Notes under the pieces: generated by a model | What the model was told of the DNA's origin: nothing | Databases searched by the model: none | What the model saw: only the letters and a program-made list of their open reading frames with translations | Shown: one piece after another, positions 1 to 64,000 of the stretch | How the letters are laid out: every line of letters starts with the position of its first letter | Position numbering within the stretch: position 1 is the stretch's first letter | Origin: Candidatus Poribacteria bacterium | GTDB taxonomy: Bacteria; Poribacteria; WGA-4E; WGA-3G | DNA: 64,000 bases | Reading direction: 5' to 3' | NCBI GenBank assembly: GCA_965198235.1 | Contig: OZ240248.1 | Location: 3,808,001 to 3,872,000, forward strand | Translations under genes and position numbers: made by a program

Positions 1-154
1 CTCTGTCATCTAAAGGGTAGTGAGCGATGAGGTTTACTGTGGATGCCTCGTTATCCTTGAGTTCAACGCCAGTTGCACTTAATTCAAAGAGAAAGTGCGC
101 GACGGCTTCGGATGCTTCTTGAGAGGTAGTCACCGTAATTCTTGCCCAGTCCAT
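1..154 (-). CDS. prmA: Ribosomal protein L11 methyltransferase, 5' part (runs off window)
   Basis: Own translation from ATG at 154: MDWARITVTTSQEASEAVAHFLFELSATGVELKD, a PrmA-like N-terminus; canonical position after dnaJ. Confidence 0.75.
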   Translation of the reverse strand, partial: MDWARITVTTSQEASEAVAHFLFELSATGVELKDNEASTVNLIAHYPLDDR

Positions 155-205
155 GTTTACCACGTTTCTGCGTTGGCACTTTCTCAGAAAACTGACCGGT
201 AGTCT

Positions 206-1330
206 CTATTCGGGTTCCTCGTCTTCATGTCTACCGAGCAGCTTATCCCAGAATCCGCCGTGTTCGCTTTGATGGGATTCTCCTCGAAGTTTCGCAAATT
301 CTTCTAACGTTTTTCGCTGTTCCGTGTTGAGATGCACTGGTGTCTCAATCTCTACCCTCACGACCAGATCCCCTGAATAGGAGCGTCTGTAATGTGGAAC
401 CCCTTTGTTAGGGATACGCAGTTGGGCACCGTACTGTGTACCCGGTGGAATATGCAATTCTTCATTTTCATCAATACTATCAACTTCAATTTTCCCACCG
501 AGGGTGGCTTGGACGAACGAGATTTTGGCGGATGTAATCAGGTCGTTTCGGTCACGTTGGAAACGTTCGTGCGGTTCGACATTGATAACGACAAACAAAT
601 CACCCGGAGGCGCGCCGTTTACACCCGCTTCGCCTTCACCTCGCAGTTGGTACTTGAAACCTGTATCAACGCCTTTGTCAATATTTAACGGAATGTCGCG
701 CGTGTTTCGAACAACGCCTCTTCCGCCACAGGGTTGGCAAGGTTCTGTAATAATTGCACCTTCCCCACGACATCTCGGACAAGTTCGCGACATTGTGAAA
801 AAACCTTGTGATTGGCTGATTTGACCTCTGCCGTAACATTGCGGACACGTTACGGGACTCGTTCCTTTTCTGGCACCACTGCCTTCACATGTGGGGCACG
901 ATTCAATCCGTGGCACTTGGATTGTGACCTCTTTGCCGTGAATAACGTCTTCCAATGTTACGTCGAGGTTATATTGTAAACTGCGTCCGCGTTTGGGTGT
1001 ACGCTGCGTACCACCGCTGAATCCACCGAAGAGGTCGCCAAAGACATCACCGAAAATGTCGTCAAGGTTCACACCAAAACCGCCGAAGTCGCTCCCCATG
1101 CCCTCCAGTCCTGCGTGCCCGAACCTATCATAACGGTCCCGTTTCTCAGGGTCTCGCAGCACTTCATAAGCCTCTGTGGCTTCTTTGAATTTGTCTTCGG
1201 CGACTTCATCGCCCGGGTTCTTATCCGGATGGAATTGTATGGCGAGTTTGCGATAAGCCTTCTTTATTTCGTCTTCGTCGGCATCACGATTGACGTTCAG
1301 AATCTCATAATAGTCGCGTTTTTGCGTCAT
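206..1330 (-). CDS. dnaJ: Chaperone DnaJ
   Basis: J-domain with HPD, G/F-rich region, four CxxCxGxG repeats. Confidence 0.98.
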
Positions 1331-1348
1331 ATATTGCCCTTCCTGAGT

Positions 1349-2200
1349 CTATTCAGTAGTGTCAGTAGCATCCGTATCATCCGATACGTCGTCTGATGCT
1401 TCTTCTTCGGCGGGTCCCTGTGAAACGACAACTTGCGAGGCGCGCAAGACACGGGCATGCAACATATAACCACGCCGAAATTCCTCAATAACTTTTCCCT
1501 CGGGTACATCATCCGATGCTGTGACAAGGAGTGCCTCGTGCTGATTTGGATCGAATGTTTCACCAACTGCTTCTATCGGTGTAAGTCCGTGGATTTTGAG
1601 TGCATCTAATAATTGTTTATGGACAAGTTGCACGCCTTCGTTGAAAGTCGTGAAAGTTGGCGAAGCCTCGCTCGTCTCGCCTTGTTCTGCTACGCTTTTG
1701 ATCGCGGCTTCCAGACTGTCCAAGACCGGGATCATCCCTTCTAAAATTCCCTCATTGGCGAATTTGAGCTGCCGTTGATAATCAGCTTGCAAGCGTTTTT
1801 TGGTATTCTCAGCTTCTGCTGCTGTGCGCAGGAGACGATCGCGTTCCGCCTTGTATTCCTCATGTACCTGTTGCACAGCAGTCTCTACCTCTTTTTCGAT
1901 TTCTGTGTGCAATAAGTCTTCACGTTCTGCTTCGTATTGCTCGCGCACCCTTTGTACGATCGCCTCTACTTCTTCTTTGACTTCCGAAGTGAGGTTGGCA
2001 GCCGTTTCTTCGACTGGCGCGATGCGCTCTTCTATCTCCTTTTTCACTTCCGATTTAACTGTATCAAGTGCCGTCTCCGCGATCTCTCGCATCCGTTCGA
2101 CAAGTGTTTTTTCTTTGCCGTCAGTGGTATCGTTATCAGCAGACGCTTCTGTTTCTGTTTCTTCTCCTGTTTCTATGTGTATCTCTTTAACTTCAGGCAT
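1349..2200 (-). CDS. grpE: Nucleotide exchange factor GrpE with extended N-terminal coiled coil
   Basis: AEAENTKKR, FDPNQHEA, GYMLHARVLRASQVVV motifs; directly upstream of dnaJ. Confidence 0.95.
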   Translation of the reverse strand: MPEVKEIHIETGEETETEASADNDTTDGKEKTLVERMREIAETALDTVKSEVKKEIEERIAPVEETAANLTSEVKEEVEAIVQRVREQYEAEREDLLHTEIEKEVETAVQQVHEEYKAERDRLLRTAAEAENTKKRLQADYQRQLKFANEGILEGMIPVLDSLEAAIKSVAEQGETSEASPTFTTFNEGVQLVHKQLLDALKIHGLTPIEAVGETFDPNQHEALLVTASDDVPEGKVIEEFRRGYMLHARVLRASQVVVSQGPAEEEASDDVSDDTDATDTTE

Positions 2201-2263
2201 AATGAAGTCCTTTTCTCTTTCTATAGGCGTGCTTGGGAATCACGCTTGTTTTAGTAGTCCATT

Positions 2264-3010
2264 TTAGCCGTGAACGGCGTTAGCGAATGCCCTCATCAGT
2301 TCGAGGGATCCGTTTTCTTCAAGAATGTTACCTGTGACGATGAAGTCCGCACCGGCTTCTACCTTTTTAGCGGCAATTTCTGGGGTGCGGATGCCTCCAC
2401 CGACGATTAGCGGGATGCTGATTTGATTTTTCACTGTTGTGATCATCTCTTCTGGGACAGAGTGCACTGCGCCACTTCCTGCCTCCAGATAAACCATCTG
2501 CATGCCGAGATACTCTGCAGCCAATGCATGCGGTCCCGCAATGTCGGGTTTATCGCGTGGGATGGGCATTGTGCCACTCATAAATTCAACAGCGGTTTTG
2601 TTACCGCCTTCAATCAGCATGTAGCCAGTTGGAATGGGTTTAAGCGCGTGACGTTGTATCCACGGTGCCGCTTTGACCTGTTCGCCAATGAGATAGTTCG
2701 GGTTGCGTCCACTTATGAGACTGATATACAGAATCGCATCAGCGTGGGGGGTGAGGTGCATCGAATCGCCCGGAAATAGCACCAGCGGGAGTTCTGTTTC
2801 CTGCTTAAGGGCTTTCGCGATGAGGTGCAAATCGTTCGTTAAAAAACTGCCACCGAGCAAAATTGCGTCTGCACCCGCCTGCTCTATTTCGCGCGCAAGC
2901 TTGATGCATTTTTCAATTTCACACTGCTCCGGATCAATTAGAACGAAATAACCAGCATGGTGCTTTTTCAATACCTCGTGAAAGTAGTTAAGAACCCAAT
3001 TTGATCTCAA
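2264..3010 (-). CDS. Geranylgeranylglyceryl phosphate synthase family (GGGPS/PcrB, group II-like)
   Basis: LIDPE, ADAILLGGS, LFPG, SGRNPNYLIGEQ, YLEAGSGA, VGGGIR, VTGN motifs; TTG start. Confidence 0.92.
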   Translation of the reverse strand: MRSNWVLNYFHEVLKKHHAGYFVLIDPEQCEIEKCIKLAREIEQAGADAILLGGSFLTNDLHLIAKALKQETELPLVLFPGDSMHLTPHADAILYISLISGRNPNYLIGEQVKAAPWIQRHALKPIPTGYMLIEGGNKTAVEFMSGTMPIPRDKPDIAGPHALAAEYLGMQMVYLEAGSGAVHSVPEEMITTVKNQISIPLIVGGGIRTPEIAAKKVEAGADFIVTGNILEENGSLELMRAFANAVHG

Positions 3011-3104
3011 ATGCGATTTTCCTTCTGTGCCTATGATAAATCTCGGTTTGAATGCTATGCCCTTTCTGATATTGCGGATTTATGGAGCGCCAGTTATTTT
3101 AAGA

Positions 3105-3133
3105 ATTCTATCATATTTATGGCGATTTGTCAA
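3105..3133 (-). promoter_or_regulatory. sigma70-type promoter for GGGPS-grpE-dnaJ-prmA
   Basis: Minus strand TTGACA-17-TAGAAT with TG extended -10; the -35 overlaps the upstream stop codon. Confidence 0.65.
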
Positions 3134-4350
3134 ATTCTGTGTTGTCGCGTGAGTTCATAAAGTAGAACACCCGCGGCGACTCCTACGTTGAGTGATGATT
3201 GCCCTGATGCCATAGGGATGCAAACTAATTCCGTGCAGCAGTCACGTGCATCAGCGGAGAGACCTGTATTCTCATTACCTACGACGATAGCCGTGGGTCG
3301 TGTAAATTCCATTTCATGCAGTTGGTTTTTGGCACTTGCTGTGGCACCCAGCACTTGCCAACCTGAGGCACGGAGTACATCAATCGCATCACCGATGTCT
3401 GGTATGTAGAATAAGGGTAAACGACCAACTGCCCCGCGGGAAGCACGGATGCAGTTTTTATGAAAAGGGCTTGCACCTCCACCGCTCAATAGGACGGCGG
3501 TGACTCCTGCCGCGTCTGCTGTCCGTAGCGTCATTCCAAGATTATCAGGATTTCCAATGTTCTCTGCGATGAGTAATATACATCTCGGACTAAAGTGAAA
3601 ATTGAGACTTCCGGACTCCGAAAGGAAGTTGGGGTAGCTGAGATGAACCGAAGCGATTATAGATGGCACGGGTCGCGTCGTCGTAATTGAACCCATCACG
3701 CCATCGTTCACTTGATAAGAGGATAGGTTTTCTGCCGCTGCACGTTTGAGCAAAGCTCTCCCTTCGAGTGTCGCCACAAATCCTGTCGTATGGAGAAGTA
3801 TTTCGATCGGAAGTCCGTCTTCCACTGCTCGTTCTACTATCAGATGTCCTTCGATGATAAATTGGGAGTGTTCAAGTTTCCCTTTCAAAGAGGCTAATTT
3901 GCGAATATGCGAAGCTATTGTGTCCTTCCGTTTTGAGACAGTTCGTTGTTCTGCGTTTGTGCTGCTGCCGCGTTTGATACCCCGATAGAAAGAACCCGTA
4001 CCTGTCTGAACCACGCTCCCCTCTAAAACGTCGTGGATTCTGTTTTCTATCCACTTTTCGCTAAAATGAAATAGACCTGTGTATCGCCTCGGAAAAGCGA
4101 TGAGTAGTTCTCTCAAGCTCCGTTCAGTTGTCGTTGTGAGATGAACTCGGTAGTTACTGTCAGATGTGTCCTCCGGTTCTAACAACATAACCCCATCAAG
4201 CTGCTGCCAGCCTGTAACAAATACCTCGTATGCAGGGTGCCATGTGCCCGTTTTGCAGAAGGTATAATACGCCTGCTTAAAACGGGAAACGGCATCTGCA
4301 TCCAAGCTCTCTTTCTCCAAGAAAGCAATAACCTTATCGTAGTTTATCAT
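3130..4350 (-). CDS. TrmH/SpoU-family RNA methyltransferase with about 135-aa extra N-terminal domain
   Basis: ENIGNPDNLGMTLRTADAAG, VVGNENTGLS, IPMASGQSSLNVGVAAG SPOUT motifs; ATG at 4350 overlaps the upstream TGA (ATGA). Confidence 0.88.
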   Translation of the reverse strand: MINYDKVIAFLEKESLDADAVSRFKQAYYTFCKTGTWHPAYEVFVTGWQQLDGVMLLEPEDTSDSNYRVHLTTTTERSLRELLIAFPRRYTGLFHFSEKWIENRIHDVLEGSVVQTGTGSFYRGIKRGSSTNAEQRTVSKRKDTIASHIRKLASLKGKLEHSQFIIEGHLIVERAVEDGLPIEILLHTTGFVATLEGRALLKRAAAENLSSYQVNDGVMGSITTTRPVPSIIASVHLSYPNFLSESGSLNFHFSPRCILLIAENIGNPDNLGMTLRTADAAGVTAVLLSGGGASPFHKNCIRASRGAVGRLPLFYIPDIGDAIDVLRASGWQVLGATASAKNQLHEMEFTRPTAIVVGNENTGLSADARDCCTELVCIPMASGQSSLNVGVAAGVLLYELTRQHRI

Positions 4351-5195
4351 AGAAACGTTCCGAGATAGATTGCGCCGAGTCCGACGAATATATCCCACTT
4401 CATCCAACGTTGAATGGACGCACAACTTTCTCTGGAGGCATCTTGACACAGACGAATTGCCAAACCGATTAGCACCACATCAACACCGATTAAGACGACA
4501 AGCAAGTAGTGCCATGAATACCAACCGAATAAATATGGAATGGGGCTAAACAGAATAACAGATGCCATGAAACCAATGGCTGTCCGGACTGCAATCCGTG
4601 GATTGAGCGTAGCAAGCGTTTTCGCGTTATTTTTCAGGTCCCCTTCTGTGTCCTCAAGGTCTTTGACGATTTCCCGCGCTGTCGTGAACAAAAAGGCGAA
4701 GATTGCTGGAATGAGTGTGCCTTGCACTGAATCTATCGCTACACCGCCAGCAATGAAGGTTAAACCCGTTAATCCGCTGACGACTAAATTGCCGACAAAA
4801 GGGGTGCGTTTCAACCAGAAAGCATAGCTTACAAGTGCAACGAACACAAAGATGGCAATACCTGTAGCATTTCTATTAATAAGAGCCCCCAACCAGATGC
4901 CGATTACGGTAAGTACTATCGCAAAAATTAGTGCATCGGTACGCCGAATGCGTCCAGAAGGTAGCGGGCGCCGCGGGCGATTGATTCGGTCAATGTTGTA
5001 ATCACAGTAATCGTTTATGGCGTTTCCTGCGGAAAGCAAGACAAGCGCGGAGACAGAAACCAACAGAAGTCGGATATTGGCAAGGTTTTCCATGTTCCCT
5101 TGGCTGGCAAACATCCCACCGAGCCATGCAGAGATGAAGGCGATAATTCCGTTAAGTGGACGCGCCAACTCAAGATACGCGATCAATGTCTTCAT
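4347..5195 (-). CDS. UbiA-family prenyltransferase, digeranylgeranylglyceryl phosphate synthase-like
   Basis: LARPLN start, NAINDYCDYNIDRINRPRRPLPSG, LKRTPFVGNLVVS and REIVKDLEDTEGD motifs; multiple TM helices. Confidence 0.85.
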   Translation of the reverse strand: MKTLIAYLELARPLNGIIAFISAWLGGMFASQGNMENLANIRLLLVSVSALVLLSAGNAINDYCDYNIDRINRPRRPLPSGRIRRTDALIFAIVLTVIGIWLGALINRNATGIAIFVFVALVSYAFWLKRTPFVGNLVVSGLTGLTFIAGGVAIDSVQGTLIPAIFAFLFTTAREIVKDLEDTEGDLKNNAKTLATLNPRIAVRTAIGFMASVILFSPIPYLFGWYSWHYLLVVLIGVDVVLIGLAIRLCQDASRESCASIQRWMKWDIFVGLGAIYLGTFL

Positions 5196-5492
5196 TGTTT
5201 GTGATCGGGACCGTTGAATGATAATCTGTTAGGGGTAACGGATACTGAAGCGCGTTCCATAATACCAGCGTACGGATTGCAATATTGCTTGGACCAGAGG
5301 AGGTACAGTGGAAAAAGAACGCCTGTGCAGAAACCGGATGCGTTGGCGTACAAGTCGAGATGGGTCTTCCCTTTAGATGAAAGAGGTAGGGGCATTCAGT
5401 TCTTCTGTAGGAGGGAACTCCGATTCCCGACACTATTGGAAACCATCGGCTATTTTACTGACGACTGACCGCTGACTGCTGATGGCTATTCT

Positions 5493-5623
5493 GTAGGAGG
5501 GGGGAAATCCGCAGGGAAATCCGCAGAAATACCCAAGCAAAAACACCCCTATCAAAAACCCCAAGCAATCCGCAGAAATACCCAAGCAAAAACACCCCTA
5601 TCAAAAACACTCCGATTTCCGAC
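5493..5623. repeat. GTAG-headed REP-like unit interrupted by a 42-bp direct repeat
   Basis: 5518-5559 equals 5567-5608; the flanks rebuild the intact unit GTAGGAGGGAACTCCGATTCCCGAC seen at 5407-5431. Confidence 0.8.
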
Positions 5624-5654
5624 TCCTCTCGCAAATCAAGGAAAATCGCGAAAA

Positions 5655-5774
5655 CTATGGTGAATCCTAAAAATGAATAGACAGTTGCTCAGTGAACCAA
5701 CCGCTCACCCCTGCTGGCGAGGATTGTATCCTCGCCTCCCCGCAATGTCCAAGTAATTGTGGGTTTTACCATAA
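5655..5774. repeat. MITE-like element with imperfect ~28-bp terminal inverted repeats enclosing a hairpin
   Basis: Right end TGTCCAAGTAATTGTGGGTTTTACCATAA is close to the reverse complement of 15406-15435; internal GGCGAGGATTGTATCCTCGCC hairpin. Confidence 0.6.
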
Positions 5775-5853
5775 ATGACCCTAAAAAGAGGCGCATAGAG
5801 TAGACAAATCCGAGTGTGACTGATAGTGAGACACCCCGTTTCCGGTAATATGC

Positions 5854-6906
5854 CTACGATTCATCCTTCAGTTCTTGAATTTTCGCTTCCAGTTCCGCAA
5901 CCCGTTTTTGGAGTTTAGTGAATTCAGGGAGTAGTTCCGGCAATTTCCGAGTCGCCGCGTGAATTCGTAATTCCTGTTTGTGAGGGCGTGCGGGGAATCC
6001 AGACAGATGACTGCCGGCAGGCATATCCTTTGTAACTGCGGATTTGGCGTAAACAACACTGTCTTCGCCGAGGGTCAGGTGTCCTGCTGCACCTCCATGC
6101 CCCGCAATGTTCACTCGATCACCGAGCGTCGCGCTGCCAGCGATACCGACTTGTGCGGCGAGGCAGCAATCTTCTCCGATGACAACGTTATGTGCGATTT
6201 GGACGAGATTATCCAATTTGGTGCCGCGTTTGATAAGCGTTTCAGAAAGTGTCGCTCTATCAATGGTAGTATTCGCTCCAATTTCAACATCGTCTTCAAT
6301 GACCACGGTTCCGATTTGGGGAATTTTGTGGTGTCGGTTGCTAACAGGTGCGAATCCGAAGCCGTCGCTGCCAATAACTGCACCGCAGTGGATGATCACC
6401 CGGTTGCCGATGGTTACCTCTTCTCGAATACTGACATGTGGATAGATAAGACCATCAGTGCCGATCTTGGTTCCTTCACCGATGTAGGCAAAGGGCTGAA
6501 TAACGGTATCATCTCCAATCTCAACGTTGTCAGCGATATAAGCAAACGCTTGGATTGAGACGCGCTCACCGAGTTTGACGTTCTTTCCTAAAATTGCAGT
6601 CTCATGAACCCCGGGAAGTGCGCGATGGTTTTTGTCCCACGCGAACATTTCTATAACTTTGACGAAAGCCCAGTAGGGGTTCTCAACACAGATAGTAGGC
6701 TTACCGTTACCGTTGACACCGCGGCCAATAATAATTGCGCCGGCTTGTGTTGTCGCTATGGCAGCGAGGTATTTGGGGTTAGCAACAAAGGTAATCTGAC
6801 TTGGGAGTGCCTCTTTGATTCCAGAAACTCCTGTAATTTCAATATCACCGTTCCCAGAAAGATCGCCGTCCAAGCGTTCACAAATTTCCTTAAGCTTCAT
6901 ACGCAT
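5854..6906 (-). CDS. lpxD: UDP-3-O-(3-hydroxyacyl)glucosamine N-acyltransferase
   Basis: Hexapeptide repeats, GSDGFGF, EIGANTTIDR, KLDNLVQIAHNV. Confidence 0.96.
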   Translation of the reverse strand: MRMKLKEICERLDGDLSGNGDIEITGVSGIKEALPSQITFVANPKYLAAIATTQAGAIIIGRGVNGNGKPTICVENPYWAFVKVIEMFAWDKNHRALPGVHETAILGKNVKLGERVSIQAFAYIADNVEIGDDTVIQPFAYIGEGTKIGTDGLIYPHVSIREEVTIGNRVIIHCGAVIGSDGFGFAPVSNRHHKIPQIGTVVIEDDVEIGANTTIDRATLSETLIKRGTKLDNLVQIAHNVVIGEDCCLAAQVGIAGSATLGDRVNIAGHGGAAGHLTLGEDSVVYAKSAVTKDMPAGSHLSGFPARPHKQELRIHAATRKLPELLPEFTKLQKRVAELEAKIQELKDES

Positions 6907-6991
6907 TTAGCCTTAATCCTTTCTCCGTAGATGTGAATGGTTATTCGGGGTTACAAACCCCTCCCACAACTGGAGTTTAGGCAGTGTAGCG

Positions 6992-7537
6992 TTATTCGGA
7001 GTTTTCGTTCATCAAGCCGATTAACTGTTGTGTCAAATCATATTCCTTTTTCACATAAAGTGTGATGAGTCGTTTTTCGAGGATGATGTCAAAATCTTCG
7101 GACTCACCGACTTTGACAATCAGTTCTTGAAGGCTGTTGTAAATCGGTTCCATTAACTCTTGCTCTTTTTCAAGCAGTGCTTGCTGGCCGATTTCGACAT
7201 CACGTTGGTATTCCTGCTGTTTGAGACGAATTTCGTTTTCCAAATCCGCGGTCTGTGCTTTTTCAACGAAGAGTTCTGTTTTCGCCTTCTTTTCCTGCAG
7301 TGCTCTGATATCGTCTCCTAACTGCTGCAACTTCGTTTTCAGGCGTTCGCTTGCCGCTTGGAGCAGTTCGGTTGCATCCGTCGCTTTTTGGGATCCTTCT
7401 AAAACCTGTTGTGTGTTTACGACACCGATTTTGAAAGATTCCTGCCCGATACTTCCCGTACTGAAACAGAAAACTGTGAGACCGATAATTAATAGAATTA
7501 GGTGTGCTTGGCAAGCACCCAACCGAAATGGTTTCAT
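6992..7537 (-). CDS. skp: OmpH/Skp periplasmic chaperone
   Basis: Signal peptide, KIGVVN, coiled coil, FDIILEK...YDLT; between bamA and lpxD. Confidence 0.9.
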   Translation of the reverse strand: MKPFRLGACQAHLILLIIGLTVFCFSTGSIGQESFKIGVVNTQQVLEGSQKATDATELLQAASERLKTKLQQLGDDIRALQEKKAKTELFVEKAQTADLENEIRLKQQEYQRDVEIGQQALLEKEQELMEPIYNSLQELIVKVGESEDFDIILEKRLITLYVKKEYDLTQQLIGLMNENSE

Positions 7538-7713
7538 AATTTGAATCCTTACTTTGTCATATAGATGGCAAGCAAATTTCAAGAGTTTGTTGTTACACGC
7601 TGACACAGCGAGCAAAAATAAAAATTATACTTGCCGTGAAAAAAGATCTGCACCTGGATGCTAATAATGTGTGCTGTTAGTACTTTCAATACCTGCCAGT
7701 GCAGGACGTTGTT

Positions 7714-10164
7714 TTAGAAGCCCGGACCAACCGTGAAATGGAATTTGCCAGCGGGTTCGCCGCTGACGCGATCCAAGCCATATCCCCAACCTAATCGAAC
7801 TAACATGCCGAGCATGGTAAACCGAGCCTCAAGACCGAGTCCTTTTTTCATGCTGATTTGGTTGAAGACGTTTGTAGTGCTTTCATCCCATACCTGCCCT
7901 ATGTCAAAAAACAGAGCTGCTGTGAGTTGCTGAGAAATTGGGACACGATACTCAAAGTTTGCAAAGAATACCTTATCACCACCGTACGGATTGATAAAAC
8001 CCGATTCATCTGGATCAGGATAGATTTCCCAATCTTCGTAGCCACGAATGCTATCTACACCACCGAGGAAAAAGCGTTCATAGAACAGGAAGTAAGCATC
8101 GGTGCTTTTACTTCGCATGATACCTGCGCGGCCATGCACGGCGATAACGTGGTTCCACCATCCACTGTAGAACCAACTCGCGTCCGCATAATATTTTTGG
8201 AACTTGTTGTCCGCTCCAAGAATACCACCGGAGTATTCATAAGAAAGTGTATGAAATGAACCCGCTGTTGGGTCAAACAGGGAGGTACGATAATCGCGGG
8301 TGTCCCTTCCGAGAGCGAACAGAATACTTCGTGTGGAGCGGTTGTATAACTCCCGATCAGGGTTGTGTGATTCTACATGTTCATTCCGAAAACGCACGGA
8401 CAAATCAATGTCATGTGCGATGGGTCTTCCGAGTGTTAGCGATGCCCCTCGTCTTGCCCAAACGTATCGGTCGTATAAGTAGTTACTCCCTACACGACGG
8501 TTATAGAGAGCACCGATCGTTCCGTAGTAGCGACGGAAGCGGCGGTTGTCGTAAATCCGGGCATTAAGCCGGGTGGGTGTTCCCAAAATCCAAGGTGTGC
8601 CAAAACTGAGTTCAGCTGTGTGGTGATCCCTGGTGCCTAATTCGCCTTTTAAGTGGACCCGATACGCTTGTCCACGAAAGTTATTTTGTCCGACCTCTGC
8701 GACACCGAAGATACCGCCTTCGCTGCCGTATCCACCTCCGAGACTCAGCATTCCTGTTCGCGGTGTTTCCGCGATATTAACTCTTAACTCCTTTCGATTC
8801 TCTTCACCGGTATCACTCGGAACAAAATCAACAGCACGAATAAAAGAACCCATCTGGAACAAACGTTGCCGCGCTTTGCGCAGGGATTTAACATCTAATA
8901 ACTCATCCGACTTGATGTCCAAAAAATCCAACTCACGTTTGACAACGTGTTCTTTCGTTTTTTCTAATCCGGTAATGATTACCTTGTCGATAATTATGAC
9001 ATCTCCTTCGTTGATTTTCAAGGTAATGTCAACCACGCCGTCCACTTCATTGAAAGTCGGAGTCGGTAGGACTTCTGAAAGTAGGTAACCTTTATCGAGA
9101 TAAGCTTGCTGTAACTTTGCGATTGATTCGTCGAAAGTAGCGCGGTTAAAGACCTCACCTTCTGCGGGGTCGAGCATCCCGCGTATCTTTTTTTCAGAAA
9201 AGAGGTTCTTAGCCCCGGCTTCCACTTCAAGTGTATAGGTTCCGATAATAAATTCGGGACCTTCGTCAACAGTAATGTCAAGCATTAAGCCGGTCTTGTC
9301 CTCTGTGAACCGTTTTTCGTAGCCGATGACCTTCACCTGTGCAAAGCCTCGATCCTGATAGTAATTTCGGATGTTCAGAGATAAATCTTCTTCCTCAAAC
9401 AGCATCTGATCGAAGGGTTTCCCGGTGCGGGTTTTGAGTTTTTTCTGGAGTGTATTCACGGAGATATGTGTGTTTCCAATAAAGTTGATTTCCTCAATCC
9501 GCACCCTCGGTCCTTCGTTTATCTCAAACGTGACTTGGACAGTATTCGCCTCTTCGTCTTTATCTCCAAGGTGGGTTTGGATGCTGGCAAGATAGTATCC
9601 CTTTTCGTGATAAAGTTTTTGTAGCGCTCGCTCGCTTTCCCACCGTCGCCGGTCGCCATAAATTTCTGAAGGACGAAGTATAATCTCATTCTTAACTTTG
9701 CCGGTACTCAAATTTTCGTTTCCAATAATGTTAATTCCAGAGATTTTTGGACTTTCGACGACCTTGTAAATAATTTCTAATCCACCGCCTTCAAACGGCT
9801 TCACGTCTACTGTGAGTTCGGAGAAGAAGCCTGTATCTTTGAAGAGGCTTTTCAGATCTTGCGTGAGGAGTTCTTCAGAGACTTCCTGCTCGACCTGCGT
9901 CTGAATAAGGGTACGCAGCATATCTTCGGAGGAAGTTTTCACACCTTCAAAAGAGATTTTCTTGACGAGGAGCCTCGAATCGCTGACGGGTTTGGTAGTG
10001 TTTGCTGTGGTGTCTTTATCAGACTCAGTTCCCACCTGCTGTTCGGTGGTCGTAGCTGCCTGGGGACCAAATACTGGTTTTTCGGTCTCTTCTGCAAAAG
10101 CGGCGATCGCTGCAAGTCCGATGAATAGGCTTATGAGAATAAAAACGTTTTTTGGCGCACTCAT
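7714..10164 (-). CDS. bamA: Outer membrane protein assembly factor BamA
   Basis: About five POTRA repeats, SIRGY motif, C-terminal Phe; AGGAGG RBS before ATG at 10164. Confidence 0.95.
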   Translation of the reverse strand: MSAPKNVFILISLFIGLAAIAAFAEETEKPVFGPQAATTTEQQVGTESDKDTTANTTKPVSDSRLLVKKISFEGVKTSSEDMLRTLIQTQVEQEVSEELLTQDLKSLFKDTGFFSELTVDVKPFEGGGLEIIYKVVESPKISGINIIGNENLSTGKVKNEIILRPSEIYGDRRRWESERALQKLYHEKGYYLASIQTHLGDKDEEANTVQVTFEINEGPRVRIEEINFIGNTHISVNTLQKKLKTRTGKPFDQMLFEEEDLSLNIRNYYQDRGFAQVKVIGYEKRFTEDKTGLMLDITVDEGPEFIIGTYTLEVEAGAKNLFSEKKIRGMLDPAEGEVFNRATFDESIAKLQQAYLDKGYLLSEVLPTPTFNEVDGVVDITLKINEGDVIIIDKVIITGLEKTKEHVVKRELDFLDIKSDELLDVKSLRKARQRLFQMGSFIRAVDFVPSDTGEENRKELRVNIAETPRTGMLSLGGGYGSEGGIFGVAEVGQNNFRGQAYRVHLKGELGTRDHHTAELSFGTPWILGTPTRLNARIYDNRRFRRYYGTIGALYNRRVGSNYLYDRYVWARRGASLTLGRPIAHDIDLSVRFRNEHVESHNPDRELYNRSTRSILFALGRDTRDYRTSLFDPTAGSFHTLSYEYSGGILGADNKFQKYYADASWFYSGWWNHVIAVHGRAGIMRSKSTDAYFLFYERFFLGGVDSIRGYEDWEIYPDPDESGFINPYGGDKVFFANFEYRVPISQQLTAALFFDIGQVWDESTTNVFNQISMKKGLGLEARFTMLGMLVRLGWGYGLDRVSGEPAGKFHFTVGPGF

Positions 10165-10227
10165 AATTAGATGTCCTCCTGTATGTTGTAGGCTTGCCAC
10201 GCGTTTGTGGCACGGTATATTATACCG

Positions 10228-11109
10228 TCATACTTCAGCGGTATATATTGGGGTGCCGCAGCTATGTGCGAACTGCCGAAATGCAGCAATTAATTTTTCT
10301 GTCACCTTTCCGGGCTGCCCGTTCCCGATGCCGCGTCGGTCTATTTTCACGACAGGTATAACCTCGGCGGCTGTGCCGGTTAGAAAACATTCATCCGCAA
10401 TGTAAAGGTCGTGTCGTGTAAAAACGCGCTCTTCAACTTGCATTCCAGCATCACGTGCAAGATCGATAACGCTGTTCCGGGTTACACCTTCCAGAATTCC
10501 CATGTGAACCGGTGGCGTGACAAGGACCTCATTCTTTACCCAGAAAATATTGTCACCGCTACATTCAACAACATAGCCTTCTGCATTAAGCATCAAGACC
10601 TCTTCTGCACCCGACTGTTTCCCTTCAATTTTTGCTAATATATTATTTAGATAGTTCAGCGACTTAATGCGTGGATTAATGGCTTCTGAATAATTCCTTC
10701 GAACAGAGGCAGTTACGATTTCCAATCCATCTTCATAGAATTTCTGTGGGTAGAGGGTAATTTTATCTGCAATAATAATGATGCTCGGCGTTGGACATTT
10801 ATCCGGATCGAGTCCGAGATCTCCTACGCCGCGAGTTACAACCAATCGAATATAGGCTTCCGTGAGATGATTGCGACGGAGTGTTTCCAGAACCGTTTCC
10901 TTCATCGTTTCAATAGGGATAGGGATCTGTAACATGATTGATTTCGCAGAATCGTAGAGTCGCTCAAGATGTTCATCGAGTTTAAAGACTCTACCGTTAT
11001 AGGAACGGATGCCTTCAAAAACACCGTCACCGTAGAGCAAACCGTGATCGAACACCGAGACCTTTGCTTCTGCTTTTGGTAAAAATTCTCCGTCGATGTA
11101 AATCAACAT
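10228..11109 (-). CDS. ilvE: Branched-chain amino acid aminotransferase
   Basis: DHGLLYGDGVFEG, KSLNY, LEGVTR, ECFLTGTAAEV. Confidence 0.95.
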   Translation of the reverse strand: MLIYIDGEFLPKAEAKVSVFDHGLLYGDGVFEGIRSYNGRVFKLDEHLERLYDSAKSIMLQIPIPIETMKETVLETLRRNHLTEAYIRLVVTRGVGDLGLDPDKCPTPSIIIIADKITLYPQKFYEDGLEIVTASVRRNYSEAINPRIKSLNYLNNILAKIEGKQSGAEEVLMLNAEGYVVECSGDNIFWVKNEVLVTPPVHMGILEGVTRNSVIDLARDAGMQVEERVFTRHDLYIADECFLTGTAAEVIPVVKIDRRGIGNGQPGKVTEKLIAAFRQFAHSCGTPIYTAEV

Positions 11110-11325
11110 TTTTTAATTATGGCCTCCTGAGTTTTTTAACTATGGGGCTTTTTGGCCACCGCTCCATTACATTACGCGGTGGTTTCCGATGAACCTCAAC
11201 CCTATTAAGGATCTGAATATTTTTCTCTTTCTTAATTAACTGCACGACTTTAGAATATCAGTTTAGGATGATCAGAAACCTGCCCGTAATGAAATGGAGG
11301 GCAGTCCAGTGCCCCAAAATTAAAA
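11110..11325. repeat. Two divergently oriented copies of the TTAAAAA-terminal hairpin element
   Basis: Minus copy CCACCGCGTAATGTAATGGAGCGGTGG...CCCCATAGTTAAAAAA; plus copy CTGCCCGTAATGAAATGGAGGGCAG...CCCCAAAATTAAAA overlapping the lolD stop. Confidence 0.75.
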
Positions 11326-11997
11326 GACCTTTCCGTCAACGAGTTGGATAACCCGATCTACTTGTTGGGCGAGTTCTTGATTGTGGGTTACAATAACAAA
11401 GGTCTGCCCAGATTTGGAGTTTAAATCCCAGAGCAGTTCTAAGACCGCGTCGCTACTCCGCCGGTCAAGGTTACCAGTTGGTTCGTCAGCGAGTACAATC
11501 TTCGGTTGATTAATCAGTGAGCGGGCAATCGCGACGCGTTGCCGTTCACCACCAGACAATTGACTTGGGTAGTGCGAAAGCCTTTCGGATAGCCCAACGT
11601 AGTCCAGCAATGACTCTGCCTCTTTATAAACCATTTTATTATTTGATGATGTAATTAAGGCACCCATTGCGACATTTTCAAGTGCTGTAAATTCCGGTAA
11701 TAAGTGATGAAATTGAAACACAAAGCCAATTTCTTTGTTCCGAAATCGAGCAAGTTCTGTATCGGATAGTGTGAATACATCTTGTTCGTCGTATAAAACG
11801 CTTCCTGCTGTTGGCCTGTCAAGTGTTCCAATAATATGAAGCAACGTGCTTTTCCCTACGCCTGATGCTCCCACGACTGCGAGTAATTCTGACATGTATA
11901 TTTCAAGGTTGATGCCTTGAAGAACAGGCAGTTCCGACTCGCCATCATAGTAGGACTTGTGTAAATCTACGATGCGGATAAGTGTGTCTCTATTCAT
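11320..11997 (-). CDS. lolD: Lipoprotein-releasing ABC transporter ATPase
   Basis: GASGVGKST, LSGGERQR, LADEPTGNLD; overlaps the end of lolE. Confidence 0.9.
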   Translation of the reverse strand: MNRDTLIRIVDLHKSYYDGESELPVLQGINLEIYMSELLAVVGASGVGKSTLLHIIGTLDRPTAGSVLYDEQDVFTLSDTELARFRNKEIGFVFQFHHLLPEFTALENVAMGALITSSNNKMVYKEAESLLDYVGLSERLSHYPSQLSGGERQRVAIARSLINQPKIVLADEPTGNLDRRSSDAVLELLWDLNSKSGQTFVIVTHNQELAQQVDRVIQLVDGKVF

Positions 11998-13450
11998 GTT
12001 GTAAGGCTTCAACCGGTTTCAGGTTTGCCGCTTGCCATGCCGGGTATAGCGTCGCAAACCAACAGATTAAAAATGAAAGCACATTGATGAAAACAACAAA
12101 GAACCAATTCACCTGTATCGGCAGTTGATTCATCTGATAGACTTGACTTAGCCCAAGATCTGCGAGCGAAATTGGTGTAACAGCACAGTAGAGCACGAAT
12201 CCAATCGCAATGAGCCATAAAAGACTGATTGCGAACATCCATCCCTTACGGCGTGGTATTATTCGCCTCAGAGCAATTAGCACTTGTAGGAAAATTGGCA
12301 CAATGAGTACAACGGCGTACCAGTAAGACGGACGCGCTGAATTGTAACTCAGAAGCCAACAGAGAATAAGTCCCAGAACTGTGCCGAATATCGTTCCAAG
12401 CATCCCGATGACACTCCCTTGAATCATGAAAATCCGCATAATGTTTCCGCGTGAAGTACCGAGTGTCCGTAGTGTCCCGACATCTTTTGTCTTTTCCATC
12501 ACGGTCATGATGAGTGTGCTTGCGATGTTAAAGGATGCGACCAAGATGATAAGTGCTTCAATAATGACAGTTGCTATCTTTTCCAATCGAAGTGCTGAGA
12601 AGAGTGGTGCCTGCATTTCCATCCACGTTCTGGCATCCGGCATTCCTTCTAAGACGGAGAAATGAACTTTATCCTCAATCCGCCGGGCGATCCGAGGGGC
12701 TAATTCCGCATCGGTTAATCGAACGAAGATCGTATTTACCCGATTCTCTTTGTTATACATCTTTTGAGCGGCTTCTAAATGAATAAACCCGAAGTTGTTG
12801 TCATAAACCGCCAGCTCCGACTCATAGAACCCAGTCACAACGAAGTTCGCCAAGTCCGGTATGAGCATCGACTCGTTCACAGGGTGTTTCGCAAGGTTCA
12901 CGATGAGTCGCAGCAGGTCACCTTTAATGACCCCGAGGCGAGCTGCCAAACGTCCCCCGAGTACAATCCCACCTGTGATAGTTTCATCTCTGATGAGTCG
13001 AGCGGCTTCAATAAACTGGGAGTCTTGGAACGCAGTTGAGCCATCCACGAATTTTGAGAAGCCAGTGACTTTGTCTTCCTGAACTGGGTCGATGCCCTTG
13101 ATGTAAATTACGTCCTGAATGGTATTGCTGCGTTCCTGAAAAACAGCACTTTGTGCCCAAACAACAGGTGATGTGGCTACGACTTCGTCAATTGTCTCAA
13201 TTTGTGAAATACGTTTTTGGTAATCACCAAAGAAACTGTTATCGTGCAGGCGGAGGACGACGTGCGCCTCATTTGCGAGGAACCTATCCTTAAGCCCCTG
13301 TTCAACACCGTCTAATATAGCACTTACGAGTATTACTGTTGCCACACCAAGCGCGACACCCCCAATGGAAATAGTACTGATAATTGAAATAAAGGATTGT
13401 TTGCGTCGTGAGCGTAGGTAGCGGGAGGCTACGAACCATTCAAATCTCAT
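11990..13450 (-). CDS. lolE: Lipoprotein-releasing ABC transporter permease LolC/E
   Basis: MRFEWFVASRYLRSRRKQSFISII start, ASFNIASTLIMTVMEK, ATLYPAWQA end. Confidence 0.88.
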   Translation of the reverse strand: MRFEWFVASRYLRSRRKQSFISIISTISIGGVALGVATVILVSAILDGVEQGLKDRFLANEAHVVLRLHDNSFFGDYQKRISQIETIDEVVATSPVVWAQSAVFQERSNTIQDVIYIKGIDPVQEDKVTGFSKFVDGSTAFQDSQFIEAARLIRDETITGGIVLGGRLAARLGVIKGDLLRLIVNLAKHPVNESMLIPDLANFVVTGFYESELAVYDNNFGFIHLEAAQKMYNKENRVNTIFVRLTDAELAPRIARRIEDKVHFSVLEGMPDARTWMEMQAPLFSALRLEKIATVIIEALIILVASFNIASTLIMTVMEKTKDVGTLRTLGTSRGNIMRIFMIQGSVIGMLGTIFGTVLGLILCWLLSYNSARPSYWYAVVLIVPIFLQVLIALRRIIPRRKGWMFAISLLWLIAIGFVLYCAVTPISLADLGLSQVYQMNQLPIQVNWFFVVFINVLSFLICWFATLYPAWQAANLKPVEALQHE

Positions 13451-13569
13451 ATTTTTAACTTTGGGCTTCTGGGCATCCACCAGCAAGGCGTTGCACATCC
13501 GCCGCATCTTCAAGTGTAAGCGACCGAAGTAGCAGTCTTTCTGTAAGGAGGGGCGGCGCGGTTTTCATA

Positions 13570-15042
13570 TTAACTTTCTGGACGCATCTGTGGAAACAGG
13601 ATTACGTCTCGGATGGAGTATTGATTGGTTAGCAACATTGTAAGCCGATCGATACCGATACCGAGTCCACCCGTCGGTGGCATGCCGTATTCCAAAGCGC
13701 GTAAGTAATCTTCGTCCACCATGAAGGCTTCATCGTCCCCCGCTTCTAAACTGTTCGCCTGCTCAAGAAACCGTTGACGTTGATCAATCGGATCGTTGAG
13801 TTCGCTAAAAGCGTTTCCAACCTCCATTCCGCAGATAAAAAACTCAAAGCGTTCAACGAACTCTGGATTATCGGGCTTCTTTTTTGCAAACGGTGAGACT
13901 TCGATCGGGTGATCCGTTATAAATGTTGGCTGAATCAGTTTCGGTTCCACAAATTTGTCAAAGAGTTCAGCGATTATCTTCCCTTTCGTCTCGTCACCTA
14001 CCAGGTCAACACCGACGTTCACTGCTTTCTTGTATAAATCATCCGCTGAGAGTGGAACGGGATCTATACCGCTGTATTCCCGAACTGAATCCACCATGCT
14101 CAGCCTGCGCCAAGGGGGTGTGAGGTCGAGTTCATGTTCTTGATAATGAATCTTCGTTGTCCCGTGAATGATTTTCGCGGTGTCAGCGATTAGGGTTTCA
14201 GTGAGCTCCATTATCTGGATATAGTCAGCATAGGCTTGGTAGAGTTCAAGCATTGTGAATTCGGGATTATGATCCCTGTCCATTCCCTCGTTTCGGAAAT
14301 CACGAGAGAACTCATAAACACGATCGAACCCTCCTACGATTAGACGCTTGAGGTAGAGTTCATTTGCGATACGCAGGTAGAGTGCTTGCTCCAATGTGTT
14401 ATGATACGTCGTGAAGGGACGAGCGTTTGCACCACCATAAATTGGTTGAAGGACGGGGGTTTCTACTTCAATAAAATTTTGCTCATTAAGCATGTCACGT
14501 ATCGCTTGAACAATTCGTGTCCTTTTAAGGAATACGTCCTTCACCTCAGGGTTCATGATGAGGTCTGCGTAGCGTTGTCTGTAGCGTGTTTGTTTATCTT
14601 GTAAACCGTGCCATTTTTCAGGGAGCGGTCGGACAGATTTTGAAAGGAGATGGACAGCGTCAACAAGGACAGTGAGTTCACCCGTGCGCGTCCGGAAGGC
14701 TGTTCCCTCGGCACCAACAATATCACCCGTATCAAAGCGTCGATATGCTTTGTACGGCTCTGCTCCTACATTGTCCCGTCGGACGTAAATCTGAATTCTA
14801 CCTTCACCGTCTTGCAGGTGTGCAAAACTGCTTTTTCCGTGGTCGCGTTTCGTCATGATCCGACCGGCAATTCGGATCTTCTGAGTTTCGTCAGGTGTTT
14901 CTTTAATGTCAGCAAAGTCTCTATGGATGGCGGAGGTCGTGTGTGTAGGTTCATATTTATGCGGATACGGTTCTACGCCAAATTTGCGAATTTCATCCAA
15001 CTTCTCGCGACGTTGCTGAATTAGGTCCTTTGTTTCTTCCAC
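13570..15042 (-). CDS. lysS: Lysine--tRNA ligase (class II)
   Basis: YGGANARPF, FRNEG, HNPEFTMLE, GMPPTGGLGIGIDRL; GTG start at 15042 (alternative ATG 15060). Confidence 0.98.
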   Translation of the reverse strand: MEETKDLIQQRREKLDEIRKFGVEPYPHKYEPTHTTSAIHRDFADIKETPDETQKIRIAGRIMTKRDHGKSSFAHLQDGEGRIQIYVRRDNVGAEPYKAYRRFDTGDIVGAEGTAFRTRTGELTVLVDAVHLLSKSVRPLPEKWHGLQDKQTRYRQRYADLIMNPEVKDVFLKRTRIVQAIRDMLNEQNFIEVETPVLQPIYGGANARPFTTYHNTLEQALYLRIANELYLKRLIVGGFDRVYEFSRDFRNEGMDRDHNPEFTMLELYQAYADYIQIMELTETLIADTAKIIHGTTKIHYQEHELDLTPPWRRLSMVDSVREYSGIDPVPLSADDLYKKAVNVGVDLVGDETKGKIIAELFDKFVEPKLIQPTFITDHPIEVSPFAKKKPDNPEFVERFEFFICGMEVGNAFSELNDPIDQRQRFLEQANSLEAGDDEAFMVDEDYLRALEYGMPPTGGLGIGIDRLTMLLTNQYSIRDVILFPQMRPES

Positions 15043-15267
15043 AGTTCTTCCCCTTTTCATTTTATTTTTTAGGATAGACCGTTGCTATACTTTATAGTAA
15101 AGTTTGGACAATTTGTGTCGGTTAGCCATTGCGTTTTTCAGTATCTTCGTATTTTTCTACGAGTTTGGTGTTTCGACGTAACGTGGAAAAAAACCTATTT
15201 ACGTTCGACTCGCGTTAGTATAAACATAGCAAGCCGAAGAAAGTGCGTTTCCATCTGTATCCTTTTT

Positions 15268-15370
15268 CTATAGACATATCACCCCTACGGGGTGGGGCTT
15301 CCCATATTCAGTGGGTCTCGCCAATACAGATGTTGCTTCTCTTTGCTCCAGCGGAGCAATATGTCTATAG
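15268..15370. repeat. Inverted doublet of CTATAGACAT-hairpin REP units (REPIN-like)
   Basis: CTATAGACATATCACCCCTACGGGGTG (15268-15294) faces TTGCTCCAGCGGAGCAATATGTCTATAG (15343-15370), the same unit as the transposase flanks. Confidence 0.75.
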
Positions 15371-15405
15371 TCCTATGTCTGAAAAATTGTCCAAAGCTTA
15401 GTACT

Positions 15406-15514
15406 TTATAGTAAAGCCCACAATTATTTGGACACGGAGGACCAGGTTAGCGAGTTTTGGGCAGGCACAAGACCGGCCCCTACAAGTGTTCACTTATTTT
15501 CGGGTTTCACTATA
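15406..15514. repeat. MITE-like element with imperfect TIRs enclosing a GTAG REP hairpin
   Basis: TTATAGTAAAGCCCACAATTATTTGGACAC ... GTGTTCACTTATTTTCGGGTTTCACTATAA. Confidence 0.6.
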
Positions 15515-15571
15515 ATAATATTTTAATAATTATACCTTAGTTTCGTCCATAAAGCAACCAAAAAAGCAGTA

Positions 15572-16676
15572 TTATTTCTGCTGAGCCTTCATTTTGAGGT
15601 AGCTTTCGATGAAGGGGTCTAAAGCACCATCCAACACAGCGTTAACATTACCCGTTTCGACATTTGTGCGCAAATCCTTGACGCGTTGGTACGGGTGCAG
15701 GACGTACGACCGAATTTGGCTCCCAAAGTTAATTTCTAAGCGTTCGCTTCGCTGCTTTGAAAGTTCTGCCTCCCGTTCCGCACGATATTTCTCATGAAGA
15801 CGGGAACGGAGTAATTTCATAGCGATTTCTCGGTTCTTATGCTGCGAACGTTCATTCTGGCATTGGACGATAATTCCGGTGGGTTTGTGTGTAATCCGAA
15901 CTGCTGAATCTGTGACATTGACGTGCTGCCCACCCGCACCGCTCGCGCGATAGAAATCTATCCGTAAGTCTTCGGATTGAATATCCACTTCCACGGTGTC
16001 GTCGATTTCAGGGGTCACGTCGATAGCGGCGAAGGAGGTATGCCGCCGCTTGTTGAAATCGTAGGGGGATAACCGAACGAGCCTATGCACGCCCGCTTCT
16101 GCTTGAAGATAACCGTAAGCCGAAGCACCTGTAACGAGGATTGTTGTGCCTTTGATGCCGGCTTCGTCCCCTGCGGTGAGGTCTACGATTTCGGTCTGAT
16201 AGCCGCGCCGGTCGCACCAACGGAGGTACATACGCATCAACATCCCCGCCCAATCCTGTGCGTCAATCCCGCCAGCACCAGAGTGAATGTTGAGGATTGC
16301 GTTGTTCTCATCAAATTCACCCGTTAGCATTAAGCGGAGTTCCATCTGTTCGAGATCTCGTGTGACAGTGTCCAATCCGTCGGCAATCTCGTTTTGGAAA
16401 CTCCCATCGTTCTCTTCGGTCGCGAGTTCGAGCAGGGTTTGGATATCTTCAACTTTGAGAGCGAGGTCTTCGTACGCCCCAATTTCATCTCGGAGGATGG
16501 AGATTCGTTGGTTAACTTGTTGAACGCGTTGCGTATTGCTCCAAAAATCAGGAGCAATTGTCGCCTCTTCAAGTTCTGTTAATTCTTTTCGTTTTTCAGC
16601 CAGGTCAAAGATAACCTCTGAGTTCTTGGAGGCGGGTCTGCATCTCTTCAGCCTGGTTTTTTAAATCTACAAGCAT
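15572..16676 (-). CDS. prfB: Peptide chain release factor 2 with programmed +1 frameshift
   Basis: ATG 16676 gives MLVDLKNQAEEMQTRLQELRGYL then CTT TGA C; the +1 frame continues DLAEKRK into the 15572-16375 ORF; GGQ and SPY motifs. Confidence 0.96.
16604..16619 (-). promoter_or_regulatory. prfB frameshift cassette (internal SD plus CTTTGAC)
   Basis: Minus strand AGAGGT-TAT-CTTTGAC. Confidence 0.95.
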
Positions 16677-16704
16677 ATTGTTCCTCATGAATAGTCATGA
16701 ATAG

Positions 16705-18390
16705 TTAAGAATCTCTACGACGAACCCACATTATGATTTGACTGCCGAACCATCCAACGCAAATAAGGGCGCAAAGAATCGGAAACCAGTCGCCGTAGCG
16801 GGTATAGAGTGTCTGTTTGTGTTCCGTGGATGAGAGAAGTGGGACGGATGCGATGAGAATTTCCTGAGTGGTGTCAGGTGTAATCATGGGAGTCGTTATC
16901 CTACCAAACTTGTCTACGACGCACGTAAATCCACCATTTGCGCATCGGAACACAGCAATTCGGTTCTCAATCGCGCGGAAAGGTGCCATGGATAGATGCA
17001 GTTCGGGGAAAGCAGTCCCTTTGAACCAAGCATCGTTCGTGAAGATCCCCATCACTCTGGCACCCATTTTTACGGGGCTGCAAAATTCATCTGGAAACAC
17101 CGATTCAAAGCAAATCGAAGCACCGACCTCTATCTTCCGGGTGTTCGTCTTATTTTTAACGTCAAACACCGGTAAAAGGTTTACTGTTTTTCCATGAGCG
17201 AAAGGTTCAAACTGGATAAAATTGGGGATAAAATCCGGCAGGAGGTGTGCCAAAGGCACGTATTCACCAAACGGAACAAGGTGCATCTTCGCGTATGATC
17301 CATGTATCTTTCCATCTGAAGCTATCGAAAGGACGCGGTTGTATATTTCCGTATTTCCTTTTTCAGCATTTTTGGAAAATTGACCTATCGCTTTGTCTGT
17401 TTCTCCCTGGTTAGCCGTACCGAGGAGTATTGGAATCCCTATATCACGAAGCATCTGCGAGAATCTTCTGTAATATGTTGGCCACTCGCCTGTCAATGCC
17501 CTACTTCGTGTTGCAGTTTCGGGCCACACAATTAACTCAGGGCCTTCTCTGCTGGCTTTATGCGTCAACCCGATATAGCGTTGCAGAATTTTTGGAAACT
17601 GACGGAGATCCCACTTTTGAAGTTGCGAGATGTTGCCGGGGATGAGCGCAACTTTTAAGGTTTCGACGTTTGTTTGAGTCGTTGCGTTTGTACCCTGGTC
17701 TAAGGAGTCAGCGTTCTGTAGTTGGAAGATCCCGTAACCGAAACAGAAAATCGTCAGGGTCAGTGGCAGGAGGACGGCACGAATTTCCTGTCGCCATTGG
17801 TGGCGGTTACAAAGCAAGGTAGCGATGCCGGCATTGAAAAGCATGATGACGAAACTGATACCGTGTACGCCAACAAGCGAGGCTATCTGTATTCCCGGTA
17901 GATTGTTCCATTGCGAGTAACCGATACTTCCCCATGGAAACCCCGTTATCATCCAACTCCGCATCCACTCTAATGCTGTCCAGATACATGCAGCGGACAG
18001 AGAAAACAGGACGTTAGAACGCCTCGGCACAAACCTCATCAGCACTGCGAAAGCAGCGAAATAGAGTGCTGTGTATCCCACTAATAGTAAGTACCCCACC
18101 ATTGTAGCAAAGATATTCGCATACGGATAGAGAAGCAGGATGGCGGGAAGCAGACCTGCGAAAAATAGAAAACCCGTTAGATAGCCAATCCAAAATGCCT
18201 TTTTCCAATCTGTTGCTCGCGTTAAGGCAATGAAGAATGGCACCATCGCGACCCAAGCAAACGGAAAGAGGTTTAAATTTGGGAAACTGAGGAACAGCAA
18301 CAGTGCTGAGAGTACCGCAAGTATCCAATGGTGGTAGCGTTTCAAATTTTTAATTTTACCTTGCGGTTCGGTGAGGTGGGTTTGATACAT
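16705..18390 (-). CDS. lnt: Apolipoprotein N-acyltransferase
   Basis: TGFPW, WPE, KMHLVPFGEY, ICFES triad; the true start may be TTG at 18345. Confidence 0.95.
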   Translation of the reverse strand: MYQTHLTEPQGKIKNLKRYHHWILAVLSALLLFLSFPNLNLFPFAWVAMVPFFIALTRATDWKKAFWIGYLTGFLFFAGLLPAILLLYPYANIFATMVGYLLLVGYTALYFAAFAVLMRFVPRRSNVLFSLSAACIWTALEWMRSWMITGFPWGSIGYSQWNNLPGIQIASLVGVHGISFVIMLFNAGIATLLCNRHQWRQEIRAVLLPLTLTIFCFGYGIFQLQNADSLDQGTNATTQTNVETLKVALIPGNISQLQKWDLRQFPKILQRYIGLTHKASREGPELIVWPETATRSRALTGEWPTYYRRFSQMLRDIGIPILLGTANQGETDKAIGQFSKNAEKGNTEIYNRVLSIASDGKIHGSYAKMHLVPFGEYVPLAHLLPDFIPNFIQFEPFAHGKTVNLLPVFDVKNKTNTRKIEVGASICFESVFPDEFCSPVKMGARVMGIFTNDAWFKGTAFPELHLSMAPFRAIENRIAVFRCANGGFTCVVDKFGRITTPMITPDTTQEILIASVPLLSSTEHKQTLYTRYGDWFPILCALICVGWFGSQIIMWVRRRDS

Positions 18391-18626
18391 AGAGTACCTC
18401 TCCGTAGAGTCACCCTCCTAGCGCAAGCCTTTATAGGCTTGCGGGACAATGTTACGGGTTTACTGTTTAGTTTTATTTTTAATGCTGTAACCGAAAATGG
18501 TAGCCTGCATTCTCACTGCGAAGCAGGCGCAGGCGGATATAAGAAAAAACCTTCAAGGTGCATCTGGTGTTTTCATCGCTCAACCCAACCTACGCTTGGA
18601 TTTCTATTCTCAAACTCACGTTTACA

Positions 18627-20813
18627 CTAAAAAAGATCTGTCTTCAATAAGTGCGAGACTTTGATAAATACAATCCGCTCAGTGTCTCCTTCTACGGTAC
18701 GATTGTCGTTGTAGACGATAAAAAGATTGCTTTCAGGGCGGTATTCATAAGCGAAGAGCGCGAAGACCCGGCGTTCTTTTTCTAACGTGAATTCTGCACT
18801 GGCTCTCGCATACATACGCTGCGCAAACTGATAGTTCACGACAAAGCGACGCGTCCATTCGGAGAGTTCCCACGCTGTTGCATCGGGTTGTTTTTCATGG
18901 AGCCGCTGCAAGATGAACTCAAAACTGAGTTTGGCAGTCGGACGAATTGTGATTTCGGGACGGAGAAAGAAGGTGTCTTTATTATCACGGACACCGAAAC
19001 GTCCGGTGTTTCGGATCTGCACGTATTTGGGGGGGAACCATCCCATAAAGAACCGCGCGGTTCTATCTGTAAAGGGTTTGTTATCCTCATTAACGTGATA
19101 ATACCATTCGGGCCCGACGAGGAAAAAGAAGTCTTTAACGCTGAGGAGACTGCTAAAACTTGCCCTATGGTTTGTCAATTCACCTGCGTGGTTCGCGAGT
19201 CGTTCGTATTCGACTTCACCGCGAAGCCGTTCAACAGTGCCTTTGTACTGTTTATTATAGCGACTTCTGATCATTAATCCACGTCTACCCACGCGCGGGA
19301 CGAAGCCGGTTTCGGGGTTAAAGTGCTCCCCGATATCTGCGTAGATCGCATCTAACGAGAACACATTTGTCCGACGGGCAAGTTGGACAAAGACAAGGTC
19401 GTCCTCGGTGCTTTCTGCCATATCCAGACCCCCTGCTTTCCATTCTCTTGCGTATTCCAGATTAAGACTCGTAGCGGCGGGGAGTTGAATGCGTGCATCA
19501 AGTCCGCCTGCTCGATCGTAGATGGCACCGCGTTGTTTGTTAACGCCTAAAAACCCGACAGATGACGTTTTTCCAACTTCCCGTTGCAATCGCAAAACGG
19601 AGTAGTTATAGTTCGCGAGGGGCAATTCACCTATTGCTATTTCTCTATCAGGGTTTTCCGATCCCGCAACGGCTCCCACGAAAGCGAGATTGTACTTATT
19701 GAATTTCCCGATGACCTTTCCACCACCGAGCAGCGCTTCGACTTTTCGGCTGTAGAACAGGTCAAGCGGCATTTGAAAGAGTTCGTTTCCCTCGAGGAAA
19801 AACGGGCGTTTTTCAGGAAAACGGAGTGGGATATCGGTGAGATTCACGAGGTCGGGATCCGCCTCAATTTGTGCAAAATCTGGATTTATCGTCAGATCAA
19901 CGGTGAAGTCGGCGATCGGATACCGGATGTCTAACCCAAGGTCCGGTTTCACTGCGGCTGATGTTTCACCATCTCGCGGTTGCAGGACTTGTGGCTTTAG
20001 TGTGCCATACGGTTTGAACTTCACCGGTCGTTTGGTAACCAAACCTGAAATGGGAAGGTCTGTCAGATGTCCGAATTCTGAGACAGCGTACTGGCGTTCA
20101 CCCAAATCTGCCCAGGTCTGTTCTTCGGCGGGTGATTCGTCGTTTCGCCAAAAGTTGATACCCCAGGTTGCTGTTTCCATCCCTTTTGAAAATCGGAGTT
20201 CGGCAAACGGAATGGCGAATTCTGCTGTCCAGCTGTCTGTTCCTTTTGCGGCTTGACCTTGCCAGTCGCAATCCCATGATATGGCGGTGCCGATCATAGA
20301 CTGCCCCGTGCGCCTATTCGCGCCTTCGTTAATCAAGCGTCGATCGGTTTGTGTGCCGAGTGGGTTTAAGGCGAATGCATAACAGTTTCTGCCATCAAGG
20401 AAGGTATCGATTAAAACTTCAACGTGATCATCGGAAAAGAAGAAGGAGTCGCGCCGCGTTAGATTCGCTGCGAGCTTGTTCATGTCGGTCTTAAAGCATT
20501 CAAAGGCGACATAGAGGTTATTGGCATCGTAAGCGAGGTAGATAGTCGTTGGTTGTGTTGCTGGCTCACCCCGCTGTGGTTCAAATTGAATTAACTCACC
20601 GGTTTTGGCACTATTTTGCCAGCAGGTGTCGTCCAATTTCCCATCAATTTTTGGAGGTGTTTCTGTGCGGACTACTTTAATCGCGCGGTTCGTGAGAATT
20701 TCGGGGGCCTCGTCATTCGTGTCTGCAGGCAATACCTTAAGGCTCCACAAACAGAGGATGAGGTAGACTGCTAATATCAAATACGGGCTAAGCCGTGCCC
20801 TAATTGTTCGCAT
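18627..20813 (-). CDS. Secreted CBM9-like domain plus DUF5916-like outer membrane protein
   Basis: PKIDGKLDD, WTAEFAIPF, NPDFAQIEAD, FPEKRPFFLEG motifs. Confidence 0.75.
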   Translation of the reverse strand: MRTIRARLSPYLILAVYLILCLWSLKVLPADTNDEAPEILTNRAIKVVRTETPPKIDGKLDDTCWQNSAKTGELIQFEPQRGEPATQPTTIYLAYDANNLYVAFECFKTDMNKLAANLTRRDSFFFSDDHVEVLIDTFLDGRNCYAFALNPLGTQTDRRLINEGANRRTGQSMIGTAISWDCDWQGQAAKGTDSWTAEFAIPFAELRFSKGMETATWGINFWRNDESPAEEQTWADLGERQYAVSEFGHLTDLPISGLVTKRPVKFKPYGTLKPQVLQPRDGETSAAVKPDLGLDIRYPIADFTVDLTINPDFAQIEADPDLVNLTDIPLRFPEKRPFFLEGNELFQMPLDLFYSRKVEALLGGGKVIGKFNKYNLAFVGAVAGSENPDREIAIGELPLANYNYSVLRLQREVGKTSSVGFLGVNKQRGAIYDRAGGLDARIQLPAATSLNLEYAREWKAGGLDMAESTEDDLVFVQLARRTNVFSLDAIYADIGEHFNPETGFVPRVGRRGLMIRSRYNKQYKGTVERLRGEVEYERLANHAGELTNHRASFSSLLSVKDFFFLVGPEWYYHVNEDNKPFTDRTARFFMGWFPPKYVQIRNTGRFGVRDNKDTFFLRPEITIRPTAKLSFEFILQRLHEKQPDATAWELSEWTRRFVVNYQFAQRMYARASAEFTLEKERRVFALFAYEYRPESNLFIVYNDNRTVEGDTERIVFIKVSHLLKTDLF

Positions 20814-20859
20814 TGATTTATATCTTCAGAGCCTCCTTTTGGTGTCAAATTATATTACG

Positions 20860-20888
20860 ATTTTAGCGTGTATCTATTTTTCTGTCAA
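20860..20888 (-). promoter_or_regulatory. sigma70-type promoter
   Basis: TTGACA-17-TAAAAT on the minus strand upstream of 20813. Confidence 0.6.
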
Positions 20889-20916
20889 TATCAAAAAGGA
20901 AAGGGTGCGGAGGCAT

Positions 20917-20983
20917 TCAGTTATCGGTTGTTCATTGTCTGAATCGCGGATTCTCGCGGATGCCGCAGATTGCGCGGATTTTA
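20917..20983. repeat. Heptamer plus nonamer repeat block, left copy
   Basis: GTTGTTCATTGTCTGAATCGCGGAT...CGCGGATGCCGCAGATTGCGCGGATTT; direct copy near 23020-23098. Confidence 0.8.
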
Positions 20984-20991
20984 GGGACTCC

Positions 20992-22989
20992 TCACTCCAC
21001 TCGTTTGATTTCTGCCCAGGTTGTCGTCAACCTGTTTTTCGGACTGACGGGTTTTGCGTCGACAAGGCGTATAAGTGCCTCAGAGACGACATCGGCAAGC
21101 GGCAACCCATCCCCGAGAATCTCATCGCTCTCCTGCGACCTATAGAAACCGAGGATCGTTCCTGTCTTCTCATGAAATAAAATGGAGCCGTCCGAGACGC
21201 TGTTCGCAGGTCCGCAGGTGTGCTGCCAGAGATCCAATGCTCCCAATCCCGCATGCGGCACGGAGACACACCTCCGCACCCGAAGCGGTAATGCCAACGC
21301 CTCACCCTGATCCGCTCCTTTCAGCATAATCCCCGAACCGAACTTATACGTCAATAACTCTACATCCGTCTCCCTTAAGTTCGGATACAATGACAACGCA
21401 AGCGGGGCATACCCCGAGAAGTCTACATCTCGGATTGCCAAAAGCACGCTCCCTGTCTCGCCATTGCCACCCGGAAACGATGCCAACGTCCTCACCTTGA
21501 CATCCTCGGCAACCAACCCATCATACCCCACCAGAGAAATATCATCTTGATCGAGGAACTGCTCTACGCTATTTTCTTCTCGTTGCTGTGCGATGAACAA
21601 TGCGTCTCCACCCAGCACCGTTCCGAGATATCCAGCGTGGAAAAGCCGTGATTGGTCGGGACCCGGCACCAGCAGATAAAACACAGAGCGATAATTCGCA
21701 ATCGAGGTCGCGTCTATCTCCCGCCACGCAGCTTCACGCGGTTCCTGCGTCAGTAGCAACTCCACGATACGTTTGTTTCCCTGTGTTACCGCTTCCTTCA
21801 GGGGTGTGTTGCCACCCGCACCCCTGATATTTACGTCAACCGCCTTGTGCTTGACGAGCCGTTCCGCTGCACCGTAAGACCCACGCGTCGCCGCCCAGAA
21901 CAACGCCGTGCTTCCCTCCGCATCTTTCGCGTTGACCTCAATATCCTTATGCCAAAGAAGCTTCTCCATCAGTTTTGGATACCCTTTCATCGCCGCATAA
22001 TGCAGTGCCGTCAAACCCGTCTCGTCTCTGGCGTTGACATCGGTGTTTTCATCTTCATCGATGACCTTGATAGCCATCATGGCCTCAGTGTTGTGTTTAA
22101 TTTCAAAGAGAAGCGGAGACTTCGGACGACACCCATCGGGAGATGTCTCTAACTCATAATCAGGGAAGATACAATCTTCGAGGGGCAGATTTTCGTGATA
22201 GAACTTGTAGAGCCAGACGATCCCGTTGGCATCATCCTGACTGACGCGGGTGGGAAGAGGAGGCGGGACGTTGCCACCCGCCATCACCGAAGCGGGTTGG
22301 TGACCGATCGTTCTATCCAGTCCTCCCCTACTGACTCTTAATTCTTCCGCCTCTCGCCTCAGTATTATATACGTGTCCCCTAAACCGAAGGCGTGACCGA
22401 TCTCGTGCAGGAGAGCGCCTGAAAATCTTGGATCCACATCCGTGCCCTCACGCATATTAAGTGCTGGGGGGATCGCCATATCCACCCCTACCAACGCAAC
22501 CGATCTCCCAGCCTTGCAGAAGAAAAAGATTCTCAAGTCATATAACTGAAGTTTAGCCGTATCTTTGACGAAAATTCCATTCTTATCCTTGATGAGAACT
22601 TCAGCCCCGTCTCTTATGAAAAAATTCGGCACAAAGCGAAAGTCAGAGACGACGGGTTTGCCGGTATTCAAGTCCCGGACGGGTTGTAACCATGCGTTCA
22701 AGGCTTGGGTGATGACTTCCTCTATCGCCTCACCGTTGTGTCTTGCCTCCGGTGGGCAATCGCCCATATACGCATAGCCAATCACCCACTGATCCTTATG
22801 CACACGACGGATGAGGTTGTTGCGTTTTCCTATGAATTCTTCTCTGGTTCTATGGTCAAACGCCCTAAATCCGTCCGCTGTGGGGGCACTGCTGAACAAC
22901 ACGCCTATCGCCACCGCAAGCGTCAGGAGCATCTGCGCGCCTTGTAGGAGGGATTTGTAATCCCGATGCTTCTTTTTGAAAGGGTTCAT
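20992..22989 (-). CDS. Secreted metzincin metalloprotease with three ankyrin repeats and C-terminal TW tail
   Basis: Signal peptide, HEIGHAFGLGD plus SVM Met-turn, GLTALHYAA/GSTALFWAA/GNTPLKEAV repeats, VSPKNRLTTTWAEIK. Confidence 0.85.
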   Translation of the reverse strand: MNPFKKKHRDYKSLLQGAQMLLTLAVAIGVLFSSAPTADGFRAFDHRTREEFIGKRNNLIRRVHKDQWVIGYAYMGDCPPEARHNGEAIEEVITQALNAWLQPVRDLNTGKPVVSDFRFVPNFFIRDGAEVLIKDKNGIFVKDTAKLQLYDLRIFFFCKAGRSVALVGVDMAIPPALNMREGTDVDPRFSGALLHEIGHAFGLGDTYIILRREAEELRVSRGGLDRTIGHQPASVMAGGNVPPPLPTRVSQDDANGIVWLYKFYHENLPLEDCIFPDYELETSPDGCRPKSPLLFEIKHNTEAMMAIKVIDEDENTDVNARDETGLTALHYAAMKGYPKLMEKLLWHKDIEVNAKDAEGSTALFWAATRGSYGAAERLVKHKAVDVNIRGAGGNTPLKEAVTQGNKRIVELLLTQEPREAAWREIDATSIANYRSVFYLLVPGPDQSRLFHAGYLGTVLGGDALFIAQQREENSVEQFLDQDDISLVGYDGLVAEDVKVRTLASFPGGNGETGSVLLAIRDVDFSGYAPLALSLYPNLRETDVELLTYKFGSGIMLKGADQGEALALPLRVRRCVSVPHAGLGALDLWQHTCGPANSVSDGSILFHEKTGTILGFYRSQESDEILGDGLPLADVVSEALIRLVDAKPVSPKNRLTTTWAEIKRVE

Positions 22990-23019
22990 CTGTTTTTTGG
23001 CTCCTGTGTGTTGTGATGG

Positions 23020-23098
23020 GTTGTCGGTTGTCAGTTGTTCCTCGTCTGAATCGCGGATGACGCGGATGACGCAGATTGCGCGGATTTCGCGGATTTTG
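23020..23098. repeat. Heptamer plus nonamer repeat block, right copy
   Basis: GTTGTCGGTTGTCAGTTGTTCCTCGTCTGAATCGCGGATGACGCGGATGACGCAGATTGCGCGGATTTCGCGGATTT. Confidence 0.8.
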
Positions 23099-23532
23099 GG
23101 GTTTCTGTTTATTCAACGTCTATAGTGCAGCGTTGGGTTTCACTCGGTCTCTCGGCGATAGAGGCTGTATGGAAGCAGACATCGGTTTTCTTTGACGTGC
23201 TGGCGTTTTGGTTCCGTCCGTTCAACCCAACCTACGGTACTGTTAGCAGCCGGTTTCCATCAGCGGTCAGTAGGAATCGAGAAAGGTCGGGGAAACACCC
23301 AAGCAAAATACCCTTCCACAGGTATTGCAGATGATAACAGATTCTTATGAAAAGTCAAGGGGTCGCGATCAGGAGATCGTTCCTACAAGTTAACCCTCAG
23401 GTATCACCCGATGTAATACGCGTAAACCAATTAAACCCATTTGCGTTTTTAAAGTCAATTGCGTTATTATATTAAGTATCAGACGCATCAAGTTAAAATA
23501 GAATTTAGATCGAAAAGAGGAGTTACAATCCA

Positions 23533-24657
23533 GTGTGCCTTTTTATACGCAAAATCTTTATACTGCTTTTATGTCTTGCCATCTTTTTCCCCGGGGTGGC
23601 GCTTGCGGGACCCGGTCGGACAGGCGCGCAAATCTTGAACCTCGGTGGTGGCGCACGGGCGAGAGCACTCGGCGACGCGTTTTCTGCGATGTCCGGGGAT
23701 GTAACCACGACGCTCTGGAACCCAAGTGGTCTGGCAGATATGCCCGAAAGTAAATTCCGTTCTGGCAGAAAAGCGGCACAAGCCTCAATGTTTTATACAG
23801 ATTACAGCGCGCCTTTCGGAGAAGCAGGGGAAGGGTTATACTATACCTTCATCTCTGGCGCGATGCCACTCGGCGATGCCGGAACTATCGGCGCGACTCT
23901 CCAGATGCAAGGGCAGGGTACGATTGCTGTAACGACTGATTCCCCCGAAGTGCTTCGTGAGGAAAGTCTCGGCACCAACTTCGCGTTGACGTTCTCATAC
24001 GCCGACCGCATCACAGAGTCTTTATCGGCAGGAATCAACGGCAAAATGATTCGGATGGTGCTCGGACGTGAGAATGGAAGTTCTTATGCAGTTGATTTCG
24101 GAATGCAATATCTCCTTCCCTACGACCGCATCCCTACAACCTTCGGTGCCGCAATTCAGAACGTCGGCCCGGGTATCTCTTTTATTGATGAAAACCAAGC
24201 AGATCCCTTACCGCGGTTTTTGCGGATAGGTACTTCGATGAGCCTTTATCGGGCGAAGTATCACCACATTCGCCTCGTCAGCGGTATCACGGCTTATGTC
24301 GATAAATTGGCAGAGGATGAAAACGAATTAGCCGTTGATTTGGACCGGCTTAACGCCGAAAGAGAGGAAAAACTGACCCGAGAGCAACTGCTTTCCGATC
24401 GCGGGGTCGGTATCCGAGCATTTGAGTGGCGACACCTTCAAAAGAATCTCGGTTTGGAGTATTGGCTCGGTAACTTGCTCGCAATTCGGGTCGGCTATAA
24501 AGTTGAACCCGGTATTAACCTACCGAATTTAACGGATTATTTTACCGGGGGTATCGGTGTGAAGGTATACTTATTCAATCTCGATTTGAGTTACGGCCCC
24601 AGTTTCGGTCCGAACAATCAACGACTTATTGAGGCAACAGGGATAATCGTCTTTTAA
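23533..24657 (+). CDS. PorV/PorQ-family outer membrane beta-barrel
   Basis: TGAQILNLGGGARARALGDAF...WNPSGLA N-terminal motif, NVGPGISF, C-terminal Phe; GAGGAG RBS. Confidence 0.8.
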   Translation: MCLFIRKIFILLLCLAIFFPGVALAGPGRTGAQILNLGGGARARALGDAFSAMSGDVTTTLWNPSGLADMPESKFRSGRKAAQASMFYTDYSAPFGEAGEGLYYTFISGAMPLGDAGTIGATLQMQGQGTIAVTTDSPEVLREESLGTNFALTFSYADRITESLSAGINGKMIRMVLGRENGSSYAVDFGMQYLLPYDRIPTTFGAAIQNVGPGISFIDENQADPLPRFLRIGTSMSLYRAKYHHIRLVSGITAYVDKLAEDENELAVDLDRLNAEREEKLTREQLLSDRGVGIRAFEWRHLQKNLGLEYWLGNLLAIRVGYKVEPGINLPNLTDYFTGGIGVKVYLFNLDLSYGPSFGPNNQRLIEATGIIVF

Positions 24658-24806
24658 GTCAGCAATTGGTTATCGGTTATCAGTTATCGGTTAAGAGGTT
24701 TTCGTCAGATCCAAAGTGGTAGCCTGCAACAACGGCGCAGGCGTGTTTAAGAGAGGCACACCAAAGACAGAACCCACGTTATTTCTCCGCAAGGTAAAAT
24801 TAAAAA

Positions 24807-25634
24807 ATGAAATTTAACGCCGAAATTATAATACTTGTGTTAATATTCTCTCTGTTGTCTAATATTTGCCTCGCTGCTGATAGCCTTCAGGCGCGACCGT
24901 TCACAGCTTTCTATCTCGATTCTGCGCTCGGAAGCCGGACGCTCACGGACCAATCCACTGTTGTTATGGAGGCGACCCAAGAGCTCCAGTCCCGGAAATC
25001 TCCAAACGAAGCGTTCCTTTATTCGCTCGTCATTCCCGGTATGGGACAACTCTATACAGGTGCGAAACGTGGTTATCTCTACGCCGCTGCAGAGGTCGGT
25101 TTGCTCGCGACCTATTTTGTTCTCCGAAACAATGCCACAAACACTCGAGAAAACTATCGCGATGTCGTCAGACAAAACGTTACTTTTATCGGTCCAGGCT
25201 CCTTTGAGGATTGGGATCCTATAGAGGATTTTGAACACGCCACACAATATGAAACATGGAACCACGACTATGATACGAAGAAGACCCAAAAGCGTACCGG
25301 CAAGTGGTATTGGGCGGATCTTGATCCAGACCTAAAAAACGAGAAACATAGAGATCTTGAGAAGAGCGATATTACTTCAAAATACCGATTGGAGGCCTTT
25401 AATTTGAGAGAAAAAGCCAACAATACTTTTGAACGCGCGAAATTCTTTTTGGGCTTGGCAATTTTGAACCATGTTGTGAGTGCAGTGGAAGCACGGATTA
25501 CAACCAAACGTTTCAATACCCACTTGCAAAGGACGTTGACACAGACACGAGTCAATACTCTTGAAATAGATTTACAAACTGACATGACGGCGGGGGCACT
25601 CACAGGTGCGCTCGTCCTACGGAAAAGGTTTTAA
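24807..25634 (+). CDS. Exported hypothetical protein (DUF5683-like KSP...PG.GQ.Y motif)
   Basis: Signal peptide, KSPNEAFLYSLVIPGMGQLYTG. Confidence 0.65.
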   Translation: MKFNAEIIILVLIFSLLSNICLAADSLQARPFTAFYLDSALGSRTLTDQSTVVMEATQELQSRKSPNEAFLYSLVIPGMGQLYTGAKRGYLYAAAEVGLLATYFVLRNNATNTRENYRDVVRQNVTFIGPGSFEDWDPIEDFEHATQYETWNHDYDTKKTQKRTGKWYWADLDPDLKNEKHRDLEKSDITSKYRLEAFNLREKANNTFERAKFFLGLAILNHVVSAVEARITTKRFNTHLQRTLTQTRVNTLEIDLQTDMTAGALTGALVLRKRF

Positions 25635-25646
25635 AAGGGGGATTCT

Positions 25647-26585
25647 ATGCCATTAGAAATATCAAATCTTTTGGACACACTGAATTCGGTTACTGCGATT
25701 CCTATTGTCCCTTTCAACGGAGACAAGATTGATTACACCGGACACGCCAAAAACATTGACTATTTGATGCGCAACAACTATCTTGACGAAGGACGACAGC
25801 GTGTCATTGCCATCGCTGGCACAAGTCTGATCCATCATATCAGCGAAACCGAGCAGCTGCGTCTCATCGACCAAACCGGACGACAAATGGGAGATAACGG
25901 TATCCTCATGTCTGGCATTGTGCCCAATCCGATCCGTCAAGCCGGTCAACTCATTGAAGCACAGTCTGAACTCCATAGACCGCCAGATGTGTATTTGCTC
26001 ATGCCCTTGGCAGGAATCTCAAGCCCAGAGGGTATCTACCAACAGTATATGGAATTCGGTGAGAAATACGGCACTGCTTGTGGCGCACGGTTTCTCTACT
26101 ATTTCCGTCAGAAACGCGATATGGCAGCAGTCATTCGTCTCCTAAACGATTCACCCCATTTCGTCGGTGTGAAGATAGGGACAGGTGAAGGGGATGTTGC
26201 GCCACTCGTTGAGGGGGTCGGGGACAGCGGGATTGTGATGTGGGGTATCGGTGATAGATGTACCCGTCCTGCCCAACTGGGTGCGAGAGGGCATACCTCT
26301 GGTATTGCGGTAGCCTTTGCGCGTGCCTCTGATGAGATTAACAATGCACAACGCCGGGGTGATTACGAGACCTCTGCACGCATTGAAGCCGACATTGCAC
26401 CGCTTGAGGAGGTTCGTTTCATGAACGAGCGGGTCTATAACTATTCTGCTGTCGTTGAAGCGATGATCTTAAGCGGTTTTGACGATATTGCCGCTGGGAC
26501 GGGGGGTCCATTTAATCCGCGTGTTCCGTCAGAGATTCAGGAACACCTCCGCGGCGTGGCGCAAAACTTAAAACGGTATCATTAA
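25647..26585 (+). CDS. Dihydrodipicolinate synthase-family aldolase/dehydratase
   Basis: IPIVPFNGDKIDY start, LYY and VGVK Schiff-base Lys pattern. Confidence 0.75.
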   Translation: MPLEISNLLDTLNSVTAIPIVPFNGDKIDYTGHAKNIDYLMRNNYLDEGRQRVIAIAGTSLIHHISETEQLRLIDQTGRQMGDNGILMSGIVPNPIRQAGQLIEAQSELHRPPDVYLLMPLAGISSPEGIYQQYMEFGEKYGTACGARFLYYFRQKRDMAAVIRLLNDSPHFVGVKIGTGEGDVAPLVEGVGDSGIVMWGIGDRCTRPAQLGARGHTSGIAVAFARASDEINNAQRRGDYETSARIEADIAPLEEVRFMNERVYNYSAVVEAMILSGFDDIAAGTGGPFNPRVPSEIQEHLRGVAQNLKRYH

Positions 26586-26744
26586 CGTTTGCAGGCACAG
26601 GTCTTGTGCTGACAGCTGACTGCATTGAGTCTGAAAACTGTCCAAAGTTTAGCAAGGAGTTGGCGCTAATGACAAAATTGTTTAGATCCTTATCAGAAAA
26701 TTGCGTAAGTCCTAAGAACCACTAAAGATTCCTGGAGGAAAATC

Positions 26745-27335
26745 ATGACAACACGGGCAGTTCAAACATATCTCACGCCAGAGGAGTACATCACTTTAGA
26801 ACGCAAAGCGATACCTGATGCTGAAACAGTCAGAAGCGAATACATCAATGGAGAGATTATCAAAATGCCCGGAGCCAGTTTCGCACATAATTTGATGACT
26901 AACAATATCTCTGGTGAACTCCGCGCTCGCTTGAAGGGCAGTGAGTGTGCTGTTTTCGCGAATGACATGCGTATCAGCATTCCCACAGCAAAATCCTATT
27001 TTTATCCTGATGTTGGCGTTGTCTGTGAGGAACCCCGTTTTGAAGACGATGTCTTTGACACGCTTCTGAACCCGATTGTCATCGTAGAGGTGCTTTCACC
27101 TTCAACCGAAGCGTATGACAGAGGTGAAAAATTCGCCCACTATCGCCAAGTCACATCGTTGCAGGAATACGTCCTTGTGGCCCAAGACCAGATTCGTGTT
27201 GAACACTACCGCCGTCAAGAAAGGCAGTGGATTTTTACCGATTTTGAAAAACATGATGCGATTCTGTTGCTTCCTTCCATCCAGTGCGAATTACCCTTGC
27301 GGGAAATCTACGAACGCGTTACATTTTCTGATTAG
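26745..27335 (+). CDS. Uma2-family endonuclease-fold protein
   Basis: EYINGEI, YPDVGV, IVEVLSPSTEAYDRGEKFAHY. Confidence 0.92.
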   Translation: MTTRAVQTYLTPEEYITLERKAIPDAETVRSEYINGEIIKMPGASFAHNLMTNNISGELRARLKGSECAVFANDMRISIPTAKSYFYPDVGVVCEEPRFEDDVFDTLLNPIVIVEVLSPSTEAYDRGEKFAHYRQVTSLQEYVLVAQDQIRVEHYRRQERQWIFTDFEKHDAILLLPSIQCELPLREIYERVTFSD

Positions 27336-27375
27336 AAACGCTACAACGCAAATTACATGAAGTGAGATCTCCACT

Positions 27376-29088
27376 ATGTCGTATGATAGTTTAGCACTTC
27401 GTCTCGTCGTTGAAGAATTGCGTGAAACCCTTTTAGGTGGTACAATTCGACACATCGAACAGGCGAACCCCCATACCTTTTCATTTAGGGTAGGTCGCGG
27501 TGCCCAGACGGATTGGCTGACTTTATCGGCACATTCGTTGCATGCCCGCGCCCACCTCATCCAGAAACCGCCACCCGGACAAAAACAATCCTATCTGGCG
27601 GATTTTCTCACAACACATCTCAGACGTGGCACGATTACTGCGATTGAACAACTCGGTTGGGACCGGATACTCAAGATAATTGTTCAACCCGTTTCCGATG
27701 AACCGATACAGCCGTCCCCTAAAGCCGTTATCGCCGAATTTATGGGCAAACATAGCAATATTATCCTGATCGACGCAACCGACGACAGGATTTTAGAAAG
27801 TCTCAAACGTATTGACGAGACAATGAGCCGACATCGAGAGATCTTGCCCGGTGAAACTTATACTTTGCCACCACAGCAAGAGAAGTTAGATCCACTGATG
27901 CTGGATGAAGCAACGTTCACTGAACTTGTTGATGGACAAAAAGAGGTGGGTTGGCGGCAACTCTTTAACAAAATTGACGGTTTTAGTCCAACACTCGCAA
28001 AAGAGGTTGTCGCTCGGGCAGCGGAAACGGGACTCTGGGAAGCCTATCAACAGGTTATCGACCGTTTCGATGTGGCGCACGTTTCACCGCAACTCCTTAT
28101 GGATGGAGATGAACCGATTGCCGCCTCAGCTATGGTACTTCATCAGTTTCCGCATGCTTCCTCTCAAGCGTTTGACACAATGAGCGATGCGCTCGCCGCA
28201 TACTACGAGGCAGTCACCCTGAAGGAGAATATCGCTTCGGAACGCCGGACCCTCACGCAAGCGTTGACGAAACAGGAGAATCTACTCCAACGAAAAGCAG
28301 ATGGATTGCACGCCGATCTCGGACGGGCAGAGAAAGCGGAGGATTATCGCATTCAGGGTGAGTTGCTTCTCGCCAACCTACACGCTATCACCCGCGGACA
28401 GAAACAGGTAGCGTTGCAAAACTATTACAGTCCTGATCTCGAAATGTTGTCGATTCCGCTGAATCCGGAGCAAAGTCCGTCCGAAAACGCGCAGACCTAT
28501 TTCAAGAAATACACAAAAGCGAAACGGGGACGTTCACGCATCCAGCAGCTCGTTTCGGATATAGAGGCGGATCAGGAGACACTTCGACTGTACGCATCCA
28601 AATTAGAAGCCGCTGATACTCTAAATGCACTGCAGCGTCTACGCAAGGAATTCGTCGCGAACGGCTATCTCAGGGCACCGCAACGCGGCAAGCAGAAACA
28701 GGAAGTAGGCGACGGTCCTTTCCGAAGGTATACCTCTACCAACGGCTTCCAGATGTACGTTGGACGTAACAGTCAGTCTAACGACTTGCTCTTACGCCAA
28801 ATTGCCAAGCCCCGCGATATGTGGCTTCACGCCAAGCAGATTCACGGCTCACATGTCATTATCCGCAATCCAGAGAATCGTCCGGACATTCCGATGCCGA
28901 CGTTGTTACAAGCCGCGCAACTCGCTGCGTACTACAGTAAGGCACATCATGCCAGCAATGTGCCCGTTGACTATACGTGGGCGCGGTATGTCGTGAAGCG
29001 CAAGGGCAACGTCGCCGGTTATGTACATTACACGCGTGAGAAGACGTTATATGTCGAGCCTGCTGTGCCAAAATCGAAGGATAAATAA
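27376..29088 (+). CDS. rqcH: NFACT-family ribosome quality control factor (RqcH/FbpA)
   Basis: WDRIL, EFMGKHSNIIL, ENAQTYFKKYTK, VGRN..SND, WLHAKQIHGSHV, VDYT. Confidence 0.92.
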   Translation: MSYDSLALRLVVEELRETLLGGTIRHIEQANPHTFSFRVGRGAQTDWLTLSAHSLHARAHLIQKPPPGQKQSYLADFLTTHLRRGTITAIEQLGWDRILKIIVQPVSDEPIQPSPKAVIAEFMGKHSNIILIDATDDRILESLKRIDETMSRHREILPGETYTLPPQQEKLDPLMLDEATFTELVDGQKEVGWRQLFNKIDGFSPTLAKEVVARAAETGLWEAYQQVIDRFDVAHVSPQLLMDGDEPIAASAMVLHQFPHASSQAFDTMSDALAAYYEAVTLKENIASERRTLTQALTKQENLLQRKADGLHADLGRAEKAEDYRIQGELLLANLHAITRGQKQVALQNYYSPDLEMLSIPLNPEQSPSENAQTYFKKYTKAKRGRSRIQQLVSDIEADQETLRLYASKLEAADTLNALQRLRKEFVANGYLRAPQRGKQKQEVGDGPFRRYTSTNGFQMYVGRNSQSNDLLLRQIAKPRDMWLHAKQIHGSHVIIRNPENRPDIPMPTLLQAAQLAAYYSKAHHASNVPVDYTWARYVVKRKGNVAGYVHYTREKTLYVEPAVPKSKDK

Positions 29089-29101
29089 AGGGAATTTTTA
29101 T

Positions 29102-30238
29102 ATGGCTGATTTGAGAAACACGATTGCGCACATTTTTGAACACAAACAACACTTAGCAGGAGTTAATGAGGCGACCACCCAACAATATGTCGTTTTACCG
29201 ATTCTACGCGCTTTGGGATGGGATGATACCAATTTAGCATCTATGGATGTTATACCCGAATATAAGGTGGAGAATAGAAGGGCTGATTATGCTTTACACA
29301 TCCAACGGGAGCAGAATCCTGTGGTGTTGATTGAGTGTAAACGGTGGGATCAACCGATCGGAAAGAACGAGGAACAGATCTGCTTCTATGCCTATAGCGG
29401 AAATGTCCCACTGGCGATAATTACAAACGGTAAACTCTGGCGGTTTTATCTCTCTCGGTGGGAAGCCTCAAGTTTGAGTGACAGGATTTTTTGTGAAACA
29501 GATATTGAAAATCGAGAGGATGCTATCTCCAATTTGGAGAAATATCTTCTGAAGTCGAATGTGGCATCGGAGGAGGCGGAGCTCAACGCCTACATAGCAT
29601 TGGAAGAAAGTGAAGAGACTGATCCTTCAAAATCTAGCGCAGTTAATTCTGTAACTGGCCGTCCTAGTGATATAATTGATAGCACATTATCAAATCAAAA
29701 GGTAACAAATAATCGCAAATCTACGGAAAATGACACCAACGAGGGGACAATAGTGCGGGTTAAAGATTCATTATCCCAAGAACTTAGAAGCAACTATGAA
29801 AAAATATATCCTGAAGAGAGACTCAAGTTGTTTTACAGGGGCGTTGAAGGAGTACAAAATTTGATAGAAGAAAAGGGATGGAGACTAAATCCACCAAAAA
29901 TTTCAAACATGCTTTGTGGTTTTTGGCTAACCGATAAAGGGATTATAGGAAACATAAGAAGGGTATTTGGACTTCTGCCTGATGTTGGTTTTCCCACCGA
30001 GATTGTAGATAGAGATGGTGATTTAATTAAAAAGACGAGGGCTTCTATTCCACCGAGACTCTTTGTCCGGATAACGGAAGAAGAAGCAGAGGCATTGGAA
30101 CGTGAACATGATGGATGTGAATTTTGTGGTATCAGCAAGGATAAATCGGCGGATTACGTCTATTATGATATCCCTGAAAACATATCGGAACTCCTCCCTG
30201 TCCTTGAATTTGCCTATAACAAACATCGCGGGCAGTAA
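29102..30238 (+). CDS. HsdR_N-type restriction endonuclease domain protein with unknown C-terminal domain
   Basis: NEATTQQYVVLPILRALGWD, PEY...ADY...IECK, ITNGKLWRFY; AT-richer than neighbours by eye. Confidence 0.8.
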   Translation: MADLRNTIAHIFEHKQHLAGVNEATTQQYVVLPILRALGWDDTNLASMDVIPEYKVENRRADYALHIQREQNPVVLIECKRWDQPIGKNEEQICFYAYSGNVPLAIITNGKLWRFYLSRWEASSLSDRIFCETDIENREDAISNLEKYLLKSNVASEEAELNAYIALEESEETDPSKSSAVNSVTGRPSDIIDSTLSNQKVTNNRKSTENDTNEGTIVRVKDSLSQELRSNYEKIYPEERLKLFYRGVEGVQNLIEEKGWRLNPPKISNMLCGFWLTDKGIIGNIRRVFGLLPDVGFPTEIVDRDGDLIKKTRASIPPRLFVRITEEEAEALEREHDGCEFCGISKDKSADYVYYDIPENISELLPVLEFAYNKHRGQ

Positions 30239-30358
30239 TTCCAATTCGCTCACATCACAAATACCTTCCAAGCCACCCACCAAAATTTGTAGACATCAAC
30301 TTATAATCCTGTTATACTATCCTCACAAACGAATAGGAAGTGAATTTGATGCAAGCAC

Positions 30359-30582
30359 GTAGGTTGGGTTGAACGGAACATCAAAAAGCATGGCATTTGG
30401 CGTAGAAACCTGCAATTTCCAAAATGCTTGAAGTTTCAGAGACATTAGTGAAACCCAATTTTCAGTACTCTGTTGTGAAAGTGTTGGGTTTCACTATGTA
30501 TATTTTAGACGAGAGCCTACTGAAAAGTATCAACTTTCTTGATATTGATACCCTTTCGCCTTCCCCGTTCAACCCAACCTAC
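30359..30582. repeat. 224-bp REPIN/MITE-like palindromic element
   Basis: Perfect 18-bp IR GTAGGTTGGGTTGAACGG (30359-30376 / 30565-30582) plus inner 13-bp IR; right half recurs at 23132-23235 and the end at 18577-18593. Confidence 0.85.
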
Positions 30583-30625
30583 AAGACCAGATTACAAATC
30601 TCACGTAACATAGGAGGAATCGGTT

Positions 30626-31354
30626 ATGAAACTGGTTAAATCGGTCCTATTGATTGCACTGCTTTGTGTTGTCAGTCTTTTTTCGGCAGGAATCGCTGTT
30701 GCATTAGAAGAATGGATACATGTTGATATAGAACCGTATTCCAACACGAAGTTGGTTAAACATCAGTGGTGGACGAAGAATCCTGGGGATAGTACGCTTT
30801 CTCGTCTGCCCATCGGTGAGATTGATGAGTTTGAAGGACCGGACGGGAAGGTAGAGTTTAAAATTATAGATGGTGCCATTGTTCTCTTCGGCACCAATGC
30901 AGCGATATGGCCCAAAGCGGTTGAAGACATCGTCATTGGCGGTAAGGCAAAGTTCATCTATTTTTTTCACGCGACCGGATGGGAACAGAACGGCGTTCCA
31001 AGTTACATTTTCGTGATGAATTATCGGACTGGAAAGAAGGAAGAGCTTGAAATGATTTCAGGTTTTAACTCAGATGATTGGTGCCACGAGGATGCCGCAC
31101 TTAAAGACGATAACTCTGTCTGGGGATGGGTAAAGAAGGAAGGCGGTCCTTGTGGACACGCAGGGTTGGTTACCACAAAATGGGAAAACCCGCGACCCGA
31201 TGATTGGATTGAAACGATAGATGCCATCTCGTTGGAATTAGGGTCAGTGCCTGTGATTCCAGCGATTACCTTAGGCGAGGCATCACTCGCAGTTGACCCT
31301 GCCCAGAAATTGGCTGTCACTTGGGGAAGTCTGAAAAGCCCTCGTAGATTCTAA
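30626..31354 (+). CDS. Secreted protein with C-terminal TW tail
   Basis: Signal peptide; ends AVDPAQKLAVTWGSLK; AGGAGG RBS. Confidence 0.8.
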   Translation: MKLVKSVLLIALLCVVSLFSAGIAVALEEWIHVDIEPYSNTKLVKHQWWTKNPGDSTLSRLPIGEIDEFEGPDGKVEFKIIDGAIVLFGTNAAIWPKAVEDIVIGGKAKFIYFFHATGWEQNGVPSYIFVMNYRTGKKEELEMISGFNSDDWCHEDAALKDDNSVWGWVKKEGGPCGHAGLVTTKWENPRPDDWIETIDAISLELGSVPVIPAITLGEASLAVDPAQKLAVTWGSLKSPRRF

Positions 31355-31364
31355 ACTTTCCTTG

Positions 31365-31393
31365 CAGGCGAGGTTTCTAACCTCGCCTGTTTT
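31365..31393 (+). terminator. Probable intrinsic terminator (REP-like hairpin)
   Basis: CAGGCGAGG-tttctaa-CCTCGCCTG followed by TTTT. Confidence 0.55.
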
Positions 31394-31420
31394 CGTGTTT
31401 CGTGTCCGACTATAATAAAA

Positions 31421-31449
31421 TTGACTTTGTGGGTCGTCTATGCTATAAT
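31421..31449 (+). promoter_or_regulatory. sigma70-type promoter of groEL
   Basis: TTGACT-17-TATAAT with TG extension. Confidence 0.75.
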
Positions 31450-31509
31450 TACATTAGCGATTTGTAATCGCAACATTTTTAATATCTAATATTGCAACAC
31501 TAAAATTGA

Positions 31510-33159
<1,650 letters not shown>

Positions 33160-33245
33160 GTTCATTCATCGTTAGGCGCGCTTTCAAAGGCGCGCCTACC
33201 TACACAAATACACGACTTTATTTTCTATTCTATCCGTCACTGTCT

Positions 33246-33707
33246 CTAATACCGTGCCTCCATCCCGCTATCCCAATCGCAATCGAGACAAAACATCACC
33301 GTCGGTCCTAAGTACTGGATGTTTTTGCCACCACATTCCGGACACATTTTTATCGGCTTTTCGATTTCATCCGTCTCACCGTGTCGGAGAATGTTCAAAT
33401 AATACACCTTTAGCACACCCGGATAACGGTGTCCCATCGGACAGCGGATCAGATCGGAACTATCCTTCTCAAAACGTTCCATTGTTTCTCGAAGGAACGT
33501 CAATCGGCGGTGGCAGATCGGACACGGGTTAGGGGTCAGTTCCTTCAGGACGACCAAGTCCGTATTTTCTTGTTGGATAGAGACTGGCAAAGTGAGGTGA
33601 TGCGCGAGTTGCAAATGCGATATACTTTGACACCCAAGTTTTTCGGTGAGCTCAGAAACGAGTTTCGCGTAACTTTGTGGGCTCAGTACCACTTCTGTCG
33701 GAATCAT
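33246..33707 (-). CDS. Hypothetical double zinc-ribbon protein
   Basis: CPIC...CPMGH and CPEC...CLDC pairs. Confidence 0.65.
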   Translation of the reverse strand: MIPTEVVLSPQSYAKLVSELTEKLGCQSISHLQLAHHLTLPVSIQQENTDLVVLKELTPNPCPICHRRLTFLRETMERFEKDSSDLIRCPMGHRYPGVLKVYYLNILRHGETDEIEKPIKMCPECGGKNIQYLGPTVMFCLDCDWDSGMEARY

Positions 33708-33792
33708 CGTTCCGCCCTTTAAGCTGGAGAGAAGCTGATAGATGCGTTCTAAAATGGGCTGCCACCCCCTATACCTTCATAACAGAAAAGAA

Positions 33793-34173
33793 CTATACTG
33801 TCCTACCTTCGGTTGGTTCAGAAACTAATGTCCGTTCATTACCCCGCGCGAGTGGTGATGAGGATACACCCCTTTGGGAACGGTAAGCATCAGCTGGTTG
33901 GTTCCGAATCAGAATTAAGTCATCCCCGTCACGCTCAATAATATCGTCCTGCCTTAATGTTATTTCAAACTTTCGCATACTGGTCATGAAGTTGATGGTG
34001 ACGCGCGCTGTTGCCTCCAACTTAATCTGCCAGCCGGTTGCCGTTTTCGTCCGAGTGAACCGATCACTAATATCAAGGGACTGCATCTGCGCAGCATTGA
34101 CGATCACACCGCTTGTTGCCTGTGTTTGCTCTTGGGCTTCGACAGCACTCTCGTTATTATTTTGGTCAGCCAT
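33793..34173 (-). CDS. Hypothetical protein
   Basis: GAGGTG RBS before ATG at 34173 and own promoter; no recognised motif. Confidence 0.65.
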   Translation of the reverse strand: MADQNNNESAVEAQEQTQATSGVIVNAAQMQSLDISDRFTRTKTATGWQIKLEATARVTINFMTSMRKFEITLRQDDIIERDGDDLILIRNQPADAYRSQRGVSSSPLARGNERTLVSEPTEGRTV

Positions 34174-34209
34174 GTTGCACTTCACCTCTACAAAATTTGA
34201 ATTGAGCAT

Positions 34210-34239
34210 ATTCTAACATAGAGAATCGTCTGTTGTCAA
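34210..34239 (-). promoter_or_regulatory. sigma70-type promoter (divergent pair, minus)
   Basis: TTGACA-18-TAGAAT with TG extension. Confidence 0.6.
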
Positions 34240-34315
34240 ACCTATTTTTTCTATGTTACTGTTCGATACCCGATCTTAACCGAGAACCGATAGTGCTAAG
34301 AAAGCAGAAATCGGG

Positions 34316-34345
34316 TTGACATTGATCCCCTAATTCGACTATAAT
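34316..34345 (+). promoter_or_regulatory. sigma70-type promoter (divergent pair, plus)
   Basis: TTGACA-18-TATAAT. Confidence 0.65.
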
Positions 34346-34371
34346 ATGTTGTGAAAGGAATTAATCCAGAT

Positions 34372-36756
34372 ATGCGATTCACCTATTTTTTGCCAGGGTG
34401 GATAGTTGTGCTCGGTATCGGTGTTGTCATCGGTATAACCCTATTTGTTTATTTGCGGATAGCGCGTCCATTGCACCCGAGGTATAGATTATTGCTCATT
34501 CTGCTGCGCATCGCTGCAGCGTCGATTCTGCTCGGTTGTCTCTTAGCCCCCGTTGTCATCGAAAAGAAAGACATCACACCACCGACGCACCTCTCCATCT
34601 TAGTGGATACTTCGCGAAGTATGCAGCTCGTCGATGTCCCTATGAGCGAGATACCTATATCGAGACTCAGTCAGATGAATCAACTGCTTTTCAATGTCCC
34701 GGGGCAGTTCCTGCAAACCTTGCGAGATAGGTTTGAAGTTCATCTCTATCCTTTCAATACGCGACTACAACAAAGTGTCCTGTTAGCACAAGAGAGTGAT
34801 TCTCCAACGCCACACTTAGAGGCGGAAGGAGCACTTACTGATATTGGAGGAGCAATACGAGAGGCTGCAGCAACATGGAAAGGGCAACAAACCGCTGGTA
34901 TTGTCCTTATTACAGACGGTGCACACAATTCTGGGCAGTTCCCTTTGGAGACGATCACTGCATTGGAAGTGCCGGTCTACCCGATAGGTGTCGGTGCTGT
35001 GGAACCCCCAAAAGACATTCAGATTCAGCGTGTCAATTACACGCCAATTGCTTACACAAACCATGAGAGTGTCATTCGTGTGAGCATTGTGCAAGCGGGC
35101 TACACCGGTAAAACGACCCAGTTGTCTTTGCGGGAAGTAGAGAGTAAAAGACTCGTGGATGCCGTAACGTTGACCTTCACCCCACATCAGAAGGTAAACT
35201 CTGCGGATTCCAGCACAAAACAGGTTATTGAGTTAAAGTTGACACCGCAATCAGAGGGGAATTTTCAATACACTGTTACGCTTCCAACGCTTGACGGTGA
35301 GCTCACGGAGGCGAACAATCAGAAGACGTTTTCGGTGAAGGTTGTGAAGGCAAAGCTGAACGTTTTCTATCTGGAAGGCAGACCCAGATGGGACTACGCC
35401 TTTTTGAAACGGACATTAGAACGAGACCCAGATATTGAGGCTACTTGTGCAATCCTATCGTCTAATAGATTAAAGCGGTTACCTGTAGATAGCGTGCTCA
35501 ATCGTTTAGACGGATATTATCCACAAACAACTCCGGCATCGGAAACTCCACGGTTCCCTGAAACGCTCGCCGAACTTTCTAAGTACGATGTGCTAATTTT
35601 AGGTGATTTGCGAGCTGAGCATCTTACCGTAACGCAACAACGCGCAATCGTTGATTTCGTTGAGACGCAAGGAAAACCGGTTATCTTTCTATCTTCTCGG
35701 AACATGCTCGGCGTGAATGGACTCGGAAATACAGAATTAGCGCAACTGCTGCCGATTGACATCCCGAAGAATGGATGTCGTATAGAGGATACAGAATTTA
35801 CTGTGCAGCTAACTCAATCCGGGGCGTTTCACCCAATGTTGCAGCTTGATGACACCCAGGTCATACAAACAGGTCAAACCGCAGTGCTGGACGGAAATAA
35901 CTTGAGCTTGTGGCGGAACATGCCAGCGTTGCCGCGAGCCTTCAGTGGATTCCGTCTCAGGGGTGGCGCAACTGCTTTGATGGAAAATGGGAAAGGCATG
36001 CCTATTCTGATTCTCCAAAGAGCAGGTTTAGGCAAAAGCCTGATGATTGCGGCGGAAGGCTTCTGGAATTGGGATTTTGGTGTTAGAACCTTTAAAGACA
36101 CGCGTTATCACGCAATCTATCCTCGCTTTTGGGCACAGGTGCTGCGGTGGATGGCAACAAACACCGATGACAAGAACGTATATCTTACTACGGATGCCTC
36201 TACTTATGCGATAGGGGATACAGTGAAGGTTACAGCGTATCTCTACTCTGAAACCTATCAACCGCAAGCGAATGCAACAGTTCAGATCGAAGTGGTGCCT
36301 CCTGATGGAGTCCCTTTCCAACTCCAGATTAGCGCAGCGACTGAAAACATGAACGGGCTGCTGTCGCAACAGAACACAACAGCGAATATGAGCAACCTCT
36401 ATACTGCCCAATTCGTGCTACTGCAAAAGGGACAGTACCGAATTCGCGCAACTGGCAGGAGCGGCAATCTGAAATTAGGTGAGGATCAAATCGATATTTA
36501 TGCCCATCCGCAGCTTGCTGAATTGGAGAACCCGCAGCTCAATGAAGACTTGCTGAAGCAACTTGCCGGACAAACCGGTGGTGCCTATTTTACGATGGCT
36601 GACGCGGAATCAGTCCCAGAAAACATTGCCAACGTCCAAAACCCGATATTCGTTGATGCAGAACGTGAACTCTGGGCACATCCTTTAATTCTCATCACCG
36701 TCGTCGGATTATTGGGTACTGAGTGGTTTTTGCGTAAACGGGTTGGACTGACTTAA
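34372..36756 (+). CDS. Membrane vWA-domain / glutamine amidotransferase-like protein
   Basis: N-terminal TMs, MIDAS DTSRSM, TDIG, LITDG, EGRPRWDYAFLKR, C-terminal EWFLRKR. Confidence 0.8.
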   Translation: MRFTYFLPGWIVVLGIGVVIGITLFVYLRIARPLHPRYRLLLILLRIAAASILLGCLLAPVVIEKKDITPPTHLSILVDTSRSMQLVDVPMSEIPISRLSQMNQLLFNVPGQFLQTLRDRFEVHLYPFNTRLQQSVLLAQESDSPTPHLEAEGALTDIGGAIREAAATWKGQQTAGIVLITDGAHNSGQFPLETITALEVPVYPIGVGAVEPPKDIQIQRVNYTPIAYTNHESVIRVSIVQAGYTGKTTQLSLREVESKRLVDAVTLTFTPHQKVNSADSSTKQVIELKLTPQSEGNFQYTVTLPTLDGELTEANNQKTFSVKVVKAKLNVFYLEGRPRWDYAFLKRTLERDPDIEATCAILSSNRLKRLPVDSVLNRLDGYYPQTTPASETPRFPETLAELSKYDVLILGDLRAEHLTVTQQRAIVDFVETQGKPVIFLSSRNMLGVNGLGNTELAQLLPIDIPKNGCRIEDTEFTVQLTQSGAFHPMLQLDDTQVIQTGQTAVLDGNNLSLWRNMPALPRAFSGFRLRGGATALMENGKGMPILILQRAGLGKSLMIAAEGFWNWDFGVRTFKDTRYHAIYPRFWAQVLRWMATNTDDKNVYLTTDASTYAIGDTVKVTAYLYSETYQPQANATVQIEVVPPDGVPFQLQISAATENMNGLLSQQNTTANMSNLYTAQFVLLQKGQYRIRATGRSGNLKLGEDQIDIYAHPQLAELENPQLNEDLLKQLAGQTGGAYFTMADAESVPENIANVQNPIFVDAERELWAHPLILITVVGLLGTEWFLRKRVGLT

Positions 36757-36903
36757 ATTGATTGCAGCGTCTCTTGATGATTGTTCATGTTCCTATTCCC
36801 GCTGGAATTAACCGAAAACCATCGTGGAACGTAGTGGAACGATGAGCAGATTTTAATAGCTTAAAAAATGGTTTTTGCGTAAACGGGTTGGACTGACTTA
36901 AAT
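36724..36903 (+). repeat. 35-bp perfect direct repeat enclosing a 110-bp element
   Basis: TGGTTTTTGCGTAAACGGGTTGGACTGACTTAAAT at 36724-36758 and 36869-36903. Confidence 0.92.
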
Positions 36904-36961
36904 GGCTATCGGAAACCGTCAGTCGTCAATAACAAGGATGGAAGGGTGAACGGGTGGAACG

Positions 36962-37654
36962 ATGAACAGAAACCCCATAGTTAAAAAATTTTGGATCGGT
37001 TGTTTCCTCTTTTGCGCCGTGACTGGTGTACAGGTGAAGCAGGGTTCGCAGGCTTCCGATGTCCCGATAACTATCGCCCAAATCCATTATAGTGGCGGTG
37101 GTGATTGGTATGGCGACGCGACAACTATCAAAAACTGGCTTCAACTCCTCCGAAATCGAACAGATATTGAGACCGCTGAGGACAGGGTGATTATTAAGTT
37201 GACGGATCATAGCCTTTATCAGTATCCAATACTCTATATGGTAGGACACGGGAATATCCAATTGACTGAAAGTGAGGTTGAGGCATTGCGGGATTATCTC
37301 AAGAGTGGTGGGTTTCTGTTCGCCAATGATGATTACGGGCTTGACAAAAGTTTTCGTCGTGAAATGCAGAGAGTATTTCCAGAGCAGGAACTACAGCCTA
37401 TCCCAAACATGCACCTGATTTATCGCTGTTTCTACGAGCTTCAAGGACTCCCCAAAATTCATGAACACGACGCTGAACCCGCACAAGGATTTGGGCTTTT
37501 TCATGATGGACGTATGGTCGTTTACTATGCCTACAGTGCTGACATCGGTGATGGGCTTGAGGATGCCGATGTACATCCAGACGATACACCCCAGGTCCGT
37601 GAACTTGCGTCGAAAATGGCAGTAAATATTGCTGTATATGCGCTGACGCATTAA
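36962..37654 (+). CDS. DUF4159-domain protein
   Basis: YSGGGDWY, YPILYMVGHG, LRDYLKSGGFLFANDDYG, DIGDGLED, NIAVYALTH. Confidence 0.85.
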   Translation: MNRNPIVKKFWIGCFLFCAVTGVQVKQGSQASDVPITIAQIHYSGGGDWYGDATTIKNWLQLLRNRTDIETAEDRVIIKLTDHSLYQYPILYMVGHGNIQLTESEVEALRDYLKSGGFLFANDDYGLDKSFRREMQRVFPEQELQPIPNMHLIYRCFYELQGLPKIHEHDAEPAQGFGLFHDGRMVVYYAYSADIGDGLEDADVHPDDTPQVRELASKMAVNIAVYALTH

Positions 37655-37671
37655 GCAGTATGAGAAAATTT

Positions 37672-37793
37672 AGGACGGACGCACGCTGCTCTTTTGTAGC
37701 ATAACCTGTTAGGTTGTGCACGGGCACTGACTGCGTTGTTTATAGACTTCCTATCTCCCCGTGTGGGCTATGATCTGAAATTGCGTCCGTCCT
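37672..37793. repeat. MITE-like element with 12-bp perfect TIR
   Basis: AGGACGGACGCA ... TGCGTCCGTCCT; related AGGACTTACGCA ends at 41635 and 26702-26713. Confidence 0.65.
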
Positions 37794-37901
37794 GAAAATT
37801 AACTGAAGATCGCAAGTCCGAAATGTAATGGAGGACGACTCTACGGAAATTGAGGTCAGTTTCCTAAGCACGCCCATCAAACCGCAAGGTAAAATTAAAA
37901 A

Positions 37902-40900
37902 ATGCACAAACCTACTTCACCAAACCGCAAGGTAAAATTAAATGATGTGAACGCGGCTTACGGAAACCTTATTGATCGATTGCGTGCTATTCGGCGACAG
38001 TGGCGATGGCTCACTTTCTCTGAAGGACTCTTGAAGTGCATCGGTATTCTTGCCCTTGTAATGGCAGGGACACTTATCATTTTAGCGATGAGTTTCCAGT
38101 TATGGCAGTTCCCCTTCTCGCGCTGGATACGCATCGCGATCATCCTATTATCAATAGGTGGTGCCGTCTATGCAGTCATTCGGACATTCGTTCTACCGCT
38201 CTGCAATAAATTGACGGACGCTGCTGTCGCGTCGCGCCTTGAATCGACGCAGACAGAGGCAGCCTTCGCCGCTGAAAATCGGGTTCTCAGTGCCGTCCAG
38301 CTTTGGAAGACTTTGGAGAACAACCGGCTTGGGTATGCCCCAGAATTCGTTGAACATCTGATTGTCCAAGCCAGCCGGGATATGGAGCAGGTTCAGCACA
38401 GACGGGTATTTCAGCCCGAATTTCGGAAGATTAGACGAAATGCAGGTGTCGCTGTCGGCGGAGTCGTCCTGCTCCTCGTTATACATTTCCTTTTACCTAC
38501 CGCGTTTACAGGCTTCGCACAGGCTTTCCAGACCTTACCAAAAACGCTGCAAGACGATCAGGAATATCTAAAAAAGTCCATTCAGATTACAAAAATCCAG
38601 CCCGGTAATATCCAAATTGAACGAGGGACCGATGTTAACGTAACTGCTGAAGTAGGCGGACATCTTGGGGCTCCCGTCGTACTTTACTATCGCGTTGCGG
38701 ATGAATCGGAAACCATCGGTTTCCATCATCAACTTGTTAAAAAACCTTCCATCCTTGATAGCGGGTTGGACTTCACCGAAAACCACCGTGAAACAAAGTC
38801 GAACGGTGACCGGATTCAATCGTTTAAAAAATGGCAATCGCTATCTATGCCCCGTATGTCTACTGATGCCGGACGGAGTTTACAGGTTTCCGAGATTTCG
38901 CTGCCCTACAGCGCGACGCTTGAAAATGTGACACGTCCACTTCAATACTATATTTCGGTCAAAGAGGTAACATCGGAACAGTACCAAATAACAATCAGCA
39001 ATGAACCGATTGTCACGCAGTTCCAGTATCGACTCAATTACCCTGCCTACACGCAACTACAGTCCCAGACGCTTCCAGCAAACGTCGGGGACATCCAAGT
39101 GCTTTTTGGAACAGAGGTTGTGTTCACTGGGGAGAGCAACAAACCGCTTCAGAAGGCACACATCGCTTTTGATGCGTCAGGTGATGTTCCGTTGGAGATT
39201 AGGGAACGACAGTTACAGGGTGCTATTACACAATTAATGAAGGATGAACAGGAAGCCGCCTCCACACCGCAAATAATACAAGGATCTTTTGTTGCTCGAC
39301 AGAGTGAAAACTATCGTATCTACATTACCGACGTTGACGGATTCATGAATCGAGACCCCGTTAACCGGACGATTACCGTTCTCGAAGATGCCGCGCCCGA
39401 TGTTGCTATTGTCGCACCCGCACGCGATACCGTTTTAGACGATGCTATGTTGGTTAAACTTAAGGTAGAGGCAACAGATGACTACGGTATACAGGAACTC
39501 CAATTGGTATACCGCGTTGAGAGTGAAGGTGCCGAGGAGGTAAATGTGCCTTTAAAACGTTGGGAGGTCGAGGGCGCGCGCTCACATAGATCGGTTTTTG
39601 TGGCATACACGTGGGATGTCGATCGGATTGGTATTTTCCCCGGCGAAACGCTCGCGTATTACGTTCAAGCCTTGGATATTGACGATGTCTCAGGACCGAA
39701 TATCGGCAAGTCTCATACCTACACACTCCGCTTTCCATCCCTCTCCGAGTTATACGACGCGCTCGCTACAGAGCAGGAAACCGAACAACGCGGGCTTGAA
39801 GAACTCGTTGACGAACAGGCAGACGCGACCGGTCTGGTTGACACGCTTCTCGATAAAATCAGGAAAAGCCAGGAACTCACCCTTAATGACGAAAACCTGA
39901 TGCAACAGGTCCTTGAAAATCAGAAACAGATTGAGGAGACGGCGAAGCAGCTCATCGAAGACATGCAAGAGACAGCGGAAGAGATGGAACAGAATCAACT
40001 CTTTGACGCTGAGACCATCGAGAAGTATCAAGAACTGCAAGACCTGATGGAGAAAGCACTTTCTGAAGAACATAAGGAGCTTTTACGGAAGTTATCAGAG
40101 GCACTCGCAAAACAGGAGATAGATGAGCAAGAGCGGTCGATGGCGGAAGCGAATCTCAGTCAAGAACAGTTCTTACAACAATTGGAACGTGCCAAATCGC
40201 TCTATGAACAGATTCTCCTCCAACAGGAGCTCGAAGCTGCGGCGAAACAGGCGAAGGCACTCGCCGAACAGCAGAAGCAGTTGATGGATACGTTGGAGTC
40301 GTCGGAACAGTCCGCACCTACAAGCGACCTCGCACAAAAAGAGGACCGGGTGGCAGATGAATTCAAGCAGCTCAGCGGAAAGTTAGAGGAACTCGGCACA
40401 AAAATGGGGGAACTGGCGCAGAATAACGAGAACGCCCCACCGCAAATAGAACGACTTGCGGATGAAATCATTCGACTCAACCAGTTTGCGCACGAGCATA
40501 AACTGTCTGAAATGCTTGAAGCGACGAGTGAGAATCTCCGGGGTGGGCAGAATAGCGAGGCACTCGAATCGGGACGAGACGCGGAACAGACCCTCACAGA
40601 ACTCGCACAGGGCTTGGATAACGCGTTGGCGTTCATGGAAGGGGCAAACGCCAACGAAACCTTGACCGCACTGCAGGAAGCCGTTGAAAGTGGGCTCCAC
40701 CTCTCACATCTTCACGAGAAGGTCCTCACGCAAACGAACGACATCCTTGTCACTGGGCAGTCTGATGCTTACATTTCAAGTGAGATTGTGCGATTGCAAC
40801 AACTCGCCGCTGATGAACTTAGTACAGCAGAGAGTATCACACAGCTTTCCAGCAAACTTTGGGAGTTAGGGAACCGACAGATAGAAGTCCCACCTGAGGC

Positions 40901-41633
40901 TATATGGCACCTTAACGCCTCAAACGATGCTCTCTCCCGTGCCGCACGCGCCTTAGAAGATAGACAGCCAAGCCTCGCGGTCCCGATCCAAAGATCGGCA
41001 CTCGCTGATCTTAATCAGGCGATCTTTGAACTCCTTGAGGCGATGGGACAGATGAACCAACAGATGGGTGCCAGCGGATTTGAAAACATGATGGAGCAGT
41101 TGCAGCAGCTCGCCGAAAATCAAGAGCAGTTGAACGAGATGGCACAGAATCTGAACCGGCAGATGCGAGAACAGGGACGAACCCCAGGGCTTGAGCAGAT
41201 GATGCGTCAACTCGCCGCCCAACAGCAGCTAATCCGAGAGGCGACCGAACGGATCGCCGAGCGTGCAGAGCAGATGGCGCAGATGCTCGGTAGTCTTGAA
41301 GGTGTCGCTGAGGAGATGACTGAGGTTGAGAAGTCACTCCGCCAAGGTGAACTCGACGAGGATGTCCTCGATAGACAGGCACAAATATTGACGCGGATGC
41401 TTGACAGTTTAAAATCGTTGCAGAAACGGGATGTCGGTAAACAGCGCAAAGCAGAAGTGGCGAAAAAGCCGGAGACATCCGCACAGGAAATACCACCTTT
41501 GCATCCTGAACTCCTCGAAGTTGTTCGGAAATTAGAAACCACACCTAACGCAAAGGAATTTGAGGACATTCCGTTCCAGTATCGGAAACAACTTCTGCAG
41601 TATTTCAAGGCACTTTCACAGAAGACACAGTAA
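37902..41633 (+). CDS. Large membrane-anchored coiled-coil protein (DUF4175-like)
   Basis: N-terminal TMs, YPAYT, DAAPDV...ATDDYG, Q/E-rich coiled coil, IPFQYRKQLLQYFKAL end. Confidence 0.75.
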   Translation: MHKPTSPNRKVKLNDVNAAYGNLIDRLRAIRRQWRWLTFSEGLLKCIGILALVMAGTLIILAMSFQLWQFPFSRWIRIAIILLSIGGAVYAVIRTFVLPLCNKLTDAAVASRLESTQTEAAFAAENRVLSAVQLWKTLENNRLGYAPEFVEHLIVQASRDMEQVQHRRVFQPEFRKIRRNAGVAVGGVVLLLVIHFLLPTAFTGFAQAFQTLPKTLQDDQEYLKKSIQITKIQPGNIQIERGTDVNVTAEVGGHLGAPVVLYYRVADESETIGFHHQLVKKPSILDSGLDFTENHRETKSNGDRIQSFKKWQSLSMPRMSTDAGRSLQVSEISLPYSATLENVTRPLQYYISVKEVTSEQYQITISNEPIVTQFQYRLNYPAYTQLQSQTLPANVGDIQVLFGTEVVFTGESNKPLQKAHIAFDASGDVPLEIRERQLQGAITQLMKDEQEAASTPQIIQGSFVARQSENYRIYITDVDGFMNRDPVNRTITVLEDAAPDVAIVAPARDTVLDDAMLVKLKVEATDDYGIQELQLVYRVESEGAEEVNVPLKRWEVEGARSHRSVFVAYTWDVDRIGIFPGETLAYYVQALDIDDVSGPNIGKSHTYTLRFPSLSELYDALATEQETEQRGLEELVDEQADATGLVDTLLDKIRKSQELTLNDENLMQQVLENQKQIEETAKQLIEDMQETAEEMEQNQLFDAETIEKYQELQDLMEKALSEEHKELLRKLSEALAKQEIDEQERSMAEANLSQEQFLQQLERAKSLYEQILLQQELEAAAKQAKALAEQQKQLMDTLESSEQSAPTSDLAQKEDRVADEFKQLSGKLEELGTKMGELAQNNENAPPQIERLADEIIRLNQFAHEHKLSEMLEATSENLRGGQNSEALESGRDAEQTLTELAQGLDNALAFMEGANANETLTALQEAVESGLHLSHLHEKVLTQTNDILVTGQSDAYISSEIVRLQQLAADELSTAESITQLSSKLWELGNRQIEVPPEAIWHLNASNDALSRAARALEDRQPSLAVPIQRSALADLNQAIFELLEAMGQMNQQMGASGFENMMEQLQQLAENQEQLNEMAQNLNRQMREQGRTPGLEQMMRQLAAQQQLIREATERIAERAEQMAQMLGSLEGVAEEMTEVEKSLRQGELDEDVLDRQAQILTRMLDSLKSLQKRDVGKQRKAEVAKKPETSAQEIPPLHPELLEVVRKLETTPNAKEFEDIPFQYRKQLLQYFKALSQKTQ

Positions 41634-41896
41634 CAGGACTTACGCAAACGCCTTTGCTTAGCGTTGTAAGCGAAACCTCGCCAGTGGCGCAAGGAGAGAA
41701 AAGAGAAACAGCACAAGTCCTCAATCTCAGTCGCAAATTAACCGGAAACCTGCCTGAAATGAAATTATGCCTTAAATGGCATAATTTTGCTTCGCAGTGT
41801 CCCACAAGTTTCCTATAGAGGCTTGCGCAGAATGCTTTACATTTGGAGGGGTTTTTGCTTGGGCGTTTCTTTAGCCCAGGAGCAATAAATTAAAAG

Positions 41897-42916
41897 ATGA
41901 AAACAGCAATTAGTATTGTTGACGATGCGTTTTACATTAACGGAGAAATTACCTATCCGGGACGTGTCTACCAAGGAAATAAAGTTGAAGGGTTACTGCT
42001 CAACACCCGTATGGTGCAAGGCATCTTCGATGATCGGAACCCCGAAACAATACATCTCTGGGAATATCCAGATACCGGTGAATGGGATCCAGAGCGCAAT
42101 ACGCGTGAATTTCTATCCGCGATGCCGACATGGCGCGCACACGGCGTATTGGCGTTCACCATTAACCTCCAAGGCGGCAGCCCCGAAGGGTACTCCAAAG
42201 CGCAACCGTGGCACAACTCAGGGATAGAAGCCGATGGCAGCCTCAATTCAGATTATCTCTCGCGACTTGAACGCATCATTGGCTTTGCGGATACACTCGG
42301 TATGGTTGTTATCCTCGGTTACTTCTATTTTGGGCAGGACCGTCGGCTGACCGACGAAAACGCCGTCAAAAGTGCCGTTGACAACGCAACGGGTTGGCTC
42401 TTTGACAAGGGATACACACATGTTATCGTTGAGGTTAACAACGAGTGCAACGTGAGATACTCACATGAAATTCTGCAGCCTGAGCGGGTGCATGAGTTGA
42501 TCGAACGGGTGAAGGCGAGGACACGTGAGGGCGATAGATTCCTCGTCGGGACGAGTTACGGTGGGGGTAGAGTGCCACTCGAAAATGTCGTCCGTTCCTC
42601 CGATTTCCTACTCGTTCATGGAAACGGCGTGAGCGATCCCAACCGCATCATTGAGATGGTCCAACAGACGCGTGGAGTGCCGGGCTACCGCCCGATGCCA
42701 ATCCTTTTCAATGAAGACGACCATTTTGATTTCGATAAACCCTTAAACAACTGTGTCGCTGCTGTGAGCCAATATGCATCATGGGGTTACTTCGACCCAG
42801 GTGAGAATGACTATTGCAACGGTTACCAATCCGTGCCAGTGCAATGGCAAATCAACACGCCGCGCAAACGCGCCTTTTTTCAGAAGGCTCGCGACATCAC
42901 TGGCTGCTATTCTTGA
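41897..42916 (+). CDS. Putative glycoside hydrolase-like TIM-barrel protein
   Basis: EVNNE and ILFNEDD acidic motifs reminiscent of clan GH-A. Confidence 0.55.
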   Translation: MKTAISIVDDAFYINGEITYPGRVYQGNKVEGLLLNTRMVQGIFDDRNPETIHLWEYPDTGEWDPERNTREFLSAMPTWRAHGVLAFTINLQGGSPEGYSKAQPWHNSGIEADGSLNSDYLSRLERIIGFADTLGMVVILGYFYFGQDRRLTDENAVKSAVDNATGWLFDKGYTHVIVEVNNECNVRYSHEILQPERVHELIERVKARTREGDRFLVGTSYGGGRVPLENVVRSSDFLLVHGNGVSDPNRIIEMVQQTRGVPGYRPMPILFNEDDHFDFDKPLNNCVAAVSQYASWGYFDPGENDYCNGYQSVPVQWQINTPRKRAFFQKARDITGCYS

Positions 42917-43197
42917 TAGCATCAGAAACTGAGCCTGAAATGTTTTTTAAATAATTGGTCTTTGGACACCGCTCCGAATGTAAGCAAGAACAAATTATGC
43001 CATTTAAGGCATAATTTCATTTCGCGATGGTTTCTGGTGAAACTCACATCCGACTCTAAAAAGGGACGTGCGGTTCACCAAGAACCTGCCTGAAATGAAA
43101 TGGAAGGCAGCCCAGAGGCCCATAAATTAAAATCCTGCCCGAAACGAAGTGGAGGGCAGAGCGGAGACCCATAGTTAAAAAAAGGAAAATTAAAAAT

Positions 43198-43968
43198 ATG
43201 CCACAAGTTGACCCTATCTATTTTGCAATTGTAATTGCTATTGTTATTATGCTCACAACAAGCGTCCGGATTCTCAAAGAATACGAGCGCGCCGTTATTT
43301 TTCGTCTCGGACGCTTGACTGGGACCCGTGGTCCTGGACTTGTGTTTATGATACCGTTCTGGATTGAGCGGATGCAGCGTATCAGCCTACGGGTTATCGT
43401 CAACGATGTCACCCCACAAGATGTGATTACGAAAGACAACGTTTCCGTAAGCGTCAACGCTGTGCTCACCTTCAGGGTGACCGGACCGGATAGAGCGGTA
43501 ATCGAGGTGGAAGACTTCGGTTTTGCCATCGCTCAGATCGCACAGACGACGCTCCGCAGTGTGCTTGGACGTGCTGAACTCGATGACCTACTCTCAGAGC
43601 GCGAGAAGTTAAATCAGGACTTAGAGGAAATCATCAAGAAGCATTGTGAACCGTGGGGGGTCGAGGTGCTTGCGATGGAGATCAAACACGTGGATCTTCC
43701 TGTTGAGATGCAACGCGCCATGGCGAAACAGGCGGAAGCGGAACGGGAACGGCGTGCCAAAATCACACACGCTGAAGGTGAATTTGAGTCAGCCGAGGTT
43801 CTAACCAATGCCGCTGAAATCCTTAGTAGAACCCCGACCGCTGTGCAGCTCCGATTCCTTCAAGCGTTGGTAGAAGTCAGTGCAGAGAAAAACTCAACCG
43901 TCGTCTTCCCAATCCCGATTGACCTGCTCAGTCCGTTCCTTGAGAAAATAAAAGGTAAAGAAGAATAG
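43198..43968 (+). CDS. SPFH/stomatin-like (slipin) membrane protein
   Basis: [40 protein letters not shown]. Confidence 0.95.
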
Positions 43969-44031
43969 ACGTTTGCTGGTAGACGCGCGAGATGCGCGCA
44001 GAGAAAGCCAGAGAATAGGAATGGGATTAAA

Positions 44032-45003
44032 TCAATACCCCCAATTTCCATGTGCCAGTGGGGCGCGATTGAGTTCGTCCCGATAAGCACGCCATTGGGG
44101 TAGAAACTCGTCCATCAACGCGTAAAATCGATCGCTGTGCGCACGCTCCAGCAGATGAACCATCTCATGCACCAAGATATACACCAAGCATGATTGCGGT
44201 TTCTTTGCGAGTTCGAGATTCAGCCAGAAGAATTGATTGTGTCGGCAAATTTTCTTGGTATTTGCATCGAATACAATGAAGTTGTGCAGGATGTCGAGCA
44301 ATCGGGTTTTGTTGCAGATTTGACTGAGTTCTCGGAGCAACAGATTATCGCCTGCATCGGGGTGGGCATCTGCCTCTTTCCAGCGCAACCAGTGTTTCTC
44401 TGGCGTTTTGATGACACCGTAGTATAGCCCTTGGGTTTCGTTGCCTGCCATGACAAGTTGCACAGTGGCGAAAAACCATTCGATGAAATCTTCGCGTTGG
44501 TTGGTAAGGTTCTGACGGATGCCTTCGGAAACAGAGACAGTGGAACGTTTTAACTCGAGGACACCGATGGCGATGCCGTTGATGTATAGGACTAAATCGG
44601 GACGTTTGGTGTTCTCGCCTTTGAGGGTTACCTCTTCGGCGATACCGAAATCGTTATTGAACGGATGCTCCCAGTCGATCAGCATGACAGTGGTTCGGTG
44701 CTCGCCGGTGCTGGGTTGGACGTTGATGCCGTAGCGCAACAGCCCATAGACCTCTCGATTTACTTCGTAGAGTTTTCTGCTGCCGCCGAGTGCCGCCGCC
44801 TTTTTTAGTTCAAACAGCACTTTGGAGATGATGGCATCGTCATGTCGTCTGCTGCTCAGCCAATCGGTAAGCAGCCCTGTGTCAACGTTGCTATTCTCCT
44901 GACGCTCTTGCCAGTTGCCGAGGTAGGTATACCCCAACACCTTCTGGAAGAATGTGAGGACACGTGCCTGTGTGCCTGTTTCTCTGTCACCAACGGTGTT
45001 CAT
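44032..45003 (-). pseudogene. In-frame chimera: type I HsdR N-terminal nuclease part plus C-terminal end of YgjP/M48-like metalloprotease
   Basis: KRPDLVLYINGIAIGVLELK, CRHNQFF then an abrupt WLNLELAKKP...HEMVH; helicase motor absent. Confidence 0.75.
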
Positions 45004-45136
45004 GGTAATAGTTATCAGTACGCTCACTGCGTTCGCTTTCAGCAGTCAGTACGGGTTGCTACGCAACCCTTTCAGTTAAAGCCTTGGCGCGGCGATAGGT
45101 GTATGAAAAGACTTGGGCTGCATCTTATACTGCATC

Positions 45137-45529
45137 TTATACTGCATCTCCTGATTTCAGATTCGCGAGTTCAGTCCTTCCTTTGTCTGTCAACCGGTAC
45201 TGCTGCCGTCGACTCCTGGGTTTATCTGGCAGTGTGTATTCAATCATCTGATCATCCAGAAGGTCTCGAACAACGTTGTAGAGTTGACCGGATGCCCTCC
45301 TTTGTCCTAATTTCTTGGACAATTCGGATCTTGACAGTGGACCATCAGCAAGTAAGTTTAGCACTTTCGATTTAAGATCTCCAGGGATTAACTCTGGCTG
45401 CACCTTAATCTGCTCTGGAGGTGTGGCACGCCAAATCGTTGTCTTGAATCCACTACTGTCGGTGAATTCCGGTTCGGATAAGTTAGCATCACTGCAACGG
45501 CGGATCATGTCTAACGTTCCTGTTTCCAT
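45137..45529 (-). pseudogene. C-terminal fragment of ATP-binding/wHTH protein typical of R-M loci
   Basis: TGTLDMIRRC...EPEF and IEYTLPDKPRSRRQQYRLT; 5' end abuts the transposase flank. Confidence 0.6.
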
Positions 45530-45535
45530 CAGCGT

Positions 45536-46284
45536 TCCTTGCTCCAGCGGAGCAAGATGTCTATAGAAAAATATGCTGAAGACCGTTGCACTCCAGCGGA
45601 GTGCTATGTCCACAGAAAACTGTGGCCAGTAGGTTATTCTCCAGAGGCGGTATCTGCCACTGGATCAAAAACATACTTCAAATCATACGCGACCCCAAAA
45701 CGCTCTAAAAACGTAAGATATTCATCACGGAACGTCTGTTGCGAATGATGGGTCTCCTGATTTTCAATATATGTGGCCACTTTGGGTATCTGAGAGTGTG
45801 AATAACTGAAAGCACCGAACCCTGTCTGCCATGAAAATTGACCGACAGTCCAACGCTTCTGGTTGATAAAGCGCGTCGAATTTACCTTGATGTCTTTTAC
45901 TAAACCAGACAACGCGACATCCGGAGTCATCCCGATCAGGATATGGATATGATCCGGCATTGAATTGATTTGAATCAATTTTTGTTTTTTGTTGGTGATG
46001 ATGCCGGTGATATATTTGTGAAGTTCTGGCTTGTGCTGTTTGGGGATAAGCGCGTGTCTACCTTTCACAGAAAACACAATATGCACATAGAGTTGGGTAT
46101 AAGTATCTGCCATAGGTTTTTATATCTCTCCAGCATTTGCTATATCTATCGCGATAAGTCCACCCTATTATATCTGCATCGCCTATTGTGTGTCAAAAAG
46201 TTGTTAAGGTACATAGCACTCCGCTGGAGTGCAGCCGGTTCGCAACCAATATTCTATAGACATATTGCTCCTCTGGAGCAAGGA
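45536..46284. mobile_element. Y1 transposase gene flanked by 74-bp inverted double-hairpin repeats (REPtron-like)
   Basis: 45536-45609 and 46211-46284 are imperfect reverse complements, each with two CTCCAG(C/A)GGAG hairpins. Confidence 0.85.
45634..46113 (-). CDS. tnpA: IS200/IS605-family Y1 HUH transposase (RAYT-like)
   Basis: HIVFSVK, PDHIH (HUH), WQTGFGAFS, YIENQ catalytic Tyr; no tnpB. Confidence 0.92.
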   Translation of the reverse strand: MADTYTQLYVHIVFSVKGRHALIPKQHKPELHKYITGIITNKKQKLIQINSMPDHIHILIGMTPDVALSGLVKDIKVNSTRFINQKRWTVGQFSWQTGFGAFSYSHSQIPKVATYIENQETHHSQQTFRDEYLTFLERFGVAYDLKYVFDPVADTASGE

Positions 46285-46564
46285 GACCGATTTTTGAGAT
46301 GCCCCCGATGCCTTTCGGATATGTGTTTATACGTCTTTTTCGGGGCTACCTCCTCACGCCAGATGAAGATTAAGAATTTAATCGGGTAATTTTGACCGAT
46401 GCCCGGTGCGGTTAGGAAACCGCACCTACCGGGTTTGGGGGAACATAGAATTACCCAAATATTTTATTGACAAACGGTTGGATTGCTAAGATGTAAATAG
46501 GTAGGAAAAAGAATAGGGCGGGTACCGGGACCCGCCCCTACAATGGACATAAATGTTTCTGAAT

Positions 46565-47620
46565 CTACCAATCTTCATCAAAGAACGGTGTGCTTGGGTA
46601 ACTATAGACGTTGCCTTCGTAGTTGCGGAGTTGTATCTCGTCGTCATCGAAGGCTACAATTGGATCGGGGATCAGCGCAATTTTTCCGCCGCCACCGGGG
46701 GCATCGACGACATAATGCGGCACACCCAGCCCAGATATATGTCCACGCAACGCGGCGACAATGTCTAAGCCCGTTTTTACGGCTGTCCGGAAATGATCGG
46801 TGCCGACGACAAGATCGGCTTGATAGATATAGTACGGCTTGACTCGAATGCGCAACAGTCCCTTCATCAGTTCCACCATCACGGCGGGATCGTCATTCAC
46901 ACCTTTCAGAAGCACTGCCTGGTTACCGAGGGGTATACCTGCATCAGCTAACATGCCGCATGCCTTCTCGGTTTCGGGTGTAATCTCACGTGGATGGTTG
47001 AAATGGGTGTTGATATAGAAAGGGTGGTGCCGTTTCAGGATAGCACACAATTCTGGTGTGATGCGTTGCGGCAACGTTACCGGGACGCGCGAACCGATCC
47101 GAATGATTTCCAAGTGTTCAATCGCTCGTAATCCCCCGACGATCATATCGATTTTCTTATCCGTCAACATGAGCGGGTCACCACCGGAGATAATCACGTC
47201 ACGGATTTCTGGATGCGCCTGAATGTAGGCAAGTCCCGTCTCAATGTTATCTTCAGAAATAGAGTGTGGGTCACCGACTTTCCGTTTACGGGTACAGAAA
47301 CGGCAATAGATTGGACACATATAATTGACGTAGAAGAGTGCCCTATCGGGGTATCGATGCGTTACGTTTGGCACTTCACTATCGTCTTCTTCGTGCAGTG
47401 GATCCTCTACGCCGGTGCTTATCAGTTCTCTTGGATCAGGAACGACCTGTTTCCAAATTGGATCACCAGGTTCTTCTATGAGACTCAGATAATAGGGATT
47501 GATGCGGATCGGGAATTCTTTGTGAATACGCCGCATCTCCTCTAAGTCAATATCAAAGGTAGCGGCAAGTTTTTCTGGGGTGTTGACAGTGTCTCTCACG
47601 AGACGTTTCCATTCTTCCAT
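46565..47620 (-). CDS. KamA-family radical SAM (lysine 2,3-aminomutase-like)
   Basis: THRYPDR, CPIYCRFCTRKR, SGGDPL, NQAVLLKGVND, DAPGGGGK. Confidence 0.9.
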   Translation of the reverse strand: MEEWKRLVRDTVNTPEKLAATFDIDLEEMRRIHKEFPIRINPYYLSLIEEPGDPIWKQVVPDPRELISTGVEDPLHEEDDSEVPNVTHRYPDRALFYVNYMCPIYCRFCTRKRKVGDPHSISEDNIETGLAYIQAHPEIRDVIISGGDPLMLTDKKIDMIVGGLRAIEHLEIIRIGSRVPVTLPQRITPELCAILKRHHPFYINTHFNHPREITPETEKACGMLADAGIPLGNQAVLLKGVNDDPAVMVELMKGLLRIRVKPYYIYQADLVVGTDHFRTAVKTGLDIVAALRGHISGLGVPHYVVDAPGGGGKIALIPDPIVAFDDDEIQLRNYEGNVYSYPSTPFFDEDW

Positions 47621-47748
47621 TTATTATGTCCATCCTTTCCGAATTTCCGCGCGAATACGTGTTGCGCTGTCGGCGCGATACCTTCTATAAAAACTCGCGA
47701 GCAACGTCCTACATTAAGGACTATGGGACGTAGAATTGATTAGAGATA

Positions 47749-48282
47749 CTACGGTGCAACTGTGTAATTTTCGATCATCACTCTGTTCATGACATCACGT
47801 TCACGGAGTGCGTCTACCACATCCAGTCCTTCAATAACTTTGCCAAACGTGGTGTAGCTACCGTTAAGATGCTCGTAACGGGTTGGGTCGGTGCTGAGAC
47901 AGATATAAAACTGACTTCCCGCTGAGTCGGGATTTTGTGTCCGAGCCATCGCAACAACACCCTTTTCGTGCACCGGCATCTTGTCACGAAGTTCTGGGTC
48001 TTGGAACTCACCCCGAATCGTCCATCCAGGTCCGCCTCTACCGGTTCCCTCTGGATCGCCCCCTTGGATAACGAAGTCAGGGACAAATCGGTGGAAGATC
48101 ACACCATCGTAATATCCTGCTTCGATCAGTCTCGCAAAATTCTCTACTGTGGTTGGAGCAGCCTCTGGGTAAAGTTCAATAAGGATGTTTCCTTTTTCAG
48201 TTTCAATCGTTACATAAGGCAATTGATTGTTGTTGCAGGAAATAATTGCGGCGCAAAACGTGCCTAATAAACTAAATCGCAT
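47749..48282 (-). CDS. Cyclophilin-type peptidyl-prolyl isomerase, possible lipoprotein
   Basis: FHRFVPDFVIQGGDP, AMAR, SAGSQFYI. Confidence 0.93.
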   Translation of the reverse strand: MRFSLLGTFCAAIISCNNNQLPYVTIETEKGNILIELYPEAAPTTVENFARLIEAGYYDGVIFHRFVPDFVIQGGDPEGTGRGGPGWTIRGEFQDPELRDKMPVHEKGVVAMARTQNPDSAGSQFYICLSTDPTRYEHLNGSYTTFGKVIEGLDVVDALRERDVMNRVMIENYTVAP

Positions 48283-48415
48283 AATTTTAGTGTGAAAATT
48301 TGGGTATCTTCACGAATTCCTTTTTGGGTTTCATCAAAAATTTCCGACGAGTGTCCGCTTAACAAATAGATTCGGCATAAACTACACTCTCGTTGAAGGT
48401 GCAGAGTTGATATAC

Positions 48416-48444
48416 ATTATACACTTATTTGCGTGTGAAGTCAA
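48416..48444 (-). promoter_or_regulatory. sigma70-type promoter of the cyclophilin gene
   Basis: TTGACT-17-TATAAT. Confidence 0.65.
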
Positions 48445-48613
48445 GCAGAATTTTGAAGGTATTCGGTTTCCGTGTTCTATTCGATTTCTGTAGACTTTGT
48501 GTTTTTTTGAGGAAAAACGGAACGGTTTGCAACAGATTTGCGTATCAGGTGTGCGGAGTAACCTAATATCTCGTGGATAAAAGCAAGGAATTTCTGACGA
48601 CACGGTGTTCACC

Positions 48614-48642
48614 TTGACACCGCCCGTTAGACATGGTATTCT
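48614..48642 (+). promoter_or_regulatory. sigma70-type promoter of disA
   Basis: TTGACA-17-TATTCT with TG extension. Confidence 0.55.
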
Positions 48643-48655
48643 ATTAATATAGGAA

Positions 48656-49765
48656 GTGATTGCAGTGCAAAGCATCTCAACAGAAAATCAAAAAACACGC
48701 GAACTCTTTGCAGCACTGAAGCTGCTATCGCCAGGGACTTATCTGAGGGAAGGTATTGATTATATCATCCAAAGTAAAACCGGTGGGCTCATCGTCTTGG
48801 GTGATACGCCAGAGATTCTGGATTTGACAGAAGGCGGCTTCCGGATTAATTGCCCATATACGCCGACAAGCTTATATGAGTTGGCGAAAATGGATGGCGC
48901 GATTATTCTTTCTGAAGATATGAAACATATAGCGCGCGCGAATGTAACGTTGAGAACAAGCCCGACTATTCCCTCTAATGAAACAGGACTCCGCCACCGC
49001 TCGGCGGATAAATTTGCGAGAGAGACTGATCATATTGTCCTCGCGGTCTCACGAAGCCGAAATACGCTCACCCTGTATCTCAAAGATCAGCGTTATATTT
49101 TCCGAGAAGGTCCTACATTGCTTTCCGGTGCGAATCAAACGATGCTCGTACTGACACAGCACCTCAAAGCACTCCGAAATGCCGTTACCATTCTGAATTG
49201 GGCTGAATTAAGTGGAAATGTCGCCTTAGCGGAGGTCGTCGCTGCTATCCAATTGTGTGAACGCGTTCGCCGCGCTGAACAGGAATTGGACCGCTATAGG
49301 ATTGAGTTAGGCACACAAGCGCAATCTCTACAGTATGTTATTCCCGAACTCACAACTGAAATTGAGAGTGGACTTCTGATTATAAAAGATTATTATCATG
49401 AGTGTCTACGTGACGCGTCTGAAGCGTTTGAAGCAATTTTGGGTCTGGATGCACACAGCCTCGCAGACCAGAGCAACATTAGTGAAGCTTTAGGGTATTC
49501 GCGTGATGTGCACAACACTTTCGAGGTGCTCGAACCACGCGGGTATCGAATGCTTAGCCAAGTGCCTCGTATTCCCTTCAGTATTGTTGAAAATATCGTT
49601 CACACATTCAAAACATTGGATCGGGTTAACACAGCTGCCGTTGGTGAACTCCAGGCAGTTGATGGAGTGGGTAAGGCACGGGCATCGACAATCAAGAACA
49701 CACTCGCGCACATGAAGTCAACATCTGTTCAACCTGAAGTTCTGGCTTTGTCTGTATATGAATGA
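48656..49765 (+). CDS. disA: DNA integrity scanning diadenylate cyclase
   Basis: LSPGT.LR, ELAKMDGAIIL (DGA), ETGLRHRSA (RHR), PRGYR, C-terminal HhH VDGVGKARA. Confidence 0.92.
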   Translation: MIAVQSISTENQKTRELFAALKLLSPGTYLREGIDYIIQSKTGGLIVLGDTPEILDLTEGGFRINCPYTPTSLYELAKMDGAIILSEDMKHIARANVTLRTSPTIPSNETGLRHRSADKFARETDHIVLAVSRSRNTLTLYLKDQRYIFREGPTLLSGANQTMLVLTQHLKALRNAVTILNWAELSGNVALAEVVAAIQLCERVRRAEQELDRYRIELGTQAQSLQYVIPELTTEIESGLLIIKDYYHECLRDASEAFEAILGLDAHSLADQSNISEALGYSRDVHNTFEVLEPRGYRMLSQVPRIPFSIVENIVHTFKTLDRVNTAAVGELQAVDGVGKARASTIKNTLAHMKSTSVQPEVLALSVYE

Positions 49766-49969
49766 TGAAAAGAGAAATTTACTTTTTTAAGGGTGTTGAG
49801 TTTAGAAAATAATCGTGAATTGGAGGCACATCGCGCACCTCAATTTTTGCGTATTGTAACCCAAGTTGCTACTTAATAGGTCTTAGGGGTTTAAACGCAG
49901 ATTTTTCAAGGAAAAGTGTATCTTCACACCCCGTAGGGGTGTTATGTTTATAGAAAAAGGAGTTAGAAA

Positions 49970-51298
49970 ATGAAACGGTTCATCGCTTTATCGCGGAAGG
50001 GTAACGTCGCACCCAGTGGGCTTTTCTTCATTGGGATGCTTCTCGTTTCGTTCGGTTTAGTAGGATGTGGCGGAAAACTCGGAAAAATAGAAGCATCAGC
50101 AGTTGACACGGCGATCGCGGACGCTGAAGCAGCTATTGCAGCGGCAGTAGCGGTTGATGCACCGACACTCGCATCGGATGTGTTTGAAGCTGCGAAAGCC
50201 AACCTTGAGGCTGCAAAAACAGCACTCGACGAGAAAAAAGGAAACGATGCGCTCCGCCTCGCATATCAAGCGATGGCTAATGCCACACTTGCTCGAACGA
50301 ATTCTATCAATATCACTAAAAATTCGGAATTGAATGCATCTATACTCCAGAAGGAAGCTGAAGCAGAATCACTTCGCGAGACTGTTAGTAGTAAAAAGGA
50401 AGAACTCGCAGGGCTTCACTCCGAGATTCAAGACGTTCAGAGCAAGGGAACGCAACTGAAACAGACCGTTCGCGACCTCCAGAAAGAGAATCGTGAGTTG
50501 GGCGATACACGGGCAGCCTACGGGGAACAGGTCGCACAACTCTCTGAAACTTTAGGAGAGATTCAGAGACGTGCTCGACGGGCGGAAACCGAGATTCGCA
50601 ATTACGGTAGAGAGGTTGCAGCACTCCGTCGGAAACTTGAAGTTGCTGACAGAATGGTGAAAGAGGAAGGGTATCAGAAACGGTCGGTTATCGCTGAGAT
50701 AGATTCTCTTAAGAGACAACTCCGTGAACAGGCGCAAATTTATACCGAGAAACTTGCAGAAGCCAACCAGCAAAATGCAGGCGCGAAGCATGCGGAATAT
50801 CTCAAACAGAAAGCACAAGAGGCGCGGGCGTATGTTGACAGTCAACCGGCACTCCATCCTGCTAAGACCGGGCGCATTACGCTTTCTACTGAACAGATTG
50901 CAGCTGGCAAGATGGCACTTAGTAATTGGGAGCGCGCATGGCATGCGAAGAACTTCAATGGACACCTTGCCTACTATGAACCTAATATTATTGCCGACAA
51001 AGTCGTGATTCACGAGAGTAAAGAACATCGAAGTAAAATCGATCTCCAGCAACTCGAAGCAGATCTTCACCAGATGAGCACCCACGCGTGGAACAAAGCC
51101 AAAGCCGATACCGAGGTCGAGGGAGAAAGTGTTATCGGTATCCATCGACTGACCCGGTTGGCGACTCCAGCAGCAGACGAGAACGCTACGGAGCTCTACA
51201 ATATTTGGATTCGCGAAGTCTGGATGCATCAAGTTGGTAACGACTGGAAAATTCATCACGAAATCTGGCAAATCTATGAGAACGTACCAAATTTTTAA
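49970..51298 (+). CDS. Lipoprotein: DUF4398-like plus long coiled coil plus NTF2-like domain
   Basis: Lipobox LVGC, Ala-rich helical domain, WERAWHAKNFNGHLAYY...WKIHHE. Confidence 0.7.
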   Translation: MKRFIALSRKGNVAPSGLFFIGMLLVSFGLVGCGGKLGKIEASAVDTAIADAEAAIAAAVAVDAPTLASDVFEAAKANLEAAKTALDEKKGNDALRLAYQAMANATLARTNSINITKNSELNASILQKEAEAESLRETVSSKKEELAGLHSEIQDVQSKGTQLKQTVRDLQKENRELGDTRAAYGEQVAQLSETLGEIQRRARRAETEIRNYGREVAALRRKLEVADRMVKEEGYQKRSVIAEIDSLKRQLREQAQIYTEKLAEANQQNAGAKHAEYLKQKAQEARAYVDSQPALHPAKTGRITLSTEQIAAGKMALSNWERAWHAKNFNGHLAYYEPNIIADKVVIHESKEHRSKIDLQQLEADLHQMSTHAWNKAKADTEVEGESVIGIHRLTRLATPAADENATELYNIWIREVWMHQVGNDWKIHHEIWQIYENVPNF

Positions 51299-51466
51299 TT
51301 TTTTAATTATGGACTCTTGGGCTACACGACTACAGACAGGTTCTGCCTCACGGTAGAAAATACGCCAGCAGAGCAAAATGTCTGTAGGTTCTGCCTCACG
51401 GCAGAAAATACAATGCCCCTTCTTGCTCCAGCGGAGCAAAATGTCTGTAGAAGCGGAGGTTAAATC

Positions 51467-52870
51467 GTGAACGACGCACAGAACCGGCAAAACAGTCAAA
51501 AGAAATTCACTATACCCCGGAACCTACTGTGGGGTGGTGCGATTGCAGCAATCGTCATCGCTTTTGTTCTATTCCTTGTGATCTTCATGAGTTCCAGTGA
51601 GACCCCTACAGCCTTTTTGGTGAAATGGAAAAGTGCACTCGAATCTGGCGATCCGAAAAGGTATGAAGCACTTTGGGTGAAAAGTGCACGCCAACGTCCT
51701 GATACGGGCTATCAGAGGACTGTGAAACTCCTTAGGGATAGCGTAAATTTTGAGGTTGACCTTGGAGGCGCCAGTCAACCCTATCGAGTTCCTCGCTATA
51801 CGAACCGCTTCCGGATTGAAGGGATTCCTCTCACGGCTTATTATCCAGGCGAAGCGCAACAGCAGTTGCGGAATCTTGTTATTGAAAAGAAAGGTATTAT
51901 TCAACAACGGTGGAAAATTGTCCAGGAGGAGATAGTCGGTAGTGAATTCGCTCCTACACTGTCAACCCCTCCCAGGCAGCAACCTGGGATTACAGAACAG
52001 CCCAATAGCCCTGTAGTTCCCCTCGTGATGGCTTGGAAGGCTGCCTTAGAGACCCAGAATTTAAAGGCGTATACCGACCTATGGGATAAATCCGCTCGGA
52101 AAAAACGAGCCGCAAGTTTTGGGCGTGCTAAGGACCTGATGTCGCAAACCCACGTCGTTGATCTCGCTGGAGCTACTTATACTGCTGTTCCACGACGCAA
52201 AAACCGGCACGTGGTTGACAACATTCAGGTAACTTTGCAAAATGGCGGTGATACCATTGAGACCCACACCCGCACACTCACGGTTGAGAAAAAGGGGTTT
52301 TTCAGACGAAGATGGAAACTCATGAACGATCAAATCAATGTGATGTCTGATGCTATCGCACTCGCACCAGATATGCCTGGGGTGGACACTGTCTCTGGTG
52401 AAGAGTCCGGGGGCACTTTCGACGGAAATGCGCCATTGGATACACACCTCAAAGTGAGACAGGTGTTAGGGAAATGGCAGGCGGCTTGGGAAGAAAAGAA
52501 CCTGAATACCTATATGTCCATCTATTCCGATGAAGCACAAATTACCCGTGTGAGTGTCCGAGGCGGAAGGGAAACTTCGGTTTATCTTACAAAAGGACAG
52601 CTCCGCGCCAAGATGAAGAAACTCAATACTCTGTACGCTGACATCCAGGTCTCTATCTCCAATTTACAGGTTAACGGAGATCGGGCGGTTGCAGATGTCA
52701 AGTTTCTACAAAAATTCACTGGCACTCCGGCGAGTGGTAGCCGACCCGCTTACTCCGATTACGGCACTAAAAAACTCAATCTCATGGTAGATCCAACTGA
52801 CGGACATTGGCGCATTTACGGTGAGACGTGGAGTCGATACGAGGATGTACCGGATTTTCCGAAAATGTAG
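51467..52870 (+). CDS. Membrane-anchored protein with three NTF2-like repeats
   Basis: One TM; WKSALE/WKAALE/WQAAWE repeats each ending W(K/R)(I/L). Confidence 0.7.
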   Translation: MNDAQNRQNSQKKFTIPRNLLWGGAIAAIVIAFVLFLVIFMSSSETPTAFLVKWKSALESGDPKRYEALWVKSARQRPDTGYQRTVKLLRDSVNFEVDLGGASQPYRVPRYTNRFRIEGIPLTAYYPGEAQQQLRNLVIEKKGIIQQRWKIVQEEIVGSEFAPTLSTPPRQQPGITEQPNSPVVPLVMAWKAALETQNLKAYTDLWDKSARKKRAASFGRAKDLMSQTHVVDLAGATYTAVPRRKNRHVVDNIQVTLQNGGDTIETHTRTLTVEKKGFFRRRWKLMNDQINVMSDAIALAPDMPGVDTVSGEESGGTFDGNAPLDTHLKVRQVLGKWQAAWEEKNLNTYMSIYSDEAQITRVSVRGGRETSVYLTKGQLRAKMKKLNTLYADIQVSISNLQVNGDRAVADVKFLQKFTGTPASGSRPAYSDYGTKKLNLMVDPTDGHWRIYGETWSRYEDVPDFPKM

Positions 52871-52924
52871 ATGAATGGCTGTCGGTTTCCGACGGCTGAC
52901 AGCCAATAGCCATATACCCCCAAA

Positions 52925-53341
52925 ATGCACACCGAGTACCGAACCAAACGCAAAATCGAGTTTGCTGATACCGATATGGCGGGTATCGTCCATTTTACAC
53001 GGTTTTTTGTCTTTATGGAGACGGCGGAACACGAATTCCTCCGTAGTTTAGGTACAAGTGTCGCCACCGAATGGAACGGAGATAAGATCGGATGGCCCCG
53101 ACTCGCTGCTTCGTGTGAATACTTAAGCCCCCTCCGATTTGAGGATGAGGTGGACATCCGCCTCCGAGTTACCAAAAAGGGGACGAAATCCCTCACCTAC
53201 CAATTCCATTTTACGCATCAAGGAAGGGACATCGCACATGGGCAGATCACCACAGTTTGTTGTATAACGAACCCCGGTGAAAAACTACGCGCGATTCCTA
53301 TCCCAGATTTCATCGCAGATCAAATACACTGTCCATCATAG
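52925..53341 (+). CDS. Acyl-CoA thioesterase (4HBT/YbgC hotdog family)
   Basis: FADTDMAGIVHF, YLSPLRFEDEV. Confidence 0.9.
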   Translation: MHTEYRTKRKIEFADTDMAGIVHFTRFFVFMETAEHEFLRSLGTSVATEWNGDKIGWPRLAASCEYLSPLRFEDEVDIRLRVTKKGTKSLTYQFHFTHQGRDIAHGQITTVCCITNPGEKLRAIPIPDFIADQIHCPS

Positions 53342-53408
53342 AGGCAGTTTGCGACCTTCATTTATTGCTGAATGGCATGTACCCTTATATAACGGAGTAT
53401 TATAGAGT

Positions 53409-54098
53409 ATGAACCAAGCCGATACGAACACCCCCTTGCTGAAAGTATCCAATATATCTAAAGATTTTGGGGCAGTCGAGGTCCTACGGGATATTTCGTT
53501 TAGTTTCACGGGTGGAACGTCTGTCGCCATTACGGGGCCTTCTGGCTCCGGTAAAAGCACACTTCTGCACATCATCGGCACCTTAGAAAAGCCCTCCGGC
53601 GGGCAGGTTGAGATTAACAACACCGATCCATTTACGCTCTCTGAGCCTGAACTTGCGCGATATCGAAACGCTGTCATCGGGTTCGTATTTCAAGAGCATT
53701 ATCTACTTCCACAATATTCCGTACTTGAAAATATCCTCGTACCTACATTCGCTTTCAAGCAGAAACCTGACGCGACCCAGCGGGCACATGAACTCCTCAA
53801 ACGGGTTGGGCTTACGCATCGGACATCGCACCGACCCCCTGAACTTTCGGGGGGTGAACGACAACGCGTTGCGATCGCTCGTGCACTTATCAATCAACCC
53901 GGCATTCTTCTCTGCGATGAGCCGACCGGAAATTTGGATACTGCTACTTCCGAAACTATCGCGGATCTACTCTTTGAGCTGCACGGCGTAGAGCAGAATA
54001 TACTCATCGTTGTCACGCACAACCTCGCACTCGCCTCGAGCTTTCAGCAACACCTGCAGCTTTCAGATGGAACTTTCACCCGCAACGGAGATACCTAA
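53409..54098 (+). CDS. ABC transporter ATP-binding protein (LolD/MacB type)
   Basis: GPSGSGKST, LSGGERQR, CDEPTGNLD. Confidence 0.92.
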   Translation: MNQADTNTPLLKVSNISKDFGAVEVLRDISFSFTGGTSVAITGPSGSGKSTLLHIIGTLEKPSGGQVEINNTDPFTLSEPELARYRNAVIGFVFQEHYLLPQYSVLENILVPTFAFKQKPDATQRAHELLKRVGLTHRTSHRPPELSGGERQRVAIARALINQPGILLCDEPTGNLDTATSETIADLLFELHGVEQNILIVVTHNLALASSFQQHLQLSDGTFTRNGDT

Positions 54099-54222
54099 CA
54101 CCCGCAACACCATAAGAGGGTTATCGGTGAATTGGCTATCGGCTGTCGGCTATCGGCTTTCAGCAAAGAGGTTTCTGATGAACCAGACTCTTCTTGCTGA
54201 CCGCTGATGGCTGACGACTATC

Positions 54223-57200
54223 TTGCTGACAACTATCAAACAGATTATGCGCGAATTTTCTTGGAGTTCTTTCAAGTATTTTTGGCAGATACACCTTATC
54301 GTCGCGCTTTGCACTGCTGTGGCGACGGGTGTGCTTGCGGGAGCGTTGATTGTCGGAGATTCTGTGCGAGGAAGCCTGCAGAGCTTAACACAGGAACGAC
54401 TCGGCACAATCCAACATGCCCTCCTCGCTGACCGTTTTTTCCCGCCAGACATCCTATACCGACAGAACACAGTCTCAGCAATCTTGCTGAACGGGACAAT
54501 CGTTGCGCCACAAACGCAGACGCGGGCATCGAGAGTCAACATCCTCGGTGTCCAAGATAGTTTCTTCGCATTTTGGGAAGGAAACGCCGCGCCAAGTCTG
54601 AACAAAACAGATGAACAACCCTTCAATGCCATCGTCATCAACGAGGCACTACAGAACGAACTGAACGTCCAAGTAGGCGACACGCTCCTCGTAAATGTCC
54701 CCCAAGCCGCTGACATCCATCCAGAATTCCTTCTCGGCGAGCGCGACGCATCCGAGGCTATCCAAAGCCTACGCTTGATTATTAGTGAAGTTGTTCCCAT
54801 TGAGAATGCTGGGAGATTTAGTCTTCGCGCACATCAAAGTCTTCCGTTGAACGCTTTCATCGCGCTCCCGGTTTTACAAAGAGTACTTGGGCAACGGAAT
54901 AGGGTAAACGCTCTGTTTACGGCGGAAACAGTCCCAATTTCGTCTGACGATCTCGCGTTGCGCATAGACGCACTCGACTTGGACGTTCAAGAGCACGGCA
55001 CTCACTTTGATGTCCAAAGTCAGCAGTATCTCCTTAAGCCGATTTTTTCTGACCTCGCGCTAACGATCGCTGCTGAAAACCGAATTCCAACGCTCCCGAC
55101 ACTCACCTATCTCGCAAATACGATCTCTGCAAATGGCAAAACCGTTCCGTATTCGACAATCGTCGCACTCCCCACTGATGAAGGGGAGTTTTCTGAACTT
55201 CTTAGCAAAAACACTACAGAGAAACCGCAGATAAACAACGAAAACCAAGCCCGAAATGAAATGGAGGGGTTTTTGCCTGAGCGTTTCTTCAACTCGAACA
55301 CGGAAGACCCTCAAACTTCAAATCCCGTTGTTTATCCGCAAGGAAAATTAGAAAATCCTGAAATTATCCTCAATACATGGACGGCGACCGACCTCGGCGT
55401 GGAAGTCGGTGACGAGATCAGCGTCACATACTATCGCGTTGGGGCGGGAGAAGAATACATCACGGAAACGGCTCTGTTCCGCCTGAAGGGGGTTCTGCCA
55501 ATTGAAGGCATCGCCGCCGATAGAGACCTCATCCCTACTTTTCCCGGTATCCATGATACCGCTGATATGTCTGAGTGGGAATCCCCATTTCCGATCGATT
55601 ACTCACTTATTCGTGGTAAAGACGAAGCGTATTGGGATGAATACGGTGCGACACCGAAAGCGTTTATTCCACTGGAAACCGGTAAGCAACTTTGGAAAAA
55701 CCGATTCGGGGACCTCACCGCCATTCGGTTGGGTATTGCGCTAGACGCAGACTTGCAAGCAACACGCACGCTTTTTGAAACCGAATTCCTCAAAAAGATT
55801 CAACCGGAACAGGTTGGATTCCGATTCTTGGCACTTCAATCTGACGGACTTCAAGCCTCCGCCGGTGCAACAGATTTCGGAATGCTCTTTAGCAGTCTGA
55901 GTGCCTTTATCATTATTGCTGTCGCTTTGTTAGTGGGGATGCTTTTCCGCATCGGTGTAGAGCAACGGTCGCGTGAGATCGGTGTATTACAAGCGATCGG
56001 TTATCCCCTCACCAAAATCCGTCGCCGGTTCCTCTATGAAGGAGGTATCATCGTCGGTATCGGTAGTTTATGGGGTTGTCTGCTTGCGGTCGGGTATGCG
56101 CAATTGATGATATTCGGTTTACAAACGTGGTGGCTCCCTGCTATCGGGACCCCGTTTATGGAACTTCATGTCAGCGTATGGAGCTTGCTAATTGGCGCAC
56201 TTATTTCGTTGGCTGTGGTAATGCTCTCTATCCGCCTGACTGTCCACAAAGTGGGAAAAACTTCCACCGTGTCCCTCCTCGCGGGTAAAACCGATTTTGT
56301 TGAGGCAGCTGTAGGAGACAAACCCAAAAATAGGTGGATGGGACCCCTGAGCTGGTTGGCCGCCGCGATTGGGTTCGGGATAGGTATATGGGTAGAACAG
56401 CCTGTGGTGAGTCTACTGTTTGTAGCACTGTTGGTTATCGGCATCGGGTCGGAGGTATTCAATAAATGGTTAAAATCACAGAATGTACCGAAACAGTTGA
56501 ACAGAGTGCGGTTCGCCATCAGAAACGCTGCGCGACAACCGGGACGGAGCAAGACCTGTGTTACCACAATCGGTATAGCGTGCTGTATCATCGTTGCGGT
56601 GGGGGCAAATCGACACGATGCGCCACCAGAAACGGAATACGCCTTTGTCGCTGAATCCGTGCTCCCTTTGCACCATAACCTGAATACACCGGACGGTAGG
56701 TTTGAACTCGGTTTTTCTGATAAAGCCTCTGAGCTGCTTAGTGCGTCGGAGGTAATTCCGTTTCGTGTGTTGCCGGGTGAAGATGTCAGTTGTCTGAATC
56801 TCTACCAGCCCCAGAAACCGCAAATTTTGGGTGCTTCTGATGCGATGTTAGACGGAGCTCCTTGGATCAGCCTGAATCTGATGTCCACTGAAAACGGTAA
56901 AGTTCCTGCTATCGGCGATGAAAAGTCGCTCCGTTGGATTTTGCATCACAATCCGGACGATGATTTTATCGTCCAAGATGAATTTGGAAAGCCGCTCCGT
57001 CTCGAACTTGAGACGATTGTGAACAGTCTTTTCCAAAGCCAATTAATCATCTCTGAATCCAATTTCACGAAATACTTTCCCAGTCAAAGCGGATACCAAT
57101 TTTTTCTCATCAAAACGCCGCCTGCTTTGCGGGAAGAGACGGCGCAAGTCTTAGAGAAAACATTAGGGGATTACGGTTTTGACCTTGCGTCTGCATCCGC

Positions 57201-57609
57201 ACGTTTGGCGAGTTATCGGGCGGTTGAAAATACTTATATCTCTACTTTTCAAAGCCTCGGTGGTTTAGGGGTGCTGCTCGGTACTTTCGGGTTAGCACTG
57301 GTGCTGTTTAGAAATATCATTGAACGCCGTGGCGAATTAGCGACTCTGCGTGCCTTCGGTTTCAGACGGCGACTTCTCTCGTGGATGCTTTTCCTCGAAA
57401 GTTGTTTCCTCCTCGTTATTGGAATGCTTATCGGGATTGTCGCCGGACTTGCCTCGATTTTTGCTTCGCAGGGACATCTCCCGTCCTTTCCGTGGTTTTC
57501 CCTTACAATTACCTTGCTTTTCATCTTCGGTTTTGGTATAATTGCAAATGCCGTTGCCGTTGCTGTGGCACTTCGAAGCCCGCTCTTGACAACGCTCAAG
57601 TCTGAGTGA
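54223..57609 (+). CDS. Large FtsX/MacB-like ABC permease
   Basis: GALIVGDSVRGSL; two FtsX segments (EQRSREIGVL, ERRGELATLRA); start may be ATG at 54247. Confidence 0.85.
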   Translation: MLTTIKQIMREFSWSSFKYFWQIHLIVALCTAVATGVLAGALIVGDSVRGSLQSLTQERLGTIQHALLADRFFPPDILYRQNTVSAILLNGTIVAPQTQTRASRVNILGVQDSFFAFWEGNAAPSLNKTDEQPFNAIVINEALQNELNVQVGDTLLVNVPQAADIHPEFLLGERDASEAIQSLRLIISEVVPIENAGRFSLRAHQSLPLNAFIALPVLQRVLGQRNRVNALFTAETVPISSDDLALRIDALDLDVQEHGTHFDVQSQQYLLKPIFSDLALTIAAENRIPTLPTLTYLANTISANGKTVPYSTIVALPTDEGEFSELLSKNTTEKPQINNENQARNEMEGFLPERFFNSNTEDPQTSNPVVYPQGKLENPEIILNTWTATDLGVEVGDEISVTYYRVGAGEEYITETALFRLKGVLPIEGIAADRDLIPTFPGIHDTADMSEWESPFPIDYSLIRGKDEAYWDEYGATPKAFIPLETGKQLWKNRFGDLTAIRLGIALDADLQATRTLFETEFLKKIQPEQVGFRFLALQSDGLQASAGATDFGMLFSSLSAFIIIAVALLVGMLFRIGVEQRSREIGVLQAIGYPLTKIRRRFLYEGGIIVGIGSLWGCLLAVGYAQLMIFGLQTWWLPAIGTPFMELHVSVWSLLIGALISLAVVMLSIRLTVHKVGKTSTVSLLAGKTDFVEAAVGDKPKNRWMGPLSWLAAAIGFGIGIWVEQPVVSLLFVALLVIGIGSEVFNKWLKSQNVPKQLNRVRFAIRNAARQPGRSKTCVTTIGIACCIIVAVGANRHDAPPETEYAFVAESVLPLHHNLNTPDGRFELGFSDKASELLSASEVIPFRVLPGEDVSCLNLYQPQKPQILGASDAMLDGAPWISLNLMSTENGKVPAIGDEKSLRWILHHNPDDDFIVQDEFGKPLRLELETIVNSLFQSQLIISESNFTKYFPSQSGYQFFLIKTPPALREETAQVLEKTLGDYGFDLASASARLASYRAVENTYISTFQSLGGLGVLLGTFGLALVLFRNIIERRGELATLRAFGFRRRLLSWMLFLESCFLLVIGMLIGIVAGLASIFASQGHLPSFPWFSLTITLLFIFGFGIIANAVAVAVALRSPLLTTLKSE

Positions 57610-57833
57610 TGGATCCAAGTCTAAAGACTTGGGAAACTTCCGCAACCGAACGCGGAAGTCCTTTGGAATTAACCGAAAATTGGGGTCTCTGCCCATCACT
57701 GGGGCGGAGCGTGAAACGAAGAGTCATAAAATTAGTACAAAGATTTAGCTTGGAACGAAGTGGAAAGCGGAACCCATGAAAAAACTGTGAAGTACCAAAC
57801 CACGTGCCTTAACCGACAGGAATAGTTAGAAAA

Positions 57834-58412
57834 ATGTCTCGCATTGTATATGCAATCCTACTTGCCTCTTGCCTCCTGATGCAGAGCGGGTGTTCCGATG
57901 ATCCCGATCCAAATACGTCAAGTGCGCTGAATCACATGGAACGGGGATGGCGTTCCTACGAATCAAGGGACTATGCACAGGCATTACTCAGTTTTGAGCG
58001 TGCAATCAACTTCGATGAAGATCTTGCCGATGCACATAACGGCGTGGGATGGAGTCATCTCAGCCTATCGCTAAATCCACCACTGGTACAAGAAGCGTTC
58101 CAGAACGCCGTGCAACTCGATCCGTCAAATGCGGATGCATGGGTCGGACTTGCGAATCTGCTTTTTTTGCGCCACAAAGATACAAACGATTTCCGATCTG
58201 CTATCCGAGCGATTGATAATGCGCTACAAGGTGATGCCCAATATCTCTTCCGGCACGACTATCGTTCCAAAGCCGAACTCTATGTGCTTAAGGCGGCGTG
58301 CTATTACTATCTCGGTGAAGATGCGTCTGCAAAACAGGAAGTAGACAAGGCACTCCAAATTGAAACTACAAATAGGACAGCCATTGTGCTACGAGACCTA
58401 CTCAAAGAATAA
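57834..58412 (+). CDS. TPR lipoprotein
   Basis: Lipobox QSGC, TPR helices (AHNGVGW, AWVGLA). Confidence 0.8.
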   Translation: MSRIVYAILLASCLLMQSGCSDDPDPNTSSALNHMERGWRSYESRDYAQALLSFERAINFDEDLADAHNGVGWSHLSLSLNPPLVQEAFQNAVQLDPSNADAWVGLANLLFLRHKDTNDFRSAIRAIDNALQGDAQYLFRHDYRSKAELYVLKAACYYYLGEDASAKQEVDKALQIETTNRTAIVLRDLLKE

Positions 58413-58530
58413 AGGGTTATCAGTACGCCTGCTGCACAGGCTTTCGGTTAACGGTTATCGTTCCAAAAGGCTTGTGTTAAACGAATACCTCTGAACCGAC
58501 AACCGACAACCAATATAAGGAAAAATAAAT

Positions 58531-59424
58531 ATGTCTCAGAACGTTATCACGTCTACAGACTTAACGAATTATACACCCGCCCACCGTGGAAAAGTCCGAG
58601 ATCTCTATGACCTCGGGGACGAACTGCTGATCATTTCCACAGATCGTATTTCCGCCTTTGATGTTGTTCTACCGAACGGCATTCCAGATAAGGGCGGAGT
58701 CTTAACCGGTTTATCCAAATTCTGGTTCAAGCACACTGAATCCGTTGCCGACAATCACCTCATTTCAACGGAGGTCAAAGAGTATCCCAACGCTTTGCAA
58801 CCGGATGCAGAACTTCTAAAAGGACGCTCCATGCTTGTCCACAAAGCGGATAGGGTTGATGTTGAGTGTGTCGTGCGTGGGTACCTCGCAGGTTCCGGTT
58901 GGTCCTCCTATCAGAAGACGGGAGAAATCTGTGGTCAGAAACTTCCAGACGGACTGCAGGAATCTGACCTGCTTCCAGAACTTCTGTTCACGCCAACAAC
59001 CAAAGCCGAGCAGGGTGAGCATGACGAACCGATCTCCATTGAGGAGATGCGTAACGAGGTCGGCAGCGAACTTACAGATCAGTTGATTGATACCAGTTTC
59101 GCACTTTTCAGAGCCGCCAGTGAACACGCCGAAAGTGCTGGGATTATCCTCTGCGATACCAAGTTTGAATTCGGACAACGCGACGGAAAACTCATCGTTA
59201 TTGATGAAGTCTTCACGCCGGATTCCTCTCGGTTCTGGCCCGCGGATCTCTATGAGCCCGGTAAACCGCAGCAGAGTTTTGACAAGCAGTTCGTGAGAGA
59301 TTACCTTTCCGAAATCGGTTGGAACAAACAACCCCCCGCACCTGAACTGCCGGAGACTGTTATCTCCAAAACAAGCGAGAAATACCGAGAGGCATATCGC
59401 CTCATCGTTGGTGAAGAACTGTAG
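58531..59424 (+). CDS. purC: SAICAR synthase
   Basis: GKVRDLY, DRISAFD, ECVVRGY, DTKFEFG, TPDSSRFW, DKQFVRD. Confidence 0.98.
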   Translation: MSQNVITSTDLTNYTPAHRGKVRDLYDLGDELLIISTDRISAFDVVLPNGIPDKGGVLTGLSKFWFKHTESVADNHLISTEVKEYPNALQPDAELLKGRSMLVHKADRVDVECVVRGYLAGSGWSSYQKTGEICGQKLPDGLQESDLLPELLFTPTTKAEQGEHDEPISIEEMRNEVGSELTDQLIDTSFALFRAASEHAESAGIILCDTKFEFGQRDGKLIVIDEVFTPDSSRFWPADLYEPGKPQQSFDKQFVRDYLSEIGWNKQPPAPELPETVISKTSEKYREAYRLIVGEEL

Positions 59425-59443
59425 CACACGGGAGAGATAGCAA

Positions 59444-60631
59444 ATGGCAGGACCCCTCGATGGAATAAAGGTTTTGGATTTGACACGGGTGCTCGCAGGT
59501 CCGTATGCAACCATGCTCCTCGGCGACCTCGGAGCAGAGGTAATCAAGATTGAACAGCCCGGCACAGGAGACGAATCTCGAAATTTTGGTCCCTTCAAAA
59601 ACGGGTTCAGCCTCTATTTCATGAGCGTGAATCGTGGAAAGCAGAGCGTGACGCTCAACCTTAAAACCGAGCGTGGGCAGGCAATATTCAAGCGATTATT
59701 GGAGCAGACCGATATTCTTGTTGAGAATTTCCGTCCGGGGGCGATGCAAAAACTGGGGTTGGATTACGACACGTTGAAAGTCGAGCATCCATCACTTATC
59801 TACGCCGCGTGCTCCGGTTTCGGGCAAACGGGTCCCTATGCACAGCAAGGTGCCTACGACATGATCATCCAAGGCATGGGCGGTATCATCAGTATCACAG
59901 GGGAGCCAGACGGACCACCGGTGCGTGTCGGCACCTCTATTAGTGACATCACCGCTGCCCTTTTCACGACAATCGGTGTCCTCTCCGCATTGCACCATCG
60001 TAATCGGACAGGTAGTGGACAGTTTGTCGATGTTGCCATGTTAGATAGTCTCGTTGCTGTCTTGGAAAATGCCGTTGTCCGCTATTTTGCTACGGGCGAA
60101 CCGCCTAAACCCTTGGGTGCAAGGCACCCCGCAATTACACCGTTTGAGGCATTTGCTTCTGCGGATGGACACGTCATTATCGCACTCGGAAATGATACTC
60201 TCTGGGCAAAATTCTGTGAACACGTCAATCGGCGGGAACTCATCACAGATAAACGGTTCCGAACCAACGCTGACCGAACGGAGAACCACGGTGAATTGTT
60301 TCCTATTCTCTCGGAGATCATGGCACAACGGAAGACTGATGACTGGATCGATGCACTTGGTGCCATTGGTGTACCGTGTGGTCCCATCAATGCGATGGAC
60401 AAAGTCGTCAGTCATCCACAGGTGCAAGCACGGGAAATGATTACGCGCATCGCACATCACATCACAGGCGAAGTGGAAGTGCCGGGGATGCCAATTAAAC
60501 TTTCGGAAACACCTGGGAGCGTAGATGCCCCCGCACCGAGTCTCGGAGAACATACGACCGAGGTCCTAACTGGCTTGTTGAAAATGCATCCAGATGAAGT
60601 GGAACAGTTAAGGCGAGATGGAGTTATTTGA
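59444..60631 (+). CDS. Family III CoA-transferase (CaiB/BaiF)
   Basis: LDGIKVLDLTRVLAGP, NRGKQS, ENFRPG, GFGQTGP. Confidence 0.93.
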   Translation: MAGPLDGIKVLDLTRVLAGPYATMLLGDLGAEVIKIEQPGTGDESRNFGPFKNGFSLYFMSVNRGKQSVTLNLKTERGQAIFKRLLEQTDILVENFRPGAMQKLGLDYDTLKVEHPSLIYAACSGFGQTGPYAQQGAYDMIIQGMGGIISITGEPDGPPVRVGTSISDITAALFTTIGVLSALHHRNRTGSGQFVDVAMLDSLVAVLENAVVRYFATGEPPKPLGARHPAITPFEAFASADGHVIIALGNDTLWAKFCEHVNRRELITDKRFRTNADRTENHGELFPILSEIMAQRKTDDWIDALGAIGVPCGPINAMDKVVSHPQVQAREMITRIAHHITGEVEVPGMPIKLSETPGSVDAPAPSLGEHTTEVLTGLLKMHPDEVEQLRRDGVI

Positions 60632-60798
60632 AGGTAATTCATAAATCGGAATAGTGAAATGTAAGAGTCACAGCGCATTGGAAACTTTCAGTGCACACCC
60701 TTGGACAGTTTACCTTTATTAAAAAACGGAAACTCTTGACAATGGGATACTGATGACTGACGGCTAATGGCTGACGGCTATTCCCGAAAGGAGTTCAG

Positions 60799-63057
60799 AT
60801 GTCAAATGAAACCGCTCAAACGTTACAGGGAACGACCCCTTTAACGTTAGACGGCGATCTTGCCGCCCAGATGGTTGAGGCTCTTGATGATTATGTTTCG
60901 CTCGCGATAACTGATTCCATCGGAGGTCGGACAGGGTTGTGGAACCGCGATTATAGTTCACACAATGCGTATACCGAATCTGTCGAACCGAACCGCGCCC
61001 GGCTTCGAAAGCGGATCGGTTGCCTCGATCCACGGCTACCAATTGAGGATCTCGCCTATATTGCCACGACAAAAACCTCGGTGCATCTCACAGAAGATGA
61101 GGATTACACTGTATCCCGCGTTCGATGGCAGGTTTTTGATGAGGTGGAGGGCGAAGGACTTTTGTTGGAACCGGAGCACAACGTCCCAATTACTGCCCAG
61201 ATTGTTGCCCTGCCCGATGCCGATTGGACACCGGAGATGATAGCAGGAATAACAGATGAGTTGCCAGCGAACGCCCAATTTGCGAGACGTTTGGCGAAGG
61301 CAGGATGTCGTGTTGTTGTCCCACTTCTGATTAACCGTGACGATACCTATTCAGGAAACCCGACCCTCGGCGCGATGACGAATCAACCGCACCGCGAATT
61401 CATCTATCGAATGGCGTTTGAACTCGGAAGACATATCATCGGGTATGAAGTCCAGAAGGTGTTGTCGTTAGTGGACTGGATGTCTCTTTCCGATGCTCCG
61501 ATTGGGGTAATAGGTTATGGTGAAGGTGGATTGATTGCACTCTACAGTGCGGCAGTCGATACACGGATTCAGGCGACGGCTGTTAGTGGGTATTTCCAAT
61601 CTCGGCAGGAGGTCTGGCGAGAACCGATCTATCGAAATGTGTGGGGACTGCTACACGAATTCGGCGATGCTGAAATTGCGAGTCTTATTGCGCCGCGTCC
61701 GTTGGTTATCGACACAAGTCGAGGACCTGAAGTCGCCGGTCCGCCACCCGTTCGTGATGGGCGTGGGGGTGCTGCACCGGGACAGTTGGTATCACCACCG
61801 ATCCGTGCCGCGGAAGCGGAGTTTGAACGGGCCCGTGATTTTTATCAGCAGTTGGACAGTCCCGACACCTTGTGCCTCGTTTCTCCTGTAGATGGATTGC
61901 CGGGTTCTGAAGAGACCTTAACCGCGCTGCTTACCCGACTCGGTGTTGAAAACGCGCATATTGATAGCCACTATCTCCTCTCCTCGACCACGGTTAACAA
62001 TTTTGATTACGAGGCACGTCAGCAGCGGCAGTTTATGCAACTGGTGAACCTATCGCAACGCTTTTTGAGAGAAGCCGCATCGCGACGGCAGCAGCTCTTC
62101 TGGGAGAAAACCGATACCTCTTCGCTCACGCGGTGGGAGGAAACGTGTACAGATGCCAAAGCCTATTTCTGGGACGAAGTTATCGGTAGGTGTCCACCAC
62201 CCGATGTCCACGCCAATCCAAGGACGCGGCTCCTCTATGATGAACCCCTCTGGAAAGGCTACGAAGTCGTCCTTGATGTTTGGGATGGTGTTTTCGCTTA
62301 CGGTATCTTGCTGCTTCCGAACGACCTCCAGCCGGGTGAACAGCGTCCCGTTGTCGTCTGTCAGCACGGCTTAGAGGGACGACCGCAGGATACCGCCGAT
62401 CCGAGAATAGAATCGGTTTATCACTCTTACGCCGCAAGCTTGGCGGACAGAGGGTTTATCACCTACGCGCCACAAAATCCGTATATCGGTTTGGATGCCT
62501 TCCGCGTCATTCAACGCAAGGCGAATCCGGTAAAATGGTCGCTCTTTTCGTTTATCATTCGCCAACATGAGCGAACACTTGATTGGCTCGCCGAACAACC
62601 TTTCGTTGATGCCGATCGGATTGGCTTTTACGGGTTATCTTACGGCGGCAAAACAGCAATGCGCGTCCCTGCCCTGCTTGAACGCTACGCCTGCTCAATC
62701 TGTTCCGCGGATTTCAACGAATGGATCGTCAAAAATGCGACCTATCATTCTCGGTACAGTTATATGTTCACGGGCGAGTATGAGATGCCAGAATTCGATT
62801 TAGGAAATACCTTTAACTACGGTGAGATGGCGGGATTGATTGCGCCGCGTCCATTTATGGTGGAGCGTGGACATGATGACGGGGTTGCACCAGATGAATG
62901 GGTTGCGCACGAATTCGCGGTCGTTCGTCGGCTTTACGTTCAGTTGGGAATTGCTGATAGAACAGAGATCGAATTCTTTGATGGTGGACATCAGATTAAT
63001 TCCGATGGGACGTTCCGGTTCCTGCATCGCCACTTGAATTGGCCCGAACCGCAATAG
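60799..63057 (+). CDS. Tandem alpha/beta hydrolase (dienelactone hydrolase-like)
   Basis: GYGEGG and GLSYGG nucleophile elbows, two LIAPRP motifs, DGGH. Confidence 0.8.
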   Translation: MSNETAQTLQGTTPLTLDGDLAAQMVEALDDYVSLAITDSIGGRTGLWNRDYSSHNAYTESVEPNRARLRKRIGCLDPRLPIEDLAYIATTKTSVHLTEDEDYTVSRVRWQVFDEVEGEGLLLEPEHNVPITAQIVALPDADWTPEMIAGITDELPANAQFARRLAKAGCRVVVPLLINRDDTYSGNPTLGAMTNQPHREFIYRMAFELGRHIIGYEVQKVLSLVDWMSLSDAPIGVIGYGEGGLIALYSAAVDTRIQATAVSGYFQSRQEVWREPIYRNVWGLLHEFGDAEIASLIAPRPLVIDTSRGPEVAGPPPVRDGRGGAAPGQLVSPPIRAAEAEFERARDFYQQLDSPDTLCLVSPVDGLPGSEETLTALLTRLGVENAHIDSHYLLSSTTVNNFDYEARQQRQFMQLVNLSQRFLREAASRRQQLFWEKTDTSSLTRWEETCTDAKAYFWDEVIGRCPPPDVHANPRTRLLYDEPLWKGYEVVLDVWDGVFAYGILLLPNDLQPGEQRPVVVCQHGLEGRPQDTADPRIESVYHSYAASLADRGFITYAPQNPYIGLDAFRVIQRKANPVKWSLFSFIIRQHERTLDWLAEQPFVDADRIGFYGLSYGGKTAMRVPALLERYACSICSADFNEWIVKNATYHSRYSYMFTGEYEMPEFDLGNTFNYGEMAGLIAPRPFMVERGHDDGVAPDEWVAHEFAVVRRLYVQLGIADRTEIEFFDGGHQINSDGTFRFLHRHLNWPEPQ

Positions 63058-63378
63058 GCACCTTAACTGAGGGTGGTTCATAAATCATCACAACTGCAAC
63101 GGTAGCAATCAATACCTTACTTCATAAGAACTACACGATGCGACTCCCTTTGTACCATAATCTGTTAGATTGTGGTCTTTGCGGTATCTGATTTATTAGA
63201 TAACATCTATCGGTCCGCAAACTAAATGAAGATCCAGAATTTAATTCGGTAATTTCCTAACGATGCCCGGTGCGGTTTCATGAAAATTAAAAAATAAAGC
63301 CCCAGAGGGGCGACAGGTGTATATCGTTAAATTCACGCGTATGGAGCGATGTGAAACCGTACACCGAGAAAGAAAAAC

Positions 63379-64000
63379 ATGCTTTACGCAATCACTGTAA
63401 GCGCAGGGCTCGAAACCCTCGCACGCGAGGAGTTATCCGAACGCTTTGCCGACACAGGACATCTGAAAATCCTTGAACGGAAACCTCAGCGGATCCTTTT
63501 CCAATATGCTGGGAACCCGCGTGAACTGCTATCGCTACGGACAGCCGAGCATCTCTTTCTCATTCTAAAGCGGATGCCGAAGATGACACGCTCACGCAGT
63601 TCCTTAACGGCATTTAGCGGTTCCCTCTCGCGCTTCAATTTCAAGGAGGCGTTTGAGTGCTGTCGGCAGGTCGGTATCAATGCGCGGAAACGGGTGTCGT
63701 TTCGGGTGACAAGTCGGCTCTCAGGAAAACGCAATTTCCGTCGGGTTGATCTCCAGCGCGTGGTTGAACGCGCGTTGTTAGAGCGAGAATGGTATGCGGG
63801 GTCATCAAAATCGGCTTTAGATATTTGGGCAGAGATACATGGAGACGACGGCTATATCAGCATCAAACTTTCCCCAAACGATATGGCACAACGTCCGTAT
63901 AAACAGGCACATATCCCCGCATCTCTCAAACCGACATTGGCATACAGTATGGTACGCCTTTCACGACCACATCCAGACGATGTCTTTTTGGACGCGATGT
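63379..64000 (+). CDS. THUMP-domain class I RNA methyltransferase, 5' part (runs off window)
   Basis: Own translation: MLYAITVSAGLETLAREEL...SFRVTSR...RPYK...PASLKPTLAYSM...VFLDAM. Confidence 0.8.
   Translation, partial: MLYAITVSAGLETLAREELSERFADTGHLKILERKPQRILFQYAGNPRELLSLRTAEHLFLILKRMPKMTRSRSSLTAFSGSLSRFNFKEAFECCRQVGINARKRVSFRVTSRLSGKRNFRRVDLQRVVERALLEREWYAGSSKSALDIWAEIHGDDGYISIKLSPNDMAQRPYKQAHIPASLKPTLAYSMVRLSRPHPDDVFLDAM

Follow-up and report, generated by a model that had tools for sequence, protein, structure and literature searches.

Bacteria that carry both of the enzymes behind the ether bonds of archaeal lipids are central to the debate on the 'lipid divide', in which it is asked whether mixed-membrane cells can exist and whether they do. 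The case for such membranes has so far drawn on the FCB group, Cloacimonetes included, for which systems of the kind at issue, bacterial GGGPS/DGGGPS pairs, are already published. Poribacteria are a dominant, uncultivated phylum of sponge symbionts. A first-pass annotation of a 64-kb stretch of DNA (hereafter the window) described a group II GGGP synthase (GGGPS) and a DGGGPS-type UbiA protein encoded close together in an LPS-type bacterium, likely a member of Poribacteria. Public annotation already names both genes, and our literature searches found no paper that ties GGGPS or DGGGPS genes to Poribacteria. Here we ask what the two proteins are likely to be, how their genes are embedded and conserved, and whether the pair could make isoprenoid diether lipids.

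Layout of the locus and its host

ORFs for the GGGPS (2264-3010, 248 aa, TTG start) and the UbiA protein (4347-5195, 282 aa) are both present on the minus strand, at a spacing of 1336 nt. The single ORF between them (3130-4350, minus strand, 406 aa from the ATG at 4350) encodes a SPOUT (SpoU/TrmH/RlmB-like) methyltransferase according to Pfam, which agrees with the earlier description of a co-oriented pair one gene apart. Also on the minus strand, the ORF coordinates and Pfam matches place lpxD (5854-6906; LpxD and hexapeptide repeats), skp/ompH (6992-7615; OmpH) and bamA (7714-10200; five POTRA domains and Omp85) upstream of the pair, as had been stated, with grpE (1349-2200; GrpE) and dnaJ (206-1330; DnaJ domains) downstream. 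bamA, skp and lpxD are genes of diderm envelope biogenesis. The description as an LPS-type bacterium holds, the host being a diderm that has genes for lipid A and for outer-membrane biogenesis. The suggested phylum is likewise right: the named close relatives are Candidatus Poribacteria, and the first 13 kb of the window share 89-92% nucleotide identity with loci from Poribacteria MAGs.

The spacer between lpxD and the UbiA gene (5196-5853, 658 nt) is variable, its length ranging from 12 to 1993 nt over 66 loci. In the window it holds two copies of a 42-nt direct repeat (5518-5559 and 5567-5608), which was found in none of the 80 Poribacteria loci. Searches for Rfam families and tRNAs gave no hit anywhere in the 64-kb window.

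A predicted group II GGGP synthase

All scores point to the 2264-3010 product being a group II GGGP synthase, predicted to be soluble. It matches Pfam PcrB (PF01884) with 164.2 bits (cut-off 23.9) and lies above the equivalog cut-offs of the NCBIfam models TIGR01769 (226.7 bits, cut-off 161.55) and NF003198 (290.6 bits, cut-off 247). The best PDB matches were 4MM1 (199.2 bits), 4JEJ (181.5), 6JO3 (163.4) and 6NKE (154.5); against group I and PcrB structures it reached only 33.9 (2F6U) and 32.0 bits (3VZX). These scores uphold the group II assignment made at first pass, 4MM1 and 4JEJ being group II structures. A PcrB-type identity was rejected because of the low scores on the heptaprenyl-type (HepGP synthase) model NF003197 (36.5 bits, cut-off 260) and on 3VZX (32 bits).

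Like the group II enzymes 4MM1 (M. thermautotrophicus, a hexamer) and 4JEJ (Flavobacterium johnsoniae, a dimer), the protein belongs to the TIM-barrel PcrB family and carries the YLEAGSGA, GGGI and VTG motifs, a Thr where group I has Asn and an aromatic anchor, F143. Every motif quoted at first pass was recovered in the translations, within the strings MVYLEAGSGA, VGGGIR, IVTGN and TAVEFMSG in the GGGPS and NDYCDYNIDRINRPRRPLPSG and REIVKDLEDTEGD in the UbiA protein. Residues Y130, Y174, E176 (YLEAGSGA), G204-G206 and T226 (VTGN) have the same residues opposite them in 4MM1 and are invariant among 11 aligned Poribacteria sequences. F143, the Phe of AVEFMS, had been placed at the anchor position at first pass; it does align with W141 of M. 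thermautotrophicus 4MM1 and is invariant among the aligned Poribacteria sequences. In the variant chain 5NF1, which we take to be an anchor mutant, an Ala is aligned to it. The protein departs from the M. thermautotrophicus enzyme at the anchor, which is Phe instead of Trp, and at the chain-length limiter position, V86 in that enzyme, which is Leu (L86). The roles of the catalytic Tyr and Glu and of the phosphate-binding residues are treated in a review, whose residue numbering differs from the PDB-chain count used here, and which describes the aromatic anchor as accompanying hexamers among group II enzymes (PMC9385802).

A candidate DGGGP synthase of the UbiA superfamily

For the second protein (151 bits to Pfam UbiA PF01040, cut-off 34.2), the evidence supports a DGGGP-synthase-type prenyltransferase, predicted to be membrane-embedded. 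Its three top NCBIfam models are all of DGGGPS type, and it remains below the equivalog cut-off of each: NF009523 (230.2 bits, cut-off 269), NF009521 (211.5, cut-off 296) and NF009522 (174.9, cut-off 353). This shortfall could be taken to mean that GGGP is not the acceptor, that the protein prenylates, for example, an aromatic compound or another lipid head, and that its nearness to GGGPS is a by-product of a conserved housekeeping block, a reading we consider improbable. It would suit the PGAP annotation of one close relative simply as 'UbiA family prenyltransferase'. But the cut-offs were reached by none of the 30 nearest representatives and by one of 113 further ones; the NCBI DGGGPS models are narrow, and therefore the shortfall tells little on function. 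All 30 of the nearest full-length representatives fit DGGGPS-type models best, and those relatives from outside Poribacteria that carry a name are proteins of KSB1 with a DGGGPS annotation; both points speak against another acceptor.

So do the scores themselves, as DGGGPS models and structure score three to five times above any other subfamily. The other NCBIfam subfamilies gave 75.5 (ChlG), 66.6 (BchG), 61.8 (CyoE, heme O synthase), 48.1 (UbiA) and 43.8 bits (MqnP), and in the PDB search M. jannaschii DGGGPS (MjDGGGPS; 6M31) came first with 128.6 bits, followed by chlorophyll synthase with 29.7. An AlphaFold2 (AF2) model of the protein is all-helical (pLDDT 96.5, pTM 0.92), in line with a UbiA fold of about nine membrane helices; with this model Foldseek returned 7BPU/6M31 on top (E about 1e-14, 32% identity), compared with E 2e-7 and 18% identity for ApUbiA. 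The best matches by HMM, PDB and Foldseek thus bear out the proposal that the protein is of DGGGPS type and not a quinone, chlorophyll or heme prenyltransferase.

MjDGGGPS is of nearly the same length (283 versus 282 aa) and aligns end to end (residues 6-279 with 2-279), and it is the top match in both sequence and fold; it differs in its archaeal host, at only about 32% identity, and the bacterial protein scores below the NCBIfam DGGGPS cut-offs. Motif 1 of the UbiA superfamily is D-x3-D with a preceding Asn, motif 2 is Y..K and motif 3 is D-x2-D-x3-D (PMC9385802). All three are kept: N61, D65, D69, Y124 and K129 align with Mj N62, D66, D70, Y125 and K130, and D179, D182 and D186 with Mj D180, D183 and D187, which means that all five Asp whose mutation cripples MjDGGGPS are retained together with the equivalents of N62, Y125 and K130. 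Motifs 1-3 are common to the whole superfamily and are therefore necessary but not specific, and the acceptor is not fixed by them. In a tree of 52 rows, built from sequences other than named archaeal DGGGPS, chlorophyll synthases or Cloacimonetes proteins, the Poribacteria UbiA proteins form one clade (SH-aLRT 99) within a DGGGPS-like radiation, and E. coli UbiA, MenA and CyoE fall outside on branches of 4.5-5.7 changes per site.

Conservation and transcriptional context

The order bamA-skp-lpxD-UbiA-SPOUT methylase-GGGPS-grpE-dnaJ is found in 66 of 80 Poribacteria species genomes, and bamA, skp and lpxD keep their strand in the Poribacteria loci as well. In 68 of the 80 loci a co-oriented UbiA gene is located upstream of GGGPS (distance 224-5882 nt, median 1342 nt). 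Both genes are intact and under strong purifying selection across some 80 species genomes: internal stops were absent from all 79 GGGPS matches and all 68 UbiA matches, and dN/dS relative to the window was 0.043 for GGGPS and 0.076 for UbiA, to be compared with 0.038 for lpxD and 0.088 for grpE. The entire block from ilvE to dnaJ is syntenic, however, so that the recurring closeness of the two genes does not count as separate evidence that they are functionally coupled. This synteny, which spans the entire 12-kb block, again leaves room for a non-GGGP acceptor. Against such an acceptor, we estimate at about 5e-4 the probability that two specific genes of one pathway would come to within 1.3 kb of each other by chance, given a genome size of about 5.5 Mb.

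The SPOUT gene separates the pair in 66 of the 68 loci with UbiA upstream. Its product matches Pfam SpoU_methylase (122.3 bits) and the MRM3-like substrate-binding domain (30.5 bits); it stays below the cut-off of the RlmB model TIGR00186 (115.7 bits, cut-off 160), and no Pfam family matched its N-terminal 175 aa. Its start overlaps the UbiA stop (ATGA, in ctATGAtaa), an arrangement retained in 37 loci, from which the UbiA gene is read as translationally coupled to the methylase. That the predicted coupling is to the methylase and not to GGGPS can be added to the points in favour of another acceptor.

GGGPS itself has its own sigma-70-like promoter and appears to head a GGGPS-grpE-dnaJ unit. 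The putative promoter (3105-3133, minus strand) lies in the 119-nt gap upstream of GGGPS, reads TTGACA-17-TAGAAT with a TG, agrees with the consensus at 11 of 12 positions and was the top site of an 11.4-kb scan, in which the number of promoter-like sites as such was not above that in shuffled sequences (15 versus 13.3 +/- 3.5). In 73 of 80 Poribacteria loci, some of which lack a nearby UbiA gene, the pattern TTGA[CA][AT]-N16-18-TA.AAT recurs in the 160 nt that precede GGGPS. Downstream of GGGPS, grpE is present in 79 and dnaJ in 77 of 80 loci, the missing cases being contig ends. Neither a terminator-like site nor an unusually stable fold was seen in the 63-nt gap between GGGPS and grpE, and grpE and dnaJ are probably co-transcribed with GGGPS. 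The stop/start overlap, the separate GGGPS promoter and the apparent GGGPS-grpE-dnaJ unit are new here.

Pathway partners and the fate of the product

A scan of 47 of the window's 48 non-overlapping ORFs of at least 90 aa, all but a 100-aa ORF at 18328-18630 on the plus strand, gave no match to the Pfam families that G1P dehydrogenase (G1PDH), polyprenyl (GGPP) synthase, CarS or geranylgeranyl reductase would be expected to show. As far as the 64-kb window goes, this agrees with the first-pass annotation, which had listed no G1P dehydrogenase, CarS or reductase. A table in a 2016 survey has no EgsA/AraM entry for Poribacteria (PMC5059525).

A window without a dedicated G1PDH, CarS or reductase would fit an active GGGPS whose product is a minor or specialised lipid, such as a monoether GGGP derivative or an anchor or carrier lipid, with no real mixed membrane. 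We hold this to be unlikely, if less so than the other alternatives considered here. The GGGPS promoter, with an apparent grouping with chaperone instead of lipid genes, would suit such a role, as would the 10 of 80 loci that keep GGGPS without a nearby UbiA gene. On the GGGPS tree the two genes have become separated at least 4-6 times. There is also a bacterial parallel: Bacillales PcrB (group Ib) has a homologous fold and G1P-dependent ether-bond formation in a bacterium, which for the Poribacteria enzyme is predicted, and the product is dephosphorylated and acetylated there and not a phospholipid (PMC9179154). Unlike in Poribacteria, these Bacillales systems have no DGGGPS partner. In Poribacteria purifying selection has kept the DGGGPS-type gene whole in all of 68 loci, and it can therefore be argued that the second prenylation step matters. 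Moreover, E. coli with the Cloacimonetes pair formed a complete phospholipid, with neither CarS nor a reductase added (PMC7852524).

Discussion

We consider it reasonably probable that the Poribacteria pair makes isoprenoid diether lipids. If it works like the enzymes of archaea and the tested Cloacimonetes pair, GGGPS would couple geranylgeranyl diphosphate to glycerol phosphate, with G1P preferred, to form the first ether bond; the UbiA enzyme would put a second geranylgeranyl chain on C-2, giving DGGGP; and a head group might be added by bacterial CDP-diglyceride-type enzymes. The outcome would be isoprenoid diether lipids next to ordinary ester lipids and lipid A. From these genes we infer lipid production, substrates, stereochemistry, product amount and membrane role alike. 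The Bacteroidetes GGGPS, also of group II, has no known physiological role, which we count against this explanation, as we do the lack of pathway partners in the window, the separate GGGPS promoter and the loci in which the pair is split up.

The closest known system is that of Cloacimonetes, whose GGGPS and DGGGPS gave unsaturated PG-archaeol when co-expressed in E. coli (Villanueva et al. 2021, PMC7852524); the earlier statement on co-localised Cloacimonetes pairs agrees with that paper. In both groups, genomes with ordinary ester-lipid and envelope genes also encode a GGGPS of group II type and, close to it, a UbiA protein of DGGGPS type. Both also lack a recognisable G1PDH, in Poribacteria within the 64-kb window and in Cloacimonetes in the genomes with the pair (PMC7852524), and for both an isoprenoid diether phospholipid, as part of a mixed membrane, is what the pair is proposed to make. 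Poribacteria are another phylum, unnamed in the main text of that paper (PMC7852524), and unlike in Cloacimonetes their pair is split by a SPOUT methylase, the GGGPS appears to head a grpE-dnaJ unit and no polyprenyl synthase is nearby. Co-localisation within bacteria had seemed limited to Cloacimonetes (PMC7852524), a published view that is qualified by the 68 of 80 Poribacteria genomes with the pair.

One locus has, 1.7 kb upstream of GGGPS, a gene of the PhyH family (phytanoyl-CoA dioxygenase-like), which raises the thought that the enzymes act in reverse or in remodelling, in the salvage or breakdown of lipids of co-resident archaea, instead of in de novo synthesis. This strikes us as very improbable. 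The PhyH neighbour occurs in just one of four rearranged loci examined, and the housekeeping-gene setting and the strong constitutive-type promoter suit biosynthesis better. We know of no precedent for reverse operation of these prenyltransferases and count this against salvage too. In its favour, Coleman et al. mention the reverse reaction as conceivable in bacteria lacking G1PDH (PMC6431249), and Thaumarchaeota are abundant in sponges (PMC9289680).

Returning to de novo synthesis of diether lipids, a bolder version, offered tentatively and with considerable doubt, is that Poribacteria ancestrally had a fixed DGGGPS-SPOUT-GGGPS block between bamA-skp-lpxD and grpE-dnaJ, in which a strong conserved promoter drives GGGPS and archaeal-type ether lipids are made constitutively or under stress.

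The weight of the finding is limited by the genes being already named publicly and the lipid being deduced from genes only. At 248 and 282 aa the two genes are short and suited to the established E. coli expression test. Fixed among essential envelope and chaperone genes, the Poribacteria pair adds to the bacteria that are candidates for a mixed membrane, and it bears on the reading of isoprenoid ether lipids from sponges, which are usually assigned to archaeal symbionts. Of 29 Poribacteria MAGs from the Black Sea, 10 are reported to have homologues of the tetraether synthase Tes (PMC11868695). On the bolder version above, and with Tes, archaeol- or GDGT-like lipids in sponges and in the water column could even come in part from some Poribacteria, a bacterial source which would blur archaeal lipid biomarkers and give the 'mixed membrane' debate a second, non-FCB case.

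Gene organization of the locus

ORF translation and Pfam place nine genes at window positions 206-11109, every one on the minus strand. In order of transcription these are an ilvE-like aminotransferase gene, bamA, skp, lpxD, a UbiA-family gene (4347-5195), a SpoU/SPOUT methyltransferase gene (3130-4350, hereafter methylase), a PcrB/GGGPS-family gene (2264-3010), grpE and dnaJ. The first-pass annotation had read an archaeal-type GGGPS and a DGGGPS-like UbiA protein from this region; both genes lie where it put them and all motifs it quoted are found in the ORF translations. Rfam at gathering thresholds and ARAGORN gave zero matches across the window.

Identification of the GGGPS

The PcrB/GGGPS-family protein (248 aa) scores 164.2 bits with Pfam PcrB and exceeds the cut-offs of NCBIfam TIGR01769 'phosphoglycerol geranylgeranyltransferase' (226.7, cut-off 161.55) and NF003198 (290.6, cut-off 247). 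Its nearest solved structures are group II enzymes, from Methanothermobacter thermautotrophicus (4MM1, 199.2 bits) and Flavobacterium johnsoniae (4JEJ, 181.5), and it is distant from group I (2F6U, 33.9 bits) and PcrB (3VZX, 32.0 bits). A PcrB-type heptaprenyl enzyme is ruled out by these PDB matches and by the score with the heptaprenyl-type model NF003197, 36.5 bits and so far under its cut-off of 260. Pairwise alignment with 4MM1 shows identity at the Tyr of GY(M/L), the Y, L and E of YLEAGSGA, the GGGI loop and the Thr of VTG; residue roles were taken from a review (PMC9385802), whose Tyr and Glu numbers differ from the PDB-chain count. F143 is aligned to the anchor Trp141 of 4MM1 and L86 to its V86, the proposed chain-length limiter, and both are invariant across eleven Poribacteria homologues of 65-100% identity. 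On these comparisons the gene is firmly predicted to encode a GGGPS.

Identification of the UbiA-family protein

The UbiA protein scores 151 bits with Pfam UbiA, and its top three NCBIfam models are all of DGGGPS type, NF009523 (230.2), NF009521 (211.5) and NF009522 (174.9). Chlorophyll synthase (75.5), bacteriochlorophyll synthase (66.6), heme O synthase (61.8) and 4-hydroxybenzoate prenyltransferase (48.1) follow far behind. All three DGGGPS scores are under the curated cut-offs of 269, 296 and 353, respectively, which are narrow: among the 30 closest full-length representatives of 50%-identity clusters not one attains any of them, and among 113 further representatives a single homologue (P0275) does, with six others coming close.

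The closest solved relative by sequence is the DGGGPS of Methanocaldococcus jannaschii (6M31; 128.6 bits, E 2.4e-36, residues 2-279 against 6-279), the next PDB matches being chlorophyll synthase (29.7 bits) and decaprenyl-phosphate phosphoribosyltransferase (24.8 bits). A confident AlphaFold model made with a 42-sequence alignment (pLDDT 96.5, pTM 0.92) retrieves 7BPU/6M31 on top in Foldseek (E about 1e-14, 32% identity, TM 0.77), with the Aeropyrum UbiA behind (E 2e-7, 18%); since TM-scores are alike across the UbiA superfamily, fold alone cannot separate subfamilies. Residues N61, D65, D69, Y124, K129, D179, D182 and D186 correspond to N62, D66, D70, Y125, K130, D180, D183 and D187 of the M. 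jannaschii enzyme. There are good grounds to predict a DGGGPS-type enzyme.

Relatives and phylogeny of the UbiA protein

A phylogeny of 52 sequences, including neither chlorophyll synthase nor a named archaeal sequence, was built with the quick mode of IQ-TREE under LG+C20. In it, nine UbiA proteins from Poribacteria group as a single clade (SH-aLRT 99), with the homologues P0241 and P0443 as nearest neighbours (SH-aLRT 98). This clade is nested in a set that also contains two KSB1 proteins and the representatives which reach or approach an NCBIfam cut-off for DGGGPS; with the sampling described, UbiA, CyoE and MenA from Escherichia coli fall outside that set, with branch lengths of 4.5-5.7 changes per site.

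For each protein, the 120 best matches share 83-95% (UbiA) or 65-97% (GGGPS) identity with it, and the few entries among them with an organism name are 'Candidatus Poribacteria bacterium'. The relatives carry the product names 'digeranylgeranylglyceryl phosphate synthase', 'geranylgeranylglycerol-phosphate geranylgeranyltransferase', 'UbiA family prenyltransferase' and 'geranylgeranylglyceryl/heptaprenylglyceryl phosphate synthase'. The UbiA clusters that follow in the 50%-identity library share 59, 49, 45 and 44% identity, and those after them 34-42%; the only named relatives beyond Poribacteria are candidate division KSB1 proteins (42% identity). NCBI taxonomy lists the phylum Poribacteria among candidate phyla, within no superphylum. 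Loci from Poribacteria MAGs share 89-92% nucleotide identity with the first 13 kb of the window.

Conservation of the arrangement

A profile search of genome contigs with the GGGPS alignment identified 213 relatives, the best 80 of which were analysed (77 titled Poribacteria, three 'uncultured bacterium'), with neighbouring genes located by tblastn using the proteins of the window. Three of the loci, L002-L004, come from the complete Poribacteria chromosomes OZ244804.1, OZ242349.1 and OY761015.1. UbiA lies upstream of GGGPS on the same strand in 68 of the 80 loci, at 224-5882 nt (median 1342), with the methylase between them in 66 of these 68 and absent from that position in two (loci L011 and L039). 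Ten loci have at least 5 kb of upstream sequence yet no UbiA, and two contigs are too short to judge. Upstream ORFs were scanned in four of the ten UbiA-less loci; their products include WD40 proteins, transposases, restriction-modification proteins and PEPCK, and these regions are therefore rearranged. Downstream of GGGPS, grpE is present in 79/80 loci and dnaJ in 77/80, the missing cases being contig ends.

A GGGPS tree was built from the window and 79 loci (locus L062, with a match cut short, was excluded). On it the state 'no UbiA nearby' needs six changes, at least four of which are forced by well-supported branches, and UbiA-GGGPS adjacency is found on either side of the midpoint. We infer that the ancestor of the sampled Poribacteria had the two genes adjacent and that this arrangement was disrupted on several occasions. 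Since the entire ilvE-to-dnaJ block is syntenic, adjacency of the lipid genes is not independent proof of their coupling.

Two related loci contain further genes. In rearranged locus L079 (7471-8331, plus strand) genes for a PhyH-family (phytanoyl-CoA dioxygenase-like) protein and an FGGY sugar kinase lie directly upstream of GGGPS, which may be coincidence. Locus L058 encodes large WD40 proteins (654-1706, 5154-7100 and 7216-9120).

Predicted transcription units

The UbiA stop codon TGA overlaps an ATG at 4350 (ctATGAtaa), hence the methylase most likely starts there and has 406 aa, rather than the 439 aa of the longest ORF. Translational coupling of the methylase to UbiA is most likely, judging from this overlap, which according to tblastn coordinates is kept in 37 loci. 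The N-terminal part of the methylase (window 3826-4350, minus strand, about 175 aa) has no Pfam family: a Pfam search at E <= 5 gave one chance-level match of 14.7 bits only, and the ESM Atlas gave scores of 0.83 or less with no convincing neighbour.

The 119-nt gap upstream of GGGPS contains the top sigma-70-like site of an 11.4-kb scan, TTGACA-17-TAGAAT with an upstream TG (3133-3105); the total of such sites in that scan is not above that of shuffles (15 versus 13.3). In 73 of the 80 loci, UbiA-less ones included, a match to TTGA[CA][AT]-N16-18-TA.AAT lies no more than 160 nt ahead of GGGPS, while the surrounding spacer varies. Inspection by eye revealed no CIRCE-type heat-shock operator upstream of GGGPS, and the 63-nt GGGPS-grpE spacer contains no terminator-like site and no unusual RNA fold (z = 0.09). 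The spacer between lpxD and UbiA, 658 nt long in the window, measures 12-1993 nt among the loci. In the window it holds two copies, 49 nt apart, of a perfect 42-nt direct repeat (5518-5559 and 5567-5608), of which no further copy was found in the window and none in the 80 Poribacteria loci.

The arrangement suggests two units. UbiA and the methylase would form the first, into which transcription from lpxD probably continues where no more than 12 nt separate lpxD and UbiA; GGGPS, grpE and dnaJ would form the second, transcribed from a putative promoter of their own.

Selective constraint

Internal stops are absent from all full-length matches of GGGPS (0/79) and UbiA (0/68). Ratios of dN/dS were determined by NG86 for each sequence against the window, using pairs with dS < 2.5; they are rough because dS is high (about 1-1.5), and amount to 0.043 for GGGPS (45 pairs), 0.076 for UbiA (55), 0.038 for lpxD (52), 0.088 for grpE (40), 0.084 for dnaJ (48) and 0.128 for the methylase (31). 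GGGPS and UbiA are both clearly under constraint. That either might be a decaying relic is ruled out by the intact frames and dN/dS. Of the six genes the methylase is under the weakest constraint, and a stop is present in 4 of its 67 matches.

Other features of the window

The RF-2 gene prfB is split over two frames at CTT TGA C, preceded by AGAGGT (16600-16680, minus strand). The split reflects the well-known programmed frameshift (+1) and explains why the 267-aa ORF downstream of it (15572-16375) lacks its N-terminal part. An ankyrin-repeat protein, a eukaryote-like repeat type, is encoded at 20992-22989 (minus strand); eukaryote-like repeat proteins such as ankyrin and WD40 are typical of sponge symbionts. 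At 23533-25634 (plus strand) a weak match to PorV of type IX secretion (28.8 bits, cut-off 27) is followed by a DUF5683 protein. Type IX secretion is an FCB-group trait, and the match, albeit marginal, would be in line with the UbiA protein's KSB1/FCB affinity. A mobile or defence-type patch (26745-27335, 29021-30238 and 44032-46113) encodes a Uma2 endonuclease, two HSDR_N-domain proteins, a Fic-like/PadR protein and an IS200-type transposase.

Discussion

Families of G1P dehydrogenase, polyprenyl diphosphate synthase, CarS and geranylgeranyl reductase had no match in the 47 of 48 window ORFs that were scanned. A table in a 2016 survey lists Poribacteria with GpsA and GlpK and without EgsA/AraM (PMC5059525). 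Cloacimonetes genomes, as described in Villanueva et al. 2021 (PMC7852524), also lack G1PDH, and expression of the two Cloacimonetes enzymes in E. coli yielded unsaturated PG-archaeol. The same article reports the pair from FCB-group bacteria and 'related candidate phyla', with co-localisation within bacteria seemingly restricted to Cloacimonetes; the word 'Poribacteria' is not in its main text, nor does the phylum appear in the main text and one supplement of Coleman et al. 2019 (PMC6431249). In searchable full text, which leaves subscription journals and most supplements outside, no paper was found that ties GGGPS or DGGGPS genes to Poribacteria. The phylum and the search terms co-occur in unrelated contexts in passages of PMC2478661, PMC5059525 and PMC10033605, and a 2026 preprint on sponge-symbiont ether lipids includes coverage of the elb, agps and mss genes of Poribacteria.

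Both genes are already named in public annotation and the type of system has been published. Among the readings considered, production of isoprenoid diether lipids by Poribacteria has the best support, and we consider it somewhat probable. What the locus adds is phylum-wide, near-fixed co-localisation outside Cloacimonetes and a GGGPS unusually placed at the head of grpE-dnaJ.

Follow-up and report, generated by a model that had tools for sequence, protein, structure and literature searches.

A short repeat of modular build recurs across Candidatus Poribacteria, and we interpret it, with a probability of about 0.6, as a non-autonomous mobile repeat of the REP/BIME/MITE type that targets TAA stop codons, provides its A-rich tail as a leader to the next gene and is moved by an HUH/Y1 enzyme. 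We analyzed a window of 64,000 nt from Candidatus Poribacteria bacterium (GCA_965198235.1, contig OZ240248.1, positions 3,808,001-3,872,000 of the forward strand), where sequence reading and motif matching reveal about 16 copies or fragments. From 5' to 3', the unit runs from a 5' box through a hairpin that covaries around a conserved loop to an A-rich terminus of 13-20 nt, with a middle module of about 45 nt before the terminus in some copies; TTAAA(AA) follows. Two main terminus types, a 20-mer and a 14-mer, are present in the window. The copies are given below, with bit scores for R1, a model of the hairpin region that has 49 matches in 78 loci.

11110-11192, minus strand: short-form copy with 5' box, hairpin and two tandem terminus units (11133-11146 and 11110-11123) ending 0 nt from the ilvE ATG 11109; R1 11156-11192, 36.1 bits
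11269-11326, plus strand: short-form copy, terminus (11313-11326) overlapping the lolD TAA stop (11320-11322, minus strand); R1 11269-11305, 40.4 bits
13452-13569, minus strand: degenerate copy filling the entire spacer between the lysS stop (13570) and the lolE ATG (13450), with TTAA at each border; terminus 13452-13465, 1 nt from the ATG; no R1 match
18347-18470 (5' limit approximate), minus strand: long-form copy 5' of lnt whose head contains a nested hairpin, followed by the middle module and the 20-mer terminus (exact, 18347-18366)
24664-24806, plus strand: full-length long-form copy filling the spacer between the stop of a PorV-like gene (24657) and ATG 24807; exact 20-mer 24787-24806, 0 nt from the ATG
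36809-36868, plus strand: short-form copy ending in TTAAAAAA; R1 36809-36845, 35.4 bits
36907-36988, plus strand: degenerate copy, terminus (36974-36987) within the first nine codons of a DUF4159 ORF (ATG 36962), by translation; no R1 match
37795-37901, plus strand: long-form copy (hairpin, middle module, 20-mer terminus) ending 0 nt from ATG 37902; R1 37803-37839, 34.7 bits; exact 20-mer 37882-37901
37907-37944, plus strand: second, partial copy (3' portion of the middle module, terminus) within the 5' end of the 37902 ORF; terminus 37925-37944, 2 mismatches
38767-38832, plus strand: short-form copy in frame inside a 1243-aa DUF4175-like ORF, by translation; weak R1 match 38773-38809, E 0.009
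41738-41896, plus strand: copy in which a small palindrome interrupts the hairpin loop, with extra modules and a variant terminus whose last base is G, 0 nt from ATG 41897; inverted repeat I1, families D1 and D19
42992-43041, minus strand: inverted partner of 41738-41787, sharing its interrupted 5' box and hairpin; 50 nt, 88% complementary (I1)
43075-43197, plus strand: two tandem short-form copies, the last terminus partly duplicated and 1 nt before the SPFH gene ATG 43198; R1 43075-43111 (39.3 bits) and 43124-43160 (40.7 bits); terminus 43168-43181
51290-51313, minus strand: solo terminus (51300-51313), partly duplicated, abutting and overlapping the TAA stop of gene 49970-51298, which is convergent, by sequence reading
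55231-55355, plus strand: full long-form copy with hairpin, an additional module, the middle module and a variant terminus, in frame inside an FtsX-like permease ORF (54223-57609), by translation; R1 55236-55272, 38.8 bits
57675-57833, plus strand: degenerate copy with a 5' box, a hairpin and a likewise degenerate terminus, 5' of ATG 57834; R1 57735-57771, 39.9 bits

An earlier, sequence-only reading had described a mosaic element with its terminus at a series of gene starts and stops, and every position it listed is borne out. The distance of 0-3 nt that it gave before starts holds for ilvE, lolE, 24807, 37902, 41897 and 43198. It also holds for lnt if TTG 18345, a candidate start separated from the terminus by a single T, is the one used; the alternative ATG 18390 opens a longer ORF reading through the element. 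The placement at 57834 is indeed looser, with a degenerate terminus, and the terminus at 36962 does encode part of the N-terminus. That DUF4159 ORF begins inside the copy and has no later in-frame start ahead of a hydrophobic signal-like stretch. The overlap or abutment with the stops of lolD and 51298 was likewise found. The two in-frame copies (55231-55355 and 38767-38832) and the second partial copy at 37907-37944 lie beyond that list.

The copies resemble one another over segments of varying extent. The lnt copy is similar over 56 nt to 24751-24806 and over 36 nt to 37907-37942; the partial copy, directly followed by an in-frame GTG (37945), is in turn 92% complementary over 36 nt to the opposite-strand copy at 18349-18384. 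The copy at 24664-24806, composed of heptamer repeats, a 5' module, a hairpin head of a different type, the middle module and the terminus, shares 79.7% identity over 138 nt with a non-orthologous copy (locus L029), and the copy within the DUF4175-like ORF shares 80% over 50 nt with 36803-36852. The copy at 36809-36868 sits between exact 35-nt direct repeats (36724-36758 and 36869-36903, repeat family D11). The inverted pair 41738-41787 and 42992-43041 flanks gene 41897-42916, whose 339-aa protein yielded no match in a comparison with transposase families.

Chance is excluded as the source of the termini in the window. The 20-mer is represented by three exact copies and one near copy, with none in 100 shuffles, and the second terminus type by seven matches against a shuffle mean of 0.12. 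A scan with an 18-mer of one terminus type recovered at least 127 loci, at least 125 of them in at least 26 poribacterial or unlabelled assemblies; two were chance matches. No published description of this repeat was found.

In the hairpin head, the stem (4-5 bp) varies, whereas the 13-nt loop is conserved and internally paired. Pairing is preserved in 88.6% of the cells in 55 copies, a level reached by none of 500 shuffles, although the outer stem is partly imposed by selection. Four or more of the five outer pairs were present in 55 of 66 loop-motif matches. The inner pair, free of this selection, is either U-A (29 copies) or C-G (26) and never unpaired. Strong covariation and an invariant paired loop containing GGA, as in protein- or ligand-binding RNAs, would also suit a non-mobile cis-regulatory leader of a regulon (riboswitch-like or a protein-binding 5' UTR), and the element usually lies upstream of a gene and in the same orientation. 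The downstream genes, however, are functionally unrelated (ilvE, lolE, lnt, the SPFH gene, DUF genes and many others), copies also occur reversed at gene ends, within ORFs and in tandem arrays, and presence varies between orthologous sites. An Rfam search returned zero family matches, and a search of the middle module for a conserved helix found none. As a sole explanation the regulatory leader is largely refuted, and we regard it as very improbable.

The position of the terminus relative to genes is unusually precise. With long-ORF starts set by a simple rule rather than by a gene finder, the terminus lies 0-4 nt before a start in 57 of the 146 copies listed (39%), most commonly as TTAAAAA followed by ATG. 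The spacing after TTAAA is 1, 2, 3 or 4 nt in 7, 35, 9 and 2 copies, respectively, among the 142 locus copies listed. In 28 of the 146, the terminal TTA forms the TAA stop of a convergent ORF. Adjacency to starts and stops was compared over the window and 77 loci, 78 sources in all, each 2 kb or longer. Among TTAAA sites linked to the element, 46 of 112 are start-adjacent, compared with 44 of 688 other sites (Fisher 7e-20); for stops the counts are 17 of 112 and 27 of 688 (Fisher 2.5e-5). The positional enrichment expected by the sequence-only reading is strong relative to other TTAAA sites. Most true starts among the 44 bear the other terminus type or a degenerate one, and terminus variants outside the scan pattern are start-adjacent in 10 of 28 cases. 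A purely compositional origin, in which A/T-rich sequence before starts and short spacers bring TTAAA close to ATG, finds some agreement in the modest enrichment of bare TTAAAAA in the window (26 against 15.7, with 2 of 100 shuffles reaching 26). It is refuted by the element-linked comparison, by the failure of shuffles to produce the full termini and by the second sharp peak at convergent stop codons, and its probability is negligible. For at least 29 of the 37 start-adjacent copies, the upstream neighbor runs in the same direction, so closeness to starts appears to result largely from insertion into tight stop-start junctions.

The same spacing could be read as the mark of a mobile promoter. 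The end of the element and the first T of the flank form a hexamer resembling a -10 box (TAAAAT, TATAAT, CATAAT or AATAAT); with six bases between hexamer and ATG, the first transcribed base would be the A of the start codon, giving a leaderless mRNA. Exactly six bases is the commonest spacing (35 of 53 start-adjacent locus copies), and TATAAT, CATAAT or AATAAT occupies the same place in unselected copies. The start is ATG in 48 of these 53 copies but in only 21 of 32 at larger distances, and where it lies 9-19 nt away a GGAG-type motif often intervenes, as in a very short leader. Promoters on Correia and other MITEs are also reported in passages of PMC10969869. By contrast, a -35 element is absent, a sigma-70 scan of 10000-26000 flagged none of four termini and gave a total count equal to that of shuffles, and the co-directional gene upstream of most start-adjacent copies makes a promoter of their own unnecessary. 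Furthermore, the same terminus abuts stop codons in reverse orientation, and A/T-rich sequence easily resembles a -10 box. We consider a promoter function of this kind unlikely.

Evidence for mobility comes from relatives, where filled and empty sites were found as the sequence-only reading had anticipated. Three orthologous pairs are clean at the DNA level. Locus L030 carries about 175 nt directly after the same TTT TAA stop that precedes a 12-nt spacer in the window, with an overlap of at most 1-4 nt; in L055 the element follows the bamA stop; and L063 carries about 136 nt where the empty site in L039 consists of the stop, 2 nt and ATG. The L063 insert has TTAA on each side, which fits a TTAA duplication, and its bases before the ATG are unlike those of L039, suggesting that the element may bring TTAAAAA with it instead of exploiting one already at the site. 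Inspection by eye of the L030 and L063 inserts revealed no terminal inverted repeats. At the empty sites observed, the target is TTAA or TTTAA overlapping the stop codon, and the terminus side joins the flank at this sequence. Mobility as proposed by the sequence-only reading thus stands, whereas its choice of TTAAAA/ATG as the target gives way to this stop-overlapping sequence, in keeping with the copies that abut convergent stops. At the protein level, two ORFs contain in-frame inserts. The FtsX-like insert is recognizable in 12 of 27 orthologues, one with two copies, while in 8 of 27 it is absent and a short linker is found. The DUF4175-like protein displays two insert polymorphisms among orthologues: the 10-residue N-terminal extension encoded by 37907-37944 is present in 8 of 25 aligned orthologues, and the segment from 38767-38832 in 1 of 25, the window's own. 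Filled and empty orthologous sites in DNA and protein together indicate a non-autonomous mobile repeat.

At L094, a new unit lies within the TTAAAA of an older terminus, and copies exist as the terminus alone, as middle module and terminus, and as full units; tandem arrays of copies and of solo termini also occur. A SINE-like retroelement, inserted by target-primed reverse transcription at TT/AAAA, would explain such 5'-truncated copies and the A-rich 3' end, as well as the junction within TTAAAA and the varying number of A residues after TTAAA. Similarity lengths between copies nevertheless cluster at the sizes of modules, with separate peaks at 20-25, 55-65 and 80-85 nt instead of a continuous spread, and the heads are alternative hairpin modules in a mosaic build, which suggests recombination rather than truncation. 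No reverse transcriptase is linked to the element, and long target duplications were not seen in the filled/empty pairs. GTAG-tagged hairpins (in 20 of 42 long-form heads the tag overlaps the base of the stem) favor REP-type biology. Retroposition has, in our view, a very low probability. Non-orthologous copies share at most about 93% identity in the sample examined, in which no recent burst is therefore visible. The bodies of orthologous copies are conserved at 0.70, no better than third codon positions at 0.72 (11 pairs).

For the mobile repeat, we envisage a TAA stop codon in a T-rich context as the preferred target. One orientation would leave the element behind the stop of a convergent gene; with the opposite orientation, it would land in a tight stop-start junction of an operon and fill the spacer, placing its A-rich tail and TTAAAAA directly before the next ATG as the putative leader of the downstream gene. 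Since the former Shine-Dalgarno position would then be more than 100 nt away, the tail would have to act as the translation-initiation region, the second role that the sequence-only reading had offered and one made plausible by its position. Movement would most likely depend on an HUH/Y1 transposase of the IS200/IS605 or RAYT type, recognizing single-stranded hairpins in trans; such an enzyme would account for insertion beside a 4-5-nt target without inverted ends. The analysis linked no transposase to the element.

The claim of the sequence-only reading that no described family behaves in this way is too strong. According to sections of PMC3733652, GTAG REPs are located chiefly between ORFs that are unidirectional or convergent; they frequently supply a stop codon, and some occur inside ORFs; poribacterial copies are similarly found at gene ends, inside ORFs and between co-directional ORFs. 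Like these RAYT tyrosine transposase-linked REP/BIME elements, the repeat is short, abundant, hairpin-forming, mostly extragenic and mosaic, with GTAG at the stem base in about half of long-form heads. The window also holds an IS200/RAYT-like gene (45634-46113) flanked by inverted hairpin repeats; these, however, belong to another family. The poribacterial repeat further differs in conserving the loop while the stem varies, in the non-palindromic module and A-rich terminus that follow the hairpin, in a stop that is TAA from the terminus instead of TAG from GTAG, and in the 39% of listed copies ending 0-4 nt before a start codon.

Portions of PMC13565253 describe IS200/IS605 elements as having end hairpins without inverted ends or target duplications, and IS605 as inserting beside TTTAA or TTAAC. 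The poribacterial repeat is likewise hairpin-bearing, its inspected inserts showed no terminal inverted repeats, and one end always lies at a short specific target, its reverse strand reading TTTAA and then the element. It lacks a linked tnpA or tnpB, its short forms have a single hairpin without GTAG, solo termini stand in tandem, and the TTAA on both sides in the L063/L039 pair would be unexpected without target duplication. Transposase-less IS200/IS605 derivatives, named PATEs, share these likenesses.

Pneumococcal BOX elements are built of modules boxA, boxB and boxC, and Correia elements of Neisseria have inverted ends and a TA duplication. Both are, like the poribacterial repeat, small non-autonomous repeats that lie close in front of genes and might influence their expression; the poribacterial repeat differs in the junction at TTAA, the exact ATG spacing and inserts in which no inverted ends were seen. 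Passages of PMC10969869 place Correia elements just upstream of genes, report promoters on them and describe Rickettsia palindromic elements as inserting in frame into protein-coding genes, adding peptide segments in variable loops. In-frame poribacterial insertions also add peptide segments, but most copies are intergenic at gene boundaries, and lineage and sequence are unrelated.

The nearest relatives are REP/BIME elements of the GTAG type, derivatives of IS200/IS605 and Rickettsia palindromic elements. The repeat family is common to many sponge-associated Poribacteria; it is a known kind of bacterial repeat, and its unusually precise placement is real.

The window consists of bacterial DNA of about 48% G+C with ordinary housekeeping genes (dnaJ, grpE, lpxD, ompH, bamA, ilvE, lolD, lolE, lysS, prfB, lnt and groEL). 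Candidatus Poribacteria is the source of its closest DNA and proteins: two fetched loci show 79–91% identity to parts of it, and the named relatives of two of its proteins are poribacterial. The sequence-only reading had described a dispersed mosaic element ending in TTAAAAA, and all the sites it listed are found in the window as described. The 20-mer terminus occurs in three exact copies and one with two changes, against none in shuffled sequences, and a second terminus type occurs seven times where 0.12 are expected. Bare TTAAAAA is only weakly enriched, and the signal therefore sits in the longer element. A repeat finder recovers the same parts, the 5' box with the hairpin as one family (D1, D5) and the terminus as another (D7).

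The head of the element is a hairpin with a 4–5-bp stem of free sequence and a nearly fixed loop of 13 nt. This short imperfect palindrome is present in many dispersed copies and shows covariation across 55 of them: the inner loop pair, which the selection pattern leaves unconstrained, is U-A in 29 and C-G in 26, and is unpaired in none. At least four of five outer stem pairs form in 55 of 66 loop-motif matches, this stem being partly imposed by the selection. In short forms a terminus of about 23 nt is joined directly to the hairpin; in long forms a middle module of about 45 nt precedes a 13-nt terminus, and additional modules are often present 5' of these. Counted from the 3' end, similarity breaks off at about 20–25, 55–65 and 80–85 nt, which matches the terminus, middle module and head. 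A conserved helix in the middle module was rejected: the alifold consensus holds 2 bp at about −0.9 kcal/mol, mutual information tracked subfamilies rather than base pairs, and the longest stems are no longer than in shuffles (4.65 vs 4.89). Beside the terminus there is only a weak 5-bp pairing, one side of which is fixed by the selection. Of the subterminal hairpins sought at both ends, one is well supported. For the head, a covariance model (R1) finds its eight seeds and a weaker match at 38773–38809 in the window, nine in all, and 49 matches across 78 loci; a marginal window match at 18490–18537 (E 0.34) belongs to another type of hairpin. Rfam 15 gives no match at gathering score in the window, and a tRNA scan of it returned nothing.

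Beyond the window, species-representative genomes were scanned with the initial 18-mer of the terminus, which returned at least 127 loci. Of the matches listed, 26 assemblies account for 125, and 24 of these assemblies are titled Poribacteria and two 'uncultured bacterium'; the other two matches, in one Scandinavium and one Chlamydiae record, are due to chance. The position of the terminus relative to genes was determined for 146 distinct copies, 142 in these loci (the two chance matches included) and four in the window. An ORF start was taken by a simple rule, in place of a gene finder, as the first start codon opening at least 90 codons.

Table. Context of the terminus in 146 copies of the element.
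Long-ORF start 0–4 nt after TTAAA: 57 copies
Long-ORF start 5–25 nt after TTAAA: 20 copies
Long-ORF start 26–60 nt after TTAAA: 5 copies
Convergent long-ORF stop nearby: 42 copies
None of these classes: 22 copies

The spacing is sharp: among the 142 locus copies the start lies 1, 2, 3 or 4 nt after TTAAA in 7, 35, 9 and 2, respectively. When the start is 5–25 nt away, a GGAG-type motif often lies between it and the terminus. On the other side, the convergent stop falls exactly within the TTA of the terminus in 28 of the 42 copies that have such a stop nearby. The control comprised all remaining TTAAA sites in 78 sources (77 loci plus the window), each 2 kb or longer. Element-linked TTAAA is start-adjacent in 46 of 112 cases vs 44 of 688 (Fisher 7e-20), which bears out the enrichment at starts proposed in the sequence-only reading, and stop-adjacent in 17 of 112 vs 27 of 688 (Fisher 2.5e-5). 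About half of 43 start-adjacent control sites inspected are internal in-frame codons; where the start is a true one, it mostly follows the other terminus type or a degenerate terminus. Variants of the terminus beyond the reach of the scan pattern are start-adjacent in 10 of 28 cases, and 7 of the 47 gene starts in the window touch a terminus. Upstream of at least 29 of 37 start-adjacent copies, the nearest feature is a co-directional ORF whose stop lies 120–300 nt off, so that the element fills the operon spacer; the lysS–lolE spacer and the spacer before the ORF at 24807 have the same build. The 5' end of the element showed no fixed distance from gene boundaries, and the flanks on that side are heterogeneous.

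Mobility is indicated by filled and empty orthologous junctions, the comparison by which the sequence-only reading had proposed to recognize a mobile element; three such pairs were found among the loci of the terminus scan (L030/window, L055/window and L063/L039). L030, with 86–87% identity to window positions 24826–26584, has about 175 nt at a junction that in the window is a 12-nt spacer; the upstream genes share a TTT TAA end, and the L030 element follows it directly in reverse orientation. L055 is 87–91% identical to 5838–9706, and here the element follows the bamA stop; the last four residues of the protein are identical in both, and the window gene ends in TTC TAA followed by other sequence. 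In L039 the stop is separated by two bases from the next ATG, while its orthologue L063 has an element of about 136 nt in this junction with TTAA on both sides; L039 in this pair shows the pre-insertion state, a tight stop–start junction. One further locus (L094) holds a full unit within the terminus of an older copy, and L012 has the older copy without that unit. TTT TAA or TTAA is kept at the empty sites of the three pairs. On the terminus side TTA[AG]A follows in 28 unselected variants, where the search pattern required it, and, as judged by eye, in the majority of CCGCAAGG-bearing copies. Any target duplication amounts to 0–4 nt in L030/window. Inverted ends were not seen by eye in the L030 and L063 inserts, and the ends of inserts and window copies have no inverted repeat apart from a shared TTAAC.

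Insertions in frame have also been kept in proteins. The FtsX-like ORF (54223–57609) reads through a full long-form copy, and among 27 aligned orthologues 12 contain a recognizable element-encoded segment (two tandem copies in one, the terminus part alone in another), eight have a short linker without it and seven a different long insert. In the DUF4175-like ORF (37902) a second terminus copy forms a 10-residue N-terminal extension present in 8 of 25 orthologues, whereas the copy inside this ORF at 38767–38832 is seen solely in the protein of the window. The in-frame insertion of Rickettsia palindromic elements into ORFs is alike in behaviour only. Orthologues of the DUF4175-like protein also have an 'LTTDN'-type insert, in which tandem heptamer/nonamer repeats appear to be read in frame. 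Such repeats, with varying unit sequence, occupy many spacers, often directly 5' of long-form elements (5465–5489, 20917–20981, 23024–23105, 24664–24690, 52889–52913, 54130–54221 and 60757–60781), and are also present in L030, L032 and L094.

The way of insertion matches that of IS200/IS605 elements, in that no inverted ends are seen, TTAA/TTTAA is always present at one end and the unit contains a hairpin; we infer an IS200/IS605-like enzyme on these grounds. The targets of IS605 are TTTAA and TTAAC, and members of its family do not duplicate the target (PMC13565253). As in IS200/IS605-derived elements, the insertion adjoins a specific 4–5-nt target at one end. Speaking against a straightforward assignment are the TTAA on both sides in one filled/empty pair, the lack of a second hairpin in the short forms and the different repeat that flanks the Y1 transposase gene of the window. 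REP elements are reported to give stop codons to flanking ORFs, to occur inside ORFs and to sit between unidirectional and convergent ORFs (PMC3733652). Their GTAG tag is present in about half of the long-form heads (in 20 of 42 an exact GTAG lies across the base of the stem, and others are one base off) and absent from the short forms, where 13 heads have AAACC-type boxes in its place. A REPtron, a RAYT gene flanked by the same repeat, was not found within the window. The sole Y1 transposase gene there scores 72 bits on the IS200 model, where the cut-off is 55, and 28 bits on the REP-associated one, where it is 80, and is flanked by a different hairpin repeat. Traits of DDE-type MITEs (terminal inverted repeats and a target duplication of fixed length) were not found.

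The Y1 gene, IS200/RAYT-like, occupies 45634–46113 (−) within 45480–46320. Its flanks are inverted pairs of the second hairpin repeat, each followed by a conserved tail of about 10 nt, in what looks like a REPtron-like layout; dispersed copies of this repeat are found at 15260–15379, 49927–49961 and 51351–51459. A 1.3-kb unit at 41738–43041 was rejected as an insertion sequence, its 339-aa protein matching no transposase family in Pfam or NCBIfam. Two copies of the element form 50-nt inverted repeats around its gene (41897–42916, without any family match), and the same small palindrome is inserted in the hairpin loop of both (41765–41782 and 42996–43013).

Several other features of the window are recorded here. 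An exact 35-nt direct repeat (36724–36758 and 36869–36903) equals the 3' end of the gene 34351–36756, stop included, and brackets a 110-nt stretch with a short-form element; its length exceeds that of any ordinary target duplication. The ubiA–lpxD spacer, about 500 nt in the window vs about 17 nt in L055, contains an exact 42-nt repeat with 49-nt spacing (5518–5608). A 788-nt stretch (26585–27372) with a Uma2-family, putative restriction endonuclease-like gene (26745–27335) is missing from L030, in which 6 nt separate the genes on either side. Another repeat of 18–20 nt (D12, I17) occurs in spacers in both orientations (18576–18593, 23217–23236, 30358–30377 and 30565–30582). Cumulative GC skew reaches its minimum at about 20000–26000, and gene strand flips from minus to plus at about 23 kb, with element copies mostly on the strand of the genes on either side; a replication origin may lie here, although no dnaA gene was seen in the window. 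Programmed +1 frameshifting is usual in prfB, and the release factor 2 gene at 15572–16572 (−) has the pattern expected of it, two overlapping ORFs (16330–16572 and 15572–16375) with a Pfam PCRF match beginning at profile position 75. A PcrB-family gene (geranylgeranylglyceryl phosphate synthase-like, 2264–3010, −) lies near a UbiA prenyltransferase (4347–5195, −), a putative archaeal-type ether-lipid gene pair in a bacterium.

Several insertions are common to species whose third codon positions are 63–81% identical, and the family is therefore old. Non-orthologous copies reach at most about 93% identity over at least 83 nt, and no recent burst shows among the copies sampled. Across 11 orthologous pairs, element bodies upstream of the terminus are conserved at 0.70, against 0.72 at third codon positions; purifying selection on the bodies was accordingly rejected, as they are no better kept on average. 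Swapping of upstream modules gives the values a bimodal distribution. The comparison covers the bodies, since the terminus was itself the basis on which both members of each pair were picked, through the 18-mer.

The proposed primary target of insertion is the TAA stop within TTAA/TTTAA, and start adjacency would arise wherever the next gene opens a few bases past the targeted stop. Insertion at a TAA before a close next gene would thereby leave the A-rich terminus as the sole sequence at the usual ribosome-binding position. The element may be adapted to life exactly at gene boundaries: in one orientation the terminus would provide the TAA stop and last codon, and in the other an initiation context without Shine–Dalgarno, or a leaderless one, fixed 6–7 nt before the ATG. 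We put the probability of this reading at about one in four. Still less probable is that the terminus serves as a promoter for leaderless transcription starting at the ATG: the last element bases and the first flanking T do make up a hexamer that resembles a −10 box, six bases ahead of the ATG, but this lacks a −35 element, and most start-adjacent copies have a co-directional gene upstream. A canonical sigma-70 promoter in the terminus was rejected, since a scan of 10000–26000 flagged none of the four termini there and its total equals that of shuffles.

The sequence-only reading knew of no described family with this behaviour, a claim that stands for the combination and falls for its parts. 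Hairpin repeats, stop-codon overlap, in-frame copies, placement before genes and modular build are each known elsewhere; what is new is their union across a phylum, in which a variable stem bears a conserved loop, the long tail is non-palindromic, the junction is TTAA and the peaks at starts and stops are exact. A full-text literature search found no paper on poribacterial repeats or poribacterial leaderless genes.

The sharp start and stop peaks offer a clean setting in which to study how small repeats select their sites and how they are tolerated there. ORFs that read through the element can mislead poribacterial start-codon calls, as in lnt, lolE and the ORF at 37902, and in-frame copies of the repeat have lengthened proteins by about 10 to 40 residues. 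Were the terminus to drive translation or transcription of the gene behind it, the expression of many poribacterial genes would hang on a mobile repeat, a natural case of portable initiation regions. Should the adaptation to gene boundaries be true, a sizeable share of genes across the phylum, essential ones such as lolE, lnt and ilvE included, would owe their stop or start context to a mobile repeat, which would also add peptide segments to proteins.
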